This document shows positions 1 through 64,000 of a stretch of DNA of 64,000 nucleotides, piece by piece. Numbering within the stretch: the first letter of the stretch is position 1; each line of letters opens with the position of its first letter. The position numbers and the translations under genes are program-made. Source of the stretch: Octopus vulgaris (lineage: Eukaryota); assembly GCA_951406725.2 (NCBI GenBank), contig OX597819.1, forward strand, positions 131,750,001 to 131,814,000, written 5' to 3'. The notes beneath the pieces are model-generated. The model saw nothing but the letters and a program-made list of their open reading frames with translations, searched no databases and was not told the origin of the DNA.

Positions 1-1385
1 GTATGTGCATATTTGTGTATGTGTATTTTTGAGCATATGTGTTTGTATGTATGTCTCTATATCTGCATGTTGACGGTGAGCTAGCAGAATCGTTAGCACA
101 TCGGGCAAAATGCTTAGCGGTATTTCATCTGCCGTTACGTTCTGAGTCAATGTAATCGACTTAATCCCTTTGTCTGTCCTTGTTTGTCCCCTCTGTGCTT
201 AGCCACCTGTGGGCAATAAAGAAATATATATCTGATGTTGACATTGCTTTGTAAAAGAGTTCTGGTTTTGTTTGTGCTGTAACTTAGCAGTACAACAAAC
301 AGAGACTATTAAGCACCAGATATTGATATGTTTGAGTAAAACCTTTCACATTGCACACATGACTGCAGTCCAATGAAAGCAAAAGAAAAAGCAGATCAAA
401 GTTTAGTCTCAGAATGTTGACACTATTGACAAGAAAGTGTAAAAAAAACAACAGCAAAAAATTAGTGAAAACCTACAGAGAGATGCTATGCAAAAGGTTA
501 AACAACAAAGGGTTCATTTCCACTGTGCGGCACCTTGGGCATGAGTCTTGTGAGCGGATTTGATAGAAGGAAACTGAAAGAAGCCCATCATATATGTGTA
601 GGCTTGTGCTTACATTTGTGCTCTTTGAGTTGTGAGCTATGAAAGGGTGTTGCTTTTGTCAGTTCTTTTGGCCTATAAAACAACGCTTCAATAATATATT
701 CATCTAACCCATGCTAGCATGGAAAAAACAGACATAAAATAAATGCTGTGAAACTTAGACCCACTTTCACTTACATAAATATGCAGCTGTTGCTCACTGA
801 AGACTAGGTTAGTAAGGAAAATGAGATGTTAATCAAATGTCACAAATGGGTGCTGATTAAAGACTTATGATTAAAGACTTCATTGATAAAACAGATCACT
901 GTTAACTAACACGAAACATCAGAAATTGATAAAGAAAATTACATATGACAGCACAGTAACGATAATGACACCATTACTATAATTAATAAAATTATTATTG
1001 CAAACCCACAGAAACATCAATTCTGTTGAATAAGACAAACATTCTTCACAAACATTCTTAGTGGAACAATCTTGACTACATTTTTTTTTTAAAAAGCAGT
1101 GAGTGAGTGAGTGTGTGTGTGTTCTACTCGCTTTTTGTTGTAATATTAATATGAAATGTAATTTTAAAGTCATCAAGATTTTAAGTGATTAAAAATATTT
1201 GCATGCATAATTAAACTTATGATAAAACCATTTTAAGTTTTCTAAGATTACTAGATAAGCCCAAAATCTTTGACAAGAAACAGCTGCAAAATTAATCAGT
1301 TTACAAAAAAAAAAAAAAAACTACACAAAATAGTTTTTTTTTAAGTAGGAGAACACCATGCTTGAAGCTTCAACTCAATACCTAC

Positions 1386-1415
1386 CAACAATAATTGGTG
1401 CCGAAAATTTGTCTT
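1386..1415 (-). CDS. Microexon 16, 30 nt: (E)DKFSAPIIV
   Basis: tttttttcttatcag|AAGACAAATTTTCGGCACCAATTATTGTTG|gtaggt; GCATG at +25..+29. Confidence 0.78.
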
Positions 1416-4400
1416 CTGATAAGAAAAAAAAGATATCTATATATATATGTATAAAAAGTGTCAGCTATTTTATACACACCACAAATTATTGTGAGCATAT
1501 TATATATATATAAACAACTTAAAATTTATAAATTTATTATAAGATTAAAATTTAATTGTAATGTTAACATTATTCCCTTTCTACGGCAAGTTTTACCATT
1601 CTGATATGGGTTGTATTGGTGAGCAAGACTGCATCTTACAATGCTTCTTCGTCCTTTATCATCTCACTTGTGATGGTCACCAAAGTTGCCATATCAGATT
1701 TCTTTTCTTGTGATCTATCTTTGCAACAGAAACAATTCACCCCACCTAGCATGTACAACTAATTAGGGCAGTCACCTGGTTATCAGGAATGTATATTCCG
1801 GGCCCACCGAATGAACACTGCTCACCCACCCAAAATGGTAAATTTTTCTTCCTAATAATTGTTCTTGGAGATAGAATGATAGAGTCTTGTTATACTTTGT
1901 TTCCAAATGTAATATATACACACCCTTGGAGGCGCAATGGCCCAGTGGTTAGGGCAGCGGACTCGCAGTCATAGGATCGCGGTTTCGATTCCCAGACCGG
2001 GCGTTGTGAGTGTTTATTGAGCGAAAACACCTAAAAGCTCCACGAGGCTCCGACAGGGGATGGTGGTGATCCCTGCTGTACTCTTTCACCACAACTTTCT
2101 CTCACTCTTACTTCCTGTTTCTGTTGTACCTGTATTTCAAAGGGCCGGCTTTGTCACTCTCTGTGTCATGCTGAATATCCCCGAGAACTACGTTAAGGGT
2201 ACACGTGTCTGTGGAGTGCTCAGCCACTTACACGTTAATTTCACGAGCAGGCTGTTCTGTTGATCGGATCAACCAGAACCCTCATCGTCGTAACCGACGG
2301 AGTGTTTCCATCCATATACCCACCCAGACTGATGTTGGAGTTGTCAGTAGAGAAAGAAATAGCTTCAAGTTTATATAATCTATAGTAAAGACAACAGTAA
2401 CAGATTCAACATAACGGACCCCAGAGATAACAACTCCCCCCCTCCATACATCACTCTCTCTCTCTCTCTGCAATAACTGTTGACACCAACAAGAAGCTGC
2501 TGTTATGCAACTGCTGTAGTATTTTTTATGCCCACTCACTACCACTGTTGTGCAGCATAAGATTCACAGAAATCTCAACCAAATGTCAACAAGAATAACA
2601 CTTGTCTAAACTTTCCATCTGCAGGTCATAGTCACAGCTGGAATTCTAAGTTTACCATTTAAGCAACAATACTTCACTACATCGAAAGAAACTTGGGCTC
2701 TCAGATTATTATTATGCAGTGAAGTGCATCTAAGTGAAGTGCACCACTTGTGCATTGTTTGCATGAAATTTAAAACAGTAAATTCTTGTTTTTCCTTCTT
2801 TCTTGTATTCCTAACAAAACCATTTTTTTTTTTAGAGATTACACCTTTATATGGCTGAAGCAGGAAGACCAAAAATGGCTTGAAAGTCATAATATGCCGG
2901 TAGGAAATAACATCACTAGGTGAGACAAGCTGACACTGAATTAACTTCGCTGACTGACAGGTGACGGTCGTTTAGAGAATGTGCGGGCTAAGACTACACA
3001 CCTTCATTGGTCAGTTAAAGTTGAGACAGTGTCACGTGACAACTTGCTGGGGCTGCCTGCTGGAGCCTAGTAGCAGGTATTTAAAGGGAAAAAATTTGAC
3101 AAGACAGTCAGTTGCCGGCTGACACTTGTTGACGCTTACACCAAAGAGGCCAGGGAACAGAAGAAAGAAGACACCTCCGAAAGGTGGGGGGGGCACCACA
3201 TCAAAACGGTAGAGGAGTACGAGCCGAAACTGGACGTGGTTCCTCCTGATGATGTCTTGAGCTAACTAGATCCTATAAAGGAGCTGTTGTGGTAGCAGAC
3301 CACGAAACACAGTTGTAATTCCTCCTTATTGTCCTGGAAACTAATTAACTAATTAGGAACTAGCAACACAAGTCTACCCTTCCAAGGATTTTCTCTGGTT
3401 GTTAACCATTCTAAAATACGACACCAGATCATCAGCATCCAGTCAGATAAGCAAACCAAACCTCTCTTGCAACACTATGAAGTATTAAGATTAAGAAGGA
3501 AGGTTTGAAGATGAAGCTATTTCCTAACCTATTTTCCCCAGGCTTCACAATAACTTTCCAGGAAAATGTATGCCCCCACCAGTGGTTGGGGAAAAAAACA
3601 ACTTTATTTTTAATATTTTACCACAATTATTTACTGTAAAAGACTATCATTAACTCTTTTATTAAGTATTGAGTATAAACAAAAAAAGTGCATTATTGAT
3701 TAAGAAAAAAAAGTGAACCTTGTGCCTGGTGACCACAGCACCATGCCCTGCCACAATTTTCTCAGGCCCCACGTTGGGAACCACTTCTTTAAAGGGTAAT
3801 TACAGTAAAACTAATTATTTTAATTCTAAACAACATCCTCTTGAAAGCCCCATTCCTGTAATAATGCTGTTACAGAACAATAAATTAACAGGGGAAGAGA
3901 GTAAAGTTTTCTCCCTTGCATTAGAGAGTTCCTTACTCCCTTCAAAATGAATGTGAACAAGGTTAGTATGAATCTTGTGACATCCTGTGTTTCAGGAGTA
4001 GTTGACCGACAGAGTCCCCAAATGCTATTAGGTTTTACAGGAAGTTAAGAGTCAATAGACAGTTATAATTTGAAGAAATAAAACTTGATTATTTTGCATC
4101 TTTTTGAATTTATAACAATCCTTGTAAACAACGTCATGATATAATGTTCAACAGAAATTATCACCAAACAGCATTCTACGTAAAAATTGCCAAACGTTTT
4201 CTCAGGAAAAATTAAAACTGATAAAAGTGATTGCAATGTATGATCGTTATAAAAAATAATTATCAATATTAATGCAAGCAATCGATATATTTCTGGTATT
4301 TATTTTATCAACCCCAGCCAGATTTAAACTAAAAAAAAGTAACTGAATTATATGATATTTAAAACCACAAACATAAATACATATATTTTGTAAAATGTTG

Positions 4401-7400
4401 TTAATTAATAAATATTATTGATTTATTGTTTTGGCATCAAAATTTCACTATCTTTGAATTATATCTAACTCTATAAAAAATTTCAATACTTTTCATTGAA
4501 AATATATTTGAAGTATTATTATTGCTATAAAAATTTATCAAAAGTTCAGTATGAGAAAATAGCTACATAGATTATTAATTGATATAAGTATTATTTAAGA
4601 AAACCTTTAAACAATACAGATAAGTTGGACAAAGTATGTAAAACGATGTCAATAAATAAAGACATGATGCTATATCACTCTATGTAGATTGTTTAATGCT
4701 TCAGTTATATCCCAGGAAAGTTTCCTTTAAGAAACATAACACACCAGAATGAAGTATGAACTACTGTCTTATTTTTGCTAAAGGAAATGATTCCCCAAAA
4801 TGTAAAAGAAGCATTCAACATAGAGTGATGTCTTGTCTCTGTCTTTATTCATTGACATCACCTGACAGATTTTGCCTAACTTCTCATCGGTATTGCTTAA
4901 AGGTCCGCTTAAAAATATTTCAAACAAATTACAAAACTTGTTTAATCTTTTAATCATACATAAAGGAAACCATTTAGTTTTTATTACATAACTCAAGACA
5001 AAATATAAGGCGGCATTTTTTTTTGTGAATCAAGAATTAATGTCTAATTTAACAGCAACATTGCAAACTGGGTTTTAACAAAATATTTTAGATTATTGTT
5101 TAGGATTAGATATGCTTAAATATGTAGCTTTATTTATATTTAGAAAATTACTATTTGTAAATCTCACAACAAGAGATATTCAGCAATAATACTTTGGAGT
5201 AAAAATTGTTTGCCAACATAACATGGCAGTCCTGGTTTAGGACAAATGTTGCTGTAATTTAGCCCCAGGAGACATCATCACCAGCTGGCGATACAACATG
5301 ATCTGTGTCCTTATATTTTCAAACAAGGCAATCTAGCACCCCAACTCAGCTCAAAACAATATCTGTGTATCATTTCCGGGTTATTTCCCTTCATCAGCAC
5401 AGAATAATTGTTCGGCTATTTATACTTAAATTATTTATATTTAAATGAAGATCTTTTGTAAACTGCATTTATAGATTTTGGGGTTGCAAAGTTTAAAGAG
5501 GTGTTTCAGTTGTATTTATTTTTCTGTGAGCTAATCAAACAGTATGAATCACTAGAAGCAAGTATGGTTATGAAATGATGAGGACTGTCTAGTTACGTAC
5601 CATCGATCTCAGTATCGCTGATCACTTCTTCAGCTGGAACAGAAATGGTACAGACTTCAGAAAAAATACAAAAATAAAAGACTTCTTTTTAGTTACAAAT
5701 AAACTATTAATTACCATCAAAGATGATTGCTTTAAACAGAGCAAAGTACAATTGTTTCGTCACTAGGAACACTAGAAACCTAGGGGAATAGAGTTGATTC
5801 AATAATAAACAAAAGTTGTGGTTTTTGAGGGTTTTTTTCCTAATTCAGTTTGATAAAGTTATAGAGTTTTTCACAGTTGATAACAGAAAAACAAACCAGA
5901 GAAAACTAGAACCTATAAAGATACTTAAAAGAGCTTTGGGATTCCTAAGACAAGAATTTGTGAGTAAACTTGGATAAGGGAATTCAAGAAAATGAAAGAG
6001 TTACAGAAGGAAGAAACTGAAAATATGGAGAAAAAAAAATTAAACGTTTTTAGTGATGGGCAAGATTCTTCAAAAAATGAGTTTTGTTTTATAGAGACAT
6101 TTAAATGAGGATCTCACAACAAATTTCAATCAGTTTTGTTTATGGAAGTCTAATAAATATTCCAGAAACCAATATGGACTACATTTTCCTTGTTACTGAT
6201 TACACTGCCATAAAAATAGCCTTTCTTTCAAGCAAAAGTCCAATAAAAGACATTGTCCAAAGCCATGTTTCAAGAAATCATAAAAATGCTAAGCATTGAA
6301 CATACTCTTCTCTGAAAGTTTTCCAGATCAAAATTAAAACTCTTATACAACATCCACCTTAAAAATTCTGTATTGTATGAAAGCTACAGGCTACAAATCC
6401 AGTGAAGTCATCAAACCTGTTTTTTATTTTTTTCTGTCTATTGAAAGTCAGCCTGAATAATGACATTTCTTTCCAAATATTTTCATAAACCAGTTATGAA
6501 TGACAAACTTTCAGAAGTAGGTCAGTGAAAAAGAAATATCTATTTAAAGAATTCTAAGAGAATCTAAGTTTTGTCAGGTTCTTGGAGAATTTATATTCTT
6601 CAAGTAGCAATTTGTTCAAACATTTCATAAATAACTTAACAGACTTAATTAAAGGAAATGAGAGAATAGACCCATTCCTCTCTCTCACACACACACATAC
6701 AAAGAGAAACTCTCAACCACACTTAATTCATAAACCTCTCCTAAAAGTGCTTATCATTTTCCTTCAAGACAATTTATTCCCGTCATAAACTCTACTGGAA
6801 GTAAAACAATACAACCCCTAAAACAGCATCAATATAGTTGTACTCTTATAGTTGCCTTCAAATTTTACCATAAAAGAAAACACTGAGATACAAGGCTTGG
6901 AAAGAAGCTACTGTAAAACTTGGCAGCAAGAATGAATATGGTAATTGTGAAATTGGATCACAACAGCACAAGAACAAACACCACAGCAATTAGAAATAAC
7001 AAAGTTGTAGTGAATTTAGCATCTAACGGCTGTTGTGTGTTAGATTATTCCAGAAGAACTTTCAGTGTAGCACCAAAACCAACGGCTTACCACAGACATA
7101 AGAGATTTGTTTCATGTGCATACTGACATCAAAATTTGGTAAAAGAGGGAACTTGGTGGAGCTATAAGACCAATGAGGTTTTAAAAAAGGACTTTGCTAC
7201 AGAAGGTAAATATGGTAAAGATCAAAATTATGATCGAGGTTGTTTGTAATAAACGATAGAGATCAGAAGTAAGATATTGTCAGAATTACATCAACGACAG
7301 GAAATAATTAAGATTTAAGGGGGGGGGGGGAATGACCGTACATTAATTAAAATATACAAGATTAAGTGATGAAGATTATCATATAACATCCAGTTACCTA

Positions 7401-10400
7401 CCATCGGGATCAATATCACTGACCACTTCTTCGACTGGAACAAAAACAGGAGATGCGTCAATAAATGGATAAATGAACAAATTTCTGAACACAGCTGATT
7501 AGTATCAAACCACAAAAATATTTCTGGATTAGTTTTTGAACAAAGCAAACGTTTGGCAATCGTTTCCAATAATTTCATCCATTTATGCAACAGAAATGAA
7601 GAGGGATTGCCTTAAAAAATTATGAAAGTAGAGAAAGTTCTACAACCCTAATGAAAGAAGACATTTCCTTTAAGATTGTACCACAATGGTGATATTTACA
7701 ATAGAAAACGGTTTATAGGGCTTCTTTTTTTTTTTTAGTTTTTCTCCAGTCAGTCATCATACTCAACAGAAACAAATAGTAATATTGAATTTTGAATATT
7801 AAATAAGTTCTACTACAAACAGATATGACCCCAAATTAACTGTTTATGAACAGCAGCTGCTGTGAACAATTATAAAGATATTTGAAGGTTCTAAAGTTGA
7901 AATAACATGCAAATCAACCAGAAGGTACCTACCCACTCCAACTGGAGGTGGTAAATCTTCTGTTAAAGTGAAACAAAAAATAAAAATAAGTAAATAACAT
8001 TGATATTTTAAAGAATGTATAATATTATTACACAATCATCATTTGAGTACCGAATTAGACACAGGACCTTGGTTATTCACACAAAAATATTCACCAGGTT
8101 AAATCACTTAAAAGCAGCTGTACATACACATACACGCACTAATATATATATATATATATATTTCTTTATTGCCCACAAGGGGCTAAACACAGAGGGGACA
8201 AACAAGGACAGACAAAGGGATTAAGTCGTTTTACATCGACCCCAGTGCGTAACTGGTACTTTATTTATCGACCCCGAAAGGATGAAAGGCAAAGTCGACC
8301 TCGGCGGAATATATATATATATATGTATATATCAACAATGTGTGCATTAGAATGGCAATGAAAAGCTATGAATGTTTCCTATGGTTATACAAAACAAATC
8401 TAATCTAATTTTGACAGTTCTGATCTTTTATTAAAAAGTTAAATTGGAATAAATGGCAACGATAGGCTGGAATCTCATGTAAACAAGAGTTTGCCTTAGA
8501 AAAACTTCCATTTCTAAAGAGATTTTAAAAATTATCAGAGATATCAACTAACTAAAGTGGCATATTTTGAAAAAAATGGTGAAGAAAGAGAGAATCAGGA
8601 ATAACTAGTTACCTACCATCAAAATCAATATCACTGACTTCTTCCACTGGAACAGAAACACGATGGAATTCAAACAAAGATACAATGGAATAATACACAT
8701 TTATGTCAAAGACTTATTAGTCTTTGCACCACAGCAATATTTCTAGCTTAATTTTGGACAAAACTTTATAATCTTTAATCCCCTCACTAACAACTATAGA
8801 ATAAAGTTTGATTTCTTTGACAAATTAAACTTTTATTAAATTTTATTTACAAAAAACAAACAAACTAATTAACTAAATTTCATACCATATTTAAAATCTT
8901 GCTTAGGGTTTATTCTCATAATAAGAAAGCTTTCTGCTCAACAGAAATCCATAGATTTTATAAAACTTTGCAAGGTGATTATTAGTAGAATAATTATCAC
9001 CAAAGAAAAAATACAAGAAATATTTCAAACAGTTTGTGCCTTAAACATCTTCTAAAATGATTGCTCAAAAGAAACTTCAACAAAAGGACATGATACAATA
9101 AAATAGAAAGGCTACATTACACATTTACACAGTTCTATTTGTAGGTCCTAACTATCTATAAAGAAATCTTTTCTTCAGAAAAATTTAGAGTTTAGCCGAG
9201 ATTTTATTCTAACTGATGATTGAAGCATTGATATGATCAATAAGAAATCTTTGCTATTTTATGCTAATATTTTGGTTGATGTAACTAAAGGATCATAGGA
9301 CTGAACTGAGATTTGTGAATTGATAGGATTGTACATCTTCAATGCACAATAATTCTTGAAAATGTCACTAATAACATTAACAAGTGAATATCAGTTTATT
9401 TCCTGACATGAAATCTTGACTATGCTGCTCGTTATTATAATAATGCGTTAAAAGAGAGTGCTTCCAAAGATAGGACTCATTATATATATTGAACAATGCT
9501 AATGATCATAAACTCAGTAGGAAAGAAATACTATATAGTATAATACTATATAGTATAATCCAAACTATAGTTTAAATGTTGGTCCAATGATGCCAAAAGT
9601 TTCATAAATTTTATAAATTAACATTTCCCCATAAACTGTTGATATTATAACATTAAAAATAATATTGTGGTGAGCTCCAGTTGCATTATAACAGCTTGGG
9701 CCGCTCCCTTAGCTATTATATAACTGAGAAAGCCTTGAAACATTAATGCAGCAAAGAACAAAACTCTATGTTTATGTGTGCTGTGTCTGGAAGCTAATTT
9801 GGGAGGGGGGGACTTTTTTTGAAAGCTGTTTTTTATTAGTAAAACCTTCCACAGTTAATCTCTATAGAATGGTGATGCCAGCAGCAAATATTTTTTTCTG
9901 TTTGATTCTGTTTCCTGTATTGTGTTGCATTGGGTCCTCGTTGTAAATGCAGGATCAACCAATGAGAAAGTGTCATTCCTGTTGAAGTCTGACACAACAG
10001 TTGAAGTCATGAAGTTTACAACGTCCGACCTTTACACTGAAATTTCTTTATTGCACAGGTTGTCTGTTCTGTTCTGCAAATCTTTAGTTTCATGTTGACC
10101 AGAACGATTTTCATTCCAGTATTTTTGTAATTTACTCTGACAGTGAGTTTATGGGGAGGCATGTTACATGTTCTGTTTTAAGACATATTCAGCCACTCTG
10201 TAACTCAGGTGCACTTGGTTCTTCTAGTGTGTGTGTGTAGTAGTAGTAGTAGTAGTAGTATACTACATAAGCTATATATGTGTTGGCTTTTGTTTTTTTA
10301 CTGAGTGCTCTATTGATTGCATCAACATAGGTGAATGTGTTGTTTGGTCAACTAATATAGATTAATCTGTAGAATAATCTAATAATCTCTTCAAGGCATC

Positions 10401-13400
10401 CATTATTAATTAATGTTTGTTTCACTTGTAACATTTCTTTATCACCATCATCATCATCACCATCATCTGTTTTCCATGCTGGCATGGATTGGACTGGTTG
10501 TCACAGATATTTTGCACAATCCATTTTGGGCACAATTTCTATGTGTGGGTGTCTTTTTTAACACCTACCACTCCACAGTATCTTTTGAATGTATTTTACT
10601 GTAGCACAAACATGAGTGAAGTCACCAATTCAATGTTTGTTTCACTCCACAGGTCGACAGTCCTACTCCAGTGCTGGGTGTCAGCAATGGTTGCAGTCAT
10701 TTATTTATGGGTGGGGACGGATCACTCTCGGTGGGTATGTAAAGGCATTTATGATTTTTGTGTATACTGAAGTCTTTTATGTGTCATTCCTTATCCTACA
10801 CTTATTTCCCAAAAGAGGAAATAGCTATTAGGCTAGAACTGTGTGTGATTGTAAATCTAAGAATGGAATTATTTCCAAGATCAACTTAAAGACCTGTTCT
10901 TCCCTATTTCTCTCTCTATAAATATATCATTGACATATCTGCTGTAAATGATGAAGTCTTGCTTAGGGATACTACAAATGAGGGCCTAGGGACAGAATCC
11001 ATGGAGCCACCTAGGAGTACAGATCATTATGAAGCTAAGCAAATCTTTATTGTTAACAATGGAAGTAAAATACAAATCTAAAATCAATTCTCAAAGATGG
11101 CATACACAAACTATGAACACCACCAGCAGCAAACCTTTGAATTATAAGCTGACGTTTGCTATTTTGTCCCTTCTAAGCAGTATTCCCAGAATTCTTTGAA
11201 TATATATATATATTGTGTCCTTTTCTGTAGAAGAGCGTAGGCTCGAAACATAAAAGACTTTTTCAATTCCTGAGCGTTATACTAATACATCTGTTTGCTT
11301 TCTACACCACCTGTCTTCGTCTTGTTTTTTTCATGAACTCTCCCCCTATATACATATATATATATATTCAAATATTCTTTGCTGTTTATAATTGCATACA
11401 ATATTTAGAGAAAAATTTAAATTTTAAATTCCTCTTCAAATATATTGTTTTATCCTTTGGGAGTGTGCAAAGTGACCAGTGGACATTCCTTCAGAAAACT
11501 ACAATATATATTTTGAATTGAGAAATGACAAGCTGAGTCAAGTGCTGATGAATATAATAGGCCTTAAATCGAAAAGGTTTTTTTAGGTAAAACTTGTCAT
11601 TAAACTAATAAGCTGTCTTATGTTACTTACAAAACAACTTACAAACAGAAAACCTTAAATACTAATCAAAGTTTTATTTGAGATAATTCTTAAGAATAGT
11701 TATAAAGACTCCCCATTTAAAACACTAAATTCTATTGTAATGCAGAAGACTCGGGTGTTTAGAGTAAACCTATATTTGTTGTATAAATATTGAGAGAGAG
11801 AAAAATGATAAAGATCAGGAAGAGAAATGACAAAACATGCAAATCAACTATGAGGTACCTACCCTCATCAATTGGAGGTGGTAAGTCTTCTAGTCATGTA
11901 AAATAAAAGTCAAAGATATAAATAGAATCGATTTGAATCAATGCCATAATATACATAGGAGTCTATCAATTCAATAGCAAAACAGACATTCCAGATTGTA
12001 TGTCGGACACATGAAAAAAAAGAGCCTAGTTTTAACAGCAACCAGGAAATTAGAAAACGGAAAATTGTAATCTGTAGAAAAGGACTTCATTGGAACAAGG
12101 AGTTTATAATCCCCTTAATTCATGGATATACATCAGAGACTATAAAGTCTTCAACATAAGAAGTTATGTACACACCTGAATGTGTGTTTCCACAGGTTTT
12201 TCTAGTAAACATGTAGTTTAAGCATATTCACACAGTAATCTTATGTGGCAGTGTTGTATTCTCGGAAAAAATTAAAATCCCTTTTATGTAACAATATTTA
12301 AGGTTTCCAATAGCAACGGGTTGGAAATCTGCTTCATCAAGTGTTCAGATTTAAATAAAAATCTCAACTTTCAAAAAATTATCCCAATCTATTAATGCCA
12401 ACATCTTAACTGACGAGCGTTTCACTTGGCTGTTAAGTTACAACATTTAATACAACCAGCTTTATAACAAATATTTTATACAATCAACATTTAATATAAC
12501 CGATGAAAAAAAATCCAGCCATTTTACTAAATGTGTTCAAATTCATTGAAACATCCAGACAGGAAATCAAGTTATCAGAGAGACCAAATAATGTGGTAGG
12601 TTAACAATATCATCCTACATTTCACTGAAAAATACAAAACTAAATGATCAGAACTATCATCTAGCGGTTAGTTTACCTACCCTCAACATCAACATCAACA
12701 TCACTGACCACTTCTTCCACTGGAACAGAAACAGGACAGAATTCAACATGGAATAATAATAATAATAATAATAATATACATTTATGTTAAAGACACTTTG
12801 TTAATTCTGGACAAAGCAAAGTTAGGATAATTATCTTCAATCCCCCTGACTAATAAATATAGAATAATGAATAACTAATGATAGATGGATTTAACTGGTC
12901 TGTCAGTCAATAAAAATCACAACTACAACAGCTGTACTCTCTAGCTGTCCCTAAAATAAGAAAATGGTGAAATATACCAAAATTCATTTTCAAGATAAAA
13001 GAACTTAAAAAATGAAAAAAAGTACATATGTTAAAAGTAATTTAAGTTCTTTGGTATTTAATATGATTTTACTTGAGAATACATAAGTGAGAGATGGGCT
13101 GCTACAAAGAGGATAGAACATTGATTGGCTGTGGCGCAAAGGGCCATGGAGGAATATCATTACGAGAACATATTCAAAATGAAATAATTTAAGATTGGAG
13201 CAAAGATTACAATGTGATTACAGAATACCAAAAGCACAAGTTCCGCTGGGCAGGACATGTTGCAGGGTTCCCAGACAAAAGGTGGACCTGTGCAGTTGCC
13301 AAGTGGTATACATGAGATAAAAAAAAAAAAAAGCCACCTGGAAGTCTACCACAATGGTGAGAAGACAATCTAGTTAAGCAATATGGTTCAAGATAAAAAA

Positions 13401-16400
13401 GAATGGCACAATCAAGACAGAATTGGAAGTGCATTGTGACCAGCGGTGTATAACAGCATCTGGAGGTCTGGTCAATACTGTGAATTATTAAAAAGTTAAA
13501 GCGAGTTTGAATTTGAATAAAATTAAAATTGAGCAGATTTGTAGTGAGTATTAACATGGAACACACTGTAGTCACCAGATGGCCATGCCTGGGTATGATA
13601 GTCATTCTTAACACTGGTTCGCTTTAATGTGATAGAAAAGTCAATTAATTTAATCCATCTTTTTGTAGTCATAACAAATTTATCTGAATCTATCAAAGTT
13701 GTTGGGTATTTCTAAGAGTGCCAGATGATGTATGAAAAAAAGCTGAAGCATGTGCGATCACACACAAACACAAATTTTGCAAGTAAACTTGCAAGTAGCA
13801 AATATTACAAACAGAAAGAATTTCTAAAAAAGTATGCCTCAAACAGAAATCCAAAAATTAACCATTTATGAATTGCTACAAAGATTGTCAAAAGTATTAA
13901 GAATTTTCTATTTAAATTGCAAAGAATTTATATATATATAAAGTTCTTGAAAAGAGAGTAAAGTGAAAAGAGCATGCAAATCAACCAGAAGGCAGGTACC
14001 TACCCACTCCAACTGGAGGTGGTAAATCTTCTATTAATGTAAAACAAAAATTAAAAATCAATAATAATATATTAAAGAATGTATAATATATTGTGATTAC
14101 ACTATCATCATATATGTAATATATTACATTGTCAGATATATGATATTATTATTATTATTATTACATTGTCAACATTTGAGTAGTGAAATAGAGTCAAGAC
14201 TTTAGAAGTGCATAAAAGTACATTTTATCAACAGCATATCAATTAATAAAGTACAATGGTATAGTGAAAAAGTATAGAATATAATTAATTACAAAGATGA
14301 TTTCAAAAGCACAATTATTGATAAAAGAAACTAAAAGATTTAAACAAACGAAAGCTTTCATCACTTTCTTCTGGCAGTTTTAGTGTTCTTAAAGTATGAA
14401 CCCTAAAGATAAGAAGGACAGACTAAAGGTGGCTGACACCAGACCACTGATGGCATTTAAGATGACAAGCTACAGGGGGAGCACTGTGGATCAGTTGGTT
14501 GGCCTGTAGATCAGGGAATTCAGTCTTAAAGATTGGAGCAGATCAAAGTTTGGTAACAACATTCAAATGGCAATAATTGTAATTTTTTAGTCATATTATC
14601 AGGACCCAGAAGTTGTGTGTCCACATCCTCAGTGACCAGAGGGACAGAAAACAGCTTCATGGGCAACAAAGATAAAACTGGAATGATGCTATCAAGAACT
14701 AAATAGGGAAATGAAGCCTGGCAGAGTACTGAGACCACAACATGTGGTAACAAATGATGGTTGTGTTGGAGACCTTCAACACCCACTCACACGAATGGAT
14801 ACATCCCTCCCAGCCAGGTCTTTTCTCTAAAAGTCCAAGTTGAACTTCACTCATGGTGGAAAAAAAAACCCATGGGCACAGAAAATCCTTTGAATATTTT
14901 TTTTTTTTTTAAGCAGAAAGATATTCACAATAATGTCTATTCTGCACTTGAGTTTTAAAGAGATTTCAGATTAACAAGAAAACCAGGTTTATAATTTGTC
15001 ATCTATTGAAGTGAGGAATGTCTAAGTGACCTCAAGCTTTCAGACAAGAATCCAATGAATTCTTTTGTCTAAACTGAACAACATTCATTGAAGAACACTG
15101 TCAGGGATAAACTAATCCCTAATCCACCAAGATCTACTAAAAGAAAACTTGTACACAAAAATTAGCAACAAACAGTAGTCCTCTCTAACAGTATTGGGTC
15201 ATACCATAAATAATGTGGGTTTTTTGTACTTTTATTTTTCAAAATAAAGATAAATTTTTAAAAATCTAAAATATACTCTCCTTCATTTTCTACATTGCTC
15301 TTCCATGTATCTGGTAGACTTGCAAGGCTCCTTTTCCAAAATTCACTTGTCCGTCACAAAAAATACTCCTCCAGTACTATTCTGACCTTGTCTACAGAAT
15401 TCATATTTTTTCCATCCAAATGATTTTGATGACTGTCAAATAAATGATAGTCAGATGGGGCAATGTTCAGTGAATATGGTGGGTGGAGCACCTTTTCCCA
15501 TTCAAACTGCTCCAGCCTTTGGAATGTCATCCTCATTGTATGTGGCCAAGCATTATCCTGATAGAAGAACACCTTTCATCTTGAAACCAAAGATGGTTGT
15601 TTTTCTTCCAGTGCTGACTTAAACTGCTCAAAGTAGATCTTAGTTATCATTTGGTTTGGGTTTAAAAGTTTAAAGTGCACTAAACCTTTCATATTCCTCC
15701 AAACAGATAACAACACCTTACGTGGGTGAAAACTTTCTTTAGCCTGGGGTGCCAGTGTTTTTCCTTTCCCTACCCACTGTCTTTGGCACTTGACATTTTT
15801 ATAGAGAAACCATTTCTTGTCACCAGTCACTAATCGGTCCACAAGAGGTTCATTGATGAGACATGACAGCAAAGAAGAGCACACATTCACTCTCTGCATG
15901 CGATTAGACTGGGAAAGTTTGTGAGGAACTCATTGACCCAATTTGCTGATTTTTCTGATGGCACGCAGGTGTTGCTGAATAGTTTGAATGATCAAATCCA
16001 AGCTTCTCTACAGTTACAATGGGATCTTGTTCCACCAGGGTTTGCAGGGCGTCCTCATCAAACTTTACAGATCTTCCAGAATGAAGATCGTCTTCTAGGC
16101 TGTAGTTTCTAGTTCAGAATTTCTGGAACCACCATTGACACTGGCTTATGCTTATTGTTCCATCTCCATTATTCTGCATTAATATTCCTCACAGCTTTTG
16201 CTGCATTGTTGCCTTTATTGAAATCATAAAACAAAATATGCTGAATATGTTCCTTTGTCACTTCCATTATAGCTTTGAAAAAAAATAACTATTAAAATTG
16301 ATCTGCACTCTTCAAAACTTGCACTAAAACCAAGGGCAAGGTAAAATTACTATCTGCTTTTATAGCAAGCTGATTCAGGTAGTTTAACCCGTCCCCTCCA

Positions 16401-19400
16401 ACTTTTAGTTCATGCAATTGAAAAAAACTGTATTATTTATGGGATGACCCAATATAATTAATTCTCTCTAATAATATTCACAGTGAAGTAGCATTGTCCA
16501 ACAACATATGATCTGCTGAATTAAATTCAATGTCGGTGGAATTTTATATTACTTTGTCAGTTTGTGTGTGAATGTAATTATATACACATTCACTGAATTA
16601 TACAAAGAGAAAGAATTGTTTTGACTTCACAAGAGCCTGTAGTACCCCCCTCCCCACCCCACCTGCTAACAATGAATAAAATGGTAAAAGACTGGGTCTG
16701 ACCAGAACTAATACATAGCAGCATCATCTGGTTTACCTACCCTCAATGTCAGCATCATTGACCACTTCTTCAACTGGAACAGAAATAGGATAGAATTTCA
16801 ACAAAAATATCAAAGAACAAAGGTGTAAAGCCATTGAAAGACTTAACGGGTTTAATCATAAACCACTGCAGTTGTTATTGATTAATATTGGAGATTAAAA
16901 ACAACACTCAGGAACCCAACAATTGATTGATTATTAGTTGTTATCTAACGATATTGCATTCTGGTCATCTGGGGGGGGGGGGGGAATATAAATTTAGGAG
17001 ATTAAATATCTGACACGTTTTCAAATCTAACCATTCCTTTTAGTATTGGAGAGAGAACTGCAACATCTGATCCATTTGTAGAATGCCTTCTCAACAATAA
17101 ACCAAACCAATTAGTGTTTAAGATGAGAGTAAAAGACAAACGGGGGGGGGGGGCTTAATGAGAAGTGTTACGTCAGAGTGAACAATGGCTGAACATTATA
17201 ATATAAAGTGTGAAAGAAGAAAACATGAACAGCCACGTATTGACAGTTTCAGAACTGATAGAGAATTATTAATGGAAGCACAATTCAATCAGAAAACTCA
17301 GTAATGATATCAGTTGACTAAGCTAAAACTGCTGCCATACTTCTACTACATATGGCCAGCTGGATGAGAATGCTATTATCTTTAGTTTACAAATAAAAGG
17401 TTTCAGTTAGAATCCATTGTAAGGCTACAGGGAGAGAAAGACACTAAGTCCAGCAGTCGGGGAACAGAGAGTTGTGTAAAGATAAACATTGGAGACAAGG
17501 TTGATAATGTAAAATTGTTAGCAATGAAACTTAACTTTATTCATATTAAAATAACATAGGAAAATAAATTAACACGTTAGTTAGGAAATCAATTAAAATT
17601 AAATTAAATGAAGGAGGAATACACAGATGGAATTTAATTGAACAGACAAATTCTTGTTCTTTATAAAATGATTTACTTTGCAGAACCTCAAATGCGTTTA
17701 GTTGTCAATTGCTGAAGACTAATTTAAGAGCATAAAAGAAAAGCTGAACAAGTTTGTGTCCACTTAAATATGGAAGGACCTTTCTTGCAGTAACTATCTC
17801 GAAAAAAGAAATTCTTCCCCTTACACAACTATGTAACATTTTATTAATTGTTCTTTATTCGATGCTTCCTTCGTAAATATATAAGGACACAGGAAATGTG
17901 TCGAAGCCGACAGGAAGCGTCGATGCTTCCTAGGGCTAAACAGCGGTGGTGTAATCCCCTACTGTCACGTTAAGTTGACAGTATACAACCTCTTTATTCT
18001 TCTTATTGGACTAAGTTTATGAAAAACATCAAGTGCAACCACACACACACACAGTTCTCACTTTCTCCATATTTCTCATGTACCAGGGTTGGACATCACC
18101 CTTTTGCACAAACACAATTCTGAGAAACTGCAGATCCCTTTTGATGTTGGTTATCTGGGTTTCTTTGGTCATCTCTACAGACAGTGACATCTTACCTGCA
18201 ATCCAATTTGATATTATTCTTGTGCTGTGTGGGAACCAGCATTGCCAAAGAATAGACCCAACATCTCCTCTGCATCTCATAAAAGGCAACTGAAAGAGGC
18301 TGAGGGAGGATTTGCACTCTGACCTCATAAAACCCTCAATAGCTACCCCAAAACAGACCCATAGATTGGAGGGTTGTCATCCAAGTGGTGCAAAGGCGTC
18401 ATGCACCAGGTGTAGGGTATCACTAACAAATGGTAGATGGAATGATGCATTGTCACAGCACCTTCCCCCCTACTGCTACTGCCACCTCTACTACTACTTC
18501 CACCATATTTAGCATAAAAGACATCAAGGCAGTTTAAGAAATGCTTTAAAGTAGAGAGTTTTGCTGATCAGATCCACCTCATCATGTTTCTCTCTTTTGG
18601 GGTTGCAGCAGTGTAAGAAGACCTCAATGCTCACAGGCCCCATCTCAAACCTCAATACTCACAGGCCCTGTTTTAATGACTGACTGAAGGAGATTATAAT
18701 GAAAAACTGCATGTTTGCCACCTGACAGGTAAGCAAAATAATCCAATCAGAATAAATTAACAACTTCTTTGAACTGAGAGAGAAGAGGAGGACGTAATGT
18801 TGCCACAGATTCTAAGTCAACACAAATACTGTTTTTAGTTGTTAGTGCCTCTATACACACACAGCGCTTAAAATAAGATTGCCATTTAAAAACCTTTTAA
18901 AATATACAAATTAATGTAAAATGTTATACTTTTTCTTTGCAATGAAAGCAAAAGCAACCATAACAATGCAACATCATCCACTACACACACACACACACAC
19001 ACACACAGCGGGGCAAACAGTTGCTCAAGAAATATTTCAGTATCACAGCCATTTTATTCAAGAGGACCAAAAGACTGAATTAATCCTCATCCTTTAATAT
19101 ATATTTTTGTTGTGATTTTTCTTTGTTTTTTTTTTGTTTTATTTTTACTGATGAGGTTTCCATCTAATAATGGAATCGTTGTTCCACCTCAGTTGTAGTA
19201 ACAATCATCATCAGCATCATCATTGATGTGGTGTGAAATTAAGGTGAGTGGAACAAATATTATTGGACCTAAATATTTGCAGCAAACTCTTCTCTCCTTC
19301 ACGCCAACCAAAAAATGGTTTTCATTTAGAGCATGGCTGATATAACAATACATAATTTTCTTCGAAAGTATACTTCTGCTATATCTTAACAACACATTTC

Positions 19401-22400
19401 AAGATTTAATTATGTCTTTATGAGGAAGGTAATTAAATGAATTAAATTGAACCAATACAACAGCTAGATATCAAGGTAACTAAAATTATGACTTTAGAAG
19501 TTTTAGTAAGTGGGATTCTATGACTACAGGAAAACTCCAGGAAACATCATGCAAACCAGACAACTGATACCTACCCATAAAACTAGGAGGCGGCAAATTC
19601 TCAGCTTTATAAGACAAAAGATAGAACAAAATAAATACTGACAGGTTTGGGACAAAAATCAGGGTATCAGAAGTAAAAGTTTAAGTATCTCTTAGTAAAA
19701 AATAATAATAATAATTATAATTAAAAATAAAATTTATAGGTTCATTATAATTAAGTTATGTTGAAAAACTTGCCATGGTACTTTCAAGACTGGTTTGACT
19801 GGTTTTACAAAATAATGCCATTTGAATGGTAGAAAGACATTTCTCAGCTCAATGGCTCAACAGTAATTTAGGGATAATCCACAAATTCAATTCAAATTAA
19901 CTGGAACTAATCCATCGTCATGTGAGGATTATAAATGAAACTGTGATAGAGTTGGCCCATGGTAAAAAGGAAGCTAATCTCTGTGGCACAATCAACCTCA
20001 GGGTTGGCCAAATGAGACAGGGGGGTGGGGGCAAGAGGGAGACAGAGATGTAACAAGTTGTAGGAATTTAAAACCTATTCTAAAGAGGTTGTTGATATTT
20101 GACGATGGAGTGAGTCTCTGCACAACTCAGCATTGAGTCGTGAAGAAAAGAGAAAAAGAACTGTTCGAATACCAGGTGATATCACATATTGATATCTAAT
20201 CAGTATTATGACAGAAATGTTTCAAACTTTGGTACAAAGGGGGAAGGGGTTAACTGATTATACTGACCCCAGTACATAACTGGTACTTTATTTGATTAAC
20301 CCTCAAAAGGATGAGGGCAAAATTAGCCTGGGTAGGATTTTAACTCAGAACTTAAAAGAGCCAAACGCAATACTGACAACAGTAATAACAACAGCAATCG
20401 CTTCTACTGGAAGGAGAAGGCCTGAAATTTGAGCGGAAGGAATTAAGTCGATTACATCAACCCCAGTATGCAACTGGTACTTAATTTATCGACCCCGAAA
20501 GGATGAAAGGCAAAGTCAACCCCGGTGGAAGTTGAACTCAGAACGTAAAGGCAGACAAAATACAACTAAGCATTTCGCCCGGCGTGCTATCGATTCTGCC
20601 AGCTCACCACCTTCATAATAATAATAATAATAATGATACTAATAATAATAGAATATTGCACGATACCTACCCTTACGATAAGTAGTTTGTATTTCTTCCT
20701 CTGAATGAAAGATAAAATCAATATCAATAGACTGTCACTGAAGTTTCAGAAAAAAATATAGACACACACACACATGCATGCATGCATGCACGTACACACA
20801 CACACACACACACACAAAATAGAAGTGATTTTCCTGGTCTAAAATCAAACAAATTTGTTCTAGAAACAATGCACAATTCTGTTTGGCTTTCATCAATTAA
20901 TAGTTAAATCAAATTTACTTCATTAATTAAAAATATATACTTTGATGCAAAAGACAAATGGAAACTTGAAAACAATTTTTGAAATTTCAATAATTTTTAC
21001 ATCAGATTGTTTCCAGTGCTTCTTATGTAAGTCTGGTACTTGCTCTGTTGGTTTCTTTGTTGAACTGCTAAGTTACAGGGACATAGACAAACCAACATCT
21101 GTTGTTAGCAATGAGAAACACAAACGCACCCCCCCTGCCCTGATTTTTTGTTTGTTATTTTGGTGATAATCATTAAGAACCACAGCAAACTATGGATTTG
21201 AACAGAGTAAAAGGGATCAGGGGGGACCCTAGCTTGGAATAAATATAATCACTCTGTCATCAGAGTTACTTTAAAGAAACCAACAGATTAAAAGATTAAC
21301 AAACAGCATTTGGTGGATTAAGCTTTCACATAAAGAATAAGCGGAAAGCTTATTGGAAAGAAATTAGTCAAAGAAATCTCAAGATGCAATTTCAGAGAAT
21401 TAAAACAAGTCATGAAAATATATTAGCTAATTAAAGTCGGAACCAAAAGCCAAGAATTATTCACACGATTCTGGAATGGTAATACCATTATTATTACTCT
21501 GAAGATATTGACAATGGAAGTCAGTCAAAATTATTTCTATTTACAGTGTCACAACAACAACAATAGTAGTAGTAGTAATAATAATAATAATAATAATAAT
21601 GGTTCCAAATTTTGGTAGCAGACCAGCAATCATAAGGGAGGAAGAACGTTGATTACATTGAGTCCAGAGATCAAATGGGATACTTTTTACTGACCCTGAA
21701 AGGTAAAGTGAAACCTGGTGGAATTTGAGCTCAGAATATAAAGACAGACGGAATGTCTCTCAGCATTTTGTATGGCATGGCAAGGATTCTGCCAGCTCAC
21801 TGTCTTTGTATTGGGATGGAGTTGGCCTGGATTATGCTGTTGCACAATCAATAGGCATACTTCACTTGTGGCAATTTTTAAGGGCTCAGTGTTCAGAAAC
21901 TCCAATGGGGTTTGATTAGGATTAGAGGTTTTAATGTCCGACTCTCAGCTGGTCAGTAATCGTTTTAAGGCTACAATAGGAAGGTAAGGAAATTTCTGAG
22001 AAATATGTTGATAACCATCATGGGACACTTTTGAAATGCTGGCCAAATTTTGATGCTTGATAATCTCTACAGGAATTCAGTTTGACTGCTATAATTTGGC
22101 ATCAAAGTTTGACATTCATTGTTAATTTTATCCAAGTCCTTTTCCATTTCCTTCATTCAGGATTCCCTATAACTATATTTGATATAATGGCACACAAGAT
22201 CACTCATATGTTTCTAATAAACCCTTATGTCACTACAAATCTGTTTAATTCTATGAGAGCAAAAAATTTGAACTTTGGACTTAATAATTCTTTCAACAAA
22301 AGCAGAAATTTTGAGGGAGAAGTTCAATTCTTTGACTGCTGTTTATTTTATTGACCCCTAAAGGGATGAAAAGCAAAGTCAACCTCAGTGGCGTTTGAAC

Positions 22401-25400
22401 ACAGAATGTACTGCTGGAAGAAACTCCACCAAGCATTTTGTCCAATTTTGCCCAACAGTTCTGCCAGTTTGTCACCTTAATAATAATAACAATAAATGCT
22501 CAGTTGCAGTACCAGACAGTGGCTCTCATGGCTTCTGATCTTAACTGATTGCAAGTGTTATCATGTACATTGTTTTGTCTTGGTATAAAAGATGGGCTAC
22601 AGCAAATATTCTGCTCAATACCACGGATTTGATTGTCAGTTGTTTGACTTTAACCAGTTGAGCATGTCCCTTGGTGGCTGACGATATGTGCATCTCTGAC
22701 CACGAGCAGAAGTAGTGGCAGAGCATCATAGCCATGTGTTGAGAGGAATTCTTTGGGGTTTAGATAATTCACCTCTGGAAACATGGGTGGTTCGTTCAAC
22801 ATCCTTAAACAATCTTTATTCAGGGACCTTTTGAGCTGGATGGACTACTCGACCAGAAGAAAATTCTAACTGGGCCCCACCTGCAAGGTCATGTGTTGTT
22901 TATCTTGATATGAGATCACCATGTCGTGCACATATGGTTGTGATACATGTGCCTAGTGTACCCTTATCAGACGGGTAGACATGATGGGTATACTAGGCTT
23001 TGTACCCCAGTGTCACTTTGATGGCATGCACTGCTCTCTCACTCAATAATGATAATAAACCCTACTTTGATATATTCATTTAATGGTTTCAGTCATTGGA
23101 CTGCGACCATTCTGGGGCTTCACCTTTCAGGGTTTAACATTGACTCAGTATTTATTTTGTCAACATAGGAGGATGAAACACAAAGTTGTCAAGGGCAGGA
23201 TTTGAACTCAGAATGGAAACAGTTGTAATGAAATGCCACAAAGGTGCTCTACACATTCTACCACAGACACACAGGTTACTGCAAACATGGTCACTTTGGT
23301 TAATAGGAACACAACTATATATGAATCTCAACTACAAAACTGAATTAAACAATACTGATATTTATGGCATTTAAAAGCATTGAAGAACAATCATTTTTCT
23401 TTCACAATGTATTTTCTAAGTGAGTAAAAGCTTGGAAAAATGAGATTATTAAATGTAAAAGTTGGACAACACACACAAAACAAAAACAAAAAAGAAAACT
23501 ACCAAATTAAGAAATTGAGAAAATTTTGTGTTAAAAACAAGAAGAAAAAACTTGAATATTTTATCTAACTTCAACCTTTGTAGTCAACTGAAAGACACGG
23601 TTTTGCAACAAGAAAATATCGTTATGGGAGAGATTCTACGTTTTATATTGGAACTGTATGTTCTTTGTTTATTTCTTGAATATTTAACCAATTCTGTACA
23701 TTCTATCAAACTATAAAGACTATCACTTTAAAAAGAATCTTCCAAAATTCCAGAATATACGTGGCATATACATCTGGACATATATTCTTAAGCACAAATA
23801 TACATACATATCCTCTGATGATATGTGTATTACAGGCATACATTTGTAGCTACATATGTACATATGTGTATACCCACACCATCTGATATAAGAATCATGT
23901 ACATTCATATATACACACACTCATATCATCTTATACAAGTTCACCCACATCGCCTGATATAGGTATTACACATATATGTGTGTGCATATGTATATATATG
24001 TTACCATCCGAATGTGGCCGATGCCAGTGCCACTGTGACTGGATTCCATGCTGGTGGCACATAAAAAGCACCATCCGATCGTGTTCGATGCCAGCTCCTC
24101 TGGCCTCTGTGCCAGTGGCACATAAAAAGCACCCACTACACTCTTGGAGTGCTTGGCGTTAGGAAGGGCATCCAGCTGTAGAAACATTGCTAGATCAGAT
24201 TGGGGACTGGTGCAGCCTCCTGGCTTCCCAGACTGCAGTCGAACCGTCCAACCCATGCCAGCAAGGAAAATGGATGTTAAACAATGATGTAATACATACA
24301 TACATAGTAGAATAATAAAAAGAAAGTTCTTGGTACAGTATTATATATTTGAAAAAATGGGTAGAGATGGCTTTGGGCGGGGGTGGTAATTTTCATTTCA
24401 ATAATAATGTTTACAGTGAGTTACTCTGATACGAGTTTCAAGCTTCAAGGAACCATTTCCAAACTGAGAAATGTGTGTTTTTACTGGTTGCTTAAATAAC
24501 AAAAAAGATTTTTCTTACAAGTATACACACAAAAAAGAGGAAACTATGTAAAAAGACTACAAAAGCATGTGTGTATAAGAAGAAGAACACACATGCTTTT
24601 GTAGTCTTTTTTATATAATTTCCTCTTGTGTATATATATATATTTCTCTCTTGTGTGTGTGTGTGTGTGTATATATATATTTTTTTTTTTTCTTCTTCTT
24701 GTGTATATATATATATATATATTTCTCTGTGTGTGTGTGTGTGTATATTTTTTTCTTCTTGTGTATATATATATTTTTTCCTCTTGTGTGTATATATATT
24801 TTTTTGTGTGTATACTTGTAAGAAAAATCTTTTTTGTTATTTAAGCAACCAGTAAAAACACACATTTCTCAGTTTGGAAATGGTTCCTTGAAGCTTGAAA
24901 CTCGTATCAGAGTAACTCACTGTAAACATTATTATTGAAATGAAAATTACCCCCCCCCCCAAGCCATCTCTACCCATTTTTTCAAACACACACACACACC
25001 TATATCACCTGATATAGGTATTATATATACATACATGGGTGTGTGTGTACGCCCACCCTCATATATCATCCGATATAAGTCTTCTTACTCAGTGAATAAA
25101 AATAAAACATCTGTAGGTATTTCGTTGATACGATTACAATTAGTCATTGTTTCCAGAATATCTCAGATTAGTCTCACTCCCAACAAACGGACCGTCTAGA
25201 AAGAACAAACTCTGACTTAACACTCCACGTTTATGGAGTGTTAAGCAATGTTTAAGTAAGGAGATCAAACTCATTCAAATTGAGTGCAGAAACAATGAAA
25301 GGGAGAAACCATTTCAGGCAAGAAATTTAGTAAAACCCAAAACAATATCTTTAACAGTGTCCGACATATTTGGAATGGCAATCTAAGAAATGCTATGTCT

Positions 25401-28400
25401 TGAAAAGTTTAACCATTTCATTACAATATTTCTGCTGAAGTACACTATTTTATTTTTAACTTTAGACTGTGGCCATGCTGGAGCACAGCCTTCAAGAATT
25501 TCAACCCCGGTACATATTCTTTTAAGCCTGGTATTTATTCTGTCAGTTACTTTTGCAGAATCACTAAGCTACAGGGACATAAACAAACCAACACCAGTTA
25601 AGTGGTGACAGGAAACAAACATACATAAAGACATACACATACATATATACACACAAGCTTCTTTCAGTTTCCATTTACCAAATCCACTCACAAGGCTTTA
25701 GTTGGCCCAAAGCTATAGTAGAAGATACTTGCTCAAGGTGCCACACAGTGGAACTGAACCCAGAACTATGTGGGTGGGAAGCAAGCTTCTTACCACAGAG
25801 CCATGCCTGCACCTAATTCCAATAAATTATGAAAATAATGAAGGATTTACTAAATTAACTTTGGAAAATTACTATTTTTAAATCTCACAACAAAAGATAT
25901 TCAGCAACAGTACTTTGGAGTAAAGATTGTTTGCCAACAAAACGTGGCAGTCCTGGTTTAGGATGAATGTTGCTGTAATTTAGCCCCAGGAGACATTGTC
26001 TCCAGCTGGCTATACGACACAATATGTGTCCTTATATTTTGCTAAATTCCCTTGTTCGAAAATATAAGGAGACAGATCATGTCGTATAACCAGTTGGAGA
26101 CGATGTCTCCTGGGGCTAAATTACAGCAACATTCGTCCTAAACCAGGACTGCCATGTTATGTTGGCAAACAACCTTTACCCCTAAAATAACTTTGTCAGT
26201 ATGGAGTTGGTGCTTAGAACATAACATGAAATTTCTATGGGAAGTTTTAACTTTAATCATTTTAAAACAGGAAGCTGTTATAGAACCAAGAGTGATCTCA
26301 GGTGGATTGGTATTAAAAAGGTTAACTTTTAATATTGAGAGCAATTGCAGTTCAGCTGAGTTCTTAATGTGGATTCCATCATTATATTCTTGGGAAAGCT
26401 ATTTTTTATACTGCTGCTCAGGTTTACACAGGGGCATCAATTAAGAGACGCAATTCATAATATTTGCCAGAAGATTTTTTATGATTTCCCACCATTTCAT
26501 TAGTCCATAGTTTTTTTGTGGATAAAGCTTTTGATAGACTGGGCATCCTATGTAGAAAAGGATATGTCTTTCAGTGACTAAAATCAAAGAAAGCTCTAGA
26601 CAGAACCACATCTTCCAATTTGTGACAGTGAGATAAACAGGGAAAACATAAGTGTGAGAATACGCTGCATGCAATAAGCAGTTTCTGAGAGTGAAAGTAC
26701 GCACCAATGACATCAGGGAGTGGACGTTCATCTTCTTATTTTCGTTAAGAAAAAGGAAAATAAAAAAAATCCAGAGATAGTTTTTGGCATATTTCCTTTT
26801 GTTAATAAAAAGTTCAAAGATGTTTATTTAGCTAAAACATTTTCAGTATTCAAGTTAATTATTTTTTTAAACCAATTAAATATTATCGAAGTGTTAAATT
26901 ATAATAAATGATCATTGAATGAAATGTGTCTAACTTTGAGAAAAAAAATCTCCCAAATAGAAAAAAAAAATCTAATTTGGAAAAAATTTTAATCACTGAA
27001 ATTAGAAAAAGTCCAGAGTCTTAAAATACATACCAATAATATCAGGGAGAGGGCACTCCTCTGCTATACAAAGGGAAAACAAAAAAAAAGTTATAAAAAA
27101 ATTTAGATTTTTTTAAAAAAACTGGTGTGTGTGTGTTTGTTTAAAACTACAAAATTAGCAATGATTAAACTGTTTGGCATTCTGTCAAAATAATAATGCT
27201 CATTTATTCAGATTGTTTTTAATTAATCCTGCATTATCTCAAAGCTCCAAGGTTATGATGATAGGATTGTTTATGTTTAGAATGACACTGTAGGGTAGGA
27301 GTGAGAGGCAAAATCTGGCTGGTTTGAACATCAAACAAAATATCTGAGGTGGATATGGCCGGTTTAAATACTAAAGGGTGAAAGGAAAAAAAAAAGAAAG
27401 TCTTTAACCCCGTAATATTGTTTGCCTAAACACTATTGTTATGAAGACCCATTGCCATTAGCTGCTAATTCACAATATCAAAGTGACTGATTCCTATTTA
27501 TCAAACTGAGAAAACAAAAAACAATTTAAGCCAACAATAAACTTACAATTTTTAGAAGAAAAGGACCCCCCATCCACCCACCCACACCCCTTCCTCACAA
27601 GTTTCGAGGACAACCAGTTTAAGCCAACTTTATCCTGAACCTATTTTCTTATAAAATATAAATTAAGGTTATACAGTTCTATATTTAAGAGATGAGGAAT
27701 TATTTACATTTGACGGATATTTGACCTCATTTTGTTTGTTGCTAACACAAAGTTTCAGCTGATATACCCTTCGGCCTCTTGGGGAAATTGGGGAAATTTC
27801 GAACCTGGGTTCCCATTCCTAAGGTATTTTTTGATATTATTATTATTCAGGTCACTACCTGGAATCAAACTCGGAATCTTGGGGTTAGTAGCCCATGCTC
27901 TTAACCACTACACTATATGCCCGTGGGCAATTATGGAGTGAATTTTAGAGCTTATAAATCTAATATTCTCCTATCCTTCCTTAATACTGGTTCCCATATG
28001 CTATTCAAATCTGCACTCGGTCTGCTTAGGAGGTTGTTGTGTCCTAGCATATGTGCTGCTTCTTTTGGTTTTCGTATTTTCCAGTGGTCCATTATCAGCC
28101 GAAACGTGTTAACAACAAACAAGATGAGGACAAATATCCGTCAAATGTAAATAATGTAAATATAAATTAAGGTTGTTTTTCTTTTTTTTCATATGTCCAA
28201 AATGCAGTTTACTTTAATAGAAATACCAGGAATTGTCTGGACATGGTTTGCTGTGTTCTTTCACAGCAGCGCTAAGAAATATTTCTATACCAAATCAGTT
28301 GCAGTTATTTAGAAGTCTTTAAAAAATCACAACACTCTCACCAATGGTGGTATTGTTATTGTACAATAAACAATAACTTTGGTGAAAGGTGTTCATTCAT

Positions 28401-31400
28401 CTAAATGCCTTGATTGGATGAATGAATGATGACAGCTTTCAGATGCCCTTTGCCAACACAAATCATTTTCATTGAGATAAGTTGGGGCAGAGTGTGTATC
28501 ATGAATAGTTGCTACTAGAAGTAATGACTTCACAGCCAGGGTTGCTATGTGAACGTGTGTGTGTGTGTGTGTGCATTAACAACAGTTAATGATAACCTCT
28601 TTTGTTTTTTGAGGACTTCACATTGAACTTGACCTTTTGTTGATCTCATCAGAGACAAAAGTAACTTGGCTGGCTGTAAGGGGAGGCAACCGGCATGGAA
28701 TCTAATGCCACAGGGTATTTTTGTTCAACACACCAATTCTGCCATTTCATTCTTGACATACTCACACACGCACACACACAATTATATGGGATGCAGGTTT
28801 TCTTTTAGACATATATTGAAAACAACGATTTATCAAGGTTTTAAAAGAATATTTTGTGGGAACATTATCCTCAGTAACATTTGAATATTTTTATTGGTAA
28901 CATTAGCATTTTTAAATACATTATCAATGTTTCTAGATCCTCAGTGTGAAAGGATATTGGTAAGTGTTGCAGGTAACACTAATGTTATTCGTGGAGATAT
29001 TAAAGCTGTAATCTGAATTTTAATCCTTACGGCATTAGTCAGCTGTTTTGGTTTGTGTTTACCTATTTCAGTGTTGTGTTGTGATAAGGGCACTGCTTCC
29101 ATCATTAATCATTTATAAGCATCACAATTCCTTCATATGCGTGTGTGTGTGTGTGTGTGTGTGTGTGGAGATTTTGTAGTGCACAACTGTGTTGTCAACT
29201 GATAATTTCTTGTCTAGTTTTAGGATTTTTACATTTCTAATTTTATAAAAGAGAAAAACTTTGAAAAAGCAAATAAAAAACTAGTTTAACGAATTAGAGG
29301 TACATACCGGAAGTGATTTGAACTGCTTCAATTTTCTCTTCTACCGAGAGAGGTAAAATTTATGAAATTAACAAAATTATTATGAATAAATAGATTACAT
29401 AAATACAATTTTTCCTTTTCATTTTGGAATATATATAAAACAATCCATTAAGAAGCAGGAAGCCATGATTAAATATCCTGTTTATATTTTTTTCTTAACC
29501 CTTTCGTTACTGTATTTATTTTGAGCTGTTCTGTGTTTCTTTCAATTACTTTAAATATAACAAAAGAATTTAGTTATCATTCAGCTAGTGTTAGGAACAT
29601 AAATTGTGACTAAGGAAGATTTTAACTGAAAACTTATGGAAACAAGACATTTGTATTCAGAGCCAGAACTGGTTTCAACTGGGTTGGTAACGAAAGGGTT
29701 AAACCCATTTTCTGCAGAGACAGTTTTAAAGGATTTCAATGATATTCACAGATATACTTCTACAAGTAAATATTATTTTCAGTTATCTCTACTAGACATT
29801 TCTTTTCTTTCCACTCTTCAAGAGATGAATTGTCATCCTTCTAAAGTTTAGTTCTGGTCATGGTTCTAATCAGAGAATATGTGGCAGGTCACCTTCTTTG
29901 AATGCCTGACACACAACGCCCCCAAGAGACTGTTTTACAGCAAACTAGCGAAAGGCATGCGAATGCAAGGTGCTTCGAGGATACACTCAGGGCCTCACTG
30001 AAGAGCTTTTAAGATCAACCCCCGACACCTGCAAAATGCAAACATAAAACTACCCAGCAGAGGTGTGACCCCCTATGAACAGAACAGGATTGCTGAGGCC
30101 CAAAGAAAACACTAACTGCACAAGTCCAAAGCCAATTCTTTGCCTTGGGCCCAAACAGACCACTGGTCCTCTTTCAAAATATTCAACCTGTCTCAGCTGC
30201 TAAGCTGTTAAGCTTTTGGTTTGTTGATGTATGTTGAAATTGGTTTGAGAGTAGGGAGAGGAGCATGCAGATAGCATCAAAGAGTGATTGATTCTGGGAA
30301 TATTTTTATCTTTCTCTGGCAACAAATGCATATTTGCAGTTACAAAAAGATTATCTTATTACTTCATTAAATACAGTGAAATCTCTGCTTAGCTGAGGAC
30401 ATCCAATGTGACAGAAACTTCTCCATGGTTATCTCCCATTTTTACCAAAAGACTCAAAATAATATTAGTCAGTGTCTAATAATTTCTAGTTAGATTTTTA
30501 TGTTTCTTAAATTAGTTAACCCTAAGTTTATACCAGCTGATTAGTCGCAATAGTTGCTCATGGGTTGTAGATAGTAAGTCCAGCACCAATAATTGGTGAA
30601 CTTCATACCCTGCAAGTTCAGAAGAGCTTATACAACAATGAAATCTCTCACAACAGATTCTTAACAGAAGAAATGAAATCATTAGGCTTCATCTACATAC
30701 AGAATACTTCAAATGAGAACACTCCCTAACGAGGAGGTCGGTTCAGATGAGATCTTAATAAATAGCTTGAAAATATAATAGCAGAGGCCATGATATTGTA
30801 TTAACTTCTCCAATCAACACAACTTAGTGGCAAAAACTGTTTAATAACATCAAATGATAAGAAAACATTTGATATCCAATCTACTCTAATAATCACAAAG
30901 ACAGAATAAGAGTCACTTGTAATATGGAGACTTTCCACCAACGACACAATCTCACATCTTGCTTAGCAAAAGACAGGAGAGAAATTTAGAAAAATCCCAT
31001 TCAACATGGCTCGACCAAATACACATACGCAACTGTGACACCAGAGCATAATATGGTCCCTTAACCCATTGGACCTTGTCCAACTGTCTAACCTATATCA
31101 TCATGGAAGGCAGACATAAAATGATGAGGAGGTAAAATTTAACCATCAAAGACTCCACCAAAATCAATATCCTACCATCGTTGGCTATTTATACCAACTC
31201 AAGACAATAAAAACTAGATAAGATCACAACCACATTAAAGCTTAACGAACATTCCACTTCTACAATCAGTACTAATCGTTAAAACAATTATCAGTTATTT
31301 ATTTTTAATATCCTACTTTTCACTACACAAATGGTATCTAGCTACTGTGCTGAATCCTTGCACTCTCCTACTATAAATTAGATGCAGTCAATACAAAATC

Positions 31401-34400
31401 TACCATCATAATAATCTAACCACAATTGATATCAATAAAGCTTTTCACTTCATTTCTTAAAAATACTGCAAAGAATCTACAACTGGACAGAGAGGCTTCA
31501 GTAAGGAGTCTTTTAATAAGAAGAATTGCTTCCATCTTTCAGCCCAGAAATATAGTCTATCATATAGATGAGATTTTACTCTTAAAGAATTTCAAGAATT
31601 TAAAGTCTGATAAGTAGCCTGCCAATTCCAGTGCTGAGGAAGTGGTGCATTGCTAAATGGAGGGAGTTTGTGAAATCACAGGGTACCAGAAACTGGGTAC
31701 CAGAGACAGATGAACTTTCCTGAAAAGAAATTAGCCAGATCCCTACCAAAAACAACAAAAGCAACAGCATTGAAACCATTCGGCATTTTCAGTGAGATCT
31801 TTAGATTTTGATTCTAACCATTCACCATTGTCAAATGTAATGCTTATTTATCCACATGGTTTAAAGTGAATTCTGCATTATCTTTCAAAGATGTGATTGC
31901 CTATCTTTAGAATGACATTGCAGGGTAGGTGTGAGAGGCTGGATCCGGCCAGTTTAAATGCTAAAGGGTTAAAGAGTCCAACATGTGCTATCATTTTTCT
32001 TCCTCTTTGAGCTTTCTTACACATCTTAGGCATCAACTCACATAATACATTACTTAGTCGCAAATCATTCATGCAACTAAACTCAACCACCTCCATTGTT
32101 AAGACTAGACCCAATCATTTTTATTTCTTGCTCATTTCCAGTTGCAAAGCAGCCGTACAATAGAAACCGCTTCCTTATGCAACTATTTTGACTCCTTATT
32201 ACAGTAACGAGCTTGTTAACAACTAAATAATCATCAAAGTAATTAGCTTTCCTCTCTGTTTGCAGTAAATTATTGTATAAATTTAGAAATCTTTGGCAAC
32301 ATCTTTCTTTCACTTTAAAAATTCCTGATCGGGAATGGTGCCTGCCAAACAAGGTTCACCAAACTTCATTCATCTAAGATTCTTAACAGCCTCCAGGAAT
32401 AACAAACGTTGCAGCAGAGAGAAGATTCTAAATCAAAATACAAATTTCATTATGATATGAAAAACTCTAGACATTTTGCTTATTGTGCGAACAATATATT
32501 TATGTCTGTCCATCCGTCTCAGGCTGAAAGTCTTTATCAATGAAGACGTTAGAAAGACCACGTAACACTAAAGATAAACATCCAGCAGAGGAGATAAAAA
32601 TACTGGAGCTGAACCCAATAAAATGGCTCCTTTCTATGTTAACGAATTTCCTGACAATTACCCAAGTTGTTTGGTTCTGTTTACAAATATTCTAGAGATG
32701 AAGACATGATGCTAAAGGAGTCTCGGTTCAGAAATTTCTTCACCAACCTAATAGGGATACAACTTTAGAACTGTGGCTGTAAATAGAAACACAGACAGAA
32801 AGAGACAAAAATATAAAGAAAAAGAAACGACACCAGGAAGGAATAAACAGAATGCTTTAAAGTAAATTCTTAAATAGTAAATAAATATGAGGAAATATTT
32901 TAAATTCACAAGAGAGAGCAGAAAAGGTCCTTCTGAAAGGAAACCAAGGAAGACATGGGAAGAAGTGGTGAAGGCTGAGCTCAAAATAGTAAATCTTATG
33001 AAGGAGTTGATGAGGAATCCCAAGTGGGGATGAGGTGGGTTGGAAAAAGACCATCTAACCCAGGCAGGGTGAATAGACATTTTGGTGATGGTGGTGATGA
33101 TGATTACAATTTAAATCCCTATTCAACCTGCTTGAAATAACAACCAAATTCCATTAACTCACATCTTACAGTCTTAAAACAGTAAAGCATACAAAAAGAT
33201 GAGGTGGTCAGAGCTGAAATGTCATCAGAACTCGAGTTGTAACTAAACAACAACATCTATACAAGCATCATTCAACTGATAATCACATTTTCCTTTAATC
33301 CTAATCCGACACAAATTTCAAGATATCAGCAGCAGCAACCAACAAGACAAGGTCATTATTATCTAATAACATCTCCCCTGATTTATCTCCCCTACTTTTC
33401 TTTACCAGAATTATTAATACTATATTGATGTCATTTCTCCTCACTGAAGGCTTAATCTTAAATTAAAATTTATTGTTCAATTACATTAGGCTAATGTTCA
33501 CTTTGCTGCTTGTAATTAGTTAATTTTACAAATAAAAAGGTCCTTGGCAACAGAAATCTTGTGTAAACTTCTCTGTTGCATGCATGGAATAATATCTCTT
33601 CATGTTAGAAGCATATCTTGGGAAACAAATGTTGCTTAAATCAAAGATAATTACTCAAATTTATAAATCTTTGGATTCTACCAGAATAGTGCTGAAAATT
33701 CTTAGATTATATAAAGTGAATCCAGAACGAAAAAGGATAAAGGAAAAAGACGGGAACTTCATATTTTAGGAACAGATGAAGATTTAGCCTTAAGCTCAAT
33801 TGCTTTTGGTTACCATAGGAACGCAGTTATAAAAAGAGAAAAATTGGCAGCTGTTTTAGGTTAGTTAATTTGTATAAAACTCACTCGTTAGCTGCTCTTA
33901 TGCAACGTGGGAATGAGATAAAGTGAATTGACTTGACCTTAATTCATTATTCATTTTGTTTATCAAGGTGGGGAAATATCAGAAACATCAGACAGGGTTA
34001 CAAATTGATATCAGAAATATTAGCTACGTATTAGACATGAACTTCTCTGGCACATAACACTTTCGATCATCCAGTGTTATTATGAAGAATTTTGCCTTCA
34101 AGTGAGACCAAAAAGTGTAAATAGGATCAAGAATAAAAACAATGAAGTTTTCATTGGAACTGTGACGGATGTAAACCACAATAATTTCAGATTTTACTCA
34201 ACAGAAATATTGGTTTCAAGGAGGTAATTTCAGGGGAAGGAGTAAGTCAATTAAATCAACCCCAGTACGCAACTGGTACTTATTTTATCAACTCTGAAAG
34301 GATGAAAGGCAAAGTCGACCTCAGTAGAACCTGAACATGGAACATAAAGACGGTCAAAATGCCGCCAAGCATTTTGCCCAGCATGCTAACGATTCTGCCA

Positions 34401-34833
34401 GTTTGCCACTTTATTCAATGGAAATATTAAGAAATTTGGTTTCTTGCTATTTGTGATAAGTATAGTTTCTTAATCTGAAGTCTTGGAGAATTTTAATGAC
34501 ATGGTAAATAAATATGGATAATAATAAAAGGGGGTCTTTAATGAATACAGATTAATTAAAACACCATGCATAGCAGCAGTATACTACTACCTACCCTCAG
34601 TTACTGGTGGTGGTGGTGGTGGTAGTTTGCTTTCTGGTGATGGTGGTGGTGGTGGTGGTTACATGATCAAAGCAACCAAGACGTGGAGAGGAGATTATTA
34701 AAATGATGTTTAATAAAAAGAACAAAGAAAACAAAAAAACAAAGATATTCACTAAGAAAATAATCATCTGGTCAAATCAATAGTTTTCCATTAAGACAAC
34801 AAGATACATTCTTTTATATAATAATATCGTAAC

Positions 34834-34864
<31 letters not shown>

Positions 34865-34985
34865 TACTACAAAATATTTCAGGAAAAAAATAATATTTAT
34901 TCACTTTGTGAAGCAAAGAAAAAATATAAGAGATGTGTTTTAAATAAAACAGACACATAAATGTGTGTGTGTGAAAGAGAGAGAG

Positions 34986-35025
<40 letters not shown>

Positions 35026-35405
35026 AGTGGGTGTGTATGTGTGTGTGTGTGTGTGTGAAAGAGAGAGGGGGTGTATGTGTGTGTGTGAAAGAGAGAGAGG
35101 TGTGTATGTGTGAGAGAGAGAGGGTATGTGTATGTGTGTGTGTGAAAGAGAGAGAGAGTAGGGGTGTATAATTCTGTCATTTTCTAGCACATGAAAACTT
35201 TCAACTCTTTCTCTCTCTCTCTTTTATTTTTGTACACACACACACACACACACACAATAAAGTTAGAAACAACTGCAATGCCATTTCCATGCTGATATAG
35301 GAAATGTCTGAGGAAAATTATTTTGGAAGAAAAAAAGTTTTTAAAAATGTAGTAATAAGAATATAACCATTTGTGCGTGTGTGTGTGTGTATAGAGAGAG
35401 AGAGA

Positions 35406-35436
<31 letters not shown>

Positions 35437-38400
35437 GAAGAGAGCAGAGATACAAAGATTGTGTGTGTGTGTTTGTAATTGAAATTCCATAAATATGTTT
35501 TAACTCCCTAACCAATTCCAGACAAGTTAGAAAGAAAACAGATTTGAAACATTTCGTTTGCTACATCAACTGCAAGATTCATATGCAGAAATGTTGACAG
35601 TTCTACAGTTCTACAGTTGGATGCCTGTCGACGCTAAAATGGTCTTTAATCAAATCTGAAACTTTTAAACAGCAAAAATAAGAAAAAAAATTAATTAAAA
35701 TTGATGAAATAATTCTTTAGATAAATAATCTAAATAAAGTAGGAAATAAAAGACATGCTAAACAGTTGTGTTTACCTACCGTAAACAATAGTTTGTGGAA
35801 TTTCATGGTCTAATTCAATTTAAAGAAAGAAAAAAAGGATTAGTGAGGTTTCAATATATTTACTCAAGATTCATTTGTACCATTTCTTTCTAATTCTATT
35901 TAAACAACCACAAATTTCCTAAATACAAAACATCTTTAAGAACAAACAATAAAAATTATAAAAGATTTTACCATATTCTCAGATATTTTGTAACTTATTC
36001 GCAAAAAAAAAAAAAAAAAAACGAAACTAAACTGAAAATAGAATTTTTCTTTCTTATGAAAAAGCTGAGGAAGAAAATTTTGATTAGGGTTAAAAAAAAA
36101 AAATGACTAAAATATTTGTTTCTAACAAAAATAAATAAATAAATAAACAAAACAAATTATATAAGACACTCAAAAGAAAAGGGACAATATTTATGCCATT
36201 TTGGAAGCCCTTTAAGGCTGAAGTGGAAAGAACAGAACAATTTAAATAAAAATACAAAAGAAAAAAAACAGCTGAAATAAAGTCTTTGGTAATTCCGTAA
36301 CTTCCCCAATGGAATTGTCACATAATTCTTCACATAACTCAATTTCTTATGTAATTCCAACTTAATTATCAATCACCAACAATCAAAAGATTCAATTTCA
36401 CAAAATATTTCTAAAACATTTCCATTCTATATTTCACTAAACAATTCTCTGAATCAGTTTGAGAAGAACTAAACCAATGCTACCCAACAGCAACAACAGA
36501 CCAATAAGTCTTTTTTGTATTTTTTATTCCATACATAATTGTCAACACTTCCTCTCAACAAACCTTTTCAGAAATTCGTTAACACCTGGTAAGAACACTA
36601 TTTCACGCAAATGCCTATCTTTAATAACACTTACATTTTCATATTTGCAATTATAATTAATAAAGCCAAACCCATTTGTTAAGACATAAAACTAAACCTG
36701 CCCTTAACTTTCATTCAAGCTCTGGTTGGTTTACACCAACACTTTTTGCAGTTCCTTAGGATCCATTTATTCCAACTGACCACACAACACTTGCACAAAC
36801 TCTTTCTCATTGGCACTGAATGCCAAAGAAACCCCAAATCCTAAACTTAATACAAATACAAAAACAAAAAATTACAAGTTTTCACATTAAATTTATCTTT
36901 TGAAATATAAATGCACTAAATTATCAAGAAAGAAACTAAAATTACAAATATTGAAAAACATTGTCAACATTTGATTGACAGGTCTATCGACATTTGCAGC
37001 AAATATTAACAAAACAAAACAAAAAAGTGATGCCACTGATTTTTTAATGTTTTTATTAAACTTCATTATTTCGAAAAGACTTGCCAAATGATAGAAATGA
37101 AGCAGTTGTTTAATTCTGTTATTGAAATTGTGGAGAGAGGAAGAGCATTAAATAATAGATTTGCACGAAATGTGGTTGCTTCTAATTAATGTGAATTAAG
37201 GGAGATTTAATTATTAAATAATAACTGATTGTGTCTAATTGAAAGTAAATCTGAGAGAGAGTATAATATCTAAATTATTGTAAGGAGACAAAAGGGTCGG
37301 TAGTGCCATGTGTGTAATTAGAATACAGTGGACAAAATGGGGCTATAAAATCTGTTTGGAGGCAGAAAAAACTAGATCCCGCTTCCTCCCTTTGTCTGGA
37401 AGATGGGCAGACATCTGCCAGCATCTGTCCAATGTACTCAGTTACACACACACACACAACACTGGCCTAAAATTAGTACTGCTACAAGAAACTATGACAC
37501 AGACACTCACTCACTCTCTCTCTCTCCAGAATAAATATTAGCATAACAATAATTAATTGAAAGAACTTTCAGTGTGAGAACATAAAATATTGATAAGCAG
37601 CTAAAAGTGATCAGAACAATGGTTTTAAAAAGTAACTCAATAAAAACAATGGCTGCTATTAAAAAAAAACAAAGGAAAACAAAAAAAATCTATTTCAAGG
37701 TAAAAATATTAGCAATATTTTACATTTGCAAATAACAAGAAAAAAAAAAGATATTATTTAAACTACTTTTGTGCATTACTACAGGAACACTTCTCCCCCA
37801 CCCACCCTCTTTTGCCAATCTAATTAAATTTCATAACAATAATTATAATAAAATTTCAACAGGAGAACTACGAAAAATTAACATTAATATATTTTTTTAA
37901 TGTTACGATCTCCAAGACAAAGGAATGTTTTTGTTTACCAAAATTTGGTTGAAAATAATATTAGAATTTACAAGAAGCAAAAACCCTTAAAACAAAATGC
38001 ATTCCCCCCATGACCACCACCACTTTATATCTAAACCCTTTCATCAGGCTTTAATCCCATCATAGACTTGAAAAATATACCTTAAAACTATTTTCTACAT
38101 ATATATGGGTACACATAGGCACGCATGTGTGTTTGGGACGTGTGTACATACTTTACATAAAATAACAAAGCAGATATTGTTTGTGATTGCATATTCTTTT
38201 ATCTGTTTCGGCTGAAAGGTTGTGGCCATGCTGTTGCAAACATCTATGAGCTGGAAGCTGGTCCCGTGTTTTCACCAGTTGTTTAAGATGCCTGAGGAAT
38301 CGAGACACCTTTTTGGGACTCGCACTCTTTGACTCAGAGCAACATCAAAGATTGACAACTGGAGGAAGAAAGGGATGGCTCTCGTTTACAGCTAAGCAGA

Positions 38401-41400
38401 CTGGGGTAATGCGAAATGAAGTGCCTTGATCAAGGATACAACATAATGCCTGCTACAGAAAATGAACCTACAACCTTATGATCATAAGCCACACGTCCTG
38501 TGCCATATGCACCTTCTCTATCATACATAGATACATATATATATGATTCTATATATAGACATGGGATGAGGTGGTGAGGCATGGCCTCCAAACAATGGGT
38601 CTCACAGAAGCAATGACAGGAGACTGAGACCTTTGGAGATCTGCTGTGATTGAGAAGACCCAGCAACTAAAGTGAGATCGCAACCATGTTAAGAGCATCC
38701 CTGAGGCATTGTGTGAGATGATATGCTGGAGAAGACCTGTTAAGTCAAGTAAAACCAATATCATAGCTGTGGCCAGTGCACCCGACTGGCTCCTGTGCCA
38801 GTGGCACGTAAAAAGCACTATCCGAACGTGGTCAATGCCAGTCCTGCCTGACTGGCTCCTGTGCTGGTGGCACGTAAAAAGTACCATCTGGAAGTAGCCA
38901 ATGCCAGTACCCCCTGACTGGCCTCCATTCTGGTGACACACAAAAAAGTTCTATCCAAATGTGATCGATGCCAACCTTGCCTGACTGACTCTTATGCCAG
39001 TGGCACGTAAAAAGCACCCACTACACTCTTGGAGTGGTTGGCATTAGGAAGGGCATCCAGCTGTAGAAACTCTGCCAGATCAGATTGGAGCCTTGTGTAG
39101 CCTTCTGGCTCTCCAGACCCCAATCAAACCGTCCAACCCATGCCAGCATGGAAAAACAGGCTCTAAACGATAATGATGGTGGTGATGATGATATAGTTGC
39201 TATTATCAATGCTCATTATTTGCAATGTATTAACCATGAACATTCTTGAAAGCTGGAATCTGTTTATTAAAAGAGGTTTTTTTTTTCTTTGTTGTTTTAT
39301 TTTCTTATTTTCCTCTGTGTGGTTTAGTTTGCCAACAGCAAAACTATTTTATTATTTCCTAATTGGAGCATAACTAATTAGAAATCCAAAGGCCACATTT
39401 CAATAAAACCTCATTTCTTCTACATGACAGTATTTACAGGAACTTTATCATCAGCACTAAGTATGTATCTCTATTTCTTGGAACAAAGAAATACTTCATT
39501 CCACAGTATTCGTCTATTTGAAGACCCTGCTGGCCAAAAGAACATAAGCCCCATGGGTTTTCATCAAAGTAGTTTTTGAACTGGGGGGAATGTCTTCATT
39601 TGATTTATAAAATGTTTTATAAATTTATGAGAATTAACAATGGTTGCTAAGAATATCTTCCCAATAACCATAATTTTGTGTCTGGATTTTAATTTGGTTG
39701 TTTACAGCAAATGTTAAGTTCTTTCAAGTGGAATGCTTTTGGGGAGGAAAAAAGGGCACAAATGCTACAAATTCCAAAATAATCAAAACCTTCACCCTTA
39801 ATGTGCTGTCATTCAGTAAAACGAGTCTGTGCTGGACTTAATTATTTTATACATCATTTAATGCTAATTACATTTAAATTCTTTTGAATTCATTTCAATA
39901 TTTATTGATTGATTTCCATAATTTTCATTTAGCAATGTCTAATTTTTCATTAGAATATCTCATTACAGAAGTTAGTTCGTTACTTCATTCGTTACAGAGC
40001 AAAAAGTTTGATTACTTAAAGAGGAGGATACACACAACTAAAAAAAACCAAAAAAAACTACTAGCTGAAATGAAATTCATAAATCAAATTTTTAAGATAA
40101 TTTAGTCTTTAATATCTGTTCTTCCTAATATCCATATCCTTAAAGTCTATACCGTTAAAAGTCAAACTGTTGCTGTTCCCTAAATTGTAAACTACTAAAT
40201 TCCGATGAATTTATTCCTGGTTAGCTTTGAAAATAATGTCATCAAGCGCTAGTAAGAACAGAAAGAAAAACACTACAAGCTGGCTTTGTGCACAGTGAAT
40301 TCATGAGATGTGATGACATGATATTAATTCTAGTTCTCATAAGAATCCAATCAGTTTATTTGAAATATGCCATCAATATGGAAACGGCAATTTTTTTTCC
40401 GATCATTAAACTTCCAAAACTAAGGAAACAAAAAATGGCACCAACTGCCATAATGCTTGAAAATGCAATGTAGATAATTTCTATGTCCTTTGTAGATGAC
40501 CACATGTGTGTATGTGTGTGGGGGCATGATGCAGCAACAAGATAGAGGCCTGTCCCATCTGACAACGCAACTGGCTCAGACCATGACAACAGATGCCAGA
40601 ATAGACAGCTGATTTAAGATGGAAAGAGATTATATATATATATATCTTTTCCTCTGCTCCTGCTCAGCTAATTATGCTTTCAAACAACAATAAGAAAACA
40701 AACAAAAAGAAAAATAAAGATAGAAAAACAAAAAAAATATTTCTGCTGAACCAAAGTTTCAAGAATCTTGTAACAAATGCTGTTCTTAAACTAACAATAC
40801 TGGTGCTTTTGGAACCTCTTTGGACTAGGTTACAAAACTCTAATGACAATATGTCATATTGTAGACCATCTGTCCACATATATACAGATATATATAGATA
40901 GATATAGATGTGTGTGTGTGCACTGTTTGGATTATTGTTATTACAGAACATTAGAGTAGAGATCACTATATAATCAGTATGTTTGTTTAATTATTTTAAT
41001 CTCACAAAGATAATATTTGACCAAGTTAGTCAGGACAATGGCCTTGGAGATAAAATCTTGTTGCTATCAAGTTTATTGTGAATTTAGACAAACATGACTG
41101 AAGGTTAATCTAACCAAGAGTCTGTGAGAAAAATCAGGTTCTCACATTCAGTGTAAATTGAATGAAAGGTTTCTGCTGAGAACACTGGAATTGGATGACC
41201 GATTTAAGTTTGAATGAAGACACCAAAGCAAAGACTTTGTAGACAAAAATATTATATCCCAAGTGAACCATAGAAATCCAAAAACAGTTTGTAAATGTGA
41301 AGTGGAAAAATCATGAGGAAAACTCAACATGGAACAGTGGTGATGACTAAAAGAACACAGTTCGCTAAGAACCAACATATGAGAGAAATAGAAGCTAAAA

Positions 41401-41980
41401 TTATAATAAAACCCAGTATTAGAAATTTTGATAATTCTAATGTCTCTTTTGGCCTCATTCTGAACTTTGAAAAATGTTGAAAAATGTTGGTTTTTAGCTC
41501 GGAAGTGAGCAGATTAGATTATCAGTGACAAGGTGATTAGTAAATAAATATTTGAACAAGAATCCAATTTTCACAGAAATATCATATTGTACAAATATTA
41601 TTACAACAGAATGCTATAATTTATCTTAAAACTTATAGGTCAGACATAATTAACTACATTATAATGCATGGCTATCTTGTAAATTGGAAGATTTCCTTAA
41701 CATGAATAAATGAAACAGGAAACTGAGCTCAATAAGGAAAACAACAACAAATATAAAATCTCTTTACTCTTTTACTTGTTTCAGTCATTTGACTGTGGCC
41801 ATGCTGGAGCACCGCCTTTAATCGAGCAACTCGACCCCGGGACTTATTCTTTTGTAAGCCCAGTACTTATTCTATCGGTCTCTTTTGCCGAACCGCTAAG
41901 TGACGGGGACATAAACACACCAGCATCAGTTGTCAAGCAATGCTAGGGGGACAAACACAGATGCACAAACACACACACAC

Positions 41981-42026
<46 letters not shown>

Positions 42027-45000
42027 GACAGGCTTCTTTCAGTTTCCGTCTACCAAGGCTTTGGTCGGCCCGGGGCTATAGCAGAAGACACTTGCCCAAG
42101 ATGCCATGCAGTGGGACTGAACCCGGAACCATGTGGTTGGTTAGCAAGCTACTTACCACACGGCCACTCCTGCGCCTAATATTCATTTCTCTCATAAATA
42201 AATTTATACTTAACCCTTTCGTTACTGTATTTATTTTGAGATGCTCTGTGTTTCTTTCAATTACTTTAAATATAACAAAAGAATTTAGTAAAATAACTTA
42301 GTTATCATTAAGCTAGTGTTAGGAACGTAAATTGTGACTAAGGTTTGGTGGAAGATTTTAATTCGAAACCTATGAAAACAAGACATTTTACCACAGAGCC
42401 AGAGCCGGTTTTGGCCGGGTTAGTAACAAAAGGGTTAAAGACACATTTCTATAACAAAATATCGAGAAATTTTTTTATGTGAAATACAGAAGAATATACA
42501 AAACTCATACTTGCTGAACGGGTTTAGGCAAAATATCAATAGAAACGAACAGACGTATTTCACCACCATAGAAATAGCTTAGAGATAAGTTTAATTCTGA
42601 ATAAAAAGTAAGTGAAATGATAGAGCCATAAAAAGAGCCGAGAATAACTGAACTGACAAAAAATGAAAAAGTATTTAAAACAGCAAAAAGATTAATAGTT
42701 ACCAAGAGAATTACAATAAAGACTCACAAGAATATCAATGACTAAGCCAGCCATGTTAGTTTGTGATGATTGAGGTTAGAGTAAAAGAGTTGATGGAACC
42801 AAGACCTAAAATGGTTTGATGTTAGTTCCAATGAAGAATGAAGTGTTGAGAGTCAAATCTGTTTAAAAAAAAAAAAACAACTACATGAAATGAATCGTAT
42901 TTTCTTTTTTTTTTAATCTGAAAAAATGATGTGATTGAGAAGAGGCAATAAATCAAAACTGAAAACCAAAACGTCATGCAGGTTGTCAGAGACAGAGAAT
43001 ACCTACCACGCATCACAGTGGTTTCCACTTTGACTTCTAGAGTAAGAAAAGTAATATTATAGGTAAGTATGGAAACACTGAAAATGAAATTTTGGATTTT
43101 AAAACAAACAAACAAACAAAAAAGAAAGAAAAAATACTTTAAAAATCATAATTTCAATATTGTTCATTTTCTGAAAATGTTCAGGTTTCTTTGTACAAAC
43201 ATTTGACTTGATCCAGTATTTTACTTGTAATTTATTTTATCAATTCATCAAAAGATGAAAATAAAATCGACAGCAACCAAAATTAAGGCATTAAAATAGC
43301 TGCAATTATTAACAAAAAACATTTATAAGGTTTCATCATTGCAAGAATATATACTGACTTATTATAACAATTATTAACATGAACATTTATAAAGTTTTGT
43401 AAATTCAGCAAATATATTGAATTATTATATAAACAGCAATTATTTACACAAAACATTTAAAGTTCCATCAATTGAAAAAAATATATTGAATTTATTATAT
43501 GACAACATTTAATTTAATTCTGCACCTAAAGAGAAAAAACACACAAACAAGAAAAAAAAAATATTCAAGATTACCATAAGAGAATGAAATGTTTTGGCAT
43601 TGTATATATAAAAGTTGGTATTATCTTTAAACGGTAGAAATAATAACCGGAACCAAGAGGATTAATAATTCCAATGGCTTTATAACTCTTGCTTCGATCA
43701 AATGATCAATTTCTGATCAATGATTTCTGATCGAGCAGATGTCAATCTTTCTGCTACAAGCAAATCAAGTTTGGAACCACAGAGAGCAGTAACTGTTTGA
43801 CTTGTTAAAAATAACAGTCAAGTCTCCTTTAAATTACACATGCACAACAAATAGCTTAATGTAGTCCTAAATTTAGCAGGTGTAATAATAAGACTGAATG
43901 GTCATAAGTGGAAGGCTTTTAATCCAATGTCAGTTCAAGCGGAACCGAAATGGAACTAAACGAGAAGCCAAACGACATTTCCTCTCATTATATTGAACTT
44001 AGCAGAGATTCTTGTTAATTTTGAATCCAGGCTCAGATATTACAGGGAATAAAAATAGAATATCTCTATGGTAACTAACAGCTCTAAGAAGTTTAAACGA
44101 TAAAGGAAACAATCCAAATCATTGAATTTAGTTAATCCTTTTCATACCAACCCACCTGAGACCACCACCCCTGATTCTATGATACAAACTTCTAGTTTTC
44201 AAGTGATCTAAAAACCTTCCTCAAAAATTGTTAATTTATGTCCCCCAACAACAACTTAATAACTACAAAGGTATTTTACTAAATTTTCTCCTTTCTATGC
44301 ACACAGCCCCCCCTCCCCTTTCATTTGTTGTCTCAAGATTTTTACAATATCTCATTATTATTATTAGACTATAATGAGAGTATTTCTATAAATAGGAGTA
44401 GAAACTTGAACTCAAGACCTGTCAATGTTTGTATCTTCACAATATTCAAAGCAATGAGCTGCCAAACACTTCCTTATTCACAATGAGGTGACCATGCACT
44501 CAAGTTTTGGACCTCAAATAGAGCTCACCTTCCACTGAGCAAATTTGGGATCTAAAGAGATTCTATGATCGTCCAATCTTTTTGTTGGGCATTGCCTATC
44601 TGGGACTACATTAGCAAATGTTTCCTTTCCTTTTCAAGACAAACGTTTGCCATTTGAAGAAGATTTAGCTGCTCTTTCTAGGAAGTACTGGTTAACCTAG
44701 TTTAGCGGAGTGTGATGTCACGTCAGCTGACGCATTGAACAGGTGCTATGGCTCCAGTGATGAAGTACAACGTCTCTGGCACGCATGATTGCACACTGCA
44801 CCTATTTTAGTATTTTGAACTTGCTTGTGGATAGCAGTGTCTAGGCATGGAGATCAGATTATTTTCATTGAAAGGCCCGGTCAGTTCTTAAATATCTAAA
44901 GGCTTACACACTGACTGCTACTAATAATAAACTTACTATCTACAGTGCTCAGGTGCACCACTGCAGCTCTCTGTCAGGTATTTCAGCTGTCATTCATAGA

Positions 45001-48000
45001 TCTTCTATAAATGGAATTTGGTAATTTATACTATTTATAAGGGGAAGGAAAAGACACGAGGTGGGGAAGAGAAAAAGACCATCTCCCAGGATTAGGGGTC
45101 CAACATACTTAAAATATCAAAGGAAGATCAAACACATTTCAGGTGTGAAAATATCTTTGTCAGATTTTTATAACTTGGTTCATTAATAATTGTAATAAAT
45201 CTCTGAAAATTTAGAAGAAATACCAGAAACTATTGAAGAGTTAAAAGCAAGATAAATGGGAAAATATGCAATTTGAGACATTGGTTACAAGAGAGAAAAA
45301 AAAATCTTTTTTTTATCATCTATTGTTGAAATTAATCACAACAGTTAAAGACATTTTCTTATATTTTTGAGAAACTGAAATTGGATACAATAAATATTGA
45401 CAGAGAATAAGATATAATAATTACAGGTGAGTTAATTGGATAATTGTGATTACCTGGACTCAATGGTGCTTCACTTTGATCAAGTTGCTGCATAGACAAT
45501 TCAACTCTTCGTATCTGAGTATAAATGGGTCCCTGCATCTGTTTCATGCATTTCTTAATAAAACCAACATAATCTGAAAGAGAATGTTGTAAAACAGTTC
45601 AATGGCCAGAAGAGCTGCATCGACACCAACCTCCATAAATCATCTCCACACATCAATGATTTAATAACAGTTTGGTGGGGGAGGGGGTCCATTGTGGAGC
45701 TGGGCCCATAGCCATCTTTTAATCTCTTACTCGTTTCAGTTATTAGTTAGTGGCCATGCTGGGGCACTGCCTTCAAGAATTCTTAATTGAATGAATTGAC
45801 CCCACTACTTTTTTTTTTAAGCCTAGTACTTATTATATTGGTCGATTTTGCTGAACTGCTAAGTTATGGAGACATAAACACACCAACACATGTTGTCAAA
45901 TAGGGGTGGGGGACAAACACAGACACAAAAACACAATAAGTGTTTGTCCTGCACAGCAGAAGTGTTACGACTGCTCCCCCTGGTGGAGAGGATTGGTCTG
46001 CAAGAGTCCAGTGCTGGTGCCACAAAGAAGTGATTGTGCAGTGCCACACAAAAGCTCCCAGTACACTCTGTAAAGTGGTTGGCATTGGGAAGGGCATCCA
46101 ACCATAAAAACCAAATCAGACTGGAGTCTGGTACAGCTTTCCAGCTTTGGTCAAACTGTCCAACCCATGCCAGCAGATGTTAAATGATGATGATGATGGG
46201 TCTGTATCCATCTACATAACTCTCTCCACACATCACCATCTTGTATTACCTCAAAGCCTAACCTTTTTAGATTAGATAATTTCCAGTATTTTCCGTGCAA
46301 TGGGTTGCCAATGTTCCGGTGGATTTTCCCTTTGGCAAGCAACCAAATTAAGCTCTTAATATCCTGCACAGCATACTTGAATTCTTTAGTAACCCCTTCC
46401 ATAGTAATCCACCTGAAACTACCCCCTCATTCTTAGACACAAATTCTCAATTTCAAAGTGGTTTAAATTAAAAACCTTCCACCACAGTTTTGTACTAATT
46501 TTTGTTCTAAACACAAGTCTAATAATAACAAAACTATTTTACCAAATTCTTTAGTATTTTGAAATGAACTGAAATAGAGGAAATATATTTCAAGATAAAT
46601 ATGGTAACAAAAAGGTTAAATGTACTCCAAGAATTCTCTTATCTTTTTAGAAAACTAACTCCAAGTACCATTAAAAAAATGTTATGTAACAAAATATGAT
46701 AAACAGACGATATTAAATGTCAATAATTTGAATGAGAATTGGAAATACTGACATTTGCTGGTTTGTGATGGAGAAAGCAATTCTGGATCAAACTTCAATT
46801 GTTTTGATCATTTACGGTTTTTTTTTTTTAAAGAATTTGAAAGAAAGTTCTTTCCGTGGTTAATTAGAAAAAGTGTTATAGTAAAGCTTTTAAAACTTTT
46901 GTTAGCAAATTTCAGTCAAGATTACTCTGCTTTTATTTTAATTAACTTTGAAAATAACGAAGGCGTTGAGCTGGCAGAAATGTTAGCAGACCAGGCGAAA
47001 GGCTTAGCAGTATTTCATCTGAGTTCAAATTCCGAGGTCAACTTTGCCTTTCAACCTTTCAGAATCAATAAATTAAGTACCAGTGGTGTACTGGAGTTGA
47101 TCTAATTGATTGGCCCCCTCCCCCAAAATTTCGGGCCTTGTGCCTAGAGTAGAAAAGAAAATCTCCCTTAAATCAACACCTACAGCCTTATGTAAAGCAG
47201 GACACCTTTTAAAATATCTTTGATAATTACTGTTGAGAGGAAAATAAGGCTACGAAATCACGGCTAAGGCAGTTTTGTTCCTAGATCAGCCTGCTTAGAA
47301 CTGACCTATGGTTAAACGACAACAGCAAAAACATCACTTTCTATTGTTCCTCTTTCTTCTAACCAACACTGGACGTCAGAAAACCTGTATTAGGGTTCTC
47401 CATTTAGGTTTCTCTCTCACACACACCTTTTCTACAACCCTCTGCCAATGGTTTGTAGCAGAATGCAATAAACTGCTCCCTTGATGATCCATTTTGGTCA
47501 GGCACCAAAATGCACTTGGAATATCCAATGCTGAGTTCCAATTAACTACAAAGGAGAAACATACATAGGAACACCTGTCCTGGGTTTTATCTTGATTTCT
47601 CTCCCATTGCATGTGCTCTGCATATCATTATTAGTAAGACTGCTAAGTACAGTGACCAACTGACCACTCTACTGAAAGCCAAAAGGGGGAATAGTCTATG
47701 TGGAGCTCAAACTCACACAGTTGTCTTGCCTGGTCTGTGAGAGTCAGGTGCTCTTTAACACTTGGTACCATGTAGAAAGCCTTCCCCAGACCTTGTGCCA
47801 TAAATCAAATGTTGTTGTTGTTGTTAGCAGTGAGCATTCTGTGTGTGTGTGTGTGTGCTATTTTGTGATAACAAACCACTCAGCTGACTTGAGGTTTGAT
47901 GCTCGGTTGAGGCCATTTCATTTCACCTCTGTGTAGAGAGATTTCCCCAGCAGCAAATTTAGACATGAAACAAGCTACATTGCCCATTGCAACTGATAGT

Positions 48001-51000
48001 GTCAATATATTCAGTGACAGCATTTCCATATAGGGCTGTGGCAAGTTATCTCACTTTTACAAAAGATTGAAAAATATTCCTGAAAAGGAATGAGTTTGAA
48101 ACCTCATATTTAGAGCAAAAGAGATGCTTTCTAATTGATGTATCAATACCAGCAGATGACAATGTGTCTCTAAAAAAAATGGAGAAACTTTCAAAAACAA
48201 AGACCTGGAAATAGAGGTAACTAGAATGTGGAATCTAAAAACAGAAACAATTCCTATCATAGTAGGCGTATTAGGTATGATAAAAAAATATTCAGACAAA
48301 TACATAACAAAAACACCAGGACTTACAAACACATATAACATACAGAAAATTGCACTACTGGGCACTGCACACATCCTACACAGAACACTTTCAATACAGT
48401 AACCATCAGAGCATCACAACAAATCACAGCACATACCCAAGGCACACAGAGCTGTGCTCGGTAGTGAAGTGAAAGCACGCTATAAAAATAAGACTACTGG
48501 GTAATAATAATAAGAATAGGATAAAGACCCCTTTCAGTCATGACTGACCATGAGATTGCACCTAGAAAGTTCCCCTCCGAGGCACAAGTCCAGGCAAGGT
48601 TGTTTATGGAAGACCAGTAGTCGCCCATGCATGCCGGCCTCCCCTCTCCACACCACTGATGTTATCCAAGGGAAAGGCAAAAGGGGCCGAAACAGCTTGG
48701 CACCTGTGACGTCACCACAACTCATTTCTACAGCTGAGTGAAGTGGAGCAACCTGAAGTAAAGTGTCTTGCTCAAGAACACAACACACAGCCTGGCCTGA
48801 GAATCGAACTCACTGTCTCATGATTGTGAGTCTGACACTCTAACCACTGAGCCATGCACCTTCTCTAACCACTGACTATAAGCACAAGGCCTAAAATTTT
48901 GGGGAAGGGGCCAAATTGATTACATCAACCTCAGTGTGCAACTGGTACCCATTTTATTGACCCCGAAAGGAAGAAAGGCAAAGACGACCTCAGTGGAATT
49001 TGAACTCAGAATGAAAACATGGAAGGAATGCCACTAAGCATTTTGCTCAGAATGCTAACGGTTCTGCCAGCTCAGAAAATGATGATGATGATGATGATGA
49101 TGATGGTGGATATTGTATAGCATGGAAAAAACAGTGCAACATTTGTAATGGAAACGGTAAATAGTGTTTGTCATCATTTTCAGGAGGAGGAGGAGGAGGA
49201 GGAAACCTAATCAGCAGATTTGAGGGGGAAATTCTAAGGTTCAGATGAATTAAACCCTCACCACCAGCACCACCACCACCCCCTGGTAGAAATGGGAAAA
49301 GGTCAAGAAGTGATTAACCATTTAGAGTCAAAGACAAACAGAAGTCTGGAACAGGAAGTAGTTAATAGGCTTCAAAGGGATGCCACAACCAGGGGGAGGG
49401 GGGAGAGACACACAGACAGACATATGAGAGAGAGAGAGAGAGTGTGTTTCTTTTTGCTGCATTCCAGTTGAGAGTTTCTAGGTTATTCACAAATATTTCA
49501 AAAATGTTTTATTTATCAAGAAGATAGGATAAAATAAAAGCAAGAAAACAAGCTGACCTCTGCCTCGATTGTAATTCAAGGTTATTAAATATATATTATT
49601 TAACTTCAACTGTCAAAAATGATGTGGGGGGCTAAAGTAGGCATATGAACTAATTTAATTACTACAGGGTCATATAGCATATGTAATATAGAGTGTTGGA
49701 AAGGCTGGGATTATCCATGCAATTAAGAGAGAAAAACTCCCTCAAGAAATGTTTAAAATTTTAAAACAATAAACAAAGAACATAAAACTACAACAAAATC
49801 AGTTGATCAAAAGTTTCTGACAACAAAAACAAGGGAGATTGGAATGGTGCCGATTTGGTGTCACCAGTCTGCTGAAAGCTCTGATATATTTGTGTGCAGA
49901 AGGTGTTACTGTCTCTGAATGCAGGAGTTGGTGTCTCAGCAGGCAGTGAAGATGTTCTGTAGGTGTTTTGGCTCCTATCAGTGCAACACCAAAGCTGCCC
50001 AGGGGCCACCCACCAATGTACAGAACTGAAACTGCTGCAGTTTCAGTATCTCTATTGCTGTTATTACTCTGGGCCAAATGTTTCTATTCATCACTCTGGG
50101 CCAAATGTTTCTATTCATCACTCTGGGCCAAATGTTTCTATTCATCACTCTGGGCCAAATGTTTCCATTCATCACTGTGGGCCAAATGTTTCCATTCATC
50201 ACTCTGGGCCAAATGTTTCTATTCATCACTCTGGGCCAAATGTTTCTATTCATCACTCTGGGCCAAATGTTTCCATTCATCACTCTGGGTCAAATGTTTC
50301 CATTCATCACTCTGGGCCAAATGTTTCCATTCATCACTCTGGGCCAAATGTTTCCATTCATCACTCTGGGCCAAATGTTTCCATTCATCACTCTGGGCCA
50401 AATGTTTCCATTCATCACTCTGGGCCAAATGTTTCCCTTCAACACCCTGGGCCAAATGTTTCCATTCATCACTCTGGGCCAAATGTTTCCATTCATCACT
50501 CTGGGCCAAATGTTTCCATTCATCACTCTGGGCCAAATGTTTCCATTCATCACTCTGGACCAAATGTTTCCATTCATCACTCTGGACCAAATGTTTCCAT
50601 TCATCACTCTGGGCCAAATGTTTCTATTCATCACTCTGGGCCAAATGTTTCTATTCATCACTCTGGGCCAAATGTTTCTATTCATCACTCTGGGCCAAAT
50701 GTTTCTATTCATCCTCAATGCTCATTCTTACTTTCTGCTCATTCATCCACAAAGCCAGACTCAATGGCTGGCTTTTCCAGCAACTTCCTCTGATTTCCTG
50801 GTAGCATCTTTTCTCTCCTTCACAGCTCATCCAAGATGCCTTGACATCAACTGAAACAAATTCTCCAATACCTATCCTCCCCACAGGAAGATACATTGCT
50901 TCCCATCCATTGTTTTCACAGAGTTTAACCAACTCACCAGAAAGACTTCTTCACTCAGTTGACAACACTAAAAGGACAGGCATCCAACAACAACAAAATG

Positions 51001-54000
51001 TGTTTGTTGCTGTCACTTCTCAGTTTTTTTAAGACAAAACCCATTCCACTTTCCATCGTTTATAACTTCAATCAATTGATCTTATTGGAATTATTTCCCC
51101 TGTATGTCATTTTGAGATTTTAAACACCTTCAGAGGGAGATTTTGTCTACAAATGCCTGGATTAATCTCACTTGACATATCTTTTCCACCTCACTTCATC
51201 ATTAATGTGGGACCCAGTCTGCGGAAAGATCCCCTCAAGTAATGCCCTTCAACCATATTGGCTGGTGAACAATCTCGGGTTTCAAATAAACAACTGAAAG
51301 GGAGAAATGATGAAGCCTCTACAAGTTTCTGCCATAGAGGCTTTTCTTGGAGGTTGGTTGCTGGACCTACTAGAAACAATAGCTAAATCTCCCTCACCAT
51401 ACTGTTATTTCCTTTTTAAAGCAAAAGACATACTAGACGATGTTATCTACAAAGACAGGATGGTCATAGTTGGCATGTCTTTCATCATAAGTCTACTAAA
51501 TCAGGTTTGATTTGGAGTTCATCAGCAACAAAGGAAAAGACATGTAAGATAAGCACACACACACACATGCTTCATCTTAGTTTCCCTCAATCAAATCCAC
51601 TCCAAGCCTGGGGCAGCCCAAGGCTAAAGTAGAGGATACTTAGTTAAGATGCCCTGCAGTGGAACTGAACCTGAAACCATGTGGTTGTGAAGCAAATTTC
51701 TTAACTACACATTCACATTCTTACCTAATGACCGATCATTTTGCTAAGTGAGGGAGACTGCTCCAGACATAATTTCAGTTTTAGTCCAGAGCCATCATCT
51801 TCCATATTTGCTCAAAGGAATTAAAACATTATCTGTCATTAAGTTAAAGTTGTTTTTGCACAGCCTAATTATTTCTAATCACCATTTAATGTCCGCTCTC
51901 CATGCTGGTATGGGTTAGACTGGAGCTGATGCCCTGGAGAGCTGCACCAGGTTCCAGTCTGATTTGGTCTGGTTTCTACAGATGGATGCCCTTCCTAACA
52001 CCAACCACTCCAAGAATGTAATGGGTGCTCTTACGTGACACCAACACGGGTAATGTTTACATGACACCAGCAACAACCACAATTCACAAGTAGGTGCCAT
52101 TCATATGGCACCGTCAGCAACTATGACTACGATTCATGGGTGCCATTTGTGTGGCACCAGCAACAACCACGACACACAAGACTAATTATCGATCATTTCA
52201 TTAAATATTTTTACACTGAAGTAATTATGTTTAAAACCACGATCCCTTTATCAAAATATTTATTATTTCTTAATTACATTTAATTAACAATCGCCTGAGT
52301 ACCTGGATTTCATGTGGGGAGTATTGACTCCATTAACCAAGAGATATTTATGGAGGTGAGAAAAGAATAATATTGGTGTCAAATTTTGGCACAAGGCCAG
52401 CAATTTCAGGGAGGGGTCAAGTCAGTTGCATCAACCCCCAGTGTTTGACTGATACTTATTTTATTAACCCCTGAAAGGATGAAAGGTAACGTTGACCTTG
52501 GCGGAATTTGAACTCAGAATATAAAGAATGACAAAATGCTACAAAGCATTTTGCCTGGCACAGGTAACAATTCTGTTGGCTTGCCACCTTAGAAAAGCAT
52601 ACTATTAGTCACTGATTAATTTTACTTTGAATTTTTTTTTAGAAAGAAAGGGATATCACTCTGTGCAGGTTTTAGTGTTATGAAACCTCTTCAGCAATGC
52701 CAAAATAGATGAGAGTATCATCACTAAATAAATGCACAATAATACACTGAGTGCAACTTTGAACTCTAGATTCTGGTCACTACTTTAACTCTTCCACAAT
52801 GGATCAAATCTGTAATTTCACACTAAAGTTTACTACAGGAGACATAACAAAACCGGTTTATCGTTGCTCATCATCATCATCACTATTTAACACTCATTTC
52901 CCATGCTGGAATGGGTTGGACAGTTCAACAGAAGCTGGCAAACCAGAGAACTGCACCAGATTCCAGTCTGTCTTGGCATAGTTTCTACAGCTGAATGCCC
53001 TTCCCAACGCCAACCACCACTCAGAGTGGACTGAGTGTTTTTTATGTGGCACCAGCATCAGTGAGGTTACCAACTAGCTTGCAAGATAAGATTCTCCAAC
53101 TGAGATGGGAATAGTACTCTGTTTAAAGTACAAATGCTCACTAGATACATAAGACAGACATAAATGTGTCAAATATATAGAATCTCAGAGTGGACACTAA
53201 AACAGGGACCAATAGGATGACGCTGTTTCAACTATTCTTATAGGTTCATCAGTAACTTTGTTGCCCTACATTTTACTGTCATCACCAAACTAACTATTGG
53301 AATATTTTTTTATAGAAAGTTTTATTTCCTGAAATATTTAATTTCAAAAAGGATTTAGTATTTAATCACAATTTAATCACAAGGCGCAGGAGTGGCTGTG
53401 TGGTAAGTAGCTTGCTAAAGAACCACATGGTTGCGGGTTCAGTCCCACTGCGTGGCATCTTGGGCAAGTGTCTTCTGCTATAGCCCCGGGCCGACCAATC
53501 CCTTGTGAGTGGATTTGGTAGACGGAAACTGAAAGAAGCCTGTCGTATATATGTATATATATATGTGTGTTTGTGCGTCTGTGTTTGTCCCCCTAGCATT
53601 GCTTGACAACCGATGCTGGTGTGTTTATGTCCCCGTCACTTAGCGGTTCAGCAAAAAGAGACCGATAGAATAAGTACTGGGCTTACAAAGAATAAGTCCC
53701 GGGGTCGATTTGATCGACTAAAGGCGGTGCTCCAGCATGGCCGTAGTCAAATGACTGAAACGAGTAAAAGAATAAAAGAAAGAATCTCCAAGTTTTAAAG
53801 AAAAAAAAAAAAAGAAACTTGAAATTTAAAATCCTGGCATAGTTTTTTTTTCTTATTCCCCACCACCAATTTTTCTCTTTCCGTAGCAACTCCAGAGTGG
53901 TCCCTGCTTATTTTCATGGAGGTATATTAAATCAAGTAATTTTTATAAAGCAGGTAACATCCTTAAATAAAAAGACAACAAATGGAAATTTTTTTTTTTA

Positions 54001-54197
54001 AATCAGCTTACAAACAATGGAACGATCCGACAGAATGTCTCGTTCTGCAAACAGCTGAATATTATAGAAGCAAATGCCAACCTACCTCTTGGAAAGTCGT
54101 CTGGTCTTATGAGTTCTTTAAAGAAGTCATATGCCCGTGTAACTTGTTCAAGATACTCAGTACCATCAACATACCAAAACTTCAACTTCCGTGTTTC
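1386..54197 (-). CDS. Partial multi-exon gene: 2 conventional exons plus 16 microexons; 5' and 3' ends not found in the window. From memory the N-terminal peptide resembles the invertebrate uncharacterised winged-helix + nucleoside-phosphorylase-like family (AGAP000321/PTHR47705-like); needs confirmation
   Basis: All exons have AG/GT boundaries on the minus strand and compatible phases (0-1, then 1-1 throughout). The joined sequence is an open frame. Confidence 0.8.
1928..2304 (+). mobile_element. tRNA-derived SINE (family 1)
   Basis: tRNA-like head with A box (tggcccagtgg) and B box (gtttcgattcc); near-identical copy at 56147-56510. Confidence 0.85.
5601..5633 (-). CDS. Microexon 15, 33 nt, acidic type: (A)EEVISDTEID
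   Basis: ccatttctgttccag|CTGAAGAAGTGATCAGCGATACTGAGATCGATG|gtacgt. Confidence 0.82.
7402..7434 (-). CDS. Microexon 14, 33 nt, acidic type: (V)EEVVSDIDPD
   Basis: cctgtttttgttccag|TCGAAGAAGTGGTCAGTGATATTGATCCCGATG|gtaggt. Confidence 0.85.
7906..7911 (-). promoter_or_regulatory. Rbfox-type UGCAUG intronic splicing element. Representative site; equivalents at 11836-11841, 13973-13978, 19548-19553, 34565-34570, 42975-42980, and GCATG at 1357-1361 and 35754-35758
   Basis: Positionally conserved 22-32 nt downstream of microexon donors, including non-paralogous microexons. Confidence 0.7.
7933..7959 (-). CDS. Microexon 13, 27 nt, Pro-type: (E)DLPPPVGV
   Basis: ttttgtttcactttaacag|AAGATTTACCACCTCCAGTTGGAGTGG|gtaggt; TGCATG at +22..+27. 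Confidence 0.85.
8617..8646 (-). CDS. Microexon 12, 30 nt, acidic type: (V)EEVSDIDFD
   Basis: gtgtttctgttccag|TGGAAGAAGTCAGTGATATTGATTTTGATG|gtaggt; in-frame 3-nt deletion relative to its paralogues. Confidence 0.85.
11863..11889 (-). CDS. Microexon 11, 27 nt, Pro-type: (E)DLPPPIDE
   Basis: ttttattttacatgactag|AAGACTTACCACCTCCAATTGATGAGG|gtaggt; TGCATG at +22..+27. Confidence 0.85.
12681..12719 (-). CDS. Microexon 10, 39 nt, acidic type: (V)EEVVSDVDVDVE
   Basis: cctgtttctgttccag|TGGAAGAAGTGGTCAGTGATGTTGATGTTGATGTTGAGG|gtaggt; in-frame 6-nt expansion relative to its paralogues. Confidence 0.85.
13080..13455 (+). mobile_element. RTE-like LINE 3' fragment (degenerate)
   Basis: Translates to KHKFRWAGHVAGFPDKRWTCAVAKW..KKPPG..W, typical of an RTE RT C-terminus. 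Confidence 0.75.
14004..14030 (-). CDS. Microexon 9, 27 nt, Pro-type: (E)DLPPPVGV
   Basis: tttgttttacattaatag|AAGATTTACCACCTCCAGTTGGAGTGG|gtaggt; identical to 7933-7959; TGCATG at +26..+31. Confidence 0.85.
15192..16454 (-). mobile_element. Full-length but decayed mariner (Tc1/mariner) transposon, about 1.26 kb
   Basis: TIRs TA-ttgggtcataccataaataat / attatttatgggatgacccaa-TA with TA target duplication. Frameshifted transposase from ATG at about 16267 (MEVTKEHIQHIL..), with LVTGDKKW, QDNAWPH and HPPYSLNIAPSDYHLF motifs. Confidence 0.92.
16741..16773 (-). CDS. Microexon 8, 33 nt, acidic type: (V)EEVVNDADIE
   Basis: cctatttctgttccag|TTGAAGAAGTGGTCAATGATGCTGACATTGAGG|gtaggt; paralogous to microexons 10, 12, 14, 15. 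Confidence 0.85.
19575..19604 (-). CDS. Microexon 7, 30 nt, Pro-type: (A)ENLPPPSFM
   Basis: cttttgtcttataaag|CTGAGAATTTGCCGCCTCCTAGTTTTATGG|gtaggt; TGCATG at +22..+27. Confidence 0.8.
20400..20612 (-). mobile_element. Short SINE (family 3). Other copies near 75-220, 8160-8310, 21600-21800, 22300-22478, 34215-34410, 46960-47155, 48880-49075, 52370-52590, 54945-55130, 63185-63290
   Basis: Recurrent motif gaccccgaaaggatgaaaggcaaagtcgacctcggcggaatttgaactcag, seen in both orientations. Confidence 0.8.
20671..20700 (-). CDS. Microexon 6, 30 nt: (E)EEIQTTYRK
   Basis: ttttatctttcattcag|AGGAAGAAATACAAACTACTTATCGTAAGG|gtaggt. Confidence 0.8.
22495..23045 (-). mobile_element. Interspersed repeat, probably LINE-derived
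   Basis: GC-richer block bounded by (TAA)n tracts; no splice-supported exon found. Confidence 0.4.
24348..24986. repeat. Near-perfect fold-back: arms 24348-24536 and about 24800-24986, nested hairpin 24537-24625, low-complexity TA/TG spacer
   Basis: Arms are direct reverse complements over about 185 bp. Confidence 0.9.
25915..26188. repeat. Inverted pair of a repeat of about 125 bp with an approximately 17-nt loop; single copy also at about 5140-5320
   Basis: gtttgccaac..gtcctggtttagga..ccttatatttt versus aaaatataagg..tcctaaaccaggac..gttggcaaac. Confidence 0.85.
27034..27063 (-). CDS. Microexon 5, 27 or 30 nt (NAGNAG acceptor): (E)ECPLPDII or (A)EECPLPDII
   Basis: ttgttttccctttgtatag|cag|AGGAGTGCCCTCTCCCTGATATTATTG|gtatgt. 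Confidence 0.75.
27699..28155. mobile_element. Element with inverted termini of about 75 bp containing a minus-strand tRNA-like segment (27848-27922)
   Basis: atttacatttgacggatatttg..gtttcagctgata versus tatcagccgaaac..caaatatccgtcaaatgtaaat. Confidence 0.65.
29308..29340 (-). CDS. Microexon 4, 33 nt: (E)EKIEAVQITS
   Basis: ttttacctctctcggtag|AAGAGAAAATTGAAGCAGTTCAAATCACTTCCG|gtatgt. Confidence 0.75.
29495..29702. mobile_element. piggyBac-like MITE with TTAA target duplication
   Basis: ttaa-ccctttcgttac ... gtaacgaaaggg-ttaa; second copy at 42210-42438. Confidence 0.85.
29860..30170 (+). mobile_element. RTE/BovB-like LINE 3' fragment
   Basis: PKRLFYSKLAKGMRMQG..DTLRASLKSF motif. Confidence 0.65.
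34595..34633 (-). CDS. Microexon 3, 39 nt: (E)SKLPPPPPPVTE
   Basis: catcaccag|AAAGCAAACTA(CCA)6GTAACTGAGG|gtaggt; TGCATG at +25..+30. An in-frame TAA upstream limits 5' extension; the pyrimidine tract is atypical. Confidence 0.72.
34960..35470. repeat. Compound (GT)n/(GA)n microsatellite cluster
   Basis: Seen directly. Confidence 0.95.
35780..35809 (-). CDS. Microexon 2, 30 nt: (D)HEIPQTIVY
   Basis: ttctttaaaattgaattag|ACCATGAAATTCCACAAACTATTGTTTACG|gtaggt; GCATG at +22..+26. Confidence 0.75.
38560..39190 (+). mobile_element. RTE-tail-type retroposon with variable internal subrepeats of about 55-60 bp and a (GAT)n tail. Copies near 24000-24290, 45990-46200, 51880-52170(-), 52870-53100(-), 58880-59285, 59490-59690(-), 61500-61820(-), 62800-63176
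   Basis: Shared gtggttggcgttaggaagggcatccagc...ccgtccaacccatgccagcatggaa...(gat)n; tandem gtggcacgtaaaaagcacc units. Confidence 0.8.
41761..42177 (-). mobile_element. tRNA-derived SINE (family 2) with internal (TA)n/(CA)n
   Basis: Reverse complement of 53382-53780; older copies near 25450-25813, 45720-45930 and 51550-51725. Confidence 0.85.
42210..42438. mobile_element. piggyBac-like MITE with TTAA target duplication; decayed relatives near 26190-26325, 44130-44290, 46410-46620, 57570-58170, 63340-63565
   Basis: ttaa-ccctttcgttac ... gtaacaaaaggg-ttaa. Confidence 0.85.
43007..43036 (-). CDS. Microexon 1, 30 nt: (E)VKVETTVMR
   Basis: ttttcttactctag|AAGTCAAAGTGGAAACCACTGTGATGCGTG|gtaggt; TGCATG at intron +27..+32. 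Confidence 0.8.
45454..45573 (-). CDS. Coding exon, 120 nt, phase 1-1: (D)YVGFIKKCMKQMQGPIYTQIRRVELSMQQLDQSEAPLSP
   Basis: Acceptor cattctctttcag|ATTATG, donor CCAG|gtaatc. Joins the previous exon in frame as FPR-D-YVGFIKK. Confidence 0.9.
48110..48500 (+). mobile_element. Restriction-like-endonuclease LINE (R4/Dong-like) 3' end
   Basis: KDLEIEVTRMWNLKTETIPIIVGVLGMIKK...IQKIALLGTAHILHRTLSIQ* then a short 3' UTR and (TAA)n. Confidence 0.8.
48530..48860 (-). mobile_element. tRNA-derived SINE (family 4); related decayed copy at about 54590-54915
   Basis: Minus-strand head ggtgcatggctcagtggttagagtg...gagttcgattctc followed by gtgttcttgagcaagacactt. Confidence 0.7.
50067..50713. repeat. Minisatellite, 27-bp unit CTCTGGGCCAAATGTTTC(C/T)ATTCATCA, about 24 copies
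   Basis: Direct tandem repeat; accounts for the long repetitive ORFs on both strands. Confidence 0.97.
53382..53780 (+). mobile_element. tRNA-derived SINE (family 2)
   Basis: Head aggcgcaggagtggctgtgtggtaag...ggttcagtccc; body gtgtttatgtccccgtcacttagcggttc; A-rich tail. Confidence 0.85.
54086..54197 (-). CDS. Coding exon, 112 nt, phase 0-1: ETRKLKFWYVDGTEYLEQVTRAYDFFKELIRPDDFPR
   Basis: Acceptor ttattatttttag|GAAACACGG, donor CCAAGAG|gtaggt. Protein-like composition; overlaps ORF 54003..54185(-). Confidence 0.9.
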
Positions 54198-56146
54198 CTA
54201 AAAATAATAAATATATTTGCTATGAATAATTATCATTTGAAATATCATTAAAAACTGAATAAATAATAAATGGTCTTATTTATTGGAATGTCTTGAAGGA
54301 AAATTATTTTGACTCAAGTCCAGAACTGAAAGTAAATGATTTCTCCTTTGTTTTTATCAAAATGTTGCAGGTAAGAGAGACTTGTGATATTTTTGAATCC
54401 ATTTTGTCCATGCTGGAGCACATGGCCTGAAATAAACGATGATTAAGCAATTAAAATGTTTTATCGATATTCTTTCCCTTGTGGCTGGTATCAATAATTT
54501 ACTGTTACTCATTGGATAAAATAAATACTTTTATATCCAACGTATATAACGTAACAAGAAATTCTTTACATAAGTGCTGAACGTAAGTGCTGCCTCTCGG
54601 TCGGTTACAACGAAGAGGGTTCCAATTGGTCCATTCAACAGAACAGCCAGCACACGAAATTAACATGCAAGTGGCTGAGCACTCCACAGACATGTGTACC
54701 CTTAACATAGTTCCCAAAGAGATTTGGTGTGATACAGACTGTGACAAGGCTGGCCCCTTCGAATTACAGATACAGCTCCCTTTTTGCCAACTGAACAGAC
54801 TGGAGCAATGTGAAATAAAATGTCTTGCTCAAGGGACAAAACATGTCACGGGGGAATTGAACCCACAACCTTACAATTGGGAGCCAAATACCTTAACCAC
54901 TAAGCTAAGCACATTCACAGTATGTAATTTAATGCATACAAGTGTTAAGGCAGCGAGCTGGATGAAATACTATTTCTTCTACTGCTACTTTCTGAGTTCA
55001 AATTCCGCCAAGGTCAACTTTGCCCTTCAACCTTTCGGGGTTAATAAATTAAATACCAGTTGAGTACTGGGGTCGATGTGATCAGCTGTCCCCCTCCCCA
55101 CAAAATCCAGGCCTTGTGCCTATAGTAGAGGGGATAATGTACACAAGTGCTTATATACAATTTTGTGTACATAAATGTTTCTTCTTCTTCTCAAAAGTTG
55201 GCCATGAAATGCAAGAAACATTTGCTTTCACTTTTGTAGATTCAAGAGTCACAATGGCAACAGCAAGATTTGAACTCATGAACATTAGATTACCAGCCAC
55301 TGCAATCCGTAAATGAGCATGAAGTTTTAAGGTGTATGTCTAAAAATTGAAATACCAGAGAAGCTGTTATGATTTCTATAAAATTTAATTCCAACCAAAG
55401 CAGACATGGAATATATAACACAAGAAATAAGGGGTCAAAGACTGGTGAGAGGGAATTATGAAGTTTTAAGAACATTCTTTAAAAACGAAGTACAAACAAT
55501 TTTTTTTAAGAATTCACAGAGAAGTTAAAAGACAGATCTGAGTATCAAACTGAGTTAACCTGTTCAGAGGGAATGCCAGAGAACTGGCCATATCCAAAAG
55601 GAGATTACCAGAGAAAATAGAGGAAGTGAAAGCATGACATCGATGTGGATAATAAAGATAGAAAGTAAATGAATAGGAAAAATAATCAGTTAAAAAGTAG
55701 CATACTGAACGTCAGACACAAAAAAAGTCATCAAAAGAAAGAAACCTGGTGGCAATTGTTAACAACAATCAAAGATAGGGGGAGATAATTTTCAGTAATT
55801 AAGAAATGCTTGAAGGAAAGCAAGTCCAATGTTTGTGTGCAGGCAAGGGAGACAACTATGAACAGGTTCCAATTCATTAGCCCTCGTCAGCATAGTCTTC
55901 TCAAACCAAGCTTGCTGATTTGTTGATATAAATATTTTACATGTGAAAAAAAACTGTTACAGATAATTTTTAGCCAGTATAATTTGCATAATTAAAAGTA
56001 AAATGTGCTGAAAGTAAAAGAAAAATACAGACCAAAAGTATAAATTTGGGCAGCAGGTTAGGGGGGGTGCACTAAGTGTTGTTGGGATTTGATAAATGAT
56101 TGGAATTTCTCTCTTTATAGAACCTATAAGGTTAGATGATAACAGT

Positions 56147-56510
56147 GGAGGCGCAATGGCCCAGTGGTTAGGGCAGCGGACTCGCAGTTTCGATTCCCAG
56201 ACCGGGCGTTGTGAGTGTTTATTGAGCGAAAACACCTAAAAGCTCCACGAGGCTCCGGCAGGGGATGGTGGTGATCCCTGCTGTACTCTTTCACCACAAC
56301 TTTCTCTCACTCTTACTTCCTCTTTCTGTTGTACCTGTATTTCAAGGGGCCGGCCTTGTCACTCTCTGTGTCACGCTGAATATCCCTGAGACCTACGTTA
56401 AGGGTGCACGTGTCTGTGGAGTGCTCAGCCACTTACACGTTAATTTCACGAGCAGGCTGTTCCGTTGATTCGGATCAACCAGAACCCTCATCATCGTAAC
56501 CGACGGAGTG
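56147..56510 (+). mobile_element. tRNA-derived SINE (family 1), 14-nt deletion in the head
   Basis: Near-identical to 1928-2304. Confidence 0.85.
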
Positions 56511-57689
56511 CAAAGAGAGAGAAGGTTAGTAAGAATAATTAATAAGAAAGAAAAGGAGAGACAGTTTCAAGAAATTTTAGAATTAGTCCCACCCTTTAGT
56601 CAATAGATCACTCTTTAACCTATTTATTCCCCATTCATACCATTAGCCAATATTTTCTTTCATGCTAAACAGGACAAAATGTTTTTTGCAACTCTTTCCC
56701 TAAATGTAAAAATATGTCATTTAATCAACAGACTTGATTAGATTGTACTGTGCTGGTGAGGTCCATAAGACTGGAACATGTCCATAGTTATCTCTTACCT
56801 GCACACAAAGATCACATTTCCTTTTCCCTAAGCATTAATTTAAATTATCCAAATTTGTGCTATCAGTCCTGTGAGTTACTTCACTTAGTTCATTTTTAAT
56901 TATGCAAATAAAAATAGATTTTTTTGGCACCAAAGGAAATTGATGGAATTGAAGACGAAACAATGGAACATGATTTATTTAATAATGAGAAAAGCTAGAA
57001 ATCACAGAGTTCGGTTTAGTGGTGGAAGCATGGACCAACAGCAAGAATTAAAAGCTTGATTCTATGGTGCTGGACACCCAACTTTGATTAAATCCCTGAA
57101 ATTTGCATAAAAGAAACCCTACAGAATAAATGGAATGAATTTGGGTCACTGATGTGAATTGGTCAGGAAAGGAATTCATTACAAACTAATTGGCTTGTAG
57201 AAATTGATAATTAACTTTTTACTGTCAAAAATATTCAACTTTTCATGAACTCTAAACGAAGATATTTAAAATCAATCAAATTACGTTGGGCTTAAAACAT
57301 ATTCAGAAGGGGGTCGCAGTGAGACGATAGAATAACTGAGATAAGATTTTTTTTTCTTCTTCTAACCAAACATCAGACCAGTCTAAAAGAGGAAGGAAAT
57401 GGTTGGAAATAGCTGGCCATGCAGTTATTCTAGGTATTCACTAGATAAATAAGAGATATCCTGGATAAAATAAGGGCCAACATATATATATATATATGTC
57501 AAGTATGGAGAGAGATGGTAAGGTCATAGACGATGGAATCTGCACCTGGTCTGCTTCAGGGTTGAAATCACATTAACCCTTTTGTTCCCATATTTCTGCT
57601 GAAATGCACTGCTTTGTTTATTCCTTTATTCTCTCATACACTTCAGCCCAAAAGCTGTGGCCATGCTGAAGCACCATCAGTGTTTATTA

Positions 57690-57980
57690 CATTTTCAATG
57701 GCCATTCTTTTGGGATTGGCTTTTGGCAAAAGCGGCAGTTAGAGATTGCTAAACTCTTTTGGGTTTCTCGCCCTTACGTAGCTTCACCAGCAACCTTGGA
57801 CAACAGCAACTGAAGTTGTTTCTTGAAAACATCCACTCCTATTTCATGCAGATCTCTCAGATGTTTTTGGCAAGATATTGAATAGCCATAGGCCTTTGAA
57901 TTCGAAGTTATTGGTTCTCACTCTAAACAGGACGGAATAGAACCTTTGGAACTGTGCAAAGACATCCAGTTCAGGGGCCG
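57690..57980 (-). mobile_element. CR1/L2-like LINE 3' fragment
   Basis: Minus strand, with a frameshift: FKGLWLFNILPK..LRDLHEIGVDVFKKQL. Confidence 0.65.
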
Positions 57981-59995
57981 ATAGAGTTCAAAATGCCAAC
58001 AAAATTTTGAAGCTAATGATAAATTTAGGGAGATAATTTTATCATTGCTGTTTCAAGCATAAATTAAAATGGAATTTTGAGGATGGTTTTAATTGATATC
58101 CCTTCAAAATGAGAAAAAATCCCTTCAAAATGAGAAGTGTGCATCACTGAACCAGGTTTTGTCAGAGGTGGATTGATACCAAAAGGGTCAATTTCACTAA
58201 TGTCCTTGAGAAAGGCATGAATTTGTCTTTCCCATTCATTCAGTTATTAAAAACAATAGGTTTTACTGTAAAATAACAAGGAACTGCTCCAGTGTGGACT
58301 TGATTTTGAAACATGATGGCATTATAACTTTGTAAATGAGAAAGAAGATGAGAAAGAGGTTTGAAATATCCACTGAACCAGCAAAAGACTTCAGGAGAAT
58401 GAAACACTGCAAAGTAAATATCAGAAATATTAATAAGACTTCACCCACCCACCCAACCCCAAGTGTTACTCTCTAATTAGAAATTATTGATTGCTTTTGA
58501 TGAGGTGGACAAGGCCGGTTTTTATAAACAAGATATAAGTAATCTACTCAGTAGATTATTTTACTTGGAATATTTTCAATGAGGTACGAGGGGGGGGGGG
58601 CAAGGAATGTTGACTTGGATGGAATTTAAAAGAATATTGACAGGAATAACTTAAGACTCTCAAACTGTTAAATTCATTCTTTAACATTTGTGCCAAATTG
58701 TTAACCTTATCAAAATAATTCATTATTATCTTTACCTTATCAAATATTAACAGTTAATAATGATGATGATAATAATAATAACAATTCATTAATGATCACT
58801 ATTATTATTTTATTAATGCCAATATATATCTAGTAAACAATATTCTCTGAGTTATAAACTTTATATTAAATATCCAAATCAAAATCAATCAACATCAATG
58901 GAAATTGTAGCTGTGATACCACTGCCGGTGGCATGTAAGAGAACCATCCGAACATGGCTATTGCCAGCGCCACCCCAACCGGCCTCCATGCCGGTGGCAC
59001 ATAAAAAGCACCATCCAATCATGGCCGTTGCCGGCCTCGCCTGGCCTCAGTGCCGGTGGCACATAAAAAGCACCATCCGATCGTGGCCGTTTGCCAGCCT
59101 CATCTGGCACGTAAAAAGCACCCACTACACTCGCAGAGTGGTTGGCGTTAGGAAGGGCATCCAGCCGTAGAAACATTGCCAGATCAGACTGGAGCCTGGT
59201 GCTGCCCCTGGCTTCCCAGACCCCAGTTGAACCGTCCAACCCATGCTGGCATGGAAAGCGGACGCTAAACGATGATGATGATGATCGATTACAGACAAAA
59301 AAGATGTAAAACAATGATAATGAGAAGGAGAACTAAAATGTGTCAGCCAAAATCCTTACAAATGGAGAGAGAGGGGGGGAGAGAGAGAAAGAAAGAGAGA
59401 GAGAGAGAGTGTGTGTGTGTGTGTACACTGGAAAAATTCTCCCCCTAAGCCGCTCAGAATCAATTTTTTTTGTCTCTTTGAAACACTCATCGTCATTTAA
59501 TGTCCATCTTCCATGCTCTGTGCAGAGTTTGGTGCATCCAACACAGACCTTTGGTGCCTCCGATATACTTCTGACATAGTTTTCACATCTGGATGCCCTT
59601 TTCTAACTCTAACCATTTTACAAAGTGGACTGAGTACTTTTCTTGTGGCACCAGCATTAGTGAGGTCACAATATAATTTGCAAGACAAAACAGCACCACC
59701 CACCCCCCTTCAGGGAAGAGGATGGCATTGTGTTGTGTGTTGAAAAGTTAAAGCATCATAGAGGGGTAAGAAATGGTTTTGCTGCTACGGAAGAAATACA
59801 AGGCTACCACACGTTTTATTTAAGGGTGGGTGGGAGTAACTGAGATGGAGCTAGAAGAGGAGGTAGAAGTGGTGGAGAGGAAGAGTCAGAGAATACTTTC
59901 AAGGTACAAAAAGGTGAATAGGAGAGAGAGAGAGAGAAAGTAGGGGCAGAAGATCAGAAAGTATGGGTGGGTAAACGTAGCAAAGGAATGTGAAG

Positions 59996-59998
<3 letters not shown>

Positions 59999-60052
<54 letters not shown>
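59999..60052. repeat. (GA)n microsatellite
   Basis: Seen directly. Confidence 0.95.
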
Positions 60053-60056
<4 letters not shown>

Positions 60057-62319
60057 AGAGATGGCAGGAAAAGCAAAAGTAATGAAACAATACAAAATTA
60101 ATCTCTTTTTTTTACCTGCAATGTTTCTATATTATTAATTTAATCTCAATGAACAGAAAGAATTATTATTGTTGTTGTTATTATTATTCTTCTTCTTCTT
60201 CTTATTATTATTATGCAACTAGACCTTACAAACTAATGAATCTTTTCAAATAAGAAACAAAAAAAACTAGGTTAATTATCTCTATTCTTATTCACTTCAT
60301 TAAGAATTCTCAGTATCATTAAAAATGCCTTACTTTATACAGCAATTATTAATAATTGCCCAGACATAATTAGGCTAACAATTCTCATAGAAAAAAAAAA
60401 AAGACATCTAAAATAGTTTCGCCATTCAACACTGTGAGGTGGAAGAGTATAAAACAACGAAACAGAAACATCGAGGTGGAGTCGGTTTCAGATATCATGA
60501 AAGCCATTGGTCTTTCAATAGTCTCAGCCGTGTTTCAACTAATAATTTATGGCAAAAGGCAGACAAAGACCAAACCTCTGCTATTTGGTACTCCCATGGT
60601 CTGGCACATTTTAAATTTGTAGCCAGTGCTTTGTTGATCGGCCACCAATGGAGCCCTTCTTCTGTTGGTAATACTAAATTTTGTTAACAGTAAAATGTCT
60701 TTTTGGTGATGCAGTCCTGCCCATTTCTGATATTTAGTCCTTCAAGATGCCATCCAAGAGATTAAGATGGTACAAATATTGGTACCAGTGCTAATAAGCA
60801 TAAATCATTATCTATACTTGAAAATATGGAATTGAAGAAATTAGAGAAAAATGTTAGGTAAGTCTTTGCCTAAACTGTGGCACTGGATCGTCAACTGTGA
60901 CCAGCTTCAAGAAAGATTTTCAGATTTTCCTGAAAATGAAAATCAAAAAAGTTTGAAGGCTTGGAAAACATTGAAAGGTTCCAAGAGTACTCTTGTAGAG
61001 TAGCTTAAGTTAAGAGACATCAAAGGTATGAACATTTCCAAGAGCAAGACAGAGTTCTCCATAGAGAACTAAACTATAAAACAGTGTGACTAATAACAAG
61101 GTTGTTTGTACATGAGGAAACATGGAATTTTGGTAAATAATACATGGGTAAATATCTTAAAGTAGACATGGAAACTGCAACAAAGTTTGTGGAGGAATTT
61201 GTATAGTTTGTGACAATCTTAACTCCAGAACCAGCATAAAATAAGAAATTTGGCTTATTTTGGTGTCGTATGACAGGCCTTCTTCCAAAGTGTAAAATGT
61301 TTTGAATATTCGATAATTGTTTGGCAAAACTTTTAATAAAAGAATGGTTTTTGCTCTGTTAACTTCCTATTCAGTCCATCCTTTCAATTCAGAACTGTAA
61401 CCAAGACATATTAGATTCACAGAATGGAGTTGTAGTAGAGAGGAGAATGACTTTATGCCAGGTGCTGAGAGGCCAAAGTATAACAGAGGGACAAGCACAT
61501 CATCATCATCATCATCATCATCATCATTCAATGCGTGCTGTCCATGCTGGCATGGGTTGGATGGTTTGATCAGGGCTGGCAAGTTGAAGGGCTGCACCAG
61601 GCTCCAGTCTGATTTGGCATGGTTTCTATGGCTGAATGCCCTTCCTAACACCAACCACTCCGAGAGTGAAATGGGTGCTTTTACGAGCCACTGGCTTCGG
61701 TGTCGGGGGCCTCCATAAGGTCCAATGCTTGAAAGGTGCTTTTTATGTGCCACTGGCACAGATACCAGTTGTGTGACACCAGCATTGGCTACGACTATGA
61801 TTTCATCTTGGTTTGACAGGTCATAGGAGACATGTGGTTACTGCCCTTCTACATTATATAAGGGTGGACAGGAGTGGCTGGAAAAAAGGTGGTGGTGACA
61901 AGGTGTCAAAGTGTCAGCTCAAAATACAAGGAAGACTGTGGAGAGAGGAATGGGGAGGGCGGGTGGATGAGTTCATAAGATTGGGAGAGGAGAGTGAGAA
62001 ATGTTTCGAGATGGGTGTAGAGAGGAATGTAGAGAATGGAACAAAGATGGAAGTGTGAGAAGGAGGGAGAGGAAAGAAATGGGAATGGCTCAGTAAATAT
62101 AAACTTGGGAAACCCTGATGAGATTTATTAATTGTCAGTTTACCAAGTTCTAAACATCTTTCAAATTGAAACAGTTGAAGGTTCAATGCCCAATAAATGG
62201 CAACAATTTGGTTAGATGGATACAGGAATGGCTGCGTGGTTAAGAAGTTTGCTTCCCAAACATAGAGTTTCAGATTCAATCCTACTTTTGGTGTCTTCTG
62301 ACACACACACACACACAAT

Positions 62320-62700
62320 TACCAAAGCTGCAAACCAAGCACTTACAGTGTTATCCAAGACTGCAAAATACTTCAGCTGCTGAGCCCAATAAGGGATCCT
62401 CAAGCGGATCCCTTATTGAAATATTTCTGATATATCTCTGATGCTGCTACTATGGCTCATTCACAACCACGCTACATCCCGTACTACAACCGCTCACTCA
62501 CACAGACACTGCTTTCCCTTCTTTTTCCTATAAACAGCTTCTGCTCTTCTCAACTCACAGGTCATACTCTCACTCAATGCCTCCATCTCTTCGAGTTGAA
62601 CTTCCTGGAATCTCCATACCAACCCACAATTTTCCAACAGAAGTTCAAACTGAACATCAACCACATGTATCTCATCCACATGTCACACAGGATACGCTCC
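62320..62700 (+). mobile_element. Highly decayed LINE 3' fragment
   Basis: Degenerate RT C-terminal-like sequence ending QQKFKLNINHM. Confidence 0.45.
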
Positions 62701-64000
62701 TCCTCTTAACAAAATTTGGATTTCAAATATTGACACAAGGTCGGAGGTTTTAAAGAAGTGAGTTACTTGATCACATTAACCCTAGTCCCTGACTCACATG
62801 TGGCCAATGCCAGCGCCATCTGACTGGCACCCATGCTGGTGGCACCTAAAAAGCACCATTCAAGCATTGGGCCTCATGAAGACAGTGATGGGTGACCAAG
62901 GCCTATGGTGATATATTGTGCTTGTGTTGATCTGTCAAGTCAAGTGAGACGATTGTCATGGCCAATGCTGGTATCAGGTCAATGGCACCCATGCCAGTAG
63001 CATGCAAAAACCACCCACTACACCTTCAGAGTGGTTGACATTAGGAAGGGCATCCAGTTGTAGAAACCTTGCCAAATCAGATCGGAACCTGGTGCAACTC
63101 CCTGGTTTACCAGTTTTCAGTCAAACTGTCCAACCCATGTCAGCATGGAAAACGGATGTTAAATGATGATGATGAAGACCTCCAAAATGACGAAAGGCAA
63201 AGCTGACCTTGGTGGGATTTGAACTCAGAATGTGAAGAGTCACAACAAATTTAATAAAGCATTTGTTAAAACACTAACAATTCTGCCAGCCAAATATAAA
63301 AAAAAAACATTTATTAACTGAGTATTTCTAATTTCCTACTTAACTCTTTTTGTTACCATTTCTATTGAAGAACGCTGCCTTTGTTTCAATTCATTTTGAG
63401 ATTAATGATTAAATTTGGTAAAATAATTTTGTCATTAATAAACTGGTGTTTGGAACATAAATGAACATGGAATATTGATGGAATGGTTTCGTTTAGATCT
63501 CTTTAAAACAAAAAGCTTGCATTGCAGAACCAGGGATGGTCTCAGGTGGATTGGTATCAGAAGGGCATATCAGCTGGGAACTGCTTCATTTTACTTGGAG
63601 AAAATTTTGTTTTGTTTTCTTCTTTCAAACATCATCCAATAATTATAGAGAACCATTGATTAGTTCATTGGAAGCCTATTTATATTCTTGAAAATGAAAA
63701 AACATTTTAAAGAATTATAGAAAATAATTTGTAGAGTAGGGAGAACAACAATTTCAAAAAACATTTTTTTTTTAATTTTAAACAATTGCAATATACACTC
63801 TTCAAATAGTTTCTCAGCAAAATTTCACTTGAATCTACTTTTTAAGAAGCCAATCAAGGTCAGGGGTACCAAACTATAGTTATACAATTCATTCTCATCG
63901 GTCACCACCTTCACCATCTTCTTTCAACTCTCCACTAATTTTTCTAACAAACATATTCTAAATTCTTCAAATTCAATTTTTTACAGAGAATTCAATTTTC

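Follow-up and report, generated by a model that had tools for sequence, protein, structure and literature searches.

Rbfox-type motifs follow ten of eighteen tandem microexons in an octopus gene with a predicted nucleosidase-like fold

Ten of the 18 microexons in an uncharacterised octopus gene are followed, a short way into the intron, by the Rbfox-type motif (T)GCATG, and this is a real feature that goes beyond chance. The GCATG starts at intron positions +18 to +33 behind these ten exons, here called carriers. We consider it reasonably likely that the motifs are Rbfox enhancers through which the array is activated mainly as a single block, with muscle or neurons as the probable setting. The window, meaning the whole stretch of DNA analysed, is 64,000 nucleotides of Octopus vulgaris (C6:131750001-131814000), and the host gene lies on its minus strand.

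Microexons were defined by mapping database isoforms onto the genome. The array obtained in this way comprises 18 frame-preserving phase-1 exons placed in tandem within one 57-kb interval, 17 of them in the window (27-39 nt) and the 18th, of 15 nt, outside it (Table 1). Inclusion of all 18 adds 188 residues with a net charge of -49. A scan for extra microexons returned four weak candidates (44156, 25000, 10569 and 2324); they are absent from the models, lack the motif and are not counted.

Table 1. Microexons, downstream motifs and flanking constitutive exons of the host gene (window positions unless stated otherwise; motif offsets are intron positions).
Feature	Position	Strand	Description
Constitutive coding exon of host	54086..54197	-	no GCATG within 300 nt downstream
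Constitutive exon just 5' of array	45454..45573	-	its end is the linker insertion point; motif-less
Microexon 1	43007..43036	-	30 nt; not Pro-rich; carrier; outer exon, also in short isoform models
TGCATG behind microexon 1	42975..42980	-	+27
Microexon 2	35780..35809	-	30 nt; weak acceptor; carrier
GCATG behind microexon 2	35754..35758	-	+22
Microexon 3	34595..34633	-	39 nt; poly-Pro; carrier; acceptor is a (CCA)n run
TGCATG behind microexon 3	34565..34570	-	+25, then GTGT
Microexon 4	29308..29340	-	33 nt; motif-less
Microexon 5	27034..27063	-	30 nt; motif-less; tandem duplicate of microexon 6, stronger acceptor of the pair
Microexon 6	26705..26734	-	30 nt; carrier; weakest acceptor and donor; donor G|GTGCGTA
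TGCATG behind microexon 6	26668..26673	-	+32
Microexon 7	20671..20700	-	30 nt; without downstream motif; upstream, four GCATG at -89 to -77 lie inside a (CATG)n microsatellite
Microexon 8	19575..19604	-	30 nt; LPPP family; carrier
TGCATG behind microexon 8	19548..19553	-	+22
Microexon 9	16741..16773	-	33 nt; EEV family; motif-less
Microexon 10	14004..14030	-	27 nt; LPPP family; carrier
TGCATG behind microexon 10	13973..13978	-	+26
Microexon 11	12681..12719	-	39 nt; EEV family; motif-less
Microexon 12	11863..11889	-	27 nt; LPPP family; carrier
TGCATG behind microexon 12	11836..11841	-	+22
Microexon 13	8617..8646	-	30 nt; EEV family; motif-less
Microexon 14	7933..7959	-	27 nt; LPPP family; carrier
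TGCATG behind microexon 14	7906..7911	-	+22
Microexon 15	7402..7434	-	33 nt; EEV family; motif-less
Microexon 16	5601..5633	-	33 nt; EEV family; motif-less
Microexon 17	1386..1415	-	30 nt; carrier
GCATG behind microexon 17	1357..1361	-	+25, then GTGT
Microexon 18	~C6:131743650-131743664	-	15 nt; TGCATG at +17; 6.3 kb beyond the window's left end

The octopus host gene is uncharacterised, and its product is of a wHTH/nucleosidase-fold type with a predicted MTAN-like fold. Its terminal exon, 30 kb left of the window, is a 100% match to a protein labelled Octopus vulgaris, and also matches O. sinensis LOC115212809 and O. bimaculoides LOC106873546. In the host protein, which is 579-766 aa long, Pfam places HTH_69 (PF22979) above the cut-off and PNP_UDP_1 below threshold. 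Modelled with AlphaFold, the 579-aa form reaches a mean pLDDT of 83.3, and MTA/SAH nucleosidases resemble it most closely in structure (E = 4.6e-12, 18% identity); a PDB sequence search with the host protein gave no match below E = 0.64. The microexons would insert at residues 159-169 of this form, a low-confidence loop in the model. The gene family is present across molluscs, annelids and arthropods, and literature searches that included gene and family identifiers returned no described function for it.

The first-pass annotation had placed the motif behind eight of 16 microexons. All eight sites are found on the minus strand where they were reported, and the exons said to lack one, namely the five of the EEV family together with 20671, 27034 and 29308, indeed have no GCATG within 300 nt downstream. 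However, the window contains 17 microexons, the one at 26705 having been overlooked. Because this exon was missed and the 18th lay beyond the window, the count becomes nine of 17 in the window and ten of 18 in the array.

The enrichment of the motif is strong under several ways of counting. Within +15 to +35, a span picked after the data were seen, GCATG has a background of 2.3% at any position and of 4.7% behind 811 GGTR pseudo-donors, and the binomial probability is 1.6e-9 for ten of 18 exons and 4e-6 for six of 11 collapsed families. A wider span of +8 to +100 gives p = 2.7e-5 for all exons and 1.4e-3 with families collapsed. Furthermore, GCATG ranks first among all 1024 5-mers when paralogues are collapsed and no prior is applied (seven of 11 families, p = 3e-8), and TGCATG ranks first among the 4096 6-mers behind the microexons. 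The motif is more frequent than behind random donors, exceeding both the pseudo-donor rate and a genome-wide rate of 1.0%. Family statistics were run at six of 11 and at seven of 11 to seven of 12; the motif's presence in six to seven of 11 families once paralogues are collapsed bears out the earlier remark that copying alone is insufficient.

Control donors, called with a consensus matrix biased to canonical sites, lack the motif at this position. GCATG at +15 to +35 is found behind none of the nine constitutive donors of the host gene, and the gene's N-terminal microexon has no motif nearby, its first match lying at +173. It is likewise found behind none of 27 myosin donors, which come from 30 loci of which three gave no call and include four doubtful calls with negative scores; two of the 27 have GCATG in +8 to +60. 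An obscurin-like gene on C1, with an Ig array and a RhoGEF, supplied 228 candidate phase-1 microexons of similar size, a heavily paralogous and score-filtered set in which GCATG occurs at +15 to +35 in none and within +8 to +100 in one.

Comparison among the exon copies suggests that the motif has been retained by selection. The LPPP family comprises four carriers (19575, 14004, 11863 and 7933), in all four of which TTTGCATG is unchanged; it is the longest conserved intronic run past the donor, an invariant 8-nt block among diverged paralogues whose other intron columns are invariant at 37 of 224 positions. Between 19575 and 7402, the alternating succession of carrier and EEV exons stems from duplication of a two-exon unit, an LPPP carrier with a motif-less EEV exon, and the five EEV absences therefore amount to about one event. 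The flanks of 43007 and 1386 are also similar to one another (z = 6.8), a similarity that resides in A/T runs.

A candidate trans factor is encoded in the same genome. An Rbfox gene lies on C24, with one RRM exon identical to RBFOX1 at 30 of 32 residues; this exon measures 93 nt, and GCATG lies at -8 and +3 relative to its splice sites. According to PMC2777236 and PMC3126832, UGCAUG elements surround the Rbfox RRM exon, whose skipping in mammals depends on Fox, and Drosophila has an equivalent exon; by analogy the octopus layout may do the same job. Rbfox-like transcripts and NeuN-like staining are described for an O. vulgaris ganglion in PMC5736919.

Inclusion was read from database gene models rather than long reads, namely 18 long models among at least 51 from O. 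sinensis; the O. vulgaris models may be projections of other octopod models. Both kinds of exon are present in all 18 long models (of at least 51). In one or more of these 18 (of at least 51), five of the eight motif-less exons and three of the ten carriers are skipped, the EEV exon 16741 most often (10/18) and the EEV exons 7402 and 5601 never (0/18). Nine short octopod models contain no microexon, the last only, or the first and the last. The split in inclusion across the gene models is between outer and inner exons, and it runs through the carriers. Since the outer carriers occur without the eight inner ones, the motif alone is insufficient, and a second factor or a threshold would be needed besides it. 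Searched against proteins of near length, the linker matched database models only (five matches); among shorter proteins it matched nothing.

Other molluscs also vary at this site. Decapodiform-like transcript contigs of 3.2-3.7 kb, whose core is common with a Sepia-containing cluster, contain a complete linker, at most 476 aa long; these forms of 985-1055 aa, with different peptides, occur alongside forms with 0-3 small inserts. In models from clam, chiton, sea hare and Babylonia, a handful of optional small inserts occurs at the corresponding site, so the position appears to be an old molluscan splice hot-spot that was expanded in cephalopods.

The reading that we favour, block activation by Rbfox, builds on the motifs, which are enriched and conserved from copy to copy, and on the common donor type, the Rbfox gene and the alternative gene models. 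To these it would add Rbfox binding, enhancement, cooperativity and a tissue. Rbfox bound just 3' of microexons with weak sites would raise use of their donors, and the motif-less exons would be carried along, more variably, through stronger acceptors and neighbouring exons. With little active Rbfox, splicing would bypass the exons or retain just the outer one or two; with much, it would place about 190 acidic, Pro/Val-rich residues in a disordered loop that separates the N-terminal domain from the wHTH/nucleosidase-fold part. Rbfox proteins are active in muscle and neurons, and a muscle or neural bias of the array is, by analogy, probable.

A fuller version of block activation is tentative and in our view somewhat doubtful. 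Here the array would be an Rbfox-gated cassette whose donors, without the usual -2A and +4A, go unrecognised by the spliceosome until Rbfox sites along some 49 kb act cooperatively. An acidic spacer of about 190 residues (about 480 in decapodiforms, with different peptides) would then be placed into an ancient molluscan hot-spot to give a tissue-specific form, and the cassette would have grown by duplication of exons together with their enhancers.

On the other hand, the first-pass annotation had divided the array into two regulatory classes, with Pro-rich modules switched on apart from acidic ones. Stated as a mechanism, Rbfox would drive the carriers as one class and another factor the acidic exons that lack the motif, producing tissue-specific Pro-rich or acidic linkers, which we regard as unlikely. 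The division is clean in the sequence (GCATG within 300 nt downstream in 0/8 motif-less exons), the EEV family has its own strong acceptor in common, and motif-less exons are the more widely skipped in the long models (18 of at least 51). Yet none of those 18 models (of at least 51) has one class alone, two EEV exons are never skipped there, and the short models retain the outermost carriers. Nor does the motif follow composition, as four of the ten carriers have 0-1 proline, and it differs between the tandem duplicates 27034 (without) and 26705 (with). None of four other motifs (YGCY, ACTAAY, GTGT and TCTT) marks the motif-less set, one donor type serves all 18 exons, and the EEV absences trace to roughly one ancestral event. 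A probable role as Rbfox-type downstream enhancers, the other half of that interpretation, is supported by the enrichment, four negative controls, copy conservation and the Rbfox gene; two classes as originally drawn are probably not present, and the pattern of presence and absence mostly reflects two duplicated exon families instead of two independent programmes.

The splice sites bear on a further alternative. All 18 microexon donors are of the type G|GTRNGTA, with GTA at +5 to +7 in 18, A at -2 in none and A at +4 in one. Elsewhere, as called with a matrix that favours canonical sites, +5GTA occurs in none of nine host constitutive, five of 27 myosin and two of 228 obscurin-like donors, and +4A in 22 of 27 myosin and 223 of 228 obscurin-like donors. 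Mean donor scores are 3.3 for carriers, 3.75 for non-carriers and 5.4 for the obscurin-like set. Pyrimidine tracts average 7.2/11 in carriers vs 8.9/11 in non-carriers (p = 0.038, uncorrected and with copies that are not independent); over the wider -20 to -4 the acceptor difference has p = 0.076, again among non-independent copies.

These differences would suit a role in which the sites only compensate weak splice sites, through broadly acting Rbfox or another GCAUG binder, while the tissue switch lies with some other regulator that acts through the common donor type. In the 27034/26705 pair the motif sits with the copy that has the weaker acceptor and donor, the donor type is found in 18 of 18 exons and the motif in ten, and outer and inner carriers behave differently in the models. 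However, the carriers 43007 and 1386 have the strongest pyrimidine tracts (10/11), and PMC2777236 and PMC3126832 describe Rbfox targets as tissue-regulated; we judge compensation alone to be quite improbable.

Across the genome, TGCATG lies at +20 to +34 behind 1718 of 168,479 occurrences of GGTAGGTA (1.0%), vs six of 13 in the array, and the reverse-complement control gives 853. This twofold excess was rejected as evidence of an Rbfox map because the matches listed are mostly microsatellites. A narrower pattern (30-nt exon, donor and TGCATG) gave 40 scattered matches vs 24 in the control and no cluster, a weak negative because it demanded a TYAG acceptor and missed the host gene's own exons. 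That the motif is functionless, copied with its exons or decayed from a GGTA/TATG/CATG microsatellite, would fit the membership of four carriers in the one LPPP family and the microsatellite-rich genomic excess, but is highly improbable given six to seven of 11 families still positive after collapsing, a motif constant across copies while the flanks diverged, donor-motif spacers that are mostly non-repeat and a genome-wide rate of only 1.0% with microsatellites counted.

The microexons are already in public gene models, and their regulatory layout appears to be undescribed: literature searches on octopus with microexon and Rbfox, or on the gene and family identifiers, returned no paper on the array or the gene. 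The 20-species dataset of bioRxiv 10.64898/2026.09.05.749416 includes O. bimaculoides tissues, and it may contain tissue values for the microexons of this array. The array offers sequence evidence for the Rbfox position rule in a cephalopod, on which the literature searched held no paper. It is also a natural experiment, in which 18 microexons of one donor type include motif-bearing and motif-less paralogue pairs, and the genome also has an array free of the motif. Whether a splicing activator works on single exons separately or cooperatively along a whole array thereby becomes testable.

Modular spacers of the titin PEVK type, low-complexity sequences spread over numerous small symmetric exons, reside in giant Ig/FN3 sarcomere proteins. 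Like these, and like the octopus obscurin-like array, the present array has small symmetric exons encoding a low-complexity, E/V/P/D-rich spacer. Its host sets it apart from the titin type: with 579-766 aa, HTH_69 and a predicted MTAN-like fold, this wHTH/MTAN-fold protein is small, in contrast to a giant Ig protein. On C1, the obscurin-like array furthermore differs in its canonical +4A donors (223/228) and absence of downstream GCATG (0/228).

Neural microexons of the eMIC/SRRM4 programme, as outlined by Torres-Mendez 2022 (PMC8797185), are similar in being very short, frame-preserving and weak in their splice sites. The array does not fit that programme in its acceptor and length features: TGC lies within 20 nt of the acceptor in only one of the 18 octopus microexons, and four of 18 fall in the 3-27 nt range while 14 are longer. 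In C. elegans egl-15, ASD-1/FOX-1 act with SUP-12 in muscle through UGCAUG and an adjacent GUGUG (PMC2777236), and two octopus carriers similarly read GCATG and then GTGT. Unlike egl-15, with its upstream silencer and mutually exclusive exons, the octopus array has its sites downstream, and its resemblance in GTGT is partial, confined to two of ten carriers and noticed post hoc.

RBFOX micro-exons of human and mouse have TGCATG over-represented just downstream, the dependent ones with weaker splice sites (Li et al. 2015, PMC4317164), and under the Fox-1 rule a downstream site predicts enhancement (Kuroyanagi 2009, PMC2777236). The octopus array differs from these in being a mollusc's 18 tandem, frame-preserving microexons within one gene, in having sites duplicated along with exons, and in combining eight motif-less exons with a shared atypical donor. 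What it has in common with the RBFOX micro-exons described in PMC4317164 is the proximal placement of TGCATG downstream of tiny exons, which in the octopus are alternative according to the gene models.

The G|GTRNGTA donor is uniform throughout the array, being found at all 18 of its microexons and also at one N-terminal microexon, and is a signature of the array of greater uniformity than the Rbfox motif. Thirteen of these donors read GTAGGTA, in which a second GT lies 4 nt 3' of the first and would shift the frame if used. At the three NAGNAG acceptors, both sites are in use among the O. sinensis gene models, with the loss of one residue; microexon 1386 has an alternative acceptor 21 nt farther upstream that is used in one model set. 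The acceptor of the poly-Pro microexon is a (CCA)n run that prolongs the repeat of the exon itself and is without a normal pyrimidine tract.

Locations of the features described
Feature	Position	Strand
N-terminal microexon	about G000:C6:131840648-131840662 (L013)	
NAGNAG acceptors	window 27063, 26734, 11889	
Poly-Pro microexon acceptor	window 34634-34660	
27-nt tandem repeat	window 50066-50713	
Transposase fragments	window 15354-15929	minus
155-aa ORF	about G000:C6:131653002-131653466 (L001)	minus
Obscurin-like array	G000:C1:158965898-159199059 (L059-L082)	
(CATG)n microsatellite	window 20773-20790	
GCATG then GTGT	window 34560-34570 and 1352-1361	
Octopus Rbfox RRM exon	L023:8188-8280	minus

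The intron 5' of the array holds a tandem repeat (24 copies, 97% match) that reads open in several frames. Broken fragments resembling a mariner-like transposase lie inside the array, and many SINE-like repeats occur elsewhere in the window. The 155-aa ORF on C6 shows a putative resemblance to a Costars/ABRA-type domain.

An obscurin-like array on C1 contains at least 228 candidate phase-1 microexons of 27-30 nt with canonical donors, and none of these candidates has the Rbfox motif downstream at +15..+35.

In octopus Rbfox, TGCATG occurs within both the acceptor and the donor of the 93-nt RRM exon, an arrangement that suggests conserved autoregulation. Four GCATG copies, supplied by a microsatellite, lie 5' of motif-less microexon 20671, a placement where repression would be expected; this microexon is absent from 2 of the 18 long O. 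sinensis models. Behind two carriers GCATG is followed by GTGT, an order that partly resembles the composite element through which Fox and SUP-12 control egl-15 in C. elegans.

What the first reader, a model, noticed from the sequence alone, without database searches (positions are those of the whole stretch)
1386..43036. Hidden array of 16 frame-preserving microexons: a candidate combinatorial isoform generator
Seen: 16 segments of 27-39 nt on the minus strand. Each has an AG acceptor, a GTANGT donor, length divisible by 3, phase 1-1, no stop, and G as the last base. Every junction codon is therefore GNN, so no combination of skipping can shift frame or create a stop (up to 2^16 combinations). 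Full inclusion adds 498 nt (166 aa) after ..SEAPLSP: EVKVETTVMR DHEIPQTIVY ESKLPPPPPPVTE EEKIEAVQITS EECPLPDII EEEIQTTYRK AENLPPPSFM VEEVVNDADIE EDLPPPVGV VEEVVSDVDVDVE EDLPPPIDE VEEVSDIDFD EDLPPPVGV VEEVVSDIDPD AEEVISDTEID EDKFSAPIIV. Known analogies are schistosome micro-exon genes (MEGs) and titin PEVK exon arrays. Inference: a splicing-tuned acidic/proline disordered linker in a cephalopod gene, which ORF-based annotation would miss. The array may continue past the window start.
Basis: partly seen in the sequence, partly recalled or inferred. Interest (0 to 1): 0.95.

Follow-up and report, generated by a model that had tools for sequence, protein, structure and literature searches.

The report
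Octopus microexon array in nucleosidase linker
An octopus gene for a conserved, probably ATP-cleaving enzyme carries 18 tiny in-frame exons that can add an adjustable acidic spacer between its domains; the exons are already in database gene models for a close relative, but their regulation and purpose are untested.

Summary
All 16 segments are real minus-strand, phase-1 microexons (scan: 17 hits, chance mean 0.29).

They are not hidden. Octopus sinensis RefSeq models (LOC115212809) contain all 18, although this assembly's own models keep only two.

The host is a protostome-wide protein: N-domain, winged helix and a nucleosidase domain closest to immune Cap17-type PNPs. It is probably the CG12065/H14E04.2 family. 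The array inserts up to about 190 acidic, Pro/Val-rich residues into the linker before the winged helix.

Ten of 18 exons have an Rbfox-type GCATG 18-33 nt after the donor (control 10 of 283). Other molluscs have one or two optional inserts here; cuttlefish-like transcripts carry an unrelated modular insert of 411-476 residues.

The 2^16 claim is overstated. Models look like an on/off block with skipping confined mostly to the middle, and 9 exons are invariant in 18 long models. No reads were examined.

Best reading: a tissue-switched, length-tunable acidic spacer grown by exon duplication. New variant of a known kind.

The parts
54086..54197 (-). Constitutive coding exon, N-terminal domain of the host protein
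45454..45573 (-). Constitutive exon U (120 nt), last exon before the array, ends in phase 1
43007..43036 (-). Microexon m1, 30 nt; GCATG at +28; also used alone with m18 in short models
35780..35809 (-). Microexon m2, 30 nt; GCATG at +22
34595..34633 (-). Microexon m3, 39 nt, polyproline; GCATG at +26
29308..29340 (-). Microexon m4, 33 nt; no GCATG
27034..27063 (-). Microexon m5, 30 nt (27 nt from the tandem acceptor); skipped in 2 of 18 models
26705..26734 (-).
20671..20700 (-). Microexon m7, 30 nt; skipped in 2 of 18 models; GCATG copies upstream only
19575..19604 (-). Microexon m8, 30 nt; GCATG at +23
16741..16773 (-). Microexon m9, 33 nt, duplicate family A; present in 8 of 18 models
14004..14030 (-). 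Microexon m10, 27 nt, duplicate family B, identical to m14; GCATG at +27
12681..12719 (-). Microexon m11, 39 nt, family A; present in 13 of 18 models
11863..11889 (-). Microexon m12, 27 nt, family B; tandem acceptor; GCATG at +23; present in 11 of 18 models
8617..8646 (-). Microexon m13, 30 nt, family A; present in 12 of 18 models
7933..7959 (-). Microexon m14, 27 nt, family B; GCATG at +23
7402..7434 (-). Microexon m15, 33 nt, family A
5601..5633 (-). Microexon m16, 33 nt, family A
1386..1436 (-). Microexon m17: 30 nt (1386-1415) or 51 nt (1386-1436) from an upstream acceptor; GCATG at +25. m18 (15 nt) and the exons for the winged helix and nucleosidase lie beyond the window start

Best explanation
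The array is a splicing-switched, modular acidic spacer in a conserved protostome enzyme. SHOWN: 18 symmetric phase-1 microexons sit between the exons for the N-terminal domain and the winged helix; including them adds up to about 190 acidic Glu/Val/Pro/Asp-rich residues without touching the folded domains; part of the array arose by duplication of exon-plus-flank units. INFERRED: by default exon U joins the downstream exon (with or without m1/m18), giving a compact 573-594 aa protein. In cells with an Rbfox-type factor (neurons or muscle), binding to GCATG just after the donors switches the block on, and partial skipping in the middle plus tandem acceptors tunes length and charge. The spacer then loosens the coupling between the N-terminal domain and the winged-helix/nucleosidase module, changing the activity, partners or location of a probable Cap17-clade adenine-nucleotide nucleosidase. 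Selection acts on frame, length and charge more than on exact sequence.
For: Exon reality: (18 of 18 O. sinensis models decompose exactly into these modules with no residue left over; an O. bimaculoides model holds seven modules, six identical). Block pattern: the 8 short models have none, m18, or m1+m18, while the long ones hold at least 12 of 18. GCATG within +7..+50 of 10 of 18 donors, all starting at +18 to +33, against 10 of 283 pseudo-donors (Fisher p 4e-9), 8 of 12 after collapsing duplicates (p 1.5e-8), and 0 of 8 constitutive donors; it is the top 5-mer downstream. Downstream TGCATG marks RBFOX-promoted microexons in human brain, muscle and heart (PMC4317164, passages). Insertion point is the least confident loop of the fold model, residues 159-163. 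Duplications: 79-93% identical exon-plus-flank blocks. Similar composition, unrelated sequence in the cuttlefish-like insert: both 51% P/E/V/K, net charge -48 in 177 aa and -70 in 471 aa, best BLASTP E 1.3. Enzyme: MTAN/PNP fold Z 23.5, rmsd 3.1, 223 aligned; E264 in 53 of 54, E512 in 47 of 54, D536 in 54 of 54; nearest non-family relatives include PNP-NB-ARC-TPR and PNP-EAD1 proteins.
Against: No reads were laid, so tissue, inclusion level and phasing are unmeasured. RefSeq models of this kind chain short-read junctions and over-represent long forms (own knowledge); only 18 O. sinensis proteins were seen of 51 in the clusters. 8 of 18 exons lack the downstream motif, and 3 of those 8 are still present in all 18 models, so the motif does not predict inclusion well (6 of 10 motif-bearing exons are invariant). 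No octopus Rbfox binding was tested. Enzyme activity is untested, the MTAN Glu-Met pair before E512 is replaced by Asp-Thr/Ser, and no tree was built. No function of the spacer is shown; the only model of the long form was uninformative (mean pLDDT 31.9).
Confidence: 0.55

Rival explanations
1. Near-neutral expansion. An old molluscan optional exon sat in a tolerant loop; copies with their splice signals and GCATG were duplicated and kept because they preserve the frame. The insert and its variants have no tuned function.
For: Two families of recent duplicates account for 8 of 18 exons. Most homologues have no insert or one under 30 aa. A paralogue carries a whole Methyltransf_FA domain at the same linker, so the site tolerates large insertions. 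Octopus and cuttlefish-like inserts share no detectable sequence.
Against: All 18 exons keep frame and have no stop; GCATG keeps a narrow position in 8 of 12 unrelated units; six of seven modules are identical in O. bimaculoides; m18 is conserved with one substitution in the cuttlefish-like proteins; two lineages hold large inserts of similar composition.
Confidence: 0.25
2. The long form is a muscle structural or elastic isoform, with the insert working like titin or projectin PEVK, or as an acidic calcium- or filament-binding tract like the troponin T N-terminus.
For: 51% P/E/V/K in both lineages; many short symmetric exons; Rbfox also acts in muscle; polyproline in m3.
Against: No Ig or Fn3 domains, a 570-aa globular core with an enzyme fold; lysine is scarce in the octopus insert; no tissue data.
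Confidence: 0.11
3. A free combinatorial diversifier of an immune sensor, like schistosome MEGs or Dscam: thousands of variants alter recognition by a Z-nucleic-acid-triggered ATP nucleosidase.
For: The host family was proposed as an immune Zalpha-like plus Cap17-like PNP protein (10.1101/2023.01.24.525353, passages); top winged-helix fold hit is ZBP1 (Z 11.4, rmsd 1.9, 64 aligned); two 12-aa modules occur in all four combinations in cuttlefish-like transcripts and two modules do so in chiton models.
Against: 9 of 18 exons invariant in long models; modules are low-complexity and conserved between species; the winged helix has no conserved Asn or Tyr in its recognition helix and a median net charge of -3; ZBP1 is tied with generic winged helices; no signal peptide is evident at the N-terminus (by inspection).
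Confidence: 0.06
4. The segments are cryptic or rarely used exons and the long protein is not made in meaningful amounts.
For: The three models on this assembly and the Argonauta model lack m2-m17; a search for short proteins matching the insert found none among 8000 scored candidates; no reads examined.
Against: 17 hits against 0.29 expected; exact match to models in two other octopus species; full-length cuttlefish-like proteins with long inserts on 3.2-3.7 kb contigs from sequencing-run assemblies.
Confidence: 0.03

Closest known systems
Arthropod/nematode 'Zalpha-like + Cap17-like PNP' proteins, D. melanogaster CG12065 and C. elegans H14E04.2 (10.1101/2023.01.24.525353)
   Same: Winged helix followed by a PNP_UDP_1 domain closest to NLR-associated PNPs; full-length homologues in Caenorhabditis brenneri (33% over 603 columns, E 6e-84) and insects. 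The worm gene has a developmentally regulated in-frame cassette exon (PMC2265522) and the fly gene a regulated alternative event (PMC4274639).
   Different: Those two sequences were not aligned here, so orthology is inferred. No large linker insert was seen in the nematode or arthropod homologues; the paper passages read do not mention molluscs or microexons.
RBFOX-promoted alternatively spliced microexons (PMC4317164)
   Same: Short frame-preserving exons with (T)GCATG just downstream of the donor.
   Different: Here 18 lie in tandem over 49 kb in one linker of one gene; Rbfox control is inferred from motif only.
Fast skeletal troponin T alternative exons 4-8 (PMC2447309, abstract and reference list)
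   Same: A run of small same-phase alternative exons spliced in combinations; that they encode a variable acidic stretch is recalled.
   Different: Five or six exons at a protein terminus in a sarcomeric protein, against 18 (about 40 inferred in cuttlefish-like forms) between domains of an enzyme-fold protein.
Schistosome micro-exon genes, MEGs (10.1101/2023.06.21.545858)
   Same: 10-20 very short exons, mostly multiples of 3, separated by long introns, alternatively spliced in the centre.
   Different: MEGs are short secreted proteins made mostly of microexons and specific to Schistosomatidae; here microexons make at most a quarter of a conserved multi-domain protein with no evident signal peptide.
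Titin/projectin PEVK exon arrays (recalled)
   Same: Short symmetric duplicated exons, P/E/V-rich, length set by splicing.
   Different: No Ig/Fn3 scaffold, little lysine in octopus, strongly acidic, no evidence of a mechanical role.
eMIC/Srrm4-dependent neural microexons (PMC8797185)
   Same: Size range and frame preservation.
   Different: UGC near the acceptor, part of the eMIC code, is absent in 18 of 18 at -30..-4.

Membership tests
CG12065/H14E04.2 winged-helix + Cap17-like PNP family | Winged-helix domain followed by PNP_UDP_1 domain | tested here: met
   HTH_69 in 54 of 54 and PNP_UDP_1 in 33 of 54 members at E<=0.1; folds
CG12065/H14E04.2 winged-helix + Cap17-like PNP family | Orthology to the named fly and worm proteins | tested here: inconclusive
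   Full-length C. brenneri homologue, E 6e-84, and insect homologues; the two named sequences were not in hand; the gene name H14E04.2 was first recalled, then found
Cap17/DtcC-clade ATP nucleosidases | PNP domain closer to NLR/defence-associated PNPs than to housekeeping MTAN/PNP | tested here: met
   By score only, no tree: profile hits to two PNP-NB-ARC(-TPR) proteins and a PNP-EAD1 protein at E 1e-40 to 1e-47, among 16 hits scanned; 32% over 300 aa to one; best housekeeping MTAN E 0.003; PADLOC PN-superfamily effector E 5e-7
Cap17/DtcC-clade ATP nucleosidases | Catalytic acids of the MTAN fold retained | tested here: met
   D536 54 of 54, E264 53 of 54, E512 47 of 54; E512 and D536 aligned to MTAN; the match of E264 to MTAN Glu12 is inferred from position
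Cap17/DtcC-clade ATP nucleosidases | Releases adenine from ATP/dATP | not testable with these tools
   Needs an enzyme assay
Canonical Zalpha domain | Winged-helix fold like ZBP1/ADAR1 Zalpha | tested here: met
   ZBP1 Z 11.4, PKZ Z 10.8, tied with other winged helices at Z 11.2-10
Canonical Zalpha domain | Conserved Asn and Tyr in helix 3, Pro and Trp in the wing (PMC11293857) | tested here: not met
   No conserved Asn or Tyr in columns 203-215; wing aromatic is F 26, W 15, Y 7 of 54; median net charge -3
Schistosome MEG | Series of symmetric microexons with long introns | tested here: met
Schistosome MEG | Short secreted protein encoded mostly by microexons, with signal peptide, restricted to schistosomes | tested here: not met
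   Up to 188 of 766 aa; acidic hydrophilic N-terminus (by inspection, no predictor run); family is protostome-wide
Titin-type PEVK segment | P/E/V/K-dominated spring within an Ig/Fn3 giant protein (definition recalled) | tested here: not met
   51% P/E/V/K; only HTH_69 and PNP_UDP_1 in Pfam
RBFOX-regulated microexons | (T)GCATG enriched just downstream of the donor | tested here: met
   10 of 18 against 10 of 283
RBFOX-regulated microexons | Tissue-specific inclusion that depends on Rbfox | not testable with these tools
   No read-level or knockdown data obtained
eMIC/Srrm4 neural microexons | UGC motif close to the 3' splice site (PMC8797185) | tested here: not met
   0 of 18 at -30..-4; other eMIC features (branch point, UCUC tracts) not tested

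The most novel reading that the evidence does not exclude
Coleoid cephalopods use an Rbfox-switched microexon array as a tissue-specific regulator of an animal ATP-destroying immune effector: the spliced-in polyanionic spacer acts as a safety catch or sensitivity dial on a Cap17-type ATP nucleosidase in neurons or muscle, and octopods and decapodiforms expanded it independently (18 and about 40 exons) from one old molluscan microexon site.
Probability: 0.12. Interest if true: 0.87.

Novelty: new variant of a known kind. Interest (0 to 1): 0.6.

Why it matters
It gives a concrete, testable case of how a microexon array is born: an optional exon site seen across molluscs grew by exon-plus-flank duplication into 18 exons in octopus and, by inference, about 40 in cuttlefish-like species. 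A general survey reported no major departure in octopus splicing from other invertebrates (PMC9699675, passages), so gene-specific arrays like this would be exceptions worth finding. The host is an uncharacterised animal member of a recently described ATP-nucleosidase clade; natural short and long isoforms offer a direct way to ask how such an enzyme is held in check. If the expansion is neutral, it remains a useful annotation fix for this assembly.

Tried and rejected
Sequencing runs: 24 listed, 19 holding half or more of the words, none on record as RNA ('no RNA holder listed'); no reads were laid, so this is no evidence either way. Search for short proteins matching the insert: none among 8000 scored. 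Long-read octopus annotation (PMC9699675 data S1, 218 MB) could not be opened; the two readable supplements and the SPLASH supplement do not name the gene. The journal version of the nucleosidase paper is not held and its preprint Table S6 was not seen; it could settle family membership. Single-sequence fold of the long isoform was uninformative. N-terminal domain: no usable Atlas hit, barely tested by the fold searches; fold unknown. Pfam z-alpha was not among the first 25 of 34 families listed. Genome-wide donor+TGCATG pattern was dominated by simple repeats in the listed rows (1747 matches, control 1045) and was dropped. Rfam: 0 matches. Earlier-findings look-ups: nothing in 3 of 3. Literature: no paper named the locus or PF22979; microexon+cephalopod gave 2 papers, neither on this gene by passages or abstract start; searches listed no description of the array (listings only). 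Rejected: chance ORF-like hits 10569-10598 and 48437-48451; eMIC-type control; MEG, titin-PEVK and canonical Zalpha membership.


Full report
OBSERVATION. With tighter limits the count was 17 against 0, and 100 local Markov shuffles gave a mean of 0.29 and a maximum of 2. The window is G000:C6:131750001-131814000. In 364 kb around it no similar cluster occurs. Mapping related proteins back showed a 17th in-window exon at 26705-26734 with a GTGCGT donor, an 18th of 15 nt 6.3 kb past the window start, and the next constitutive exon 12 kb past it. A relaxed scan found five weak extra candidates, none in any model seen. The 17 in-window exons total 531 nt, 177 aa.

HOST GENE. The 120-nt exon upstream matches proteins labelled Octopus vulgaris and O. 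sinensis LOC115212809 at 100%. The protein has an N-terminal domain of unknown fold, a winged helix (PF22979) and a phosphorylase-like domain (PF01048, below its cut-off). Named homologues come from molluscs, annelids, nemerteans, a bryozoan, a brachiopod, a rotifer, flatworms, nematodes, a nematomorph, a priapulid, a tardigrade and arthropods. I saw no deuterostome or cnidarian among the named rows but did not test absence. A model from 54 sequences (mean pLDDT 83.3) puts the insertion point in its least confident internal loop, residues 159-163. The C-terminal domain has the MTA/SAH nucleosidase fold (Z 23.5, rmsd 3.1, 223 aligned); the winged helix scores best with ZBP1 Zalpha (Z 11.4) but is tied with generic winged helices. 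Three acidic positions matching the MTAN active site are conserved (E264 53 of 54, E512 47 of 54, D536 54 of 54). By score the domain is far closer to NLR-type PNPs (E 1e-40 to 1e-47) than to housekeeping MTAN (E 0.003); no tree was built. A preprint (10.1101/2023.01.24.525353, passages) names fly CG12065 and worm H14E04.2 as Zalpha-like plus Cap17-like PNP proteins and shows ATP nucleosidase activity for a fungal and a sponge domain, not for these. A C. brenneri protein aligns over the full length (33%, E 6e-84), so I infer the same family; the named sequences were not compared. Canonical Zalpha residues (PMC11293857, passages) are missing: no conserved Asn or Tyr in helix 3 and a median net charge of -3.

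ARE THE EXONS USED? No reads were examined. The evidence is from gene models and from proteins called on sequencing-run contigs. O. sinensis isoform numbers reach X48; I saw 18 of the 51 proteins in those clusters. All 18 decompose exactly into the modules, each with a different pattern; 4 are ambiguous because m10 and m14 are identical. Nine exons (m1-m4, m6, m8, m15-m17) are in all 18. m5 and m7 are in 16, m9 in 8, m11 in 13, m12 in 11, m13 in 12, m18 in 15. The 14 unambiguous models hold 8 distinct skipping junctions. Tandem acceptors at m5, m6 and m12 and a 51-nt form of m17 add variants. The eight short models (three on this assembly, which are not independent, and five O. bimaculoides entries) have no module, m18, or m1+m18. 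One O. bimaculoides model holds seven modules, six identical. The pattern is therefore block off or block on, with limited skipping. Such models chain short-read junctions and favour long forms (own knowledge), so they neither prove nor bound true combinatorics.

EVOLUTION. Chiton, scallop, oyster, mussel, clam and snail homologues carry optional 7-19 aa inserts at the same junction; chiton models show two modules in all four combinations. Unnamed transcript-derived proteins that cluster with a cuttlefish-labelled member have inserts of 0, 5, 8, 23 and 411-476 aa. Their long inserts differ mostly by 11-12 aa blocks, two of which occur in all four combinations, and 16 of 17 gaps (not independent) can start with a GNN-coded residue, as phase-1 G-ending exons require. 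About 40 microexons are thus inferred there; the genomic structure was not seen. Octopus and cuttlefish-like inserts share no detectable sequence (best E 1.3) apart from m18, but both are 51% P/E/V/K and acidic. In octopus, m9/11/13/15/16 and m10/12/14 are duplicate families with 79-93% identical exon-plus-flank blocks. A paralogue carries a Methyltransf_FA domain at the same linker.

REGULATION. GCATG begins 18-33 nt after the donor of 10 of 18 microexons, against 0 of 8 constitutive donors within +50 and 10 of 283 pseudo-donors (Fisher p 4e-9; 8 of 12 after collapsing duplicates, p 1.5e-8). I first noticed it by eye; it is also the top downstream 5-mer. This is the signature of RBFOX-promoted microexons in human brain, muscle and heart (PMC4317164, passages). 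The UGC motif of eMIC-dependent exons (PMC8797185, passages) is absent in 18 of 18. Against: 8 exons lack GCATG, and 3 of these are still in all 18 models. The worm gene has a regulated in-frame cassette exon (PMC2265522 and PMC3025544, table passages) and the fly gene a regulated event (PMC4274639, passages); their positions were not seen.

MECHANISM. Most likely (0.55): a tissue-switched, length- and charge-tunable acidic spacer that alters coupling between the N-terminal domain and the winged-helix/nucleosidase module. Exon structure, insertion site, duplication and motif enrichment are shown; Rbfox control, tissue, enzyme activity and spacer function are inferred. Rivals: near-neutral expansion in a tolerant loop (0.25), a PEVK- or troponin-like muscle role (0.11), a free immune diversifier (0.06), negligible use (0.03).

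COMPARISON AND NOVELTY. It works like the troponin T alternative exon run (PMC2447309, abstract and references), titin PEVK arrays (recalled) and schistosome MEGs (10.1101/2023.06.21.545858, passages), but fails membership in MEG, PEVK and canonical Zalpha. The exons are already in RefSeq models of a sister species. Searches of the held literature found no description of the array or the locus; most subscription journals are not held. PMC9699675 (passages, two supplements searched, data S1 unreadable) reports no major splicing departure in octopus, and its long-read annotation bears directly on the combinatorial claim. PMC11363564 (passages) and the PMC10370119 supplement added nothing. Verdict: a real feature, a new variant of a known kind, interest 0.6.

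Noticed in passing
G000:C6, about 26.6 kb beyond the window end (window-scale 90648-90662, minus strand): A further 15-nt phase-1 optional microexon near the N-terminus of the same gene; cuttlefish-like proteins have a matching optional 5-aa module. No GCATG in the first 57 nt after its donor.
   Followed up: partly
L033 = G000:C16:45822662-45826381: One paralogue in this genome (43% to the last exon); it is 55% identical to the chiton paralogue that carries a Methyltransf_FA domain at the same linker.
   Followed up: partly
window 20777-20789 region (77-89 nt upstream of m7, minus strand): Four overlapping GCATG copies upstream of m7, the only microexon with upstream copies; upstream Rbfox sites are usually repressive (recalled) and m7 is skipped in 2 of 18 models.
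   Followed up: no
window 50066-50713: 27-bp tandem array, 24 copies, 97% matches, inside an intron of the host gene.
   Followed up: no
window 15576-15929, minus strand: Fragment of a DDE transposase (Pfam Transposase_1, E 5e-15) in the intron between m9 and m10.
   Followed up: partly
window about 1927-2304 and 56146-56510: Dispersed repeat of about 380 nt, 93% identical between the two copies, with a third copy outside the window.
   Followed up: no
P0141, P0157 (arthropod homologues): Internal duplications of parts of the protein in two entries; may be annotation artefacts.
   Followed up: no
P0012 and P0055: The cuttlefish genome annotation splits this gene into an N-terminal and a C-terminal entry exactly at the array junction, both on a 976,558-base contig, as expected if a long microexon array defeated the annotation.
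   Followed up: no
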